From NCBI RefSeq assembly GCF_006345805.1, contig NC_043001.1, forward strand, positions 130,820,001-130,884,000: 64,000 nt of DNA, in the 5' to 3' direction. Of this stretch, positions 1 to 64,000 are shown piece after piece (the stretch's first letter is position 1; every line of letters starts with the position of its first letter). This DNA comes from Octopus sinensis. Its lineage: Eukaryota. The translations under genes and the position numbers were made by a program. Under the pieces are notes generated by a model that was not told the origin of the DNA, made no database searches, and saw only the letters and a program-made list of their open reading frames with translations.

Positions 1-804
1 ACGATTCTGCCAGCTCGCCGCCTTATAAATAATAAAATAATGTACCAATCAAGTACACGTATGGTACTCGACTGCCCTTCTCCCCACAAATTTCTGGTCT
101 TGTACCTATATCAGAATTGTTCAAGTCTTGGATATAAATGCCTTGCATTATTTTCCTAGCTCTTCACATTCTGAACTTAAATCCCACCAAAATCAACATT
201 TTCTTTCATTGTTTTAGGGTCAGTCGGTAAAATGAAGTACCAGCCAAATGCTGAGCTTGATTTAATTGGCTAAGCACCCACTTCTGAAGTTTCAGTCATT
301 GGGTCTATATAAGATGCATTGTTACAATTACCATTCAACAAAGGTAAGAAACTCTGAATCTGTTTGTGCTTCATAATTAGTACATGAATTATTTCCTTTT
401 ACCTTTTCCCTACTAAGCCTTTCCAACCACAGCCTGTGGTTTTATAGAGCAAAAATACAGTAGTAGAAGTAGTAATAGTCGTGGTGATGGGAGTGGTGGC
501 TGAGGCAGTAGCAGCTGTAAATAGTAGTTTTCTGCCACTATACAAAGAGGGACATTGTTAAACCTGCTTTACTAATATATCAAAATATTTACCAACATAA
601 ATTATTAAATGAAGAACTTCATATTCAAGACACCAGCATAGAAATAAGTTGGTGCTAACCAATATATTTTCTGAAGAGTCAGGGTGGAAAGAAGACAAAA
701 AAATATATAGGAATGGCCATTCTAATAATCTTGAATATCTCAATGCAGCAACATTAAAAAGAGAGAAAATACCCTTGTTCCTCTACTACTACAGGCTAAA
801 ATTA

Positions 805-1225
805 TTTACTCTTTTACTCTTTTACTTGTTTCAGTCATTTGACTGTGGCCATGCTGGAGCAGCGCCTTTAATCGAGCAACTTGACCCTGGGACTTATTCT
901 TTTGTAAGCCCAGTACTTATTCTATCGGTCTCTTTTGCCGAACCGCTAAGTTACAGGGACACAAACACACCAGCATCGATTGTCAAGCAATGCTAGGGGG
1001 ACAAACACAGACACACAAACACACATATGCATATATATATATATATATATATACATATATACGACGGGCTTCTTTCAGTTTCCGTCTACCAAATCCACTC
1101 ACAAGGCTTTGGTTGGCCCGAGGCTATAGTAGAAGGCACTTGCCCAAGGTGCCACGCAGTGGGACTGAACCCGGAATCATGTGGTTGGTAAACAAGCTAC
1201 TTACCACACAGCCATTCCTGCGCCT
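805..1225 (-). mobile_element. tRNA-derived SINE, family A (full length)
   Basis: Reverse complement of the 34948 copy: tRNA-like head with A/B boxes, internal (TA)/(TG) microsatellite and (AAAAGAGT)n tail. Further minus-strand copies at about 5765-6129, 11960-12365, 15725-16096, 48265-48647 and 59598-59953. Confidence 0.85.
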
Positions 1226-2024
1226 ATTTATTTATTTATTTATTTGATTTTTGTTCATAATTGTAGTTTAGAAATTTATAATGGTAGTTTAGGGAAAATT
1301 TTTTCTTGACTTTCTTTGAGATTCATGGTTGTCTTCAGTTTTACCAGTCTCTAAAAATCTGATATTAATTTACTCATAAATGCAACAGTTGTTCCATGTT
1401 TAAGCATTGAAAATACCAATTTCTCAAACTGGTGTGCGTGTATGTACATGGACCTGATGCATACATGTGAGTGAGTATGTTTATATATGTACACATGTGT
1501 GTATGCATGGATGTGTGTGTGTATATATATATATATATATACATGTACATATATATGTGTGTATACATATATATATCAATGTGAATGTGTGACTTTATAA
1601 ATTTTTGTGCAAATTATTACACATGAACAAACACACAGAGACAAAGACATATATATATATACACACACATACACACACACTACACACACATTTATATATA
1701 CATACATATATATGTATGCATGTATATATACACATATGAATATATTTGTGCGTTTTATATGTGTATATCTATGTGTGTATATGTGAGGGTATATTTATAA
1801 ATATTTTGTGTATATATATGTGTGTATGTGCCTTTATAAATGTAGATGTTTTTATATATAAGTTTGTATATTTGTGCATGTGTGCATATGAGAGTGTGTG
1901 TGAAAGTGTATATGCATGTGCATTATTTTATGTTTTGTTGTTTTATTTCTGCAATTATTATGTTTTATTTTGCTTTCTTTTTTTTTTCTATTTCTCAATG
2001 CATTTTATATCACTGCAACCTTAG

Positions 2025-2092
2025 ATATTCATATCATTAGACTTTCGGACCAACAGAATGTCAAGTTTCAAATCATTGCTTCACTGATTTGA
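2025..2092 (+). CDS. Candidate terminal coding exon of an unidentified gene, (D)IHIIRLSDQQNVKFQIIASLI*
   Basis: An AG-free, T-rich tract of about 110 nt ends in CCTTAG at 2024. The phase-1 frame is open to TGA at 2090-2092, with AATAAA at 2095 and 2103 and AT-rich UTR-like sequence after. No homologue recognised. Confidence 0.45.
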
Positions 2093-3434
2093 GAAATAAA
2101 TGAATAAATAACTATTTTTTTGTATTTGTTTTTTTTTTTTAATTCTGCTTTTACAAAAATGAAATTATTTTAAAATTTAACTATTCTATAAAAATAATTC
2201 AATACACAAAAGCGAAAAAAACAGTTACTAACTGAATAAAAATAAACATAAGCTTACCAACAAAATTTATATTCCCTTTGGTTTTTTTAAAAATTTTTAT
2301 TTTAAAAATATAAAAAATATGTTTAGATTGATTTTTTTTTTTCTTCACTTGATTTTCAAGAAATTTTAAAGTTTCATTTAGTATGAGATTTCTTGTTTTG
2401 TCTTAAATTATTTTAACTCTTTATCATTTGAGATGACCTGGCCAGATGTGGGGGACTATAACTACAAACACCATCATCATCATCTAACATCCATGTTCCA
2501 TACTGGCATGGGTTGGATGGTTTGACAGCTTATGATGGGTCTAAGGACTGCATCATGCACCAATGTCTGCTTTGGCAGGGTTTCTATGGATAGGTGCCCT
2601 TCCTAATGCCAACCATTTTACAGCATGTATTGAATACTTTATTTTACATACCATAAACACTGCTGAGGTCACCATGCAGCTTGCAGGTCTCTGAACCCTG
2701 AGAGAGGTAGGGTCAGTTTTATGCCAGGGGATGAGGGTTTAGAGTATGGAGAAGGTGGCGGAAGAGCAGAGCAGCTTCTTGTGGAAGAGCTGCATAATCA
2801 CTCACATTTAGTTGGAGAAGGAAAGAGTGAGGAGCAGGAGCTACAAAGCTATAGCTAGGAGATGGGGTGTCCAGCTGTCTTTTGTTTTCAAAATATGACA
2901 TGCCTAGTTGTAGTATGTTACATATGGTAGTAGTGAAAATGAACCAAACAATTTATACAATGAACAATATTTTTTCATAGCTTCATAGTTTCATAAGCTA
3001 CCAACTAGATAAATTGTTTGAAGATTACATAGACAGCTTTATGTCAACTGTTCTGGTTTTTTGCATTCAGAGTTCAAATTTCACTGAGGCAGCTTTGCAG
3101 GTCAATAAATAAATTACTAGTCCTATACTGGTATTGATTCTTCTCCTTATTGTTCATCTTATTCCTGAAAAAATTCTGTTTCTGACCAAAGAAAAAAAAA
3201 GAAAGAAAAAATCAGCTGTGCTCAGACTTGGAAAGGAATGAGCTCTGTTAGGTTTAAAAATACTGGAGATACTTTCTAAGTTACAATGTGTCCCTATGAT
3301 TCCAAAAAGTTAAATGATATAGAATAAACCATTAAATTTTGTAATGTAAAACTAATGCACACACATACACATGCACACGGACTGAGTGCAGAGTGTCCAT
3401 CCAAAATATACATTTACACGTTTGATCAATAGTA

Positions 3435-3812
3435 TGTAAAAAGCACTATCCGAATCGTGGCCAATGCCAGCATCGCCTCGACTGGCTTCCGTGCCGGTGG
3501 CACGTAAAAAGCACCATCCGAATCGTGGCCGATGCCAGTGCCGCACTGACTGGCTTCCGTGCCGGTGGCACGTAAAATGCACCAATCCGACCGTGGCCGA
3601 TGCCAGCCTCGCCTGGCACCAGTGCAGGTGGCACGTAAAAAGCACCCACTACACTCACGGAGTGGTTGGCGTTAGGAAGGGCATCTAGCTGTAGAAACAC
3701 TGCCAGATCAGACTGGAGCCTGGTGCAGCCTTCTGGCTTCCCAGATCCCCGGTCGAACCATCCAACCCATGCTAGCATGGAGAACGGACGTTAAACGATG
3801 ATGATGATGATG
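3435..3812 (+). mobile_element. 5'-truncated RTE LINE 3' UTR (family D)
   Basis: About 55-bp tandem subrepeats (GGTGGCACGTAAAAAGCACC...), the GGTTGGCGTTAGGAAGGGCATC motif and a (GAT)n tail. The same sequence follows the RTE ORF at 9900-10250. Other plus-strand copies at 17249-17469, 32224-32545, 56295-56697 and 62937-63169. Confidence 0.8.
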
Positions 3813-4052
3813 AATGATAATATTGCAATATATAACAGAATGAAGGCAATGAGCTGGCAGAACCTTTAGCATGCCAAGCAAAATGCTTAGCAGCATTTCA
3901 TCTATCTTCATGCTCTACAATCAAATTCCCCTAAGGTCAACTTTGCCTTTCGTTCTTTCAAGGACGGTAAAATATGTACCAGTTAAGCATTGGGGTTGAC
4001 TACCCCCACCTGCTGAAATTGCTGGCTTTGTACCAAAATTTGAAATCAATAT

Positions 4053-4200
4053 ATCATCATCATCATTGTTCGACCGTGGTCGAGACAATGGAATTTACCA
4101 TGCTACACCAGACTTCACGGTCCATCATGGCATTACGGAGGTCCTGTTGCTGGATGCCTGTATCCCTGGAGATTACATCAGGGTAGGAGAGTGTGTGCCC
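4053..4200 (-). mobile_element. LINE (RTE-like) C-terminal fragment
   Basis: Minus-strand translation TLSYPDVISRDTGIQQQDLRNAMMDREVWCSMV followed by a (TGA)n tail. The MMDRxxW motif is typical of RTE-clade C-termini. Confidence 0.6.
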
Positions 4201-4534
4201 TCTCACAATCAATATATAATACAACAACATATTTATTGTTAGGTGACATAAAAATAAGCAGAAATCTTCAGATGATATAAATCTACAACACAGTTTCAAT
4301 TGCTGTTCCTGTTGCCAAACTTCACCCGTTTCCAAGCAAGTTGATATTTCTCATGACCAGACATATTCCCACAGAACAAATCAATAACACTGCTTGTATG
4401 ACAGTGACAATAATTTTACAAATATCACACAAGGTCAAAACAAGGTGATGCAAACATACACATACCCACACATACATAAATACACACACATACCACACCG
4501 CAAACACAAACTCACAATGATATGATGATGATCA

Positions 4535-5091
<557 letters not shown>

Positions 5092-5093
5092 AT

Positions 5094-5124
<31 letters not shown>

Positions 5125-7214
5125 GGGGGGTTATGAGAGGTAATGGTGTCAATAAGACCCAAAGGTGTCTGATAATGCTGAGTAAGTGCTTTGGACAGAC
5201 AATAGTTAAGTTCCAGGTTTGGTGATTATGTGAATGAAGAGTCCAACAACCTTCTATTTATAAATGTTCTAAAATCTTTCACAACCTTGGATTTTTATCT
5301 CATTCTGGAAATTTATATATATATATATATTTAGAGTATTTTGGAAATTCTTTGATACAGTTATAATATTTGGAGAGAAGATATTTTCTCAAGGAGTTAA
5401 GATTGAGAAAAAAAACTTTTTAGACAAAGGTGCGTGCGTGTATAAGAGAGTATGTATGTGCATATATGTGATGGGCTTTCTTTGATGTCTGTCAGCCAAA
5501 TCTACTAATGAAGCTTTAGACAGCCTACGCCTATTGTAGAAGACATTTGTCCAAAGATGCTATGCAGTGAAACTGAACCCAGAACCATGAATTTGGGAAG
5601 TAAACTTCTTACCACAGAGCCATGGCTGACCATATTTTTAATCAAATATTTGATCCAACTTTTTTAAATAGTTAACTATTAATAGACATTTAGTTAAATA
5701 TATAAATAAACAATTTTTCTATCAAATAACATTTACTATTATTAAGCATACCGTTGGAATATTCTTTTACTCTTTTACTTGTTTCAGTCATTTGACTGTG
5801 GCCATGCTGGAGCACGACCTTTAGTCAAGCAAATTGATCCCAGGACTTATTTTTGTAAACCTAGTACTTATTCTATTGGTCCCTTTTGCTGAACAGCTAA
5901 GTTATGGGGACATAAACACACCAGCATTGGTTGTCAAGCGATGTTGGGGGGACAAACAGATACATATATACAATGGGTTTCTTTCAGTTTCCATCTACCA
6001 AATCCACTCACAAGGTTTTGGTCGGCCCATGGCTGTAGTAGAAGACACTTGCCCAAGGTGCCACACAGTGGGACTGAAATGGAACCATGTGGTTGGTAAG
6101 CAAGCTACTTACCATACAGCCATTCTTGCATACAAATCATATATCATATTAAATATCAAATGATTCATAGTATATATAAATTAGTAAAATATAAAATATT
6201 TATTTATACACGAAAATAGGGGAGGGGTGCTGAGGGTACTATGTGGCCAAGAGAGGGGGGCAATGACCCAAAAAGTTTGAGACTCTTTGGTATAAGGTAT
6301 TAATCTAGATCCTTCAGTATCACAAAGACAGAAGTTATTTCAAGCAAGTTGTTATCTAAAAGGAACATTTTTATAACTCATTCATTGCTAAATAATAGAT
6401 ACTTTGTAACTATTATTGGCATTCACAGTAAGTGAAGGCAAGAATTTTTAAAAATGATAAATTGAAATATTCAGATTCTACTATGTTTAACACACCTTAT
6501 TTCAGTACTAACAATCTAACAACATAGCACTGGAATATATTTCTCAAAGCAGAAATGACCTCAGTAATTTCTGAAATATCCACACCCAGCTCAACAGAAT
6601 TCCAGAAATGTCTAAGAAGAACTTATTTCCGAGTTTCACAGAACTCCCTAAAAATGAAAGATTATATCCAGGTCAGTAAAGAAATCAAAACTTTGACTAA
6701 TTAATGCATACTATAACAAAGAGTTCCCTCTAAATTAAATGGGTGTAAGAGAGAGAAAAGTAATTTAATGAGCAGAAACAAAGTGACATTGGTAAATGAA
6801 GGCAAGAAAAAAAGAAAGAAAATTCCTATATCTATTGATATTTATTTACTTATTTATTATTATTTCCAATCCTATAATTAGAAGTCCTGTTAAAATCAGA
6901 ATTAATTAGTAGATTTCTGCATTCTTTTGCTTTGCACATGCATGTACATACTTATACACATACACATGAATACTTACAAATATATATGTGAGTGCATTTG
7001 AAAATATGTATATATATATATTCACACACATATATATGTATACACACACACACAAACATGTATGTATATGCACACACACACATTCATATTCATGCAAAAA
7101 TGTATATTACAGTATGCGACACTTCATTATTTCGGTTTAAGATGCATTCTTGTTTGCATATATACATGCCTACACTATATATATAAATATATATACACAA
7201 ACACAAACATATAT

Positions 7215-7866
7215 ACATACATACAAACATAAATAGATGCATACATACATATAAGCATATACGCTTACATACACATCCCTATGTACATATGTACACACAC
7301 ACATATATGTACACATATGCTTCTATGTATTCATACATACACACATGTACACATACATGCACACATACACTTGAAGCCATCAACATACATACAAACATAC
7401 ATAGATGCATACATACATATGAGCATATACGCTTACATACACATCCCTACGTACATATGTACACACACACATATATGTACACATATGCTTCTATGTATTC
7501 ATACATACACACATGTACACATACATGCACACATACACTTGAAGCCATCAACATACATACAAACATACATAGATGCATACATACATATGAGCATATACGC
7601 TTACATACACATCCCTATGTACATATGTACACACACATATGCTTCCATGTATTCATATATACACACATATAAACATACATGCACACATACACTTGAAGCC
7701 ATCAACATACATACAAACATACATAGATGCATACATACATATGAGCATATACGCTTACATACACGTCCCTACGTACATATGTACACACACATATACGTAC
7801 ACATGCTTCTATGTATTGATACATACACACATGTACACATACACTTGAAGTCATCTACATACATAC
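7215..7866. repeat. Minisatellite, about 4 copies of a 152-168 bp CATA-rich unit
   Basis: The marker CTTGAAGCCATC recurs at 7370, 7538 and 7692, and as CTTGAAGTCATC at 7844. Confidence 0.9.
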
Positions 7867-8124
7867 TTTAATTCTTTTATCTTTCTTAGTAATATTTTCA
7901 ATATTTTCATTCTGCATCTGTGTTATAGTCACCAATGGAGATTAAGCCATCAACGGTAACTTTAAATGTACAACATCAAGCACTGTACTGGTGCTGCAGG
8001 GTTGCATGTCTAGGGCTTTTTTCTTTTTTCTACCAGTCAGTGTCAAGGTTTCAGTCACTGTAATGTTCTGAACTCAACTGCACCAAGAAGAAAAACCCAT
8101 ATCATCAAGGAGAAATGGATGTCA

Positions 8125-8269
8125 CAATGAAGACGATGATGGTGACAATGATGATAATGATAATGATGATGATGATGATGACCAAGAAGCTGCTGCTTCT
8201 GATATTGGTGAGTATATAATAAAGATGCTGAAGATGAGAGGGAAGAGGTTAGTGAAGACAGGGCATCTT

Positions 8270-8301
<32 letters not shown>

Positions 8302-8543
8302 AATGATGTTGGAAACAATGACATTTGAAGATGATGATGATAATGACGATGATTAAATGACTATGATGATGATGATGATAATGATGATGATTATGGATGA
8401 TGATAATGAACGTGACAATGGTGACTATATGAATATGAGTATGATGATGATGATGACAACGATGACGATGATGATGACAATGAAGATAATGACAATAGTG
8501 ATTAAATAAATATGATGGTGACAATGGAGATTAAATGAATATA

Positions 8544-8575
<32 letters not shown>

Positions 8576-8625
8576 GACGACAATGCTGATGATAAGGATG
8601 ATGATGATGATGATGATGATGGCTC
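8125..8625. repeat. Degenerate (GAT)n microsatellite region
   Basis: Direct reading. Confidence 0.9.
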
Positions 8626-9259
8626 ATGACATCAGATATTATTTAGAAAGCTTGCTAATGAATATTGCATGATGTTAATCTGAAGGAATCTACAATGTCT
8701 CCAAAAGCTCACAGAGAGGGTCCAGATTTCAAAGTGACTTCAGATTGAAGATGGCTTAATTGGAGATGGGAAGGTGGGGAAGTCACAGGTCATAATAGCT
8801 GTTGCCAAGGAGATTCTATCAATGTACACAGGTTAATATATGTATAACAGAGATGAGGTATATAGGGAAAACAGCATACTATAGCAGTTGTGATGAGTGA
8901 CATGGGTGGAAATTGAACAAATAAAGTGGCTGCCAAAAGGTAAATTGAGATCAGGTGGACCGAGGTGATGTATTTTGCAGGTCTGTTGGAATGAATCAGC
9001 TCAATTTTTCCAGACATGGACCTGTGGAAATTGATGAAATCTACCCCATCACCACTCTCTATCTGTCTGTCTCTCTTCAAAGACTTAATGGATATCTTTA
9101 TTTTTTACATAACCAGATACAGCCCAGTGGAACAAATATCATCATCACCATCAAGATTTAATATCTATTTTCCATGCTAGCATGGTCTGGATGACTTGTG
9201 AGGAAATGGCAGGAACTGGCTACACTTTCTTCTACAATCTATTTTGGCTTGGTTTAACT

Positions 9260-10250
9260 GGGAAGATAGTTTTTGTGGGTGGCAAATGCACAGGGGCAAT
9301 AAACACCGAAAATGTACAGAAAACAGATTCCATCACATACCAGGGGGAAAAAAACTAGTAGTAGTTGATAGCTTCTGCTACCTAGGTGACCAAGTCAGTA
9401 GCAGGGGTGGATGCTCTGAGAGTGTAGCTGCTAGAATAAGAACAGACTGGGCAAAGTTCAGAGATCTCCTACCTCTGCTGATAACAAAGGACCTCTCACT
9501 CAAAATGAAAGGTAGACTGTATGATGCATGTGTGCAAACAGCTATGCTACACAGCAGTGAAACATGGGCTGTGATTGCTGAGGACATGTGTAGGCTTGAA
9601 AGAAATGAAGCTACTATGCTCTGCTGGATGTGTAATGTCAGTATCATACACGACAGAGTGTAAGCCCCCTGAGAGTAAACTCGAACATAATGTGATGTAC
9701 AAGAGAGACAACTCTGCTGGTATAATCATGTGTTTCATATGGATGAGAAGAGCTGTGTGAAGAAGTGCCACACTCTAAAAGTGGAGGGAACCTGTGAAAA
9801 AGGTAGACTCAAGAAGACATGGGATGAGGTGGTGAAGTATGACTTTCAAATGTTGGGCCTTACAGAGGCAAAGACAAGCAACTGAGACCTTTGGAGATAT
9901 GCTGTGCTTGAGAAGACCCGGTAAGCCAAGTGAGATCATAACCATGGTTGATGCCAGTGTCACATAACCAGCCCATTAAAAAACACCCTTCAATCATCGG
10001 GCAATATGCTGTGCTTGAGAAGACCTGTTGAATCAAGTGAAATCATAGCTGTGGCCAATGCCAGTGTCACCTCACAGGTATTCATGCCAATGGCCCGTTA
10101 ACAGCACCATTTGAGTGTGATTGATGCCAGTGCCACCTGACTGGCATTTAAAAAAACATCCACTACACTCTCAGAGTGGTTGGCATTAGAAAGGGCATTC
10201 AGCTGCAGAAACCTTCCCAGATCAGATTGGAGCCTGATGCAAGCCAGGAG
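9260..10250 (+). mobile_element. RTE-clade LINE 3' fragment (RT C-terminus plus 3' UTR), decayed
   Basis: VVDSFCYLGDQVSS...AARIRTDWAKFRDLLPLL...KGRLYDACVQTAMLHSSETW, then VEGTCEKGRLKKTWDEVVKYD...LWRYAVLEKTR*, continuing into the family-D UTR. Confidence 0.9.
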
Positions 10251-11054
10251 ACTCAAATGGTGCTTTTAACGTCTCACTCTTTCCTCCTGCATCTAGCAGC
10301 TCACCTGCAATGGACCAAAGTCCCATCCAGGTAGGGAACCTATATGCCAATGAAACCGAGAAACCGGTCCTAATGAGCTTGGCATGGCTCGAGAAGGAAC
10401 AAACACCTTCATAATATCTCAATACATGGCTATGAAACTCCCCCACTACTCCTGCTGACAACCATTATCATGCTGGGCAAAATGTTTAGCGGTTTTCATC
10501 TGTCTTTACATTGAGTTCAAATTCCACTGAGGTTGACATTGCCTTTCATCCTTTCGGGGTATTTTATACAACATGAATGGTTAAGGGGAAAAACACTTGT
10601 GACCCAGAGATACTTGCTGATGATGGATGTAAAAAAGATTGCTTGATCTCATCCTCAAAGTAGCTCTTGCAGTTTCTTCTACATGGGGCAAGCATCTTGA
10701 GTGTTTATTTCACTTATCAATGATTCCTTCTTTCTTACAATCTTGCAAATGAGGACAATTCTTATTATAAAACAGTTGTAAAATAAATGTTACTGTTAAA
10801 ATATTGAGAATACATAACTGTGGTAAAAAAAAAAATTAATGGAAATTCAATGGAAAAAAATTCATGGAAAATCTCAAATGAATGAAAAAAATATTTTGCA
10901 CCAAATTTTCAAAGCATCTATTCAAATATGCTGTTTTAACAGAGCAAATATACATATTAGCATAACATGCCTATACATACATGCATGCTTACATACATAT
11001 AAACATACATATATATATATACACACACAAATACATATATATATATACATATAC

Positions 11055-11155
<101 letters not shown>

Positions 11156-12852
11156 TTTTATAAGAATACATATAAACATACATTTATACATCATATATAT
11201 ATATTTATATTTATTTTATTTATGTATAGCAGCAAGCTGGCAGAATCGCTACCATGCTGGGCAAAATGCTTAGCAGCATTTCGTCAGTCTTTACATTCTG
11301 AGTTCAAGTTCTGTCGAGGTCAACTTTGCCTTTCAGGGTCAATAAAATATGTACTTAACCCCACCCGTCATCACTGAAATTGTTGGCCTTGTGCAAAAAT
11401 TGTTAAACAATATATTACTGGTTACAATGGGTCAAGATGTTGACATTAATTCCATGTCGAATATTAACTCTAGGCAATATCGATGCTTCTTCAGACATGG
11501 GGGCTGAATTATAAACACACACACACACATATATATATATATTTAAGAGAGTGCAAGGAATGTCTTCAATCCTAGCTGTCAACTTAGTTGCACTTCGTGA
11601 ACGTATTTGGTTAATGGAATGCTCAAAATAGAGAACCAACTGTACACCTTATTAATCAAACAATTTAATGTATCATTAATTAATTAATCATAATAATTAA
11701 GCACTCTGAAAATTCAAGTATCGTGTAATAACTAATTGTAGTATATTTAACACAAGAGTAAATAATAGTAAATAAATAAGGAATTAAGACAACTTTTCTT
11801 TACATGGCGCTCAGTTACTTGAGAATGATTATTTATTGTTTACTTATGCATTAAATATACAGAGTTTATGCAATGTTGCATAATAATAAAATAAAAATAA
11901 CCATTTCATTTCATCAGGTGTCATACTAAATCTGATAGACTTTAAATAACCATTCTCATCTCTTTTACTCTTTTACTTGTTTCAGATATTTGACTGTGGC
12001 CATGCTGGAGCACTGCATTTAGTCGAGCAAATTGACCCCAGGACTTATTTTTTGTAAACCTGATACTTATTCTATCGGTCTCTTTTGCCAAACCACTAAG
12101 TTACGGGTACTTAAACACACCAGCATCAGTTGTCGAGTGATATTAGGGGGACAAATGCAGACACACAAACTTATACATACACATACATGTATATATATAT
12201 ACATATATATGACGGGCTTCTTTCAGTTTCCGTCTATCAAATCCACTCCCAAGGCTTTGGTCGGCACGTGGCTATAGTAGAAGATACTTGCCCAAGGTGC
12301 CACACAGTGGGACTGAACCCAGAACCATGTGGTTGGTAAGCAGGCTACTTACCACACTATGCCTAAATCATGGTTGAGATTTTCCCATAAAGAAAAACCT
12401 GTATGCACGCATGTGTGTATGTGTTTGTCTTTATGTCTATGTCATTAGCATCATAATTTTAGCATTCATTTCTCTATGTTTGCATGGCTTGCACAGACTT
12501 GTTTTAGGCAGATTCTCAGTGGCTGGATGCCCTTCCTGTCACCAGTCCAGTCCTCACCTGTCTTGAAGTAAGGTAATATTTCCCAATGATCAGGTATGTT
12601 TTCATGAAAGATTGGAAATGAAGGATGCTATTTGCATGACAGTGACATTTATTTTCAGTTATCACACAATGTCAAGACAAGGAGACAGTCATACACACAT
12701 ACATATATATATGTATATCATCATCATCATCATCATCATCATCATTTAGCGTCCGTTTTCCATGCTAGCATGGGTTGGACGGTTCAACTGGGGTCTGGGG
12801 AGCCCGAAGGCTGCACCAGGCCAGTCATATATATATATATATATATATATAA

Positions 12853-13135
12853 TATCTGTAAATGTAATATGTGACAATTATTTGGTAGCCATGATAAAAC
12901 TCCGAGTTTCGGATACCAAGGTGGAAATCCACATCACCATCTCTTCAGTTATCCGGCCATCAATGGTCAGATAACCAAAGAGATGGTGACATGGATTTCT
13001 ACCTCGGCATCCGAAACTCGGAGTTTTATCATGGCTACCGAATAATTGTCACATATTACATTTACAGATAAATTCCTCTATTTATATAATATTGAGGTCT
13101 CTTTCTTTCTTTTGTTGTCTTACCATTTTTATCAA
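12853..13135. mobile_element. Palindromic element with hammerhead-like motif (Penelope-like pLTR derivative), family H1
   Basis: Inverted repeat at 12853-13070 with arms of about 100 bp, plus a one-sided tail, inserted in (TA)n. Confidence 0.7.
12893..12953 (-). ncRNA. Minimal type-I hammerhead ribozyme-like motif
   Basis: Minus strand reads gataa-CTGAAGA-gat...atcc-GAAAC-tcgga-GT-T-ttatc. Core boxes are intact, helix I is gataa/ttatc and helix III is near-palindromic. Confidence 0.6.
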
Positions 13136-13198
13136 TATATATATATATTGATAAAAATGGTAAGACATTTTTGTTGAATTTCTGTTGCTTTTAAATAA

Positions 13199-13246
<48 letters not shown>

Positions 13247-13440
13247 CAATGAAAAGTCTTTAACATTTCAAGCCAACGCTCTTCCACAGAAAGAAACAGA
13301 AAGAAACAAGGAGAGAAAATAAAGAATTTGTAGTGGCTAGTGATCTATCATGGCGACATCATCATCATCAGCATCATTATTATTAGCAGCAGCATTGTAT
13401 AAGCACACATGCACACACTAAATGCATATCACATACATAC

Positions 13441-13486
<46 letters not shown>

Positions 13487-13789
13487 TTTATATTGTAAAT
13501 TATTGATAATAGAATATATACCAGAATACTCATATATCAATATGGCGTCCTCTCTATGTATGTCAGACAGAACCGTTTGACATGCAAGTTAGTACACAGC
13601 CACTCTGTTCTCTCCATCATTTACTCAATCATGCTACTTTAATTCATAACTCTTCAAATACATCACTTTTACTTTATATCCCATAGACACATCTGAACAG
13701 TCTGGTGGATTTACATGGTGAAAATAAACCCACAAACGCACACACAGATACACATACTGTTGTGAATTTATATAGTGCTTAGACAGGTT

Positions 13790-14050
13790 ACATACATAGA
13801 AAACTAAGTGTAGATGAATGGCTTGTGAGAATGGTGCAATTCAAGTATAATGATACAGACAACAAGGTGATAGTTGGCAATGTGTTTAGCAAGGAATTTA
13901 GCATGCTTGTAAGTGTTCATCAAGGCTCTGTTCTTAGCATTCTTTTGTTTATTATAGTTCTCCATGATGAAGGAGTTTATGTAAAACCAGATGTCTATGG
14001 GATCACATGTATGGTGGTAACCTGGTCCTTAAGAGCAGAGTTTGTGTAAG
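13790..14050 (+). mobile_element. LINE reverse-transcriptase relic (RTE-like)
   Basis: VDEWLVRMVQFKYNDTDNKVIVGNVFSKEFSMLVSVHQGSVLSILLFIIVL matches the RT motif GVxQGSVLSPLLF. Confidence 0.8.
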
Positions 14051-15456
14051 GCCCTAGAGAAGAGAAATTTCTGGTATTAAAAGTGAAACCTAGACTCAAA
14101 CTTGAAGAATTCAACACTTTTCATAAACTCTGCAATTTGTTAATAAGATAAAAAAAATAAGGGTAGCATATATGATGGTGATCTAATGAATGAACCTCTA
14201 CAGGAAAGAAACTTTTTACCAATTCTACAATCCTCTCTTCTATAGCAAGCTAAGGAATTTACCATGCTAATTGTTTTCCTCAGGACATCATGAACTACCT
14301 CGTCCAGGAATCAGATCCATAACCTTATAGTTGTTGGACCTAACACTCTGACCATACCCTCTCTCTCTCTCTCTCTCTCTCTGCACCTTCTTCTCTCACT
14401 CTTTCTTTCCCTGTTCCATAACCAATTTTCCAGCACCTCATTTTCACTCTCTTTTTCTATTTATATCGCTACTGTTGCTTCAACATTCCCTAGGTTCTTT
14501 TACTCATTTGTTACTATCTCCTATTTTCTCTTTTCTCACAAGGCTCCACTGCTTTATTCTCTATCTGCTGTATTCTCTTCATTGTAGCAGCAACCAGCAG
14601 TCTTTTTTTCACCTTAGCTTACTCTTTTAGGGACTTTGGGTTATCAACTTTCTTCTATCAGCTACTTGTACAAATGTCACATATTTATTATCTTGGTCAA
14701 AAGATCATCCATATAATTATCTCCTTACTCATTTTATATCCTCACTCAGTTCCATCTCAAATTTATCATTATACTGTAAGACTTTATATATTTATACTTT
14801 GATTGTTCTGCACTTTTTCCATTCTTTGCACAACATGTCTTTACATTATCATATCAGTCAAAAGATCTCCTATATTCTGTTTCAGTTTTCCTGAAAATTT
14901 CTATCTTGCTTGTACTAATTTTTTTTATACACACACATACACATATGTACACACACATAAATGAAAAACATCAAAAATATATATATATATTGATTTTGTT
15001 ATATGCATGCATATATATATATGTATATATATATAGTGATTTTTTTTTATACACATGCATAGGAGAATTGGTTTTTGAAAATGTACCTGAATTTGAAAAA
15101 CTTGTGATTGTTCTTAAATGAATCAATTTACATACATACCAAACTAGTTTTGATCATTTTTGGTTCATCAATGGTATAAACATATACAAAACAATGAGAT
15201 TTAAAAAATTTTAAATTGTGAAGTAGAAAACATGTTTAAATGATTAAATGTTCACAAAATTCAATGACAGGGGTAGATTGTTTTATATACATTTACACCG
15301 TGGACAGACAAAACTTTTTGAAGCTAGTTTGGTATGTATGTGAATAAATTTATTTAAAAACAAGCACAAATTTTTCAAATTTAGGTATATTTTCAAAAAC
15401 AAATTCTCCCATATTTTTAAATACACCCCTTCCTTCTTTCCTTCTATATATATATA

Positions 15457-15661
15457 CTGGAGTAAACACATAAACGTGAAACAAGATGGAAAAAAGAGTA
15501 CTCAAATACCAGTGGTAGAGTAATATGCTTTATTTAAAGCCGCAGAAAATTCAACAAAACCTGTTACTCTGAGCAAAAACTGTCCGTTGAACGGCAACGG
15601 GAAACTCAGAGTAACAGGTTTTGTTGAATTTCCTGCTGCTTTTCTGCTGCTTTAAATAAAG
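15457..15661. mobile_element. Palindromic hammerhead element, family H2, centre partly deleted
   Basis: Nearly identical to 46235-46492 but lacks part of the left arm and the loop. Flanked by (TA)n. Confidence 0.75.
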
Positions 15662-16106
15662 TATATATATATGTATATATATATATATAATATATATGCA
15701 CATATATATATTACTTTATTCTTTTTTACTATGTTGGAGCACCACCTTGAATGGTTTTTAGCTGAGCAAATTGACTCTAGGTCTTATTTTCTAAAGCCTA
15801 GTACTTATTCTATCAGTCTCTTTGCCAAACTGTTAAGTTACAGGGGACATAGACACACCAACACAGGTCGTCAAATGGTGATGGGGGGACAAACACATAC
15901 ACAAAGACACACACACATGTATACATATATATATATATATACGACAGGCTTCTTTCAGTTTCTGTCAACCAAATCCACTCACAAAGCTTTGGTCAACCTG
16001 AGGCTATAGTAGAAGACACTTGCCTAAGGTGCCATGCAGTGGGACTGAACCTGGCATCATGTGGTTAGGAAGCTATCTTCTTACCACACAGCCATGATTA
16101 TATATA

Positions 16107-16198
<92 letters not shown>

Positions 16199-17056
16199 AT
16201 GTAATTATAAATTAGGGTAGCTACGAGATACCACCATGCTGAAAATAGTAGCCATGATCCGACTCTAAAACCACCTTAATTGTCCATATATCAACACGGA
16301 GAGAAAACAAAGAGACAAGATGAAACTAGTAAAAATTACTGGATAATTTATATACATAAACATATATATATGTATATATATAATGATTTTTATACACATG
16401 CATGTATATATATATATATATATTATATATATATATGAAATTACTATAAATTCACAAAAAATAATGCACTCTCTCCATCAGAAATATCATATATTAATGC
16501 ATTGGTGTAGATATAACTCTATATATGTAGTTTTTAATTATCCACATACAATTAGAATGTGTCTCAGTTAACTAGGTGAACATATGTGTGTATGTGTTTT
16601 GTATGTGCAAAGAGAAGAAAGGACTCAATTTTCTATTGTTCATCATTAGGATTGGCAATTAGGAAAAAAGAATATAGGAGAAAAAAAATGGGAAAAAAAC
16701 CACAAAAGAGAGTGATACTTCTATGAAATCTATAAATATATCAACATCAAGACATCTGGGTTTTCCTGCTGACATTTGCATAACTATGTATATGAATAAA
16801 ACTGAAAAAGGTGTGCCAAACATAGAACGGATAAGAAAAGCATGTCTGGAACAATATTATTGTTTCTTTGAAAAGCCTTGTTTATTATGTTATTTCACAA
16901 GCTCACTTCCAATTCAATTGATTTCAGTTACAACTATTAAGTGTTTATGAAATAATGTCAGAGCTGTTAATTGTAACAGACAGCTTTTAACTGTCAGCTA
17001 CTTATATTACTATTAAAAGGCTTTAGCTGGAGAATGTTAGCCTATTGATGCTGACT

Positions 17057-18580
17057 AGAGAGGGTTGTTTAAAAAGAAACCAAACTTTTAAAACAGTGAG
17101 CTAACCAAGTGAACCATTATATTCATGATTGCAGTGCTATGTATAGATAACCATTGCTCTTCAATCTAATATTAGCCATACTATGCCACATCTGTCAGTC
17201 ATCAATCTACATATGATAGAGTGAATAACGATTTAGTTTACATGGTGATCATGGCCGTTTGCTAGCCTCGCCTGGCACCTGTGCAGGTGGCACGTAAAAA
17301 GAACCCACTACACTCACGGAGTTGTTGGCGTTAGGAAGGGCATCCAGTTGTATAAACACTGCCAGATCAGACTGGAGCCTGGCACAGCCTTCTGGCTTCC
17401 CAGACCCCAGTTGAACCGTCCAACCCATGCTAGCATGGAAAACGGACATTAAACGATGATGATGATGATAGTGAATTATTGCAAGTTGAACAATGAAAGA
17501 TTTGGAGAAGCAACATATTTGCTTAAAAATTGCCTTTGAATTGTGAACAAAATTTGTAGAGACTTTTGCAACCAATTTATGAGGAGGAGTATTTGCCAAA
17601 TGCAAACGCCACAATTGGTGTGAGTGCTTTACATAATAAGGAGGGATATACTCCAAAGATGAACTAATGTCTGGCACCCTTCTTTAATAGTGAGTGATGA
17701 TCATACAGAAAAAGTACATTTTGTGGTTTGTGAGAAACGTTACTAGATGGTCCATAAGATTTCCAATGAGGTAAGCATCTGCCAAAAATTGTGCTGCAGG
17801 ATTTCTAAAAGTTAAATTGAAGATGCTTTATGGTGCCACAAAATGTGTGCATGTGTGCTGACAGATGAGAAAAAAGAGCTCCAGTCAGAAGCTCTTTGGA
17901 GTGTTTAAATACTGTTGACATCTTTCTGAAGAAAGTTATTACAGGTAATGATAAATGGGTGTACAGGTATGTTGTCAAAATTAAAAGGTATCAGATCAGT
18001 GAGTTAGATCATCATCACAACTGTAAACCTCACCAAATGCACATCAGAATCATTCAAATGTGAAAGAGATGTTAATTGACTTTTTTGATTGGAAGGTTGG
18101 ACATTGTTCATGTAATGAATTTTATTTGAATGTCCTGAAGAATTAGAGAGAGGAAGTGCAAAGAAAATGGCTTGAGGTTTGGACAAACAAAATCTGGAAG
18201 CTGCACCACAACAATGCACCTGTTCATGAGTCAGGTTTTTAGTCATTACTTTTGGACAACGCATAAGCTGTGTTTCAATTCCCCACTGCCTTCCTCTCTA
18301 GGATTGAACCCTGTAAACTTTGTTTTGTTCTAAAAGTTGAGACCCACACTGAAAAATCATCAATTTCAAATGATAGAAATGATATAAAAAAGTTTGCTTT
18401 AAGAGCTGTACCCTACACCCCCAAATACACTTCAGCATGGGATCTATAAAACTGCAAAAGATACTGGGAATGTACCAGGTGTATCAGGAGTAGTGAGAAA
18501 TGTTTTGAATGAGATATTTGATTAAATTCTTGGTGAAACAATAAATTTGTTTAATTTTTCTAAAACATCAATTTCCTGTT
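17057..18580 (+). mobile_element. Decayed mariner transposon, interrupted by a family-D insertion at 17249-17469
   Basis: TIR-like GAGGGTTGTTTAAAAAGAAACC, then MKDLEKQHICLK at 17493, FLKKVITGNDKWVYRY at about 17925 (compare ITGDETWVY) and WKLHHNNAPVH at about 18195 (compare LHHDNAPAH). Many stops and frameshifts. Confidence 0.8.
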
Positions 18581-18704
18581 GGACAAGAATAAAGAGGTAT
18601 AACCAGGTATAAAGAAGATTGTTAGCAGGATTAGCACAGAGATAGATGATTTGAAAACCTAATTAAGACAGAGGGATATACCATTAAACAGATAAACATA
18701 ACTA

Positions 18705-19040
18705 TCGGAGTCGGAGACCCCTTCGGTCACGACACAGACCATGGGATTGCACCTAGAAAGTTACCCTCCTAGACACAAGTCCGGGCGAGGTTGTTTATTG
18801 AAGACCAGCAGTCGCCCATGCATACCAGCCTCCCCCCTCCAAGCCACCAGTGTTATCCAAGGGAAAGACAAAGTTCGATACAGCTTGGCACCAGTGACGT
18901 CGGAACTCATTTCTACAGCTGAGTGAACTGGAGCAACGTGAAATAAAGTGCCTTGCTCAAGAACACAACATGCAGCCCGGTCCGGGATTCGAGCTCACAA
19001 CCTCACGATCATAAGCTCGACGCTCTAACCACTGAGCCAC
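18705..19040 (-). mobile_element. tRNA-derived CORE-like SINE, family E
   Basis: Minus-strand head GTGGCTCAGTGGTTAGAGCG...GCTCGAATCCC (A/B boxes), then the CORE-like TGTGTTCTTGAGCAAGGCACTTTA. Related heads at 29820-29940, 33480-33618, 34330-34460 and 41463-41700. Confidence 0.75.
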
Positions 19041-19817
19041 ATTGAATAAAATAGGAATTGCTGAAATCCTTACAAATTTATCCAGTTTTTTCTAGTATAT
19101 CACTTATGAGTCCTTTGAATATTTTACACTCGAGAGAAACGTATTTCATGGATACTTTGCTCACCTCAAATACTCTCCATAATATGCAGCTGGCACAAAT
19201 AAACAGCTTGAGTTCAGGCCACAACAGAACAGCAGCCAGCTAACCAGTTTTGATATGGAGGTATCTAGAATCCTCCCTAAATTCAGTAACTCTGAATTAG
19301 AAATCCCACTGACTGTGATGGCCCATCCAACCAATATCAGTATGGAAACTGGACATAAAAAAAGGAGAATAACGATAATGCTTATTGTATTTTACATAAT
19401 TCATTGTACTATTTTCCATTCCATGTAATTCTCTGCATGTTATTCTTTATCATCTCTTTTTGTGTTTCTGTTGATTCCCTTATATCTTTAACCACACCAT
19501 TATAGGTATCCCTAGGGCAGTGAGCTGGCTAATGCATTACAGTGTCAGACAAAGTGCACTGCGATATTTATTCTGGCTCCGAGTTCAATTCCTGTTAAAG
19601 TCAACTTTGTCTTTGATCCTTCTGGGACCAATAAAATGAAATGGTATCGTCATGCCTTAGAATTTCTGGCCTCATGCTTAAATCAGAAACCAACTAAGAG
19701 CTCCGCTCGAAACGTTAAGCCCTCCTTCTTCCCTTCCTTTCTGAGCGTCCAATAATACTATATTTGTTCCACGTCCTCACGTTGTTATGTTTACTCTTTG
19801 TGTTTGCATGTTTGGAT

Positions 19818-19861
<44 letters not shown>

Positions 19862-21908
19862 CACACAATAAGAGATACAAAATACATAGTTTTCAAAATT
19901 ATACTTGTTCCTTTGGTTCCTTAGTCCAATATGTTGTTTGATATATCTGCAATACTCAGATTTATTAGTATTGTTTATCATTTGTTGGGTATTTTCTTAC
20001 CAAATTATTACAACCTCCTCTAAAATATGCATTACAGTTACTAATCATCCCACATAAAACTATAACTTAGTACTCCTTTTTTCGTGTATACAGATACACT
20101 CATAATTGGATGCTCTTCCACTCTTGATGATAACAACCTTAAGAAAATTTATAGCTCTAGTAGTCACCGACCCTAAGTATAATTATTGAGCCTATTCAAA
20201 CTTACCCTTACTGTTATTAACATTTATAATCATTCTTATCATACAATCTATGCTTAATTTGCATATAAATTGAGTTCATCTCCCTCTTGATTTGACTCTA
20301 AAATCTATTTAGAGAGAGAGAGAGAGAGGTAGGACCCTGTCTCTTTATTCCTTCTGGCTTTATGAGGCCTATTTTTAATTTGATTTGCTCATCCCATTAT
20401 GTAATTAGCTTTTATCTATCATTGTCTTAACTATAATTATATCTTTAATTATAATTCTACTCAAAGTGAGACCCTGTCTATATGTTCCTTTTGGCTCTAT
20501 AAGCTTTGTTTACAATTTTACTTTCTCTTCCTATTATTTGATCATTCTTCATTTATTTTCGTGTTAACTATAATTATATCTTTAATTTCACTTAATTCTT
20601 AATACTCACATGCTCATATTAACTCCTACGTTTCTACTAATCTTGAAAAAAAATCTCTTCACAACCCCACATAAAACCTTAATATTGAAAATATAAACCC
20701 TATCTTTTAGTTTCCTACTCACTGTTTCATAAATACATGTTGAATTACTCCCCCTTATCACAAAGTAAATTAAAAATTTTTCAGATTTATTTTTTTGAAA
20801 TTTCTTGTAAGGGCTTCTTTTATGTTTATCTCTAATTTCAATACATACAATTCTAAAACTAGGATTTTTTTTTTCATCCAGACACTCATAGAATTCATAA
20901 CTTTATGGAGGGAATCTACAAAAAAAGCAATTAACTACTGCTGTTCCAGCTCTTAACTAGACTATATTATAGCTTCTCTGCTCTCGATCATTATTATGAA
21001 AAAATAATCAGAAGATGAAACCAGGACATCCCAACTAGTAATCACTACTTTCAACTAATATAAATAACATACAATTATTCTGTATTTATTTATATTATCT
21101 AACATTCATGGGGTAGGCTCTTGCAGTTTGAGTAAATTCTTATTTAGAATTTCTTTTGACATGAGTATATATGTCTAGTGTAAAATGGTATTACACAAAT
21201 AAATAGCTTGTTGTGGTTATCTAAAAACTAACCTATCGCAGAAATATATGTTAACACAGAATGCATTCCATCTACTCGAATACTCAGAATTTACTGTTCA
21301 ACAACTAACTCTTGAACTAACACAAAATAATCCAACACTGTTGAACTAAGTCATCAACTAAGGACCTCTGACAGTTCACTCATTTCTTATTTATTGTAAC
21401 TGGTTAGTCCATCTTCAGTCATGAGGCGGTATCCAGAATTCTCCCATAATAGAATTATTACATTCAAGATGGGTTAGAGTACCAGATCTTCTACAATCAA
21501 TTTTTTTTTTGTTTTGGCAAAGTTTCTATGACAGGATGCTCTTCCAAATACCAACCATTGTATAGAGAGTCTGGGATACATTATATTGTGGTACCAACAC
21601 TAGAAAAGTCCCCTGTAAGTCATCTCAATTCTACAGAGTGTCTGTTCTTTCAAATAAAGCATTTCTCAGAATGATAAGCAAAGGGGAATGACAATGAAAG
21701 TGGTGAAGGAGGTGAATATGCAAGTGTGAAACAGGATGATTAGATGTAGTGTGCAAATGCATGTGCATGTAGGCCTATAAATACTACACACACATACACA
21801 CACATACATACACATGCACACATACATATACACACATGTATGTATATATATTATATAAACACACACGTGTATATATATATATATATATATGGCAAATGAA
21901 AGATGGAA

Positions 21909-21964
<56 letters not shown>

Positions 21965-22022
21965 TATATGTAAATATATATATATGAGTATATGTAAATA
22001 TATATATATATGAGTATATGTA

Positions 22023-22059
<37 letters not shown>

Positions 22060-22074
22060 ATATATATATATATA

Positions 22075-22303
22075 AGGCGGCGAGCTGGTAGAATCGTTAG
22101 CACGCCGGGCGAAATGCTTTGCGGTATTTCGTCCGCCGCTACGTTCTGAGTTCAAATTCCGCCAAGGTCTACTTTTCCTTTCATCCTTTCAGGGTCGATA
22201 AATTAAGTACCTGTTACACACTGGGTCGATGTAATCGACTTAATCACTTTGTCTGTCCTTGTTTGTCCCCTCTATGTTTAGCCCCTTGTGGGTAATAAGA
22301 AAA
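22075..22303 (+). mobile_element. tRNA-derived SINE, family B (Deu/Nin-like central motif)
   Basis: Head GGCGGCGAGCTGG...GAGTTCAAATTCC followed by CCTTTCATCCTTTC.GGGTCGATAAATTAAGTACC. Second good copy at 34503-34733. Degraded copies at 1-25, 3845-4050, 11232-11410, 19515-19690, 42405-42605 and 60003-60205. Confidence 0.8.
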
Positions 22304-22315
22304 CATATATATATG

Positions 22316-22362
<47 letters not shown>

Positions 22363-23175
22363 GCACACACTGTTGACAAGTATAGTTCTTTTATGAAATG
22401 CAACGATCACTTTGCCTTTTGCCAATCTTTCTTTTTTAGTAATAAAGAAATATATAATATGAATTGAAACCACTGGCCTGACCAGAAAGAAAGTGGACTC
22501 TTTAATGTAATTACATGAGTTGATTTACAAAAATGAAAACAAACAATGAAATAAAGACACTGGATAAAACCACCACCATCACAACAACAACAACAATGAT
22601 GAGAACTACAACAAATTTCCATTGTTTCTGAAGGAGAGGTTTTTTTTATGTGTCTATCTTTGTTTATTTTATATAAATATAAATAATAATCTAGAAAATT
22701 TTTATTACCTGTAAACACAAACCATCAGTATGAGTACAAATTTTATAGAGTGACATCATCACATCAAGCAGAAAGAAAACAAAAACAAAAATCCAAAATA
22801 AAACAAATGATTCAATTATAAATAGTACCGTATAAGAAGAGACAGAGAAGCTGCATTGAGCAAGTATTAAATAGTAAGAGACAGAATAATTAAAGAAATA
22901 AAAAAAATACATTGAGTATTAACCATCAAAATGGAATAATAAATCAATTCCATTTAAAGTGATTCTTTTAAATGATGTTTTGTTTTTGTCTCCGAATAAT
23001 AGAATTCTTTGAGTGAAATTGGTTGTTTTATTTTCAGCCAAATAACATTATTTTTTATTTGTAAAAGAAAAAAAAAATCTTTATCATTTTATGATTTATT
23101 TTGACTGTTGAAATATGTAGATAGTTAAAGGTGCAAATTTTGTGTTAGCTTCTCTTCCACGTCCCAATTTATATT

Positions 23176-24067
23176 ACACTGTGTAACGAAATTTTTATTT
23201 ATTTTGTCTTTGGTCAGTAAGTGTAATTTCTTATTTGCTTCTATGTAGAAGTCAAAAGGAAATTACTACTATTTCCTTCAAACTTTGCTTTTGTGACCTG
23301 GATATCAATGTTTTGAAACTGACCTATTTTCCATTACATTTCAGATAGATTCACTGCTGAGTTGCTGAAGCAGAAATATCATTATAGCAAATAATCTGCC
23401 CAGTACCACAGATCTGCTTGTTAGTTGCTTGACCTCAACCACTTGAGCATGTCCCCTAGTGGCTGACAATATGTGCATCTCTGATCATGAGCAAGTGTTG
23501 TTGGGGAGCATCATAGCCATGTGTGGAGGCGCAATGGCCCAGTGGTTAGGGCAGCGGACTCGCGGTCGTAGGATCGCGGTTTCGATTCCCAGACCGGGCG
23601 TTGTGAGTGTTTATTGAGCGAAAACACCTAAAGCTCCACGAGGCTTCGGCAGGGATGGTGGTGATCCCTGCTGTACTCTTTCACCACAACTTTCTCTCAC
23701 TCTTACTTCCTGTTTCTGTTGTACCTGTATTTCAAAGGGCCGGCCTTGTCACTCTCTGTGTCACGCTGAATATCCCCAAGAACTACAGTAAGGGTACATG
23801 TGTCTGTGGAGTGCTCAGCCACTTACACGTTAATTTCACGAGCAGGCTGTTCCGTTGATCGGATCAACCGGAACCCTCATCGTCATAACCGACGGAGTGC
23901 TTCCTTCCTTCCCATAGCCATGTATCAAGAGGAATTCTTGGGAGTTTGAATAAATGTAACAAAAGTAAAGATTGAAGGAAATATTAGCCATTTTCCATGC
24001 TTTCTAGGGGTAAGCAAATAGGAAATAACAATTGCTACCCAAGGATAAAAATCGTCTTACACAGTGT
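23176..24067. mobile_element. Tc1/mariner-type MITE with long imperfect TIRs, carrying a SINE C insertion
   Basis: Termini CACTGTGTAA...TTACACAGTG, with subterminal inverted matches (TATTTGCTT/AAGCAAATA, CCTTCAA/TTGAAGG). An empty copy lies at 57090-57576. Confidence 0.75.
23523..23912 (+). mobile_element. tRNA-derived SINE, family C (young, full length)
   Basis: Head GTGGAGGCGCAATGGCCCAGTGGTTAGG...GTTTCGATTCCC, (TTCC)n tail, and an 11-bp TSD CATAGCCATGT at 23512-23522 and 23913-23923. Confidence 0.9.
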
Positions 24068-24388
24068 TATTTTCAGGCTTTTGTCCTAAGTCTGTCATTG
24101 AAGATTTTAAATCTAACCTACTTTCAATTCCTGGTTAAACCCATGTCACTACACACTAATTGCAAAAAAAAATTTGTGTAAAAGAAACAAATGGTGGTGC
24201 CCCAGCATGGCCAGAGCACGTGAGCTGAAACTAGATAAAATAAAAAAATAAATAAAAAAATTAACTGATTTTGGGGTGAGGTGAAAACTAGGAACTTATG
24301 ATTTTGTGTGTTTCACAAATACAAACAACATTTGTCTTCGTATGTGTGATTAAAAAGGTTGCTTTGCAACTCTGTGATATATATATAA

Positions 24389-24600
24389 TCCTTTAGCACT
24401 CAGATTACTCTGACAAATGAAATGCTTATTTACTCACATGTTTTGAATTAAATCATGCATTATCACATAGCTTCAAGAGTTTTATGACTATATTTTTAGA
24501 AAAATATTGCAGAGTACGTGTGAGAAACCAGACCTGGCCAATTTTAGCATAAAACAAGTAGAATAATTTGGCCAGAATGTCTGGTTTAAATGCTAAAGGA
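24389..24600 (-). mobile_element. piggyBac-type MITE, decayed copy
   Basis: Termini CCTTTAGCA...TGCTAAAGG. The interior is the reverse complement of the 26808 copy. Confidence 0.65.
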
Positions 24601-26807
24601 ATAAACACACACATCCATATGCACACATTTATACAGACACCTACAAGTTCCAGTGTCATCATCTAATAAAAAATATTCCTCTTTTTATATGTGCAGAACT
24701 GGGTGTATATATACGCATGAATACTGGTATTTACATCTACACAAAGATACACATATAAATAAATATTCACATATACATACCCTATCAAATACAGTATGTA
24801 TACTTTACTTATAATATACACATATATAACTATCTGATCCATGCCACATACTGGTTGTCAAGCAGTAGTAGTGGACACATGCAGCCACAGAACACAAAGA
24901 CCCACACTCATAGATACATATGACAGGCTTCTTTCAGTTTCCATCTACTAAATCCACTCACAAGGTTCTGATAGGCCCAGGACTCTAGACAGCTGCTTTA
25001 AGATGCCTTGGATTGGGACTGAACCTAGAATCATGTGATTAGGAAGCAAACTACTTACCACTCAACCACACCTACACTTATGTATGCATGTATGTATGAT
25101 TGGATGTATATATGTGTGTATGTGTATCTGTGTATGTATGGATGTGTGGATGTATGGATGTGTGGATGTATGGATGTGTGGATGTATGGATGTGTGTATG
25201 CATGCTTGACTATGTAGTATCGGTTACTCATGAATATGTACAAATATATGAATATATAAATATGTCTAAATATTAGCAGATTTCAAATTGATGAAACAAA
25301 CCATGTGAAGTGGACTGACTACCTTGAAAGTTTTATATACATGTGTGCATGTTTGTATGTGTGCGTGTGTGTGTTTGTGTGTGTGTGTGTGTGCGTGCAT
25401 GTGTCTGTGTGTGTGTGTACAATGAATCATTTTTGTTTTCTGTAAGAAATAATCTTGTAATTAAAAGATAAAGATTTATATTCAATCACACACACGACCA
25501 ACATATGATAGCTGTTTATGTAAGAGACCTGTTCAAACATGAAGTCCAAATGGTTTTAAACTTGCAACTAACTATAAATGCACCTTGTTTAAGAGTGGTT
25601 TCTACTTGTCTTGCATATTCTTGTCTAAAGTTTACAGAGGAAAAAAAAAAAATGATTCTTTTAACTAGTTTTTTTTTTGCTTTGTTATTTAGAAAAGTAA
25701 TGTAATTAAAAAGTTTGTTAGCTCAACATAAATGTCTCACATGAGAGATGTTAATTGTGTAAATAATATTCAATGCAGAACAGCAAAACACCTAATACCT
25801 TTTCTCTGTAATATCTTACGTATTCATTTAATGATATATATCATCATCATCACTTAACATCCGTCTTTGTGCATGCATGAGCAGGACAGTTAGCAGGAGT
25901 CGGCCAGCTAAAAGACTAACCCTAGGCAACTGTGTCTGTTTTGGCAGGGATTTTATGGCTGGATACACTTCCTAATACCTATCACTCTGTAGATTGGACC
26001 GAGTGCTTCTTACTACACTACAACACCTGCACCTGTATATAGCATTGTAAACTATGCATAACAAAATGGGTGAGGATTCTTCTAAAAGTCTCCCTCAACC
26101 TGGGGAACATCCTTAATTCCAGAACAGAGGTCTTTGGACCATGCTTGCACTTCAGGTTATTTCTGCTACCTATTTGAACCCACAAAATAACAGGGTCACT
26201 CGTGATCAATAGCCAAAGGGAGAAATCCCTTGTTGTTGATACTGAATTTCCTCCTCCATATACTAGAGAAGTCACTAGAGAGGCCTTAGGCCGACAGGTT
26301 TTGGGATCTGATGATATGCCGTAAACCTAAGCAGTTTATGGACATGAAACCCAGGGTAATCTCCTAATTCGGCCTTATTTAACTTTAAAGGGATATATTA
26401 TCACAGTGTTACCGTGTTTCCTCTTATTTCAGTTTCAGATGCTGGCTAACCACAGCAGTCCTTTTATTATATCCAAGTTAACAACAAATTGCTAGATTCT
26501 GGTAACTATTCTTGCTAGGAAAATCTGAGTGCCCTATTCAGGACTGCATAGTTTCTGTAGAGAAGGTAACAGCATTAAAAATCATAAGAACAGAGATTTC
26601 TCGTATCTGTAAATAACAGTTTAATAAAATTACAGATGTAAAAAACCTCTGTTTTTATCATTATTAATAATACTATATATGATATATATATAAAATATTT
26701 TATAAACTCTATAGGCACGAAGGAATTTCTGAAGTAAATCCAGTGATATTTACATCCATACTGCTGATGATGATGTCAGGTAGCCGAAAACAGTGAACGG
26801 GCTTTAA

Positions 26808-27026
26808 CCCTTTAGTATTTAAACTGGCCATATCCGGCCAAAATAGCTAGTCTGTTTTATGTTCAAACTGACCAGATCCAGGCTTTCACACCTACCCTAC
26901 AATGTTATTCTACATTAAGTAATTACACCATCAAGATCTTGAAGATATGAAATAATTCATGATTAATTCAAATCAATGGGAATCAATAGGCATTATGTTT
27001 GATTGAATAACCTGAACACTAAAGGG
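26808..27026 (+). mobile_element. piggyBac-type MITE
   Basis: TTAA-CCCTTTAGT...ACTAAAGGG-TTAA, i.e. a TTAA target duplication and CCC/GGG termini. Confidence 0.8.
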
Positions 27027-27374
27027 TTAAACAGCATGAAATCACCAACGGTACACACCAACGGTACACCAACGGTAAATCACCAACGGTACACACGCGG
27101 TCACATTTTGAAAATATATATATATATATATATACATATATATATACATACATATATATATATATACATACATATATATATATATTATTAAATGATATGA
27201 TGCAAAAGTGTTTGTGTTTTCATGATTCCCCAATATTGTCATTTTGTAGAAGACTGAAATCATTTTGAAACAAAATTATGATGATATATACTATTAATTG
27301 TTCTTTCAGGCACTGAATTTTCGGTGCATGTACTGTGTTTTGTATGTTATAATAATATAGCATTAAAATAAATT

Positions 27375-27413
<39 letters not shown>

Positions 27414-27439
27414 TTAAATATATGGCCCCTTTGAAATAC

Positions 27440-27643
27440 AGATACAACAGAAACAGGAAGAAAGAGTTAGAGAAAATTGTGGTGAAAGAGTATGGCAGGG
27501 TTTGCCACCACCCTCTGCCAGAGCCTCGTGGAGGTTTAGGTGTTTTCGCTCAATAAACACTCACAATGCCCGGTCTGGGAATCGAAACCGTGATCCTACG
27601 ACCACGAGTTCATTGCCCTAACCACTGGGCCATTGCACCTTCA
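27440..27643 (-). mobile_element. SINE C, 5' half
   Basis: Reverse complement of the head and body of the 23523 copy. Confidence 0.8.
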
Positions 27644-27878
27644 CAATATATATATATATATATATGAAAGTCTATGAGAATTACTTAATAGTCTTGGAGT
27701 GTAATGATGATTTTTTAAAAATTACTTTTTGAAAAAATGTTACTAACCTCTATTGGAGAGAAGTTTTCATCCAAGTGTGTGAGCACTTCGATATATTGAT
27801 AATACATATATATTCATAATGTACACATATATATATATGTTGACAATATATATATTCATAATATACAACTATATATAT

Positions 27879-27915
<37 letters not shown>

Positions 27916-27939
27916 CTAATAACACACACACACTCACAC

Positions 27940-27976
<37 letters not shown>

Positions 27977-28524
27977 TTTAACAGTTTAATTGTTAAACTT
28001 GAAGTATAAAAGCTATAAATAATAGTGTGTAAGAATCATGTTAAAAGACTTTGGTATATGGGCTGTGATACCTACCATTTAAAAATGAATATTTTAGGGC
28101 ATATGGCTTTGATTTTTCTGAAAATTCTATTTTACTGTACATATTATTAATTATCTCAAAAACAAAAAAGGAAAACAAACAAACAAACAAAAAACAATTA
28201 CTCCTTTTAGGAGGAATTTTTTTTAAAGCAAGGTATAGCTTAGATAAAGGGCTGTTGTAGCCCTGTATTTTGCAAAACTTAAACGAGTGTAATTGGCTTT
28301 GAATATTTGCAGTGCAGTAGTGAATATATAAAAAACAAAAATAGATAAACAAACAAAATGATAAAAGTTAAAAACCTTCTCATAAAGGTAATCAATTGTA
28401 CCTCCCATAGAATGATATTTATTCCAATACACTTACATACATATTGGTTAGGTTTCCCAATATGCATCATTAATAAAATTGAAAAATTCTTCAAACAGTG
28501 AAAGAAAAGGTTTCTTCTTTTTAA

Positions 28525-28641
28525 AAATCAATTATTATTACTGCTATCATTATTATTATTATTATCATTATTATTATTATTATTATTATTATTAATACCA
28601 TTATTATTAATATTACTTTATTATTATTATTATTATAATTA

Positions 28642-28672
<31 letters not shown>

Positions 28673-28677
28673 CATTA

Positions 28678-28719
<42 letters not shown>

Positions 28720-28742
28720 ACCATTATTATTAATATTACTTA

Positions 28743-28796
<54 letters not shown>

Positions 28797-28990
28797 GATA
28801 CCGTTATTATTAATATTACTTTATTATTATTATTATTATCATTATTATTATTATTATTATTATTATCATTATTATTTATTATTATTATTACTTTATCCTC
28901 ATCATTATGAATATTATCATTATTATTTATTATTATTATTACTTTATCCTCATCATTATGATTATTATCATTATTATTATTATTTTATAA
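28525..28990. repeat. (TTA)n microsatellite region with small internal duplications
   Basis: Direct reading. Confidence 0.9.
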
Positions 28991-29990
28991 TAAATTTTAA
29001 ATGGTTCTCTCTTTAAATACAACAAACATAGAAGATACAAATTACAACTCTGTATATTTATAAGGTTTATAATTTAGCGTAATTCGCATAAATTTTCATT
29101 TGATAAGTAAATATACAAAACAAAATGATACGTTTGATGCTAGAAGAAGAACGGAAAAAAGAGAAACCTATTTAAAATAATATATCAAAGTAAAACAATG
29201 ATTTCAATTACTATTTTTTTTTCTTTTTATTAATATTGTTGTTATTCCTTTCTTGTATATGATTAGCGAATGGATGATTTGAAATGAAGTGAAAATAAAA
29301 ATAATATTGTTACATTTTGTTGCGGTCATATTAGCTACATATTAAATAAATGCATCACTGATTTTATACCTTTATTCCTGTTTTATAGTTATTAGCATCA
29401 AATTATTTTGCCATATATCTATAACCTAGTCATTGATACTCTATTACACACAATTTCTGATACTCGAATGAAATTAATATTGTTAATAATTTACTTTTTT
29501 CTTTCTTTTTTTTTTCTTGTTTTTATTTTGTATATAAAACCTGTCAGGAAATCAAAATAGAAAATGTAGGAAGTATTCATTTTTTAAGCAAAACAGGTGA
29601 GAAGAAGTATTTGATACGAAGAGTAAACAATGTCCCAGCGCTCTGTTGTTTACAATGATGTGTGTTGCAGATGATTCAGTCAACAGAACATTTTGCTCCT
29701 GAAATTAACATAAGTGGTTGAGCACTCCATAGACACTCATACTTCTTAATGTAGTTCTCAGGGATATTTAGCCTGACACAAAATGTGACAAGGCCGGCCC
29801 CTTTGAATAACAGGTACAACTTGTTTTTGCCAGCAAAGTGAAATAAAGTGTTTTGCACAAGGACGCAACACTCTGTTGGGAATTGAACTCACAACCTGTT
29901 GGTCATGAGCTGAATAACCAAACCACAAAGTCATGTACTTTCACAGAGTAAGCAAAAACAACAAAAAGTAGGAATAAAACATTGACTTAC

Positions 29991-30144
29991 CTTAATTTCA
30001 TTCTTGAATCTTTCTGGATTCTTAATATTAGCAACATCTTCTTGACCACAGAAAAAAACAATTACATTGAAGATAATTCTTAGAAAGTTTCCAATGTGGC
30101 AATCAGAGATGGAATAGTCATCGGTAATTAGTATCAAAGTGATG
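29991..30144 (-). CDS. fuz: Internal exon of Fuzzy (planar cell polarity effector / CPLANE component, first longin domain)
   Basis: Acceptor TTTTCTTTATTTTCTTTGTGCAG and donor AAG|GTAAGT enclose 154 bp (1 nt + 51 codons) encoding ITLILITDDYSISDCHIGNFLRIIFNVIVFFCGQEDVANIKNPERFKNEIK. This aligns without gaps to the human FUZ segment as recalled, ITLIVLSSEVGISELRLERLLQMVFGAMVLLVGLEELTNIRNVERLKKDLR. Confidence 0.88.
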
Positions 30145-30347
30145 CTGCACAAAGAAAATAAAGAAAAAACAATTTTTTAAAAAGTTAGTTTGTTCAAAGA
30201 AAACTGAAACTACAAAGAAAAGAAAATATAAAGCAGGTGCTGTTTAACTGCCCCACCCAACCATATCAGGCATAATTGAGCAGGCTTACGATCAAATGAG
30301 TTCATCTGTGACAATTTGTCTTTTGTATAAATACATATTATAAGTGC

Positions 30348-30737
30348 GTGGAGGCGCAATGGCCCAGTGGTTAGGGCAGCGGACTCGCGGTCGTAGGATT
30401 GCGGTTTTGATTCCCAGACCGGGCGTTGTGAGTGTTTATTGAGTGAAAACACCTAAAGCTCCACAAGGCTCCGGCAGGGGATGGTGGCGATCCCTGCTGT
30501 ACTCTTTCACCACAACTTTCTCTCACTCTTACTTCCTGTTTCTGTTGTACCTGTATTTCAAAGGGCCAGCCTTGTCACTCTCTGTGTCACGCTGAATATC
30601 CCCAAGAACTACGTTAAGGGTACACGTGTCTGTGGAGTGCTCAGCCACTTACACGTTAATTTCACGAGCAGGCTGTTCCGTTGATTCAGATCAACCGGAA
30701 CCCTCGTCGTCGTAACTGATGGAGTGCTTCCAAAAAA
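30348..30737 (+). mobile_element. SINE C (full length) inserted at the head of an old SINE A
   Basis: TSD ATTATAAGTGC at 30337-30347 and 30738-30748. A degraded SINE A follows to about 31130. Confidence 0.9.
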
Positions 30738-33064
30738 ATTATAAGTGCAGGCACAGCCGTGTGGTGAGATTTATGCTTCCTTAATACACATTTCTGGGTT
30801 CAGTATCACTGCATGGCACCTTGAGCAAGTGTCTTCTACTATAGTACTGGGCTAATCAAAGCTTTGTAAGAGGATCTGGTATTCAGAAACTGAAAGAAGC
30901 CTGTCAAATATATGTATGTGTATGTGTGCATCTTTGTATGTGTTTGTTACCCACCACCCCCACCATCACTTGACAACTGGTGTTGGTGTGTTTATGTCCC
31001 CTGAAACTTAGTAATTTGGTTAAAGAGACCAATGGTGTAACTACCAGGGTTTAAAAAAATATGTACTGGTGTTAATTCATTTGACAAAAGTCCTTCACAG
31101 TGGTGCCCTGTCATGGCTGCAGTCTGATAAATGATACATACATGCATAGATATAGTGTTAGATATACAATGTCTGAGAAAAAGATGGGATACTGATGAAT
31201 GGTAAGCCTCTGAGAAGTCTGGCACTATGTAACAAGAACCACAAGAAGAACATCTATTTAAGAAGATAGTGGATTTGCAATACACATGGTATAGCCTAGG
31301 CATAAAACTTAGAAATGAACTGGTAACACCAACTAGCAAACTTGATGGAAATACCTGTAAGATGCTTGCCAAGATTTTTCAAAAATAATGGGAAGGAATA
31401 AAAGAGAAAAAAAAAAAGGGAAATGGGAGAAACTTGAAGTAAACAACACAGCAAACACATATTCTTGGTCAAGATAGTCTTTGCATGAAATTTGAATGCA
31501 GACATGGCTGAGTTCATCTAAGCCACAACCACGACTATGTAGTTAAGAGATTTCCTTCACAACTCTGTGATTTCTGATTCCTTTTCTATGTGCAGTACCT
31601 TGGGTGTGACCTCTACCATTGTAACCAAGCCTTCTCATGTGGTACCAAATTCGAAACCATGTGATTACAGAGGGAACTTTGGAACATTATGGTCATGCCT
31701 GCACCTTTAGCCATACCTGTACCTATTCTACTTGTCTCACAGAAAATTAAAAAAGATGCAAAATAAAAGTTAGATGCACTCTGTCTGAAACCACTAACAA
31801 CAAGGTAGTCATAGTCTGCCATCATATACAAATTCCATCTGCTCTGATACTTTTGTTGATGGAAACGTTCTCCCCAATGCTTTTCCCTGACTCCTAATAA
31901 AATATATAAATTGTAATGAACAGTTGTACTAAATTTCACATGTAAACAATACAATATTCTGGAATATCTGGGAAATTGCAAACATTGTGGGGTTTACATA
32001 TCAAGAAATCTAGAAATGATGATAAAAAATGGATTCCATTTTACGATTCAGCATATCAAAACCCCTTCAAATCAGGTAAAAACATCCTAACAAACCTGCT
32101 GAGTTGTGTAATATAAACTTGTGTTTATTCTTATTTTTCATATATATATGTGTGTGTGTGTGAATACAGGGTGGCCCAACAGCCACAAAGGTGTTAAAAA
32201 TTCAATTATGGTATTTTAGATTTAGGCCGTTGCCAGCGCCGACCCGACTGGCCTCGTGTCAGTGGCACGTAAAAAGCACCATCCGTTCGTGGCCGTTGCC
32301 AGCCTCGCCTGGCCCCCGTGCCATCCAATCGTGGCCGTTTGCCAGACTTGTCTGACACCTGTGCTGGTGGCACGTAAAAAGCACCCACTACACTCACAGA
32401 GTGGTTGGCGTTAGGAAGGGCATCCAGCCATAGAAACATTGCCAGATCAGACTGGGCCTGGTGCAGCCTTCTGGCTTCCCAGACCCCAGTTGCACCGTCC
32501 AACCCATGCTAGCATGGAAAGCGGACGCTAAACGATGATGATGATAACTTAGAACCACATACAGTATACACACACACACACACACATATATATACACACA
32601 CACACATATACATACACACACACATATATATACATATGCGCACACATATATATACATACGCACATAACACATACACACACACAAGCACATATATTAAACT
32701 GATACATATCCCTGTGTTGCACATGGTGAACCATGTGGCATGTGTATATTTAAGCAAAATGTATGCATATTGATCAAAAGTTTTTAACAATCACACTATT
32801 CAATTAATTTTATACTTAATTCTAATATTGGAAGCTTTCAAATATGGTCAATGTTAATAGAACTTTTACTTTTAGATAAAATTTTATATTAAGTCTTTAT
32901 GTGAACAGTGATTTGGGGTTTTATTTAGTCCCAGATTATATAAAAGAAGAAAATAACAAACTGTTGTGCATCATTGACTTAGTTCTCAATTCATGCTCAA
33001 AAGTAAACAAGTTCTATTGATGAACATCTTATCATTTTGTCAAGCACAGATTCTTTTCTTTTCA

Positions 33065-33618
33065 CCCTTTTCAAGCCTAGCCAGGCTCATGGGCCTGGTT
33101 TCCCGGTTTCTGTGGTGTATGTATTCCCCCCAGCTAGATGGGACGCCAGTCCATCACAGCATTACTCAAGAAACAGGAAGAGAGAGTGAGAGAAAGTTGT
33201 GGTGAAAGAGTACAACAGGAGTCGCTACCACCCCCTGCCAATGCCTCGTGGAGCTTTTAGGTGTTTTCGCTCAATAAACACACACAACGCCCTATCTGGG
33301 AATCGAAACCGCGATCCTCTGACCATGAGTCCGCTGCCCTAACCACTGGCCATTGCACCTCCACAAAATATATGTGCCTTTTTTAAAGCCTAGCCAGGCT
33401 CATGGGCCCGGTTTGCCCGTTTTAAATGACGTATGTGTTCCCCAGCTAGACGGGATGCCAGTCCATTGCAGCGTTACTCATTTTTGCCAGCTGAGTGGAC
33501 TGGAGCAATGTGAAATGAAGTATTTTGCTCAAGAACACAATGCATCGCCTGGTCCAGGAATCGAAACCACAATCTTATGATCATGATGCTGACACCCTAA
33601 CCACTAAGCCACACGCTC
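33065..33618 (-). mobile_element. Two adjacent SINEs sharing the same 3' module (C head + V-like tail; E head + V-like tail)
   Basis: Both contain AAGCCTAGCCAGGCTCATGGGCC...CCAGCTAGAYGGGAYGCCAGTCCAT but join different tRNA heads. Confidence 0.7.
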
Positions 33619-34947
33619 CACCAAGCGCAATTTACTGCTGATTAAATCATCCAATGTGATATGTCTTTAACTAACTTTAAATGGTAAGGGTGTAGTTCAA
33701 GGGAGATATTGTTATTACACTTAGCAAATCAAGAGGCCATAGCATAACAATCTATAGTGTGGTAACAGCTCATGGCTGTGTGGTAAGAAGCTTGCTGCCC
33801 AACCACATGGTTCCAGGTTCACTCTCAGTGCATAACAACTTGGGCAAATGTCTTCAACTATAGCCTCGGGCTGGCCAAAGCCTTGTGAGTGGATTTGGTA
33901 GATGGAAAATAAAAGGAGCCTGTCATGTGTGTGTGTGTATGACTTTGTGTATGTGGGCCTCTGTCATCACTTGACAAGTGGTGTTGCTGTGCTTACATCC
34001 CTATGATTTAATGGTTCAGCAAAAGAGACTTAGAAAAACAAGTCCTGGGGTCAATTTGTTCAACTATGGCAGTGCCCCAGTGTGGCCACAGTCAAATAAC
34101 TGAAACCAGTAAAAGATAGAAGATGTGTGTGTATATGTGTGTGTGTGTGTTCATAATATAGTTTGGACTCTCCTATCATTAGACAATGGATGGAGGTTCC
34201 GCAATTTTTTTGCTGAACAACCACACATAATTTGTTTATAGTGATTAAATGGTTATGTTCACACATGTCCACTTGCTCCATTAAATTGACATTGCCTCTA
34301 CAACTACACAAGTGTGCCACAAGTGATATGTTGAAATGATCGCAGAGTAACGGGAAATGAAGTGTTTTGCTCAAGAACAAAACTCACCGTTCTAACCAGG
34401 AATTGAAATCACAATCTCACAATCATGAGTACAATATCCTTACCACTGAGCCATGAACCTTCACTATACACACACACACACACACATATATATAGAGAGA
34501 GATAGGCGGCTAGCTGGCAGAAACGTTAGCACGCTGGACGAAATGCTTTGCGATGTTTCGTCTGCCGCTGTGTTCTGAGTTCAAATTCCGCCAAGGTCGA
34601 CTTTGCCTTTCATCCTTTCGAGGTCGATAAATTAAGTACCAGTTATGCACTGGGGTCGAATGTAATCGACTTAATCCCTTTGTCTGTCTTGTTTGTCCCT
34701 CTGTGTTTAGCCCCTTGTGGGTAGTAAAGAAATATATATATAGAGAGATAGATAGATATATATAGACAAACAGACAGACAGATAGATAGATAAATAGATA
34801 GTTTTAAGAGACAGAATCTGATTATGTCTCTTAAACCTATCTATATATATGTATATAATACAGTGAGTAATCCATTTTGGTACCACTAAATTGATCTTCT
34901 CTCCCCTGTGGACTCAGAAATAACTTCCCTAATATTAATATATATAT

Positions 34948-35373
34948 AGGCGCAGGAGTGGCTGTGTGGTAAGTAGCTTGCTAACCAACCACATGGTTCC
35001 GGGTTCAGTCCCACTGCGTGGCATCTTGGGCAAGTGTCTTCTGCTATAGCCCCGGGCCGACCAATGCCTTGTGAGTGGATTTGGTAGACGGAAACTGAAA
35101 GAAGCCTGTCGTATATATGTATATATATAAATATGTATGTCTGTGTTTGTGTGTCTGTGTTTGTCCCACTAGCTTTGCTTGACAACCGATGCTGGTGTGT
35201 TTACATCCCCGTCACTTAGCGGTTGGGGAAAAAGAGACAGATAGAATAAGTACTGGGCTTACAAAGAATAAGTCCTGGGGTCGATTTGCTCGACTGAAGG
35301 CGGTGCTCCAGCATGGCCGCAGTCAAATGACTGAAACAAGTAAAAAAGAGTAAAAAAAAAAAGAGTAAAGAGT
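34948..35373 (+). mobile_element. tRNA-derived SINE, family A (full length)
   Basis: A box TGGCTGTGTGG, B box GGTTCAGTCCC, CORE-like CTTGGGCAAGTG and (AAAAGAGT)n tail. Other plus-strand copies at 33765-34120, 40022-40457 and 63718-64000. Confidence 0.88.
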
Positions 35374-35730
35374 ATATATATATATTAATTTCATTTGCAT
35401 TTCTAGCGTGATCCTGTCCACCCTTTCATCCTTCCAGTCTGCATCCTCTGATGATGATTTCATTAACTTTGCTGTTTTTATCATATTTCTTTTTATGATG
35501 ATTATATAAGTGGAGGTGGTTTATGATGGTAGGGCAAGGGTTCGTAGTGATGTTTAACAGTAGCAGTGGTATGGTGCTTGCAATGGTCATTTATTTTGTT
35601 CTGAATATCACAATTAGTAAAAAAATGAGTCACAGCAGAGTTCCTCAATTTAGAAGAGGGAGAAAGAATTTTTTTCTGATATATATGTATACATATAACA
35701 GAAAAAATTCTCATGTGTATATATATATAC

Positions 35731-35772
<42 letters not shown>

Positions 35773-36275
35773 AATATATATATATATGCATACATATATA
35801 TATGATTTTTTTATACTTCAAATAAAAGTGTATGAAAGACTCAAAAGACACAAACCATTCCTCTATGTTTCGTTGAATTGTCATTCCGCCATTGTTCCTA
35901 TTTGATTCCACCCCTTGCCTACCTTTAACTGTACTAGTCATAATCATTAATGAAATGATCATCATCACCATTACCTTCATCATCGTCATCATCATCATCA
36001 ATGTCATCTTTTCTGTCATTGTCATCATTGCCATTACAGCACCGACACCCTCCATATCCTCAAAAGTTTAACACAGGACATTATTATATCATGGTCATTA
36101 TACAGAGAGCACAAATGAAGATTGTATATGTGTGTGTATGTATGCATATATATATACACACACACATACAATGTATGTATATATAAATGTACACATACAC
36201 ACATGTATATATGTATGCATAAATAAATACATACACATGCATGCATATATCTACACACATTCACATATATATATA

Positions 36276-36309
<34 letters not shown>

Positions 36310-36434
36310 CATACATACATTCATATATACATACATTCATATATACACACATTCACATATATATATATACATATATATATACACATTTATATATAAATAC
36401 ACACACACATATATATGTATGCATGTATGTATGT

Positions 36435-36468
<34 letters not shown>

Positions 36469-38107
36469 CATTATTTTCACTCAACAAAAATAAATATATA
36501 TGAGTGAACAGAAATGTGTATCTGTTTGGGAGATAATTTATATGAAGATAGTGAGACAGATCTCTGCATTTAATTGTATGAGTTTTTGAGTGTGTGTGTG
36601 TGCATGTGTGTGCATGTGTATGCACGCATGAATGTATGTATATATGTATGAATATATGTATGTATGTCACAGAGACTGGAAGACAAAGAGAGAATGTCTG
36701 AGTTTGAATATTCATTTGTGTGTGTATATATATTTGACCATGTGAGTGTCTGTGTTTGTGTGTACACATGTACACTCTTATAGTTGAATGTTTATGTATG
36801 TATGTATGTATGTATGTATTTGAATGAAAGTATGGGTAAGATCAGAGTGGTAGTTTAAATATGTACATATACTATTTCCCTCTCTCCTGGTTCCCTCTTT
36901 CTTTCTCTCCCCCTCTCTTTCTGCCACCCCCCCTCTTCTCTTAATTATTTTTCCTCTATCAATAGTGCTTATGAGGAAGTTAGTGGTGTGCACTAGAGAC
37001 TATTGAAAAGTCATATACATTCATATATATATACTCACACACATAAATGTATTTATGTATATGTGTATATATAATTAAATGCATTTATATATATATATAT
37101 ATGTGTGTGTGTGTATGTATGTGTACATATATGTCTGTGTGTGTGAATAGATATTTATATTTTAATATGAACAGAAGCATATACACAAACCCACGCATAC
37201 ACATACTCAGAAGCACACATATATATACATATATATATGTATCATGTATATGTATGTATTTATATGGAAGTTACAGTTATTGATTAGAATGAAAGAGGAC
37301 AATGGAAAATCACCTTGCTTACATAGATTAATAAAATAGCTTACAGTTTATTTTTCTGCTTTTTCATATTATGAAATAAAAGCTTCATTGAAAGATACAA
37401 TACTAAACAATATCACACACGTACACAACACAAAACATTGAATACACATCACACTCACAATGATGATAGGAAAAAAAATAAAATAAAACATGAAAAGGAA
37501 AAAAAAAAAACAATAACAATAATGAATATATAAATAAATAATAGCATGAAAAGAGAAAGAAAAAATAACAGTACAATGAACCTATAATAATAAAAAAAAA
37601 GAAAGAGTAGTTGTGGTAATAATATTGTTGTTGCTGCTGTTGTTGTAATAGTTATGTTCATCAATGGGTTAGTCAAACCTTTGTCATGAGAAATTTTGAA
37701 TGAGGAAATTATTAGCTAGTTCTAAAAGGTAATGTTGTGGTGATGGAGTGAGAGAGTGCGAGAGAGAAAGGAAAGAGAGGGCTTAGCAGATGAGAAAGAG
37801 AGAGAGAGTGAAAGAGTGACAGAAAAAAAAGGGAGATAGGTAAGAAAAGAGAGACAGTATGAGAGGGAGACAGACAGACAGACAGAGAAACAGGCTTTAG
37901 AATTGAAGGTTCAAGTTATGTCAGGTTCAACTTTATCGTTATTTATTATTATTAAGATAGGTGTTGGGATACAAGGAAATAATAACAGCAGGTGGGGGGG
38001 GAGCTTGGCATGGGGGGAGGACTGTGTAGTGGTGGTGGTGGTGGTGGTGGTGGGAAAGTTGTGTATTTAATTTAATTTTAACTCATTTCATTTTATATCA
38101 TGCCATG

Positions 38108-38173
38108 TCAAGTCATGTCATTTTTCGTTTTCGTTTCCAATTTTTTCGGTTTCCCAATAAAGTCCTCTGATTT
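38108..38173 (-). CDS. Candidate terminal exon of an unidentified minus-strand transcript (frame unknown)
   Basis: Strong acceptor (T-rich tract ending TTTCCCAACTTTCCAG). All three frames stay open for about 55-65 nt and then close in TGACATGACTTGA. About 2.7 kb of transposon-free, UTR-like sequence follows. Confidence 0.3.
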   Translation of the reverse strand, partial: KSEDFIGKPKKLETKTKNDMT

Positions 38174-38584
38174 CTGGAAAGTTGGGAAAAAAATATAAAG
38201 GAGGGATCCTATCTAGAGTCTGTGTGTGTGTGTGTGTGTGGTGGGGGGTAATGGTCATGATGGTCGTGATGGAAAGAAGGCGGTCTAAGAGAGTGAGTCA
38301 TTTGAACTTGAATCAAGGAAAGGATTGGTGTATCTGTTGATAACAAATATTGTGGGTCCTGTCTGAAAGAAAGGTCCCCAAAACTTATTATGTAGCCAAT
38401 GGCTTACTTGTGTTCTACTGTTTGAGGAGTTTTAGCAAAAGAACATAAATATAGCTTAAATTCTGCATTATTTTGAAGGATATTTTATATTGTGCATTAA
38501 TGCAGAGATGTAATTTATTTATTCATCATCATCATCATCATTATCATCATCATCATTTAACATCCACTTTGTTCTAGAAGGTAA

Positions 38585-39225
38585 TGTCGTGGTGATGGCT
38601 CAAGCACAGCGTTTCTCCAAAGGTCTTGGTTGCTTGTCATTGTCTCTGTAAGGCCCAACGTCTGAAGGTCATACTTCACCACCTTATCCCATATCTTCCT
38701 GGGTCTACCTCTTTCACAGGTTCCCTCCATTGTTAAGGTGTGACACTTCACCCAACTGTCCTCATCCATACACAACACATGACCATACTAGTGCAGTCAC
38801 ATCTGATACACACCACATCTGATGCTTCTTATGTCCAACTTTTCTCTCAGTGTGCATACACTCTGTTGTGTACGGACACTGACATTACACATCCAGTGGA
38901 GCACATTAGCTTCATTTCTTCCAGGCCTACACATGTCCTCATCAGTCACAACCCATATTTCACTGCCATGTAGCATGGCTGTTCACACACATGCATTAAA
39001 CAGTCAACCTTTCACTCTGAGCAAGAAGCCCTTTGTTACCAGCAGAGGTAGGGGCTCTCTGAACTTTACCCATGCTATTCTTATTCTAGTGGCTATGCTC
39101 TCAGAGCATCTACCCCCATTACTGACTTGGTCATCTAGGTAATGGAAGCTTCCAACTGCTTCTAGTTTTTTTCCCCGGCATGTGATGTAATCTGTTTTCT
39201 GTACATCTTCAGTTATAAATCATTT
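38585..39225 (-). mobile_element. RTE-clade LINE 3' ORF relic
   Basis: Same family as 9260-9930. Minus-strand translation MDEDSWVKCHTLTMEGTCERGRPRKIWDKVVKYDLQTLGLTETMTSNQDLWRNAVLE. Confidence 0.88.
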
Positions 39226-40650
39226 ACCTGTTTTTAAGTTACAAAACAATTTGTCACAGTATTAGAATTTTTTTATTCATCATCATCATCATCATCGTTT
39301 AACGTCCATTCTCCATGCTAGCATGGGTTGGACGGTTCGACTGGGGATGTGGGAAACCAGAAGGCTGCACCAGGCTCCAGTCTTATCTGGCAATGTTTCT
39401 ACAGCTGGATGCCCTTCCTAACGCCAACCACTCCGTGAGTGTAGTGGGTGCTTTTTACGTGCCACCCGCACAGGTGCCAGGCAAGGCTGGCAACGGCCAC
39501 GGTCGGATTGGTGCATTTTACATGCCACCGGCATGGAAGCCTGTCAAGGCGGCGCTGGCATCGGCCACTATTCGGATAGTGCTTTTTACGTAGCACCAGT
39601 CCAGGGGTCCTGGCATCTGCCAGGTGCCAGTCATAGGATTGGTTCAATTTCGATTCCGATTTCGATTTCACTTGCCCCAACATGTCTTCGCAAGCAAAGG
39701 GGTTTGGCATGGGTGCCTGTCGTCAGATGAGGTTCGATATCGACTTCGTTTGCCTCAACAGGTCTTTGTGTCCAAGGGAGGAAAGGCATGCATAAGTGGG
39801 CTGGGCTCACTTGTCCTGCCTGGTCTTCTCATGTACAGCATCCAACTATTTCTCTGTCTTTTATAACTTTATATATATATTAGCAACAGAGGCAATATTA
39901 ATACAGAAAGGTAATACTTATCACCACTTAAACGTGGATTTTCTATTAGAACAAATTATACTAAAGGCACCCGTACTGGTGACACTTAAATGGCATTCAT
40001 GCCAGCAATATGTACAGATATAGGCGCAGGAGTGGCTGGGTGGTAAGTAGCTTGTTTACCAACCACATGGTCCCGGGTTCAGTCCCACTGCATGGCACCT
40101 TGGGCAAGTGTCTTCTACTATAGCCCCGGGCCGACCAAAGCCTTGTGAGTGGATTTGGTAGATGGAAACTGAAAGAAGCCCGTCGTATATATGTATATAT
40201 ATATATATATGTTTATATATATATATGCGTGTGTGTGTTTGTGTGTCTGTGTTTGTCCCCCTAGCATTGCTTGACAACCGATGCTGGTGTGTTTATGTCT
40301 CCGTTACTTAGCGGTTCGGCAAAAGAGACCGATAGAATAAGTACTGGGCTTACAAGAGAATAAGTCCCGGTGTCGAGTTGCTCGATTAAAGGCGGTGCTC
40401 CAGCATGGCCGCAGTCAGATGACTGAAACAAGTAAAAGAGTAAAAGAGTAAAAGAGAGACATCCAATACACTTTGAGGAGTGGTTGGCATTAGGAAAGGC
40501 ATCAAGTCATAAAAACCAAGCCAAAAGAAGTCTGGATCCTGGTGCAGCTCTCTAGCTTACCATCTCCACTCAAACAGTCACATGTATGTCAGCATGGAAA
40601 AGAGAGGTGAATATATATATATATACATATATATATAAATATATATATAA

Positions 40651-41058
40651 AAGAATTTTTTGTGTAATAGGATAAAAAAACTGAGGCTGTGTAGATATTA
40701 GAGCAATTATAGATAGAAGGTCTTACAGCTTTTTCTAGGATATTTATTAATAATATCCCTTCATCTGAGACAGTGTGAGAGGATAGTTAAGTCACACCAT
40801 CTCCGATGACAGGATATAGTTAATAAATGTCCTAGAAACAGCTGTAAGACCTTCTATCTATAAATGCTCTAATATCTACACAGCCTTGGTTTTTTTATCT
40901 TATTATGCAAAAAATTCTTATATACATACGCTGACATAGAACCAAAGTTGAACCCTTTATTCGCAATATCACTGAATCTGGAACTTAACTATGGTCTGTC
41001 TATAGCACTTATTCAGCATTACCTGACACCTTTGGGTCCCAGCAACACCATTATCTCT
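40651..41058. mobile_element. Palindromic hammerhead element, family H3
   Basis: Inverted repeat at 40651-40919 plus a one-sided tail. The plus arm reads atct-CCGATGA-caggatat...atgtccta-GAAAC-agct-GT-A-agac. A centre-deleted relative lies at 5130-5312. Confidence 0.7.
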
Positions 41059-41241
41059 TTTATATATATATATATTATATATATATATATATATATCATC
41101 ATCATCATCATCATTTAGCGTCCGTTTTCCCTGCTAGCATGGGTTGGACGGTTCAACTGGGGTCTGTGAAGCTGGAAGGCTTCATCAGGCCCAGTCAGAT
41201 CTGGCAGTGTTTCTACGGCTGGATGCCCTTCCAAACGTCAA

Positions 41242-41300
<59 letters not shown>

Positions 41301-41347
41301 TATACATATATATAACATATATATATAAATATATATGTAAATATATG

Positions 41348-41402
<55 letters not shown>

Positions 41403-41407
41403 GTATT

Positions 41408-41459
<52 letters not shown>

Positions 41460-42005
41460 CAAAAGGCATATGGCTAAGTGGTTAAGCCACAGCACTCATG
41501 ATCGCAAGGTTATGATTTCAATTCCTGATGTGTTTGGTTGATGTTCTTGCACAAAATATTTCATTTCACATTGCTCCAGTCCACTCAACTGGCAAAATGA
41601 ATAATCCTACAATGGACCAGCAACCTGTCATGAGAAAGGAAGTTGCACACTGCAGAATCTAGGAAACCAGCCTTATCAGCCTATGGCTCAGGTAAGTCCT
41701 TTGATCCTTTCCCTTTTTATATCATTGTTTAACATGCTGGTTTGGATGGGAGAGTTCAAGAGGATCCAACAAGTTAGAGGATAGCATATACACACACATA
41801 CACATACACACAGCACACACAGACACATGCATGCATGCACACACATGTGCAATACTGGCTTCTATATCGTCTCTGTCAACCAAATTTCACTTGCAAGGTA
41901 TTGGTCAACTAGTAGTAGAAAACTCTTGCCTTAGGTATTACACTGCAGAACCAAATCTGGAGCCACATACAGGCAAAGTGGGCCTCATACAGTCATGACT
42001 ATGTC

Positions 42006-42036
<31 letters not shown>

Positions 42037-42848
42037 GGATACATATACATATATATAACATATATATATATATATATACATCATCATTGTTTGACATCCA
42101 TCTTCCATGTATGCATGGGTAGGACAGTTGACAGGAGCTGGCCAGGTAGAAAACTATCCTAGGCTACTTTGTCCATTTTGGCAGAGTTTTTACAGCTGGA
42201 TGCCCTTCTTAACACCAACCACTCCATAGAGTGGACTCAGTGCTTTTTACATGGCACTAGCACAAGCAAGGTTAGTTCTGGTATGGTTTTGACAGCTGGA
42301 TGCCCTTCCAAATACCAACCACTTTACATACATATATATATATATATATATACATACATGTGTGTGTATACATATACACCATGCCAGTATGGAATCTTTT
42401 ATACTCTAGGCACAAGGCCCTAGATTTTGGGGAAGGGGAGCAATTGATTAGATCGACCCCAGTAAGTAACTGGTATGTCATTTATCGACTCCGAAATGAT
42501 GAAGGGTAAAGTCGGCCTTGGCGGAATTTGAACTCAGAACGTAAAGGCAGACGAAATACTGCCATGCATTTCCCCCAGTGTGCTACAGTTTCTGCCAGCC
42601 TGCTCCCTTTATGCCAGTATGGAATCTAGCCACTAAATGATGATGATCATGATGATGATGTATTCAAATGTATGTATATGTGTGTTGCTGTTCAAGGCAA
42701 TTGCTAATGTTATATCTCATACTCTGAGTATAAGTGACATTCCCCACTTCATACACTCACTTCCTGGCACCCCTGCCCCTCCCTCACCCACCTACTTTGA
42801 AGAGCTATTCTGATGCTTCATCACAGCTTTTATCACCTCAGACTCTGT

Positions 42849-43119
42849 GCAATGACCTCTAATAGTATGGTGTTATATGCACCCAATGACCTACCATATG
42901 GCATTTTATGAACTGAGTGACCTTTCATGATGCAAATTCAATGACCTATCCTACGGTATAATATGAACTTGATGACCTGTTATATGATATAATATGAACT
43001 TGATGACCTATCATACAATATAACATGAACACAATGACGTATCATATGATTATGATCTGCACTCAGTGACCTATATCATATGAACTCAATGTTGTATCAT
43101 ATGATATGATGAGCTCAAT
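42849..43119. repeat. Diverged minisatellite with a unit of about 31 bp (CAATGACCTATCATATGATATAATATGAACT-like)
   Basis: About 9 diverged units, each anchored on TGACCT/TGAACT. Confidence 0.75.
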
Positions 43120-43971
43120 GACTTAAGACGGTATGGTATGAAATCAGTGACCTGCTATTTTATGATAGGATTTAAATTCAGTAACGGATCTTATGTCATA
43201 AAACCAACAACTAGTATACCAGTCATGACCTAAGACGGTATGGTATGAAATCAGTGACCTGCTATTTTATGATAGGATTTGAATCAGTAACGGATCTATG
43301 TCATAAAACCAACAACTAGTATATACCAGTCATGACCTAAGACGGTATGGTATGAATCAGTGACCTGCTATTTTATGATAGGATTTAAATTCAGTAACGG
43401 ATCTTATGTCATAAAACCAACAACTAGTATACCAGTCATGACCTAAGACGGTATGGTATGAAATCAGTGACCTGCTATTTTATGATAGGATTTAAATCAG
43501 TAACGGATCTTATGTCATAAAACCAACAACTAGTATACCAGTCATGACCTAAGACGGTTGGTATGAAATCAGTGACCTGCTATTTTATGATAGGATTTGA
43601 TTCAGTAACGGATCTTATGTCATAAAACCAACAACTAGTATACCAGTCATGACCTAAGACGGTATGGTATGAAATCAGTGACCTGCTATTTTATGATAGG
43701 ATTTGAATTCAGTAACGGATCTTATGTCATAAAACCAACAACTAGTATACCAGTCATGACCTAAGACGGTATGGTATGAAATCAGTGACCTGCTATTTTA
43801 TGATAGGATTTGAATTCAGTAACGGATCTTATGTCATAAAACCAACAACTAGTATACCAGTCATGACCTAAGACGGTATGGTATGAAATCAGTGACCTGC
43901 TATTTTATGATAGGATTTGAATTCAGTAACAGATCTTATATCATAAAACCAACAACTAGTATACCAGTCAT
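43120..43971. repeat. Tandem array, 8 near-identical copies of a 107-bp unit
   Basis: Units start at 43120, 43227, 43334, 43440, 43546, 43651, 43758 and 43865. Confidence 0.95.
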
Positions 43972-44244
43972 ATGATGTGAATCGCCCATACAATAGTCGA
44001 ATACTTTATCGTTTAAGCAACTTTGTTTCCATGGATGGCTTTTTGATACACCCTATTATGCATATACATACGATTACACATATATTCATCACAACATCAA
44101 CATCAACGCACCGCCATGCTAATTGCATGTACACACATAGAAACATTTATAATACATGCTCCATTTCCTATTCAAAATACCCCTTTTCCAGTTCACCTTT
44201 ATTCTTAAAAGCCTTACCCTCCACCATGACAGCAATGACAAAAA

Positions 44245-44790
44245 CGATGACGACGACGACGACGACGACCACCACCACCACCACCACCACCACCACCGCT
44301 ACCACCACAACCACCACCACCACCACCACTACCACCACCACCACCGCTACCACCACAACCACCACCACCACCGCTACCACCACAACCACCACCACCAACA
44401 CTACCACCAAAACACCACACACTACCACCACCACCACCACTACCACCACCAAAACCACCACGCTACCAACCACAACCACCACCACCCACCACTACCACAC
44501 CACCACCCTAACCACCACAACCACCACCACCACGCTACCACCACAACCACCACAACCACCACCAACCACTACACCACCACCACCGCTACCACCACAACCA
44601 CCACCACCACCGCTACCACCACAACCACCACCACCACCGCTACCACCACAACCACCACCACCAACACTACCACCACCACCACCACCACCACCACCACCAC
44701 CACCACCACCTCCACTACCGCTACCACCACAACCACCACCACCAACACTACCACCACCACCACCACTACCACCACCACCACCACAACTTT
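44245..44790. repeat. (ACG)n/(ACC)n degenerate trinucleotide tract
   Basis: Direct reading. It accounts for the poly-T, poly-P and poly-H ORFs. Confidence 0.9.
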
Positions 44791-45802
44791 CACCTCATCA
44801 TGGCGTTATTTCCCTCATTTTCCACCAGACAAACCATATCAAACCCTGTTACATCTCTCAGTTGTTTCTTCCTCCTTGTCAAGATACCACTCCAGTACCC
44901 CTTTCCTCACACTACCCTAAATAGCATCTTTTCTCAATCTCCCTCTCAGACTCCATCACCATATTACCATCTCTCTCTCTCTCTCTCTTGCCCTCTTCTT
45001 TCTTTCTCTTCCCAACACTCTCACACCCATTAATACTCTATCTCTTACTCATTTATGATCAGGTTCTTCCTTTCACAATATAAGAAACTTCTCTCGCTCT
45101 CTCTTATTCATTTCCCCTCTCCTAGTTCATCTATCTATCAACAGACCAGGTTCCCCAATTCAAAATACCACTAGAAAACTATCTTTCTTACTCTATTCTA
45201 TTCTATTCTATTCTATTCTATCGTCATCTCTCACTTCGTCACTCTTTTGTTATCTCCTTCTTCCCTCCTTACCCCCAGCCTATTTCCTATCTATGATCCA
45301 TGTTCCTTTTTACAAAACATCAATATAAAGTTATTTTTCACTCCCATCTTTACTCCCATCAACCTTTCTGCCACACTCTCTCTCACTTTGTCTCCCTTTC
45401 TCCCTCTTGCTCTCTCTCTCTCTCTCATTCATTCCTCTTCTTTCTCTGGTACCCTCATTGCCCTTCTTACTCACTCAACCCCCCAACTACCTACCTACCT
45501 ATGGAATAGAATATTCATTTTGAAATAACATATGAAAGCTGTCAAAGTTAAGTGTAATGAGACAAAAAGAAGTTAAAGCATATCTTGCCACTTGCAACAA
45601 TTATGACATGTCGTAGCCAATTATCACTGGTAAATCAATAACCACTTCTTCTCCAATCATAATCCCAGTGAATGGCAAGGTGATGTGATGGGATTATAGA
45701 TATACATATATATATAGAGGATTTTATATATATATATATATATATACATACATATATATACATATACACATATATATATATACATATATATATGTATATG
45801 TT

Positions 45803-45835
<33 letters not shown>

Positions 45836-46234
45836 ATAGATAGAGGATTGTATAAACTATATATGTTGTAAATGTATACGCCTCTCCCCAATATGTGTGT
45901 GTGTGTATATATCATCATCATCATCATCATCGTTTAACGTCCGTTCTCCATGCTAGCATGGGTTGGAAGGTTCGACCGGGGTTCTGGGAAGCCAGAAGGC
46001 TGCACCAGGCTCCAGTCTAATCTGGCAATGTTTCTACAGCTGGATGCCCTTCCTAACGCCAACCACTCCGTGAGTGTAGTGGGTGCTTTTTACGTGCCAC
46101 CTGCACAGGTGCCAGGCGAGGCTGGCAACGGCCACGGTCGGATTGGTGTATTTTATGTGCCACCGGCACGGAAGCCAGTCGAGGCGGTGCTGGCATCGGC
46201 CACGAGTCGGTATATATATATATATATATATATA

Positions 46235-46491
46235 CCGGAGTAAACACATAAATGTGAAACAAGGTGGAAAAAAAGAGTACTCAAATACCAGTGGTAGAGT
46301 AATATGCTTTATTTAAAGCAGCAGAAAATTCAACAAAATCTGTTACTCTGAGTTTCTCGTTGCCATTCAGCAGACAGTTTTTGTTAGAATGGAACTGATA
46401 TCGGTTCCATTCCAACAAAAACTGTCTGATGAATGGCAACGAGAAACTCAGAGTAACAGATTTTGTTGAATTTTCTGCTGCTTTAAATAAA

Positions 46492-46492
<1 letters not shown>
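46235..46492. mobile_element. Palindromic hammerhead element, family H2 (complete)
   Basis: Near-perfect inverted repeat at 46307-46492 plus a one-sided tail of about 70 bp, within (TA)n. Confidence 0.75.
46422..46459 (+). ncRNA. Minimal type-I hammerhead ribozyme-like motif
   Basis: ctgt-CTGATGA-atggcaacga-GAAAC-tcaga-GT-A-acag. The core is intact, helix I is ctgt/acag and helix III is near-palindromic, but helix II is weak. Confidence 0.6.
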
Positions 46493-46528
<36 letters not shown>

Positions 46529-46534
46529 TATATA

Positions 46535-46761
46535 GGTTCAGTAAAATTTAGATTCAGATGAAAATGGTACTTAAGTTGAAGGCACCAGAATTTAGTATGG
46601 TAATATCCATATAATTTAAACTAAGGTGATTATAATCAAAATAAACAACAAGGATATCCAGAAGTAGTGTAGTACGATCGTTTCATGCAACTTCAATTAA
46701 ATAGAGTCACATGAAAAGATCATACTGCATTACCTCTGGATATCCTTGTTGCTTATTTTGA
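46535..46761. mobile_element. Palindromic element, family H4 (only the hammerhead 3' half retained)
   Basis: Inverted repeat at 46636-46761. The minus arm reads GAAAC-gatc-GT-A-ctac. A tail lies on the left and both flanks are (TA)n. Confidence 0.6.
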
Positions 46762-47119
46762 GTATATATATACATACACACACACATATATATGTTTGTA
46801 TATATGTAAAGGTAAGATCCAAGGATCAAGGTGTAGGAAGTTAGTAAGCTTCAAGCAATCTGTAGAAGGTATAAAAAAAACAACATTCATGAACAATAGT
46901 AGTTTATTGGTATCGAATGTTGTAAATTTTTCCCATATCAAAAGTTCAATAAGCTGAAAAGGTGATTTTATAGTTTACAGTTACCAATTGAGTTTGCTGT
47001 GTATGCAAATAAAAACCCAAATTTCAAGAATGGATCAAATTTATGGAATGGAGTATTTGCTCCATTCCCTAAATTTGGATTTTTCCTCTGTCTTCCCTTC
47101 TCTGGATCTTTCCTTCTCC

Positions 47120-47260
47120 TATGTTTCCGACGAAGAGCTCCACTCAAAACATTAAACCCTCCTTCTTCCCTTCTTTCCTGAGCGTCCAATAATACTATAT
47201 TTGTTACACGTCCTCACGTTGTTGTGATTTTTTGCATTTTCTTGTTTGGATCAACTTTAT
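47120..47260 (+). mobile_element. One-sided hammerhead-like pLTR fragment, family H6 (second copy at 19696-19822)
   Basis: gttt-CCGACGA-agagctccactc-AAAACATT-aaac here, and GAGCTCCGCTC-GAAACGTT at about 19698-19716. The two copies share a tail of about 110 bp ending in (TA)n. Confidence 0.55.
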
Positions 47261-47379
47261 ATATATATATATACGTTTATATATTTGTTTGCAAAATTTT
47301 TTATTGGCTAAACTGGCAAAATGACCATTCCAAAATATAACAATATATATATATATTATATATATATATATATATATAA

Positions 47380-47411
<32 letters not shown>

Positions 47412-47419
47412 AATAAATA

Positions 47420-47743
47420 TTAGGGAATAAATCCAAATTTACAAGGAAAAATCAGATTTAAGATTGAATCCAATTTTATAATGAAATATTATATTATATC
47501 AAATTAGAGACAAAACCACTATTATGCAAATCAAACAAAGAAAGACTTAAGCCAATACATAAAATAATTATATAAATTAAAATTTAACATATGAATAACC
47601 ACTACGATCGTTTCGCGTCAGCACATCGTAGTGGTTATTCATATGTTAAATTTTAATTTATATAAATTATTTTATGTATTGGCTTAAGTCTTTCTTTGTT
47701 TGATTTGCATAATAGTGGTTTTGTCTCTAATTTGATATAATAT
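47420..47743. mobile_element. Palindromic element, family H5
   Basis: Near-perfect inverted repeat at 47491-47743 with arms of about 115 bp. The centre retains GAAAC-gatc-GT-A on the minus strand. Confidence 0.65.
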
Positions 47744-48471
47744 ATATATATATATATATGTATATATATGTCAATGTTATGTATGTTAAATTATAATGTT
47801 ATAAACAGCAAACATTCACTAGATAAAGTTGTAAGCTGCTACAGATGAAATTAGAGGTCCCAGTCCACCCATTTTGTGTAATACACACACATGCACACAC
47901 ACATATATATATATACATATATACATGTACACATATATATCCACATATATATACATACATATTCATACACACTGCAAAATATTGATGATGATGATGATGG
48001 TGGTGGTGGCGATGATGAGTTGTAGAGCACCTGAGCAATGTATATAAGGTAATTATAATTATGATATGAGATATATATGCATGTGTGTGTGGAGGGGTGG
48101 GGTAGTAAAAAAAGTTACCTCAAAATCATTGTCACCTCTTTTTGGGGCAGTTTTTAAATAAATATTAAACCTTAATTCATATACTGAGACCTATATGTAG
48201 TGATTTAAAATGAGAGGACATAATCTGAGGGTAGTTTGATTCGTCCAGGAAATTTTTTGATATTCTTTACTTTACTTACTTGTTTCAGTCATTTGACTGC
48301 GGCCATGCTGGAGCACCGCCTTTAGTCGAGCAAATCGACCCCGGGACTTATTCTTTGTAAGCCCAGTACTTATTCTCTCGGTCTCTTTTGCCAAACCGCT
48401 AAGTGACGGGGATGTAAACACACCAGCATCGGTTGTCAAGCAATGCTAGGGGGACAAACACAGACACACAA

Positions 48472-48516
<45 letters not shown>

Positions 48517-49197
48517 TACGACATTCTTCTTTCAGTTTCCGTCTACCAAATCCACTCACAAGGCATTGGTTGGCCCGGGGCTATAGCAGAAGACACTTGC
48601 CCAAGATGCCACGCAGTGGGACTGAACCCGGAACTATGTGGCTGGTTAAAAACCATGGGACCAATGAAATCACCCATTAGCTCTTATGTGTATGTATCTT
48701 TTATCTTGTTTCTTTTTATCTTTTACTTGTTTCAGTCATTTGACTGTGACCATGCTGGGGCACTGCCTTGAAGAGATTTACTCAAACAAATCAAGCCGAA
48801 GTCTTATGTCTTTAAGCCTAGTATTTATTCTATCTGTCACTTTTGCTAGTTGTCATGGGGTGGTGGGGGACATGAAATCACACACACATGCATACATACA
48901 TACATACATACAGACAGACAGACAGACGTATGTACGTACGTATGTATGTATGTATGTATGTATGTATGTATGCATGTATGTATGTACTTGTGTGTCTGTG
49001 TTTGTCCCCTCACCATCACTTGACAACTGCTGCTGGTGTGTTTACATCTCTGTAACTTAACAGTTCAGCAAAAGTGACCAATAGAATAAGTACTTGGCTT
49101 ACAAAGAATGAGTCCTGGGGTCAATTTGTTCAACTAAAGGCAGTGCTCCAGCATGGCCACAGTCAAATGACTGGAACAAGTAAAAGAATAAAAGAAT

Positions 49198-49237
<40 letters not shown>

Positions 49238-50201
49238 GGTAGGTATTTCTAGTTTCTATCAAATTCACTCAAAGGGGCATTGGTTAAGATAAGTAGTAAA
49301 ACACTCTTGCCTAAGGTTCTGTGCAATAGGACAGAACCTGTGACAACATGGCTGCAAAGCAAACTTCTTAACCATAAAGCTACTCCTGTGCCTTATGTGT
49401 GTGCATACATATATATATATATATATATATAATTTTATATAAGTATGATGGTACAACGCATGTATTTCTTGTTACGTACCAGGCATAGATGGATTTTTAC
49501 ACACACACATGCACACACACATGCATACACAGACATCCACACACACATGCATACACACTCAGAGACATACCAGAGACACACACACACACACACACACATG
49601 TAAATAAATGCACCTACATACTTTCATGTTAGATACACTAGTATTAATTTTACATATGTCTACTGATGCCCATTTTAGATGGCGTGTGTGTGTGTGTGTG
49701 TGGCAGATGGGTGGGTGGGTGGTAGTAGGAATGTCTAAGTGATATGTACGAAGGCGTTTCCATTAACTTTGAAGAAATCAATGGAGCAATTACCATATTT
49801 ACAAAGGCGCCATTAGTTTACAATGTAAAGTATTGAAGTTATCTTCAGGATGATATCAATCACAAACTAAACGAGCAGTCCATGATTGATCCTGACGGTA
49901 AATTTGGGGTCAAAGGCCATCTTGAGATGCAACACTCTCTACTTTCAAGGTAAGTGACCTTCTCACTCAAATGGATGGCGCTTTGCATATTACGTGAAAT
50001 CAGAGAGGTAGAAACAGAGAGTAACAAAGCATCCAGCAATGCTTTTCTTTTAGTGGAGAATCAACCTGTGCTTTCTCTCAAACATGGTTCAAGATCTGGG
50101 TAAAACAAAAAAAATTCCCATAGCTGTCACTTGTATTTGAGTATGACTTAGTAGCTTATACCATGTGGTTGCTAATTGTTTTATGGGCCTATGTAGTTAT
50201 G

Positions 50202-50719
50202 GTGGAGGTGCAATGGCCCAGTGGTTAGGGCAGCGGACTCGCGGTCGTAGGATCGCGGTTTTGATTGAGCAGGCTTATGATCAAATGAGTTCAACTGTGA
50301 CAATTTGTCTTTTGTATAAATACATATTATAAGTGCGTGGAGGCGCAATGGCCCAGTGGTTAGGGCAGCGGACTCGCGGTCGTAGGATCGCGGTTTCGAT
50401 TCCCAGACCGGGTGTTGTGAGTGTTTATTGAGCGAAAACACCTAAAGCTCCACGAGGCTCCAGCAGGGGATGGTGGTGATCCCTGCTGTACTCTTTCACC
50501 ACAACTTTCTCTCACTCTTACTTCCTGTTTCTGTTGTACCTGTATTTCAAAGGGCCGGCCTTGTCACTCTCTGTGTCACGCTGAATATCCCCGAGAACTA
50601 CGTTAAGGGTACCCGTGTCTGTGGAGTGCTCAGCCACTTACAAGTTAATTTCACGAGCAGGCTGTTCCGTTGATCGGATCAACCGGAACCCTCGTCGTTG
50701 TAACCGACGGAGTGCTTCC
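50202..50719 (+). mobile_element. Compound SINE C: partial head + captured 73-bp flank + full SINE
   Basis: TSD CCTATGTAGTT(A/G)TG at 50188-50201 and 50720-50733. Confidence 0.85.
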
Positions 50720-51019
50720 CCTATGTAGTTGTGAGAAGACATAGACACTCTCTCAGCTCTTGTATGCCATGATCCTGTTGAACATTTTGGATGTAACAGG
50801 TGATGGGAGAAAGAGCAAACATTTCACCATTATGGTTGTTTGGAGCCCTTTTATGGAATTTCCAAATGCATAAAGATGCTCAACCACAACAAATCTTCAG
50901 GGAACCATTTATTGTATCAAGTTACAGATAATACATAACAAAAACAAACCAATGGTCCTTCCCGGACCATAGGCTCATAAGGCTGGTTCCCCATATTCTG
51001 TGATATGTGTATGTGTGTA

Positions 51020-51060
<41 letters not shown>

Positions 51061-53039
51061 ACACAGTCACACACACATACACACACAAATATTAGCATAT
51101 CCATGTCAACAGCTACAGGATCAAATATGTTCATTCTAATTGTATATATTAAATACTTTTGTGAAATAGAGTTAAATTATTTTTGTGATCTTCTATAGAA
51201 TTCGGAGCCAGTACACTAAGTTATAATGTTTTGTAAACAAATACTTGTATGTAAACAATGCGAGTGAAGATAGAAAATATAGATAATGGGTGTATATACC
51301 TATTTGAAAGATTATTCTTCTTTCATCAGTTCTGTATATTAAATACTCACTGCCAAACCTAGCAAGTATCTAAGCAATGTGTTTGTGAAAAATTGATGCT
51401 GTCATCTCCACAGAAAAATCTATAGAAATAACTTTAAAAATGAAACTATATTACTATTAACAGAGTTTTGACTTATAAACTTATTATATATTTCATAGAG
51501 TATTATGGTTACAAAACGAAATGATTTTGACTTGATAGCAGTTGAATAGAGAAAAATATATGTGATCTATTATTGGTTGTAGCAAATGTCAGAATAACAG
51601 AAAATTGACAATATAGGCACTATCTGTTAAATTGTTCTAATACAGTAGAATATAATCCTAACCCTGCTCTTTGGTCTGAATGTACTTTGTTGAATAGCCT
51701 AAGTGGGACAAGGCAGCTGATATTATGAACGATAAAGGTGTGGTAGACCTCCAGAACTCAAAGATTCTCATTCAAGGATTCTGGAATCCTTGAGTATTGG
51801 AAGTCAATGAATGGACTGTGGAGGGTTTAGTGAATATGATGTAAAGGTGGGTGGAGGTTGTGGTGAAGAGAAGAGATAAAGAAAAAGTGGGGTGAGATGT
51901 ACATTAGAAGTTCAACTGACCTCACATAATCTAGGTTGTTAGTCAGTTTATATTTGTGAAAAAGAGACTTTTGAATCCCCCTCTCTATATATATATATAT
52001 ATATGTGTGTGTATGTATGTATGCATGTGTATCAATATACCTTCACATATACATATGTACACACCTATACAATTTATGTCTGTCCATTATTCATCCATAT
52101 TTACATACAGTATTATCAAACTTTACCTCCATGTGTCGTCAATCAACATATCTATCCCCCATTCAATTTATCTATTTATTTCTACTATTCATTCATTCAT
52201 TCATTCATACATTCATCTATCCATCCAGCCATCTACCCAGTTACCATTATATATGAATAGATTACTCTCAGGAAAGTTTTGTTAACTGGGGCTGAATTCT
52301 AGATGAAGATCCACTTTAAATTTTGTCCAATTGTTTCCATTTTCTAAGAATTCAAAAAGACACTCAAAATAAATATAAAATAAAATAAATATTGATGGAA
52401 ATATGAAAGCTGTGCATGAAATGCTGTAATTACAGCAAAGAAGATATAGGTTCCTTCAGTTTTCCAATTTCTATATTCATCTTTTATTATTGCTTTGATA
52501 CTGATTCAATTAAATTACATTTGGTTTTGTTGCTATTGTATATATACAATATATATACAATTACATTGAAAGCAAATTTATCTAATCATAATACACAGTT
52601 TGACTTGATGCTGACCTGATATTTTTAAGGTGTCATCCTCATTCAAACTTCATGGATGCAGGCATAGCTGTGTGGTTAACTTACTTTGCATTGTAACTAC
52701 ATGACTTTGGGTACTGCTGCTAGGCTCCTTGGCCAAATATCTTCCATCATAGACTCAGTTTAACTGAAGCATTTTTGAATAAAATTCGTTAAGTGGAACC
52801 TATATGAAAACCTGTTGTAGGGAGTGTTCTTGATAAGGGCAACAGACATATATGGTTGTCCTGTTGCCCATAGCCAACACCTGGCCCTTAGGGGCAAACA
52901 TTTACATCAGTTCACTGGTCTAACAGTGACTTCCTTCTTCTAACCTGCCTCAGTCTCTGACAAAAGCAAATAGGTACTGCATTTCTTCTTCAATAAAGCT
53001 ACATACATGCCCTCCCCACTCTCTCTCTCTCACACATAC

Positions 53040-53455
53040 ACTTACTTATTTGTACTTGTGACAGCATTCACCCAGGGTGGGTTGAGCCGGCTTCTCCTCT
53101 GGTCCTGACGGCATCATGAACCATGGCAGCCCACGCTCGATGGTCCTGTGCAAGGTCACTGGACATAGCAAGCCATTCACGGTTCCATCTGTGCACACCG
53201 ACCACCTGCAGAGCTCATTGACAGATATGTCTACAATGGTTTATGTTCTATCCTTGTAGTCCCCTTATGCTCAATTCTGAATGAGGGCTCTGTATATCAT
53301 AATGGCATTGTCTATACTTAAACATAGGTGAGATGCATAAGGTAGCAAGCTTCCACCGGCATGGGTCAATCTGATACAATTTTTTTTGCTCCTGCCCAAC
53401 TGGTCCTCATCCATTTGAGGTCTTCCTGGAATGATCAGTGCATTGTGTTCTAGGG
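53040..53455 (-). mobile_element. RTE-like LINE 3' end of a second family
   Basis: Minus-strand translation RWNREWLAMSSDLAQDHRAWAAMVHDAV...EAGSTHPG*, followed by a CAAGTA/TAAG tail. Confidence 0.7.
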
Positions 53456-54574
53456 ACACACACACACACATATGTATACATGTATATTTTGTATATAAAC
53501 GTATATATATGAAATGGGATTCTATCAGTTTTGACTGCCAAATCCACTCATAAACCTTTGGTTGGCCCAGGACTGCAGTAAAAGTCACTTGTCCAAAATG
53601 CTGCACAATAAGACCAAACACAAAAGCTAAGTGGTTGGAAAGCAAACTTCTTAACCATACAGTGATGCCTGTGCATCATTCATCCATCCATCCATCTATC
53701 TTTCAATCTGTCTGTATACACACACACACACACGTAGGTATATGCACATGCATAGATGTGTATACAGACTTACATTTATATATTATGTATGTATATGTAT
53801 GTATTATGATATGTATGTAAGTAAGTATATGTGGAGAGACAGAGAGTGTGGGAAGAGAATGAAAAGCAGAGTACAAGTGAGTTGCAAAAGCATCTGTGAA
53901 TTAAAATCAATATATATGTATATAAAGGCATACACTGGTAGACATTTAATAGAAATGGACATTGAATGCCAGGTGAAGGAGGTGAGAGTACCTGTGGCAA
54001 AAGAAGACTGCAGAAGACATGTAAAAGAAGGGATCAGGCAAGATATGAGAATGTTGAGCTTAAGACAAACAATAACAAAAGATTACGACAAACAGCAATA
54101 TATTGTAAGACAGACTGACATATAATTCAAATCAACAAAGAAAAATAGACATCACTTATACACGATGACGATGATGATGATGATGATGATTATTGCATAA
54201 GTAAATATATATGTATATGACAGCATGCTAGTAGGCCTCACAATAAACCTTGTTAAAACTCTCACTCTTTATCAGTCTTGTGCTGGAAAGCATCAGATAT
54301 CCTAAACCAGCAATGAATGTTAAAACTTTGAAAAATGTATCTCCCTTCAAATATGCTGGTAGCTTGTTAAGCAAGAATGCAGACCCATGGTGACAAAATA
54401 AAAAAAAAAATCAGAATACAGAAGACATGAGTATCTTTGGGGAAAATTGCAAACTTTACTACTGTCTAACATCATATAAAAATATTAATTCTAAATTTTG
54501 GCACAAGGCCTGCAATTTTGGGACAGGGAGTAAGTCAATGACACCAACCCCCCATAATCAACTGCTACTTATTT

Positions 54575-56750
54575 TACTGACCCTAAAGGATGAAAGGCAA
54601 AGTCGACCTCAAGAGAATTTGAACTCAGAATGTAAAGACAGCTAAGCATTTTACCCAGCATTCTAATGATTCAGCCATCTCACCCCACCTTTGCATGTTA
54701 TATAAAAATATTAACACAAAAATATCTATTTTCAAAATGTGCATTTTATCTTTCTGTTGTGAAACATGGATATTATATATATATAACATGTTAAACGGTG
54801 AGTGTTCTTCAGCAAAAGTGCCTTCAATAAATTTTGTATATATTTTGGAGACATTGAGAGTGCTGTTAAGGTGAGGTGAGCAGAGCAGGTGTTGGATGGA
54901 AGCACTCCGTCGGTTACGACGATGAGGGTTCCGGTTGATCCGAATCAACGGAACAGCCTGCTCGTGAAATTAACGTGTAAGTGGCTGAGCACTCCACAGA
55001 CACGTGCACCTTAACGTAGTTCTCGGGGATATTCAGCGTGACACAGAGAGTGACAAGGCTGGCCCTTTGAAATACAGGTACAACAGAAACAGGAAGTAAG
55101 AGTGAGAGAAAGTTGTGGTGAAAGAGTACAGCAGGGATCACCACCATCCCCTGCCAGAGCCTCGTGGAGCTTTTAGGTGTTTTCGCTCAATAAACACTCA
55201 CAACGCCCGGTCTGGGAATCGAAACCGCGATCCTATGACCGCGAGTCCGCTGCCCTAACCACTGGGCCATTGCGCCTCCACTACTGACCCTAAAGGATGA
55301 AAGGCAAAGTCGACCTCAAGAGAATTTGAACTCAGAATGTAAAGACTGATGGCAAAGAATGTAAAGACAGCTAAGCATTTTACCCAGCATTCTAATGATT
55401 CAGCCAGCTCCCCCCCCTTGAATGTTATATAAAAATATTAACACAAAAATATCTATTTTCAAAATGTGCATTTTATCTTTCTGTTGTGAAACATGGATAT
55501 TATATATATATAACATGTTAAACGGTGAGTGTTCTTCAGCAAAAGTGCCTTCAATAAATTTTGTATATATTTTGGAGACATTGAGAGTGCTGTTAAGGTG
55601 AGGTGAGCAGAGCAGGTGTTGGATGGAAGCACTCCGTCGGTTACGACGATGAGGGTTCCGGTTGATCCGAATCAACGGAACAGCCTGCTCGTGAAATTAA
55701 CGTGTAAGTGGCTGAGCACTCCACAGACACGTGCACCCTTAACGTAGTTCTCGGGGATATTCAGCGTGACACAGAGAGTGACAAGGCTGGCCCTTTGAAA
55801 TACAGGTACAACAGAAACAGGAAGTAAGAGTGAGAGAAAGTTGTGGTGAAAGAGTACAGCAGGGATCACCACCATCCCCTGCCAGAGCCTCGTGGAGCTT
55901 TTAGGTGTTTTCGCTCAATAAACACTCACAACGCCCGGTCTGGGAATCGAAACCGCGATCCTATGACCGCGAGTCCGCTGCCCTAACCACTGGGCCATTG
56001 CGCCTCCACTACTGACCCTAAAGGATGAAAGGCAAAGTCGACCTCAAGAGAATTTGAACTCAGAATGTAAAGACTGATGGCAAAGAATGTAAAGACAGCT
56101 AAGCATTTTACCCAGCATTCTAATGATTCAGCCAGCTCCCCCCCCTTGAATGTTATATAAAAATATTAACACAAAAATATCTATTTTCAAAATTTGCATT
56201 TTATCTTTCTGTTGTGAAACATGGATATTATATATATATAACATGTTAAACAGTGAGTGTTCCTCAGCAAAAGTGCCTTCAATAAATTTTAAAGCACTAT
56301 ACGTAAAAAGCACTTTATACGTAAAAAGCACTATACGTAAAAAGCACTATCTGAATCGTGGCTGATGCCAGCGCCGCCTCGACTGGCTTCCGTGTCGGTG
56401 GCACATAAAAAGCACCATCCGAATCGTGGCCGAAGCCAGTGCCTCCTCAACTGGCTTCCATGCAGGTGGCACGTAAAATGCACCAATCCGACCGTGGCCG
56501 ATGCCAGCCACGCCTGGCACCAGTGCAGGTGGCATGTAAAAAGCACCCACTACACTTGGCATTAGGAAGGGCATCCAGCTGTAGAAACATCGCCAGATAA
56601 GACCGGAGCCTGGTGCAGCCTTCTGGCTTCCCAGATCCCTGGTCGAACCGTCCAACCCATGCTAGCATGGAGAACAGACGTTAAATGATGATGATGATTT
56701 TAAAGACAATGAGAGTGCTGTTAAGGTGAGGTGAGCAGAACAGGTGTTAT
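54575..56750. repeat. Local tandem duplication X-SINE C-X-SINE C-X (period about 710-730 bp)
   Basis: TACTGACCCTAAAGGATG starts at 54575, 55282 and 56010. Minus-strand SINE C copies lie at 54894-55281 and 55621-56009. Confidence 0.92.
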
Positions 56751-56977
56751 GGTGCATACAAAAGATGAAAATATTCTCCAGGCATCTACTGCACAGAGAA
56801 ATATGTTCTGGGAAGTGAGGCACTGTAGAAACCAAAGTTAAGATGCAAAGACTATCTAGAATCTAATCTGAAAAAAATGCAATATTCATGAGTGGAATTG
56901 GAAATAATTGCAGCTGACATAATATCATGGTGAAAAGCATCCAGTGTCCCCATACGTTTTGAAGTGAATCACATAAA

Positions 56978-57687
56978 CCCTTTTACACTTAAACTGGCAA
57001 TAAGTGACCCAAATATTCTATCTGTTTTATGTTCAAACCAGTCATATCCAGCTTCTCACACCTACCCTACTATGTCATTTCAATAATAACACTGTGTAAC
57101 AATTTTTTTTTTGCCTTCAGTCGGTAATCGTTATTTCCTATTTGCTTCTATCTAGAAATCAAAAGAAAACTACTAATCACTTCAAACTTTGCTTTTCTGA
57201 CCTGGACATCAATGTGTTGAAACTGACCCATTTTCCATTACATTTCAGACAGACTCAGTACTGAGTTGCTGAAGCAGAAATACTGTTATAGCAAATATTC
57301 TGCTCAATACCACAGATTCGCTTTATCACTTGCTTGACCTAATCACTTGAGCATGTCCCTTAGTGGCTGACAAAAAGTATAGCTCTGATCATGAGCAGGA
57401 GTTGTGGGTGGGGTGGGGGCATTATAGCCATATGTTGAGAGGGATTCTTTGGGGTGTGAATAAATGTAACAAAAGCAAAATTTGAAGGAGATATTAGTCA
57501 TTTTTCATACATTCTAGGAGTAAGCAAATAGGAAATAACAGTTGCTGCCCAAGGACAGAAATCATGTTACACAGCGTAATCAATCATATCATCAAAACCT
57601 CAAAGTTTCAAGATAATACAGAATTTTTTCAAACCAATGTGAATAAATAAGCATTACATTTGACAGAATAATCTGAATGTTAAAGGG
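56978..57687 (+). mobile_element. piggyBac-type MITE containing a nested Tc1/mariner-type MITE (57090-57576)
   Basis: The outer element matches the 26808 family and ends AAAGGG-TTAA. The inner element matches the 23176 family. Confidence 0.75.
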
Positions 57688-57840
57688 TTAAACACATAAA
57701 ATCGCTGCCAGATGAAAGGAAAGGAAACCTCTTCTTAGCAATAATCTCATCAAATAGTAATTTGTAACTCAGTTCGTCTGTATGAGGTGGATTTTCTGAG
57801 CCAGTCAAGAGAGCATAAACTAAAGTAAACTAATAATAAA

Positions 57841-58239
57841 TCTTTATATATAAAAGTGAAGTTGTGTGTCTGTCTCCTACGATTTAGATCCCTAACTACT
57901 CCCACATTTTGCGGTGCAGTTTAACCAAAACTGGGTATCTTATAGTCGGGATTCATATCAAGCCCTTCCAGGTGTTAGCTCACATCTACGATGAGTCTAC
58001 GATTTAAAAAAAAATTTACCACAATTTTTTTCCATTTTAATGCATTTTTTTCGCTATTATATAAGGGAAGTAACTCTCTAAAAATGTCTACGATGAGTCA
58101 ACGATTTTAAAAAAAATTTACCATAATTTTTTTTTCCATTTTTAATGCATTTTTTGCTATTTTTTGGCTATAACTCTCTAAAAATGCTTATATAGTTATT
58201 TCCCTTACAAACCCGAGCAACGCCAGGCGATACTGCTAG
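57841..58239 (+). mobile_element. Non-autonomous Helitron
   Basis: 5' end A|TCTTTATATATAAAAG, 3' hairpin CCCGAGCAACGCCAGG about 10 nt before CTAG|T, and an internal tandem duplication of about 100 bp. Confidence 0.85.
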
Positions 58240-59521
58240 TAACTAATAATAAATCTTCCAGAGCACGTAAAAGAATCCATGTCCCCACCTTATGCAATAA
58301 CCGTTTTCTTTTCGTTGGTGATCTGAAGAGACACATGTCTGTACAGAATGTCAAATGACATGATTCTGCTTTGAATTTAACTGAGAAGAGATATTTCTGT
58401 AATGACTATCATAAAAACTGCAGGAAAATCAATTGGGCTAAAGGAAGTCATCAGCAAGTATTTTGGGTATCTGTTTTGAAGCAGATGCTCTCTTGTTTTT
58501 TCAAGGACTTGAATTGCATTGATCATCACTCACTGAACTGCTCTGATGAGGAATATATTGTATATGCAGGATATAAACAAACTTTACGGCTGCATCAGTT
58601 GAGAAGACATCTGAACAATGTGAAGACAAGTGGACACACACACACACACACACATCGCAGCATCATTTGATATCTGTTTTCCATGCAAGCGGTTTGATAG
58701 GATCTGGTGAACCACAAAGCTGTGTGCATATGCACAAACATTCATGTGTATGTGTGTGTGCGTGTGTATATATGCATATGTATATATAAAATTAATCAAA
58801 GGACATAGTATCTGGTAAAGTACAGAACAAAAGAATTTTTACTTAAAATATTGCAGCTACAGATAAAATTTCAAATAAAATATTTAAATTTAGAAAATAT
58901 TAGCTTTTATTGAAACCAAAAATTTTATTATGGGTTATTACTTCTATTTGTTATTACTTGTTACTTCTATTAAAGATAAAAAAATAACTCAAAATATTTT
59001 TTGCACTTTAAAAAGAATTCATCTTTTAAAATTATTAATTAATAATTAGAAATTTGAAAATAGGTTATAAAAAATATAAGAAGTACATAATTAGTAATTA
59101 CAGTAAAATCTACCTATAACAACAAATTCACAGTAAAATTTGCTTGAGTTATTACCTAAGTTATTACCAAGTTTTCACATTTTTAGTTTTGACACAATGC
59201 CTATTTTTACATAATGAATTTGCCTACCATATATACTATACTACTTCGCATAGAACTTTAGCTATATTGGTACTTCTGGCTCTCATTTTATAAGTGTTCT
59301 AGTGTGTCAATATTCTAGTAAAATGATGGTGCCTTTTTAATTATAATGTTACTTTGTAAATTAAAATCAAATAATTTTTGATATTCAAATTTTATCCTTA
59401 GCTGCAATATTTTAATTAAAAATGTTCTTTTTCTATACTTTCTCAGATGTAATAACTTATATGAACTTTTCCAATAATAACTTGTCCTGTACTTTTCCAT
59501 ATATATATATATAACATATAT

Positions 59522-59578
<57 letters not shown>

Positions 59579-59946
59579 CATATATATATATATATATACT
59601 CTTTTACTGTCTTTAGTTGAAGAATTGACCACAAGACTTATTCTTTGTAAGCCTAGTACTTATTCTACTGGTTTCTTTTGCCAAACTGTTAAGTTTCAGG
59701 GACATAAACAGACCAACATTGGTTGTCAAGTGATGGTGGGTGGACAAACACATACACAAAGACACACACACATAAATATATATATATATAAATAAATGAC
59801 GGGCTTCTTTCAGTTTCCGTCTACCAAATCCACTCACAAGGCTTTGGTTGGCCTGAGGCTATAGTAGAAAACACTTGCCCAAGGTGCAACACGGTGGGAC
59901 TGAACTCGGAACCATGTGTTTGGGAAACAAGCTTCTTACCACACAG

Positions 59947-59995
<49 letters not shown>

Positions 59996-60655
59996 ATATA
60001 TTTTGGTACAAGGCCAGCAATTCCAGGGAAACGAATAAGTTGATTGCATCAACTGCAGAGTTCACCTAGTACTTATTTTACTGACCCTGAAAGGATGAAA
60101 GACCAAGTCAGCCTTGGTGGAATTTGAACTCAGGACATGAAGACAGACAAAATGCAGCTAAGAATTTTCTCTGGCATGCTAACAACTCAGCCAGCCCACC
60201 ACCTTTGATTGATATATATATATATATTATATATATATATATGTATATATATTATATCATTATATATATATTTACATGAATATGTGATACATTTATTTTA
60301 TAATGCATAACATGATATGCATTATATAACAAGCAAGACACATTGAGAAAATGTCTTCAGTTATAGCTTTGGACCAAGCAAAGCCTTGTGAGTGAATATG
60401 GTAGGCAGAAGTTCCTTTGTATGTATTTGTATGGAAGTGCTTATGCCTCTTTTGATAGGTAGGATTTCATGATACATACTACTTTATACTTTATATATAT
60501 ACTGTATATATATATACTTTATATATATATATATCAATCATCAAAGTTCTGGTGTGAATTCTTTTCTGCCATTCATTGGTCTTACGATTGTTTTTTTTCC
60601 TCTTCTTCCTTCCTCTTTTATTCAGCATAATTCTCAACCACCACACACACACACA

Positions 60656-60693
<38 letters not shown>

Positions 60694-61018
60694 ACACACA
60701 CACAAAAACACTTATGCATAACCACCTCTTCCCACTATGCCTACATATATGAGCTTATATATGTACATATATTTTTGTGTGTGTATATACACATGTGTTG
60801 GTGTGTGTATATATATATATATATATAAACTTGTGTATATATGTCGCTCTCTCTATGTATACAATATGTATCCACACTTATACATATGTATATATATATA
60901 TATATATATACACATACATATATATATATATATATATGTGTCTGTGTGTGTGTATGTATATGTATGTATGTGCGTGTGTGTGTGTAAATATATATGTATA
61001 TGTATGTGTATATATGTA

Positions 61019-61050
<32 letters not shown>

Positions 61051-61688
61051 CACCCATACACACACAATATATTCTTCTAGTGTTGTCTCTCATCTTTTGG
61101 ACAAGTCCCTGTCCTAGCTTTGTTCTGTTTCAACTTGAATCTTCCTCTGGCTTCCCATTTCAAAAACAATAACTGCAAAAACACAACTAACAACTAACAA
61201 CAACAACATCAACAAACCACAACAACAGCAACAACAACAAACACAACACAGTTGCATTCCTCTGTCTTTTGTCACATTATCAGGGGTTTGATCTCTCAAA
61301 GCAGCAGAGATGCAGCTACAGCCATGGAATACAAGACGTGAAGCCAAAGACAAGATTGTTGTAATTATGAGTATGTACAGCAGATTTCTGTGAGGCTAAG
61401 ATATCTACTAGGGCCAAACATGCATGACATTGGATGCTTGGCTATTGTATCAGATGCTGTCTTCGGAAACAAGCTGTCATTCATTTATACATATCTGTTA
61501 CTTACACAAAGCTGCAACACACACATACTCTCTCTCTTTCTCACTCTCTCTCTCTCTCTCTCTCGCACTCTCTCTCTCTCAGACACACAGGTACATACGC
61601 ACATGCACTCGTTCACATATACTTGTGTATATATGTCGCTCTCTCTCTATGAATATAATATATATGCACACTTATACATATGTATGTG

Positions 61689-61725
<37 letters not shown>

Positions 61726-61875
61726 CATACATATATACATATACTCATATATAGATATATACATAAATACATATATATACATATACACATATATAGATAT
61801 ATACATACATACATATGTATGTGTATATATATATACATATATATATATTATATATATATATATACATATATATAC

Positions 61876-61923
<48 letters not shown>

Positions 61924-62071
61924 GTATACATACATATACACATATACATATATATATACATATACATACATATACATATATACATATATATACATATACA
62001 TATATACATATATATGTATATATATATATATATATATACATACACATATATATATCTATACATATGTATAC

Positions 62072-62110
<39 letters not shown>

Positions 62111-62492
62111 AATGTAATGTACACATATTTGAATACAAATACATTATCGTGGTAAATATTTATGCGAGTATTTGAATATATATATACAAAAACTCATATA
62201 AATATGATATGAATATATCTGTATTGAAATATGTATCTATTTAAACACTTAATACACTCAGATTTAAGCACATGTAACAACTTAGATAAACATATATTGT
62301 GTATACCCGTATGTATATTAAGAAATACATTTACATAACTACTAATATATGTTTGAATATGTACATGATATGTATGTGTATCTGATAACCTGAGTTTCTA
62401 GGTTTAGAAAAATCACATGGTCTTTGTATGTTCAGATTTATGAAAAGTATGGGTTACTTAAATTCTCGTAGATGTAGGTCTGTTAGCTAGAG

Positions 62493-63445
62493 AAATGCAT
62501 CCCCTTCTATAACGATGACCTAGCAAACAATGGCTTCAAAGATAGGTTATATTACAACTCTTCAATTAAAAATACAAAACCTAAAAACAAGCCAAGAAAA
62601 ATAAAATGGTTCACTCCACTGCCACCACCATGAAATTCCTAGCTCTTTTAGATAAGCATTTCCTTTTAAACCATAAATACAGGAAGATTTTTAATAGACA
62701 CTTGATAAAAATATCATACAGCTGCTACATCAATATGAAGAACAGTGTCACTTGTAAGCTGTACCAAGAGTCTACCCTTGGGTGTAACTGTCATGACCCT
62801 GAAGCTTGCCCACTTGACCAGGCATGTATGATAAACTCTATCATCTACGAAGCAGATTTCACAGAAATGCTTCAAGGCAACAAATTTGAAAAGAAAAATT
62901 ACATTGGTTTATGTGAAGGCAATTTTAAAAGACATAAGCACCATCCGTTCGTGGTCGTTTGCCAGCTCTGTCTGGCACCTGTGCGGGTGGCACGTAAAAA
63001 GCACCCACTACACTCACGGAGTGGTTGGCATTAGGAAGGGCATCCAGCCGTAGAAACACTGCCAGATCTGACTGGGCCTGATGAAGCCTTCCGGCTTCAC
63101 AGACCTCAGTTGAACCGTCCAACCCATGCTAGCATGGAAAACGGACGCTAAATGATGATGATGATGATGTTGCAAACCACCATTTTTTTTTCCAGCACAT
63201 CAAAAACATTAAAGCCTCTAAGATACTTAGCCACATACAGGATTTGTAGATCAACTGCATATTACATATAATCAAGTGGAGATTCATGGAGAAATAATTT
63301 ATGCCATATGTAAATTGATCAAAGAGATGTAACTTATGCGTAACTTAAAGAATGCGATTCTTTTTAGATTCAAGAATTCCATCACACTACTTAATTCCAG
63401 TTCTAAAATTTTCAGCAAATACAAGCATATACACAAATTTCTTTA
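62493..63445 (+). mobile_element. Decayed Penelope-like element (RT-EN linker and GIY-YIG endonuclease), split by a family-D insertion at 62937-63169
   Basis: PFYNDDLANNGF...PRKIKWFTP, KFLALLDKHF...KIFNRHLIKISYSC, and CNCHDPEACPLDQACMINSIIYEA...NYIGLCEGNFKRH. After the insertion it resumes ANHHFFF, IKWRF, SKRCNLC and LLNSSSKIFSKYKH. Confidence 0.85.
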
Positions 63446-64000
63446 GACAGAAAAGAGAACACCACCCTCTCTGGATTTAATAGCTGTCTCATAGAGTTTG
63501 GACTCCTCTCTATTGGATTATTCTACTGCAGCTAATTTGATTGTGATTTCTATAGACAAAAACATAAATCTAGTTTTCTTTCTCTCCTTTCCCTTTTTTT
63601 CCATTTTCATTCACCCGTTGTCTTCCCATTCTACTTTTTGCATCAGCCTTCTTCTCATTTTTTTCTCATGGTTTCTCATGTACCAGCATCCTGATTTTCA
63701 AATAGAATAAACATGTTAGGCGCAGGAGTGGCTGTGTGGTAAGTAGCTTGCCTTCCAACCACATGGTCCCGGGTTCAGTCCCACTGCGTGGCATCATGGG
63801 CAAGTGTCTTCTACTATAGCCTCGGGTCAACCAATGCCTTGTGAGTGGATTTGGTAGACGGAAACTGAAAGAAGCCTGTCGTATATATGTATATATATAT
63901 ATGTGTGCGTGTATGTTTGTGTGACTGTGTTCGTCCCCTAGCATTGCTTGACAACCGATGCTGGTGTGTTTATGTCTCCATCACTTAGCGGTTCGGCAAA

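Follow-up and report, generated by a model that had tools for sequence, protein, structure and literature searches.

The window, i.e., the whole 64,000-nt stretch of Octopus sinensis contig NC_043001.1 that was analysed (positions 130,820,001 to 130,884,000, forward strand), contains short repeats of families A to G, an additional hammerhead and a fragment of a Penelope-like element (PLE). The families are designated by the places of their copies: A (46235/15457), B (12853), C (40651/5130), D (46535), E (47420), F (47120/19696) and G (13255), so that 15457 and 46235, 5130 and 40651, and 19696 and 47120 are same-family pairs. The features are as follows, head-to-head elements being given as unstranded:

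5136..5311, unstranded: short head-to-head stub of family C; tailed arm 5136-5248, tail-less arm 5249-5311; the hammerhead is reached by neither arm
12853..13133, unstranded: head-to-head stub of family B; core intact (CUGAAGA at 12948) in the tail-less arm, which is on the minus strand, and mutated in the tailed arm, which is on the plus strand
13140..13200, unstranded: 28-nt inverted B tail end joined to an A tail-less end, which may be a chimeric insertion or a local inversion
13241..13352, minus strand: one-armed copy of family G, curtailed on its 3' side; the family core is CUGUNGA (A6 to U)
15456..15662, unstranded: head-to-head stub of family A with a shorter junction and a mutated core
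19690..19825, plus strand: one-armed copy of family F, truncated inside the core
26295..26370, plus strand: extra intact hammerhead of another family, core at 26308; its relatives adjoin Hydra-type ORFs
40646..41059, unstranded: head-to-head stub of family C; tailed arm on the plus strand with core CCGAUGA at 40803, a helix II of 7 bp and a palindromic loop 3
46236..46492, unstranded: head-to-head stub of family A; tail-less arm on the plus strand with an intact core at 46426, tail at 46236-46306
46533..46766, unstranded: head-to-head stub of family D; because the long loop II contains the junction, the hammerhead is represented by its 3' half alone
47080..47259, plus strand: one-armed copy of family F; minimal hammerhead without loop 3, mutated here
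47418..47749, unstranded: head-to-head stub of family E; junction in helix II/loop 3, the hammerhead retaining just its 3' half
62493..63400, plus strand: broken PLE RT-thumb/GIY-YIG fragment with a CxCX5C linker, another repeat intervening at ~62945-63165

The hammerhead at 26295..26370 was absent from the list in the preliminary description. That description had recognised palindromes with one-sided tails and (TA)n flanks, and arm alignments and coordinates bear this out. Palindromes were measured at 12853-13070 (arms 90% identical), 15536-15642, 40642-40928, 46307-46492 (97%), 46631-46766 and 47495-47739 (94%), and tails are about 72 (A, 46235), 60 (B, 12853), 135 (C, 40651), 98 (D, 46535) and 68 nt (E, 47420) long. 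The five palindromic families are indeed unrelated in sequence, as cross-BLAST among A to E gave no matches, while F and G group together at the hammerhead. The fragment at 62493 is a genuine PLE endonuclease relic, as had been proposed; no link between it and the window stubs was seen. Each family is repetitive genome-wide, with 1351-3748 first-look candidates per family in genome searches (these are not copy numbers), and 19 loci of A to G were found in a fixed-step 600-kb genome sample.

The hammerhead motif is not a chance occurrence. In the 600-kb sample, 11 of 28 CUGANGA..GAAAC..GUH matches had a helix I of at least 4 bp, compared with 0/8 in reversed and 0/8 in complemented controls, and a search for the core with helix I gave nine matches compared with 0-1 in six controls. 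The motifs first noted are real, but a complete core is present in only three of the ten named window copies, each time in one arm (46235, 12853 and 40651, the last with U4C). The core is mutated at 15457, 47120 and 13255, reduced to its 3' half at 46535, 47420 and 19696, and missing at 5130. In an Rfam scan of the whole window, no hammerhead was found among the 150 of 323 matches listed, which were miRNA-like or AT-rich; the Rfam check that had been suggested gave a sub-threshold Hammerhead_1 match at 12892-12954 (13 bits, E 1.3) and none at the two other sites. Loop 3 is palindromic in 12 of 17 multi-copy clusters, with 2.2 expected (an empty loop being scored as palindromic), and cofolding predicts an intermolecular helix III for four of six families. 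The G10.1-C11.1 pair is poorly kept: G/C stands beside helix II in 2/17 clusters, with F/G having G-C after a bulged A, and the flanking positions of helix II are mostly A/A, U/U, A/C or A/U; U4C is common and family G carries A6U. Most arms span both sides of the predicted cleavage site, and a transcript across the palindrome is predicted to fold into one long hairpin. The hammerhead is likely a passenger of the pseudo-LTR (pLTR), and the stubs themselves were likely dead from the moment of insertion.

For three of the palindromic families, the arms continue into PLE ORFs. One B locus (L303) reads (TA)n-pLTR-708-aa ORF-pLTR-(TA)n, a single-ORF element of 2.85 kb in which RT is followed by a C-terminal GIY-YIG, and a B terminus closes most of the 30 ORF-selected loci. 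The window B copy matches the 3' pLTR of young Hydra-type PLEs with ORFs at ~85% identity, and because it is ~15% from this young ORF subfamily, no source of its own was identified. For A, one locus (L372) has RT and EN followed by about 1.1 kb and then the A end, and the A tail continues ~60 nt to the start codon in 6/20 N-terminal loci. For E, the link is seen at L354 and L353, two loci that are perhaps not independent. The partner elements of A, B and E have both a hammerhead in the pLTR and (TA)n insertion. In searches for an ORF link, none was found for C and D (eight long loci each) or for F and G; ORFs near C (L356) and near D (L352) were set aside since continuity with the stub was not established, and an apparent F-ORF link (L357) was rejected since a TA run lies between.

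Judged by motifs, the A, B and E partner ORFs appear to belong to the Hydra clade. The Hydra motifs RWK, DKT, CxCX5C, CxxC and CxH were found and are conserved in 120 homologues, across which FD..Y, GS.DG and Y.DD are near-invariant. RWK and DKT (in place of DKG) occur in the B ORF, and the CxCX5C linker, with CxxC and CxH near the C-terminus, was identified by pattern in B and A; in E, CxCX5C and CxH were recognised by reading the translation, and CxCX5C occurs in the 62493 relic as well. Assignment to the Neptune clade was rejected, the CX2-5CxxC linker being missing from the B ORF, the A ORF and the relic. Pfam recovered no RT domain in the partner ORFs and only a weak GIY-YIG match (E 0.009-0.02), and therefore RT identity rests on the motifs together with Atlas neighbours; PDB sequence searches gave no match.

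Small size, high copy number, TA flanks and long inverted repeats might suggest TA-targeting, Tc1/mariner-like DNA-transposon MITEs in which hammerhead-like words occur by chance. Such an origin is extremely improbable: the termini are asymmetric, with a tail on one side, lengths are not uniform (150 bp to ~4 kb), the arms continue into RT ORFs, some copies are spliced, and the motifs exceed controls. For A, B and E it is already refuted. The view taken at the outset, that the elements are pLTR ends of PLEs bearing minimal type-I hammerheads, is right. For A, B and E, the proposal that they form a guild of their own, lacking ORFs and moved in trans, is not supported, given that their arms run into PLE ORFs and the same head-to-head design is found at every length, complete ORFs included. 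The window elements are mostly the doubly 5'-truncated end of this PLE head-to-head length series.

The arms follow a one-tail rule. Among 30 loci picked by protein search, all 16 two-armed loci have one tailed and one tail-less arm, and among 110 arm pairs (query-biased; lengths 148-3494 bp) 108 were tail/no-tail, two no-tail/no-tail and none tail/tail. No tail/tail A palindrome of the commonest length class was found genome-wide, in a search run without a positive control. Two apparent no-tail/no-tail pairs (L141 and L064) were probe artefacts, L353 may be either artefact or real, and two apparent tail/tail pairs (L226, L304) were partial tandems whose outer ends are one tail and one no-tail. 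The tail-less arm stops 60-135 nt before the tail end, which the other arm always reaches. The two arms are truncated independently of each other; of 28 A loci, 21 are two-armed, with the longer arm tailed in seven, tail-less in nine and the arms equal in five. Arm junctions show overlaps of 2-9 nt in 9/14 cases and insertions of 1-37 nt in 5/14, and many A junctions fall on short self-complementary words. Their position differs from copy to copy, and therefore the palindrome is remade at each insertion.

The arms also record their templates. In 8/15 long B loci, 17 insertion-private variants are present on both arms, which post-insertion gene conversion could also account for; the partner arm is the nearest neighbour in just 4/15 long B loci, with discordance at some common variants. 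One E locus (L371) has the layout exon|GT..1.1 kb..AG|exon, and the spliced joint is present at 16/32 E hammerhead starts, on both arms in L133 and L149, so the templates of some insertions were spliced RNA. One clean A/E chimera (L148), the only unambiguous one, keeps the tail/no-tail polarity; a D/F candidate (L100) turned out to be a neighbour insertion.

For rotifer Penelope elements, the inverted arm has been proposed to arise on a single strand, through self-priming or fold-back with an antisense template (PMC3846280). The private variants common to both arms and the self-complementary words at A junctions would suit such a process. However, a copy cannot outgrow its template or add an absent tail, yet the shorter arm is the tailed one in 8/16 of the ORF-selected two-armed loci; a spliced joint on both arms implies sense-spliced RNA at some generation, and the A/E chimera requires two templates. 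Fold-back is therefore considered unlikely here. The one-tail pattern, the shared private variants, the spliced copies and the chimera together are better fitted by two target-primed cDNAs than by self-priming, and it is highly probable that the palindromes are 5'-truncated head-to-head PLE ends, each likely derived from two separately target-primed cDNAs. The enzyme would cut both strands of a (TA)n target, and each free end would act as a primer, with synthesis beginning at one or the other of two internal RT start sites that are fixed. Usually a single source transcript would serve for both cDNAs, whose 3' ends would then be joined by microhomology. Palindromes of 150-450 bp would result where both cDNAs halt near the structured hammerhead region. 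For a Poseidon PLE, it is established in vitro that two RT start sites bound the tail and that both target strands are cut and extended (PMC11167929).

F and G had been described as one-sided, which holds: F is one-armed in 29/30 loci, and the window G copy is one-armed. F, G, spliced E and possibly C and D, or at least some of these, may be true non-autonomous derivatives of PLEs that lack an ORF, have a promoter of their own and are mobilised in trans, in the manner of SINEs; this appears possible, if on balance doubtful. It is suggested by the near-fixed 5' start of F copies without an inverted arm (within about 20 nt in 26/30), by the sole exact E exon1-donor locus, which is flanked by a simple repeat instead of an ORF, by the similarity of E subtypes, which is confined to the last exon onward, by the eight long C and eight long D loci without an ORF, and by the chimera, which suggests a single enzyme accepting A and E RNA. 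However, a fixed 5' end is also expected if reverse transcription of an autonomous transcript begins in its 5' pLTR and proceeds to the cap, the F queries favoured near-full-length copies, and A also seemed ORF-less before targeted searches revealed its ORF. Furthermore, RNA 3' of the start sites, found to be required in one Poseidon element only (PMC11167929), is missing from tail-ended stubs.

A broader reading builds on the two-cDNA origin. The stubs would be a record of a PLE integration intermediate, in which a two-subunit enzyme with one RT start site per subunit primes both target strands, in most cases copies one RNA two times, and unites the two cDNAs head-to-head. F/G, in addition, would be a SINE-like parasite of PLEs that carries a hammerhead whose core is fixed for A6U; for this combined proposal the balance is close but tips slightly against. 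If the integration-intermediate reading is true, a single mechanism would account for the one-tail rule as well as for the tail and the inverted pLTR, would replace antisense self-priming and would predict occasional inter-family chimeras. The one-tail rule, the 8-vs-8 split of the tail between longer and shorter arms, the spliced arms and the chimera yield sharp predictions for the existing in vitro PLE system. For annotation, rough extrapolation from the 19 A to G loci per 600 kb puts the number of stubs in the genome at an estimated tens of thousands, which would pass as MITEs or miRNA-like hairpins, with the RT missed by Pfam.

The structure itself is already in print, i.e., the inverted 5'-truncated pLTR, the one-sided tail and the opposite-strand hammerhead pairs. 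Literature searches for this insertion mechanism in Penelope, twin priming included and with subscription journals, Repbase and Dfam outside their scope, returned nothing relevant, and Craig et al. 2021 (PMC8557442) name the formation of tandem and inverted PLE structures as unresolved. The Hydra-clade, C-terminal EN+ PLEs that they describe resemble the elements reported here in ORF motifs, element size (<3 kb), (TA)n targets, pLTR hammerhead, partial tandems, an inverted 5'-truncated copy and a tail at one end. They differ in that many sequence-unrelated, high-copy families are present here, mostly as 150-450 bp stubs, with tails of 60-135 nt compared with 30-40 nt there, and with long 3' UTRs in A and E elements. 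The minimal PLE hammerheads of Cervera and de la Pena 2014 (PMC4209133) share the type-I core, short helix I, palindromic or absent loop 3 and predicted dimer, and opposite-strand pairs 100-700 bp apart and an intron ending beside helix I are described there; in contrast, G10.1-C11.1 is not conserved here. Non-LTR retrozymes (bioRxiv 10.64898/2026.07.22.740005) are likewise described as ORF-less, hammerhead-bearing and PLE-pLTR-related, but form head-to-tail tandems with at least two hammerheads, whereas the window copies are head-to-head or single. The Poseidon element PAc studied in vitro (Frangieh et al. 2024, PMC11167929), in the main text of which a term search turned up no reference to inverted or palindromic insertions in genomes, belongs to another clade and has its tail inside the ORF, whereas the A/B tail lies upstream of the ATG; it is alike in its two internal RT start sites flanking the tail, the extension of both strands and the use of uncleaved RNA as substrate.

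Comparison of the window, which lies within a contig of an AT-rich animal genome of 2.72 Gb, against itself recovered the palindromes of the preliminary description. The following features are referred to by the start positions of their copies:

46235 and 15457, family A
12853, family B
40651 and 5130, family C
46535, family D
47420, family E
47120 and 19696, family F
13255, family G
62493, relic of a Penelope-like element (PLE), i.e., a broken RT-thumb/GIY-YIG fragment

Among the 30 best loci per family, every one terminates at a fixed point followed by (TA)n, the inverted arm ends a fixed distance short of that terminus, and the position of the central junction differs from copy to copy. Longer copies yielded a complete hammerhead for every family, including D and E, of which the window copies are truncated inside the motif. 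An old palindrome at 15059-15412 (72%), in which no hammerhead was seen and which had no match among the collected sequence, may be a decayed stub (a short head-to-head 5'-truncated PLE end) or a true MITE. Also in the window, 43118-43971 is a tandem array (unit ~107 nt), and 54575-56290 holds a local duplication of ~0.7-1 kb (97% identity).

A search with the relic gave 150 scored endonuclease fragments, and the loci with long open frames terminate in the B terminus. Among these, L303 has the complete structure (TA)n-pLTR-ORF-pLTR-(TA)n; L301 and L302 contain full-length frames as well. The 708-aa protein of L303 has 979 homologues at E <=1e-20 (of 7999 scored) and carries the RT catalytic motifs and the Hydra clade diagnostics RWK, DKT, CxCX5C, CxxC, and CxH, as defined in PMC8557442. 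A Pfam search of this protein returned GIY-YIG weakly and no RT domain; some clusters among its Atlas neighbours have GIY-YIG and RVT_1 members. Family A is the terminus of a second element of the same type (L372); among 20 loci picked by N-terminal protein search, 6 have the A tail continuing into the start codon. E lies 3' of an ORF with a CxCX5C linker in L354 and L353. In this E-linked ORF (L354:723-1976, and L353), asparagine-rich inserts separate RT and EN, similar to inserts in Adineta Penelope elements (PMC3846280). Families A, B, and E are of retrotransposon origin. The PLE and hammerhead identification proved right; the reading as an ORF-less guild fails for A, B, and E, because their arms connect to RT/GIY-YIG ORFs. 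For spliced E and for C, D, F, and G it may apply. Eight long loci each of C and D showed no continuous ORF; the C loci have ~620 nt in common upstream of their terminus, the D loci up to 1.6 kb. G showed no link to an ORF. In 26 of the 30 F loci, start positions fall within a span of ~20 nt, and 29/30 have a single match.

As a rule, two-armed insertions have one tail. Thirty B loci were picked by protein search, so that termini played no part in the choice; 16 of them are head-to-head, each with one tailed (T) and one tail-less (N) outer end (12 scored directly by script, L215 and L218 read separately; L226 and L304 are partial tandems). All collected sequence gave 108 NT, 2 NN, and 0 TT arm pairs of 148-3494 bp, a count biased because most queries were NT. 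With a one-sided A query, two arms were found in 21 of 28 loci; a genome-wide search for A palindromes tailed at both ends (TT), by an exact pattern with a gap of 280-310 nt and run without a positive control, gave none. The arms are truncated independently of each other: of the 16 B loci, 8 carry the tail on their shorter arm and 8 on the longer side (L313 via its tandem extension). In the one-sided A set, junctions lie between -48 and +23 relative to the core, and the longer arm is sometimes the tailed and sometimes the tail-less one. Fold-back of one strand cannot yield a tail on the shorter arm plus a longer tail-less arm. B junctions have a 2-9 nt overlap in 9/14 and 1-37 nt inserted in 5/14. 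Short reiterated segments at the junctions of L325, L334, L336, L149, L311, and L226 are consistent with repeated primer slippage in end joining.

For a Poseidon PLE, PMC11167929 describes RT starts at two internal positions that delimit the tail, extension of both target strands, and uncleaved RNA as substrate. Here, each target strand would prime RT at a different start site, and the two cDNAs would be joined head-to-head, the template being one RNA read twice or two sibling RNAs; gene conversion could contribute to arm sequence. Seventeen variants occur on both arms of one insertion and in no other arm (8/15 long B loci), and the partner arm ranks first in 4/15 and among the top four in 9/15. 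The 28 A stubs have 41 common and 4 private shared variants, and 17 common (9 in two junction-adjacent columns) and 42 rare discordant ones. Some templates were spliced: L371, the sole locus matched by a guessed exon-donor pattern, has a GT..AG intron of ~1.1 kb terminating just 5' of helix I, and 32 E hammerhead starts comprise 16 spliced, 9 intron-retaining, 3 after the ORF 3' UTR, and 4 other. L133 and L149 carry the spliced joint on both arms; in L379 all four are unspliced. C copies L355 and L356 split upstream at a pyrimidine-rich ..TTTTAG boundary, which suggests that C has a 5' intron, as E does. In L148, an E tailed arm abuts an A tail-less arm with zero gap, each ~99% identical to young copies; window 13140-13200 and L171 (E-like with F) are weaker chimera candidates. 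In L358 (L111), a D tailed arm meets, at a short inverted repeat, an antisense fragment of a different PLE-like ORF (YRQP motif), a possible inter-clade chimera.

A strict hammerhead descriptor gave 9 matches in 60 fixed-step 10-kb stretches, versus 0, 1, 0, 0, and 1 in Markov controls and 1 in the reversed sequence; without a helix I filter, 11/28 core matches had helix I of at least 4 pairs, versus 0/8 and 0/8 in controls. The 2.05 Mb of collected sequence, enriched by targeted searches, held 256 matches in 32 clusters, 17 of them multi-copy, and 12 of these 17 have a palindromic loop 3 (2.2 expected). The complete core is kept in only 3/10 named window copies. Whole palindromes have predicted folding energies of -74 to -196 kcal/mol, compared with -5 to -19 for monomers of the hammerhead and -15 to -45 for its dimers. 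In stubs, the hammerhead is probably a passenger. Of the 49 arms from the one-sided A query, which favoured this outcome, 34 span the whole core, so that their templates were uncleaved or re-ligated. An additional intact hammerhead, of a family unlisted in the preliminary description, lies at 26295-26370, and its relatives adjoin Hydra-type ORFs (L225, L392, L394). Retrozyme-like head-to-tail hammerhead pairs, ~490 nt apart and with an 8-nt loop 3, occur at L269:7997-8494 and L270:5192-5674.

Compared with the published hammerhead consensus, the basal pair of helix II is mostly mismatched here, U4C is frequent, and the family G core is CUGUNGA in nearly all of ~18 copies. Family G (window 13241-13352) has U at core position 6 and a freely variable position 7; it keeps helices I and II, and its helix I differs from that of F by a G-C/C-G swap. 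A6C and U4C are natural variants with low activity according to PMC3088659, in the main text of which the string A6U is absent. Inverted truncated copies, one-sided tails, and (TA)n targeting were already described for PLEs (PMC8557442), as were hammerhead pairs on opposite strands (PMC4209133). As far as these sources extend, the structures themselves are already known for PLEs, and the interest rests on the mechanistic pattern.
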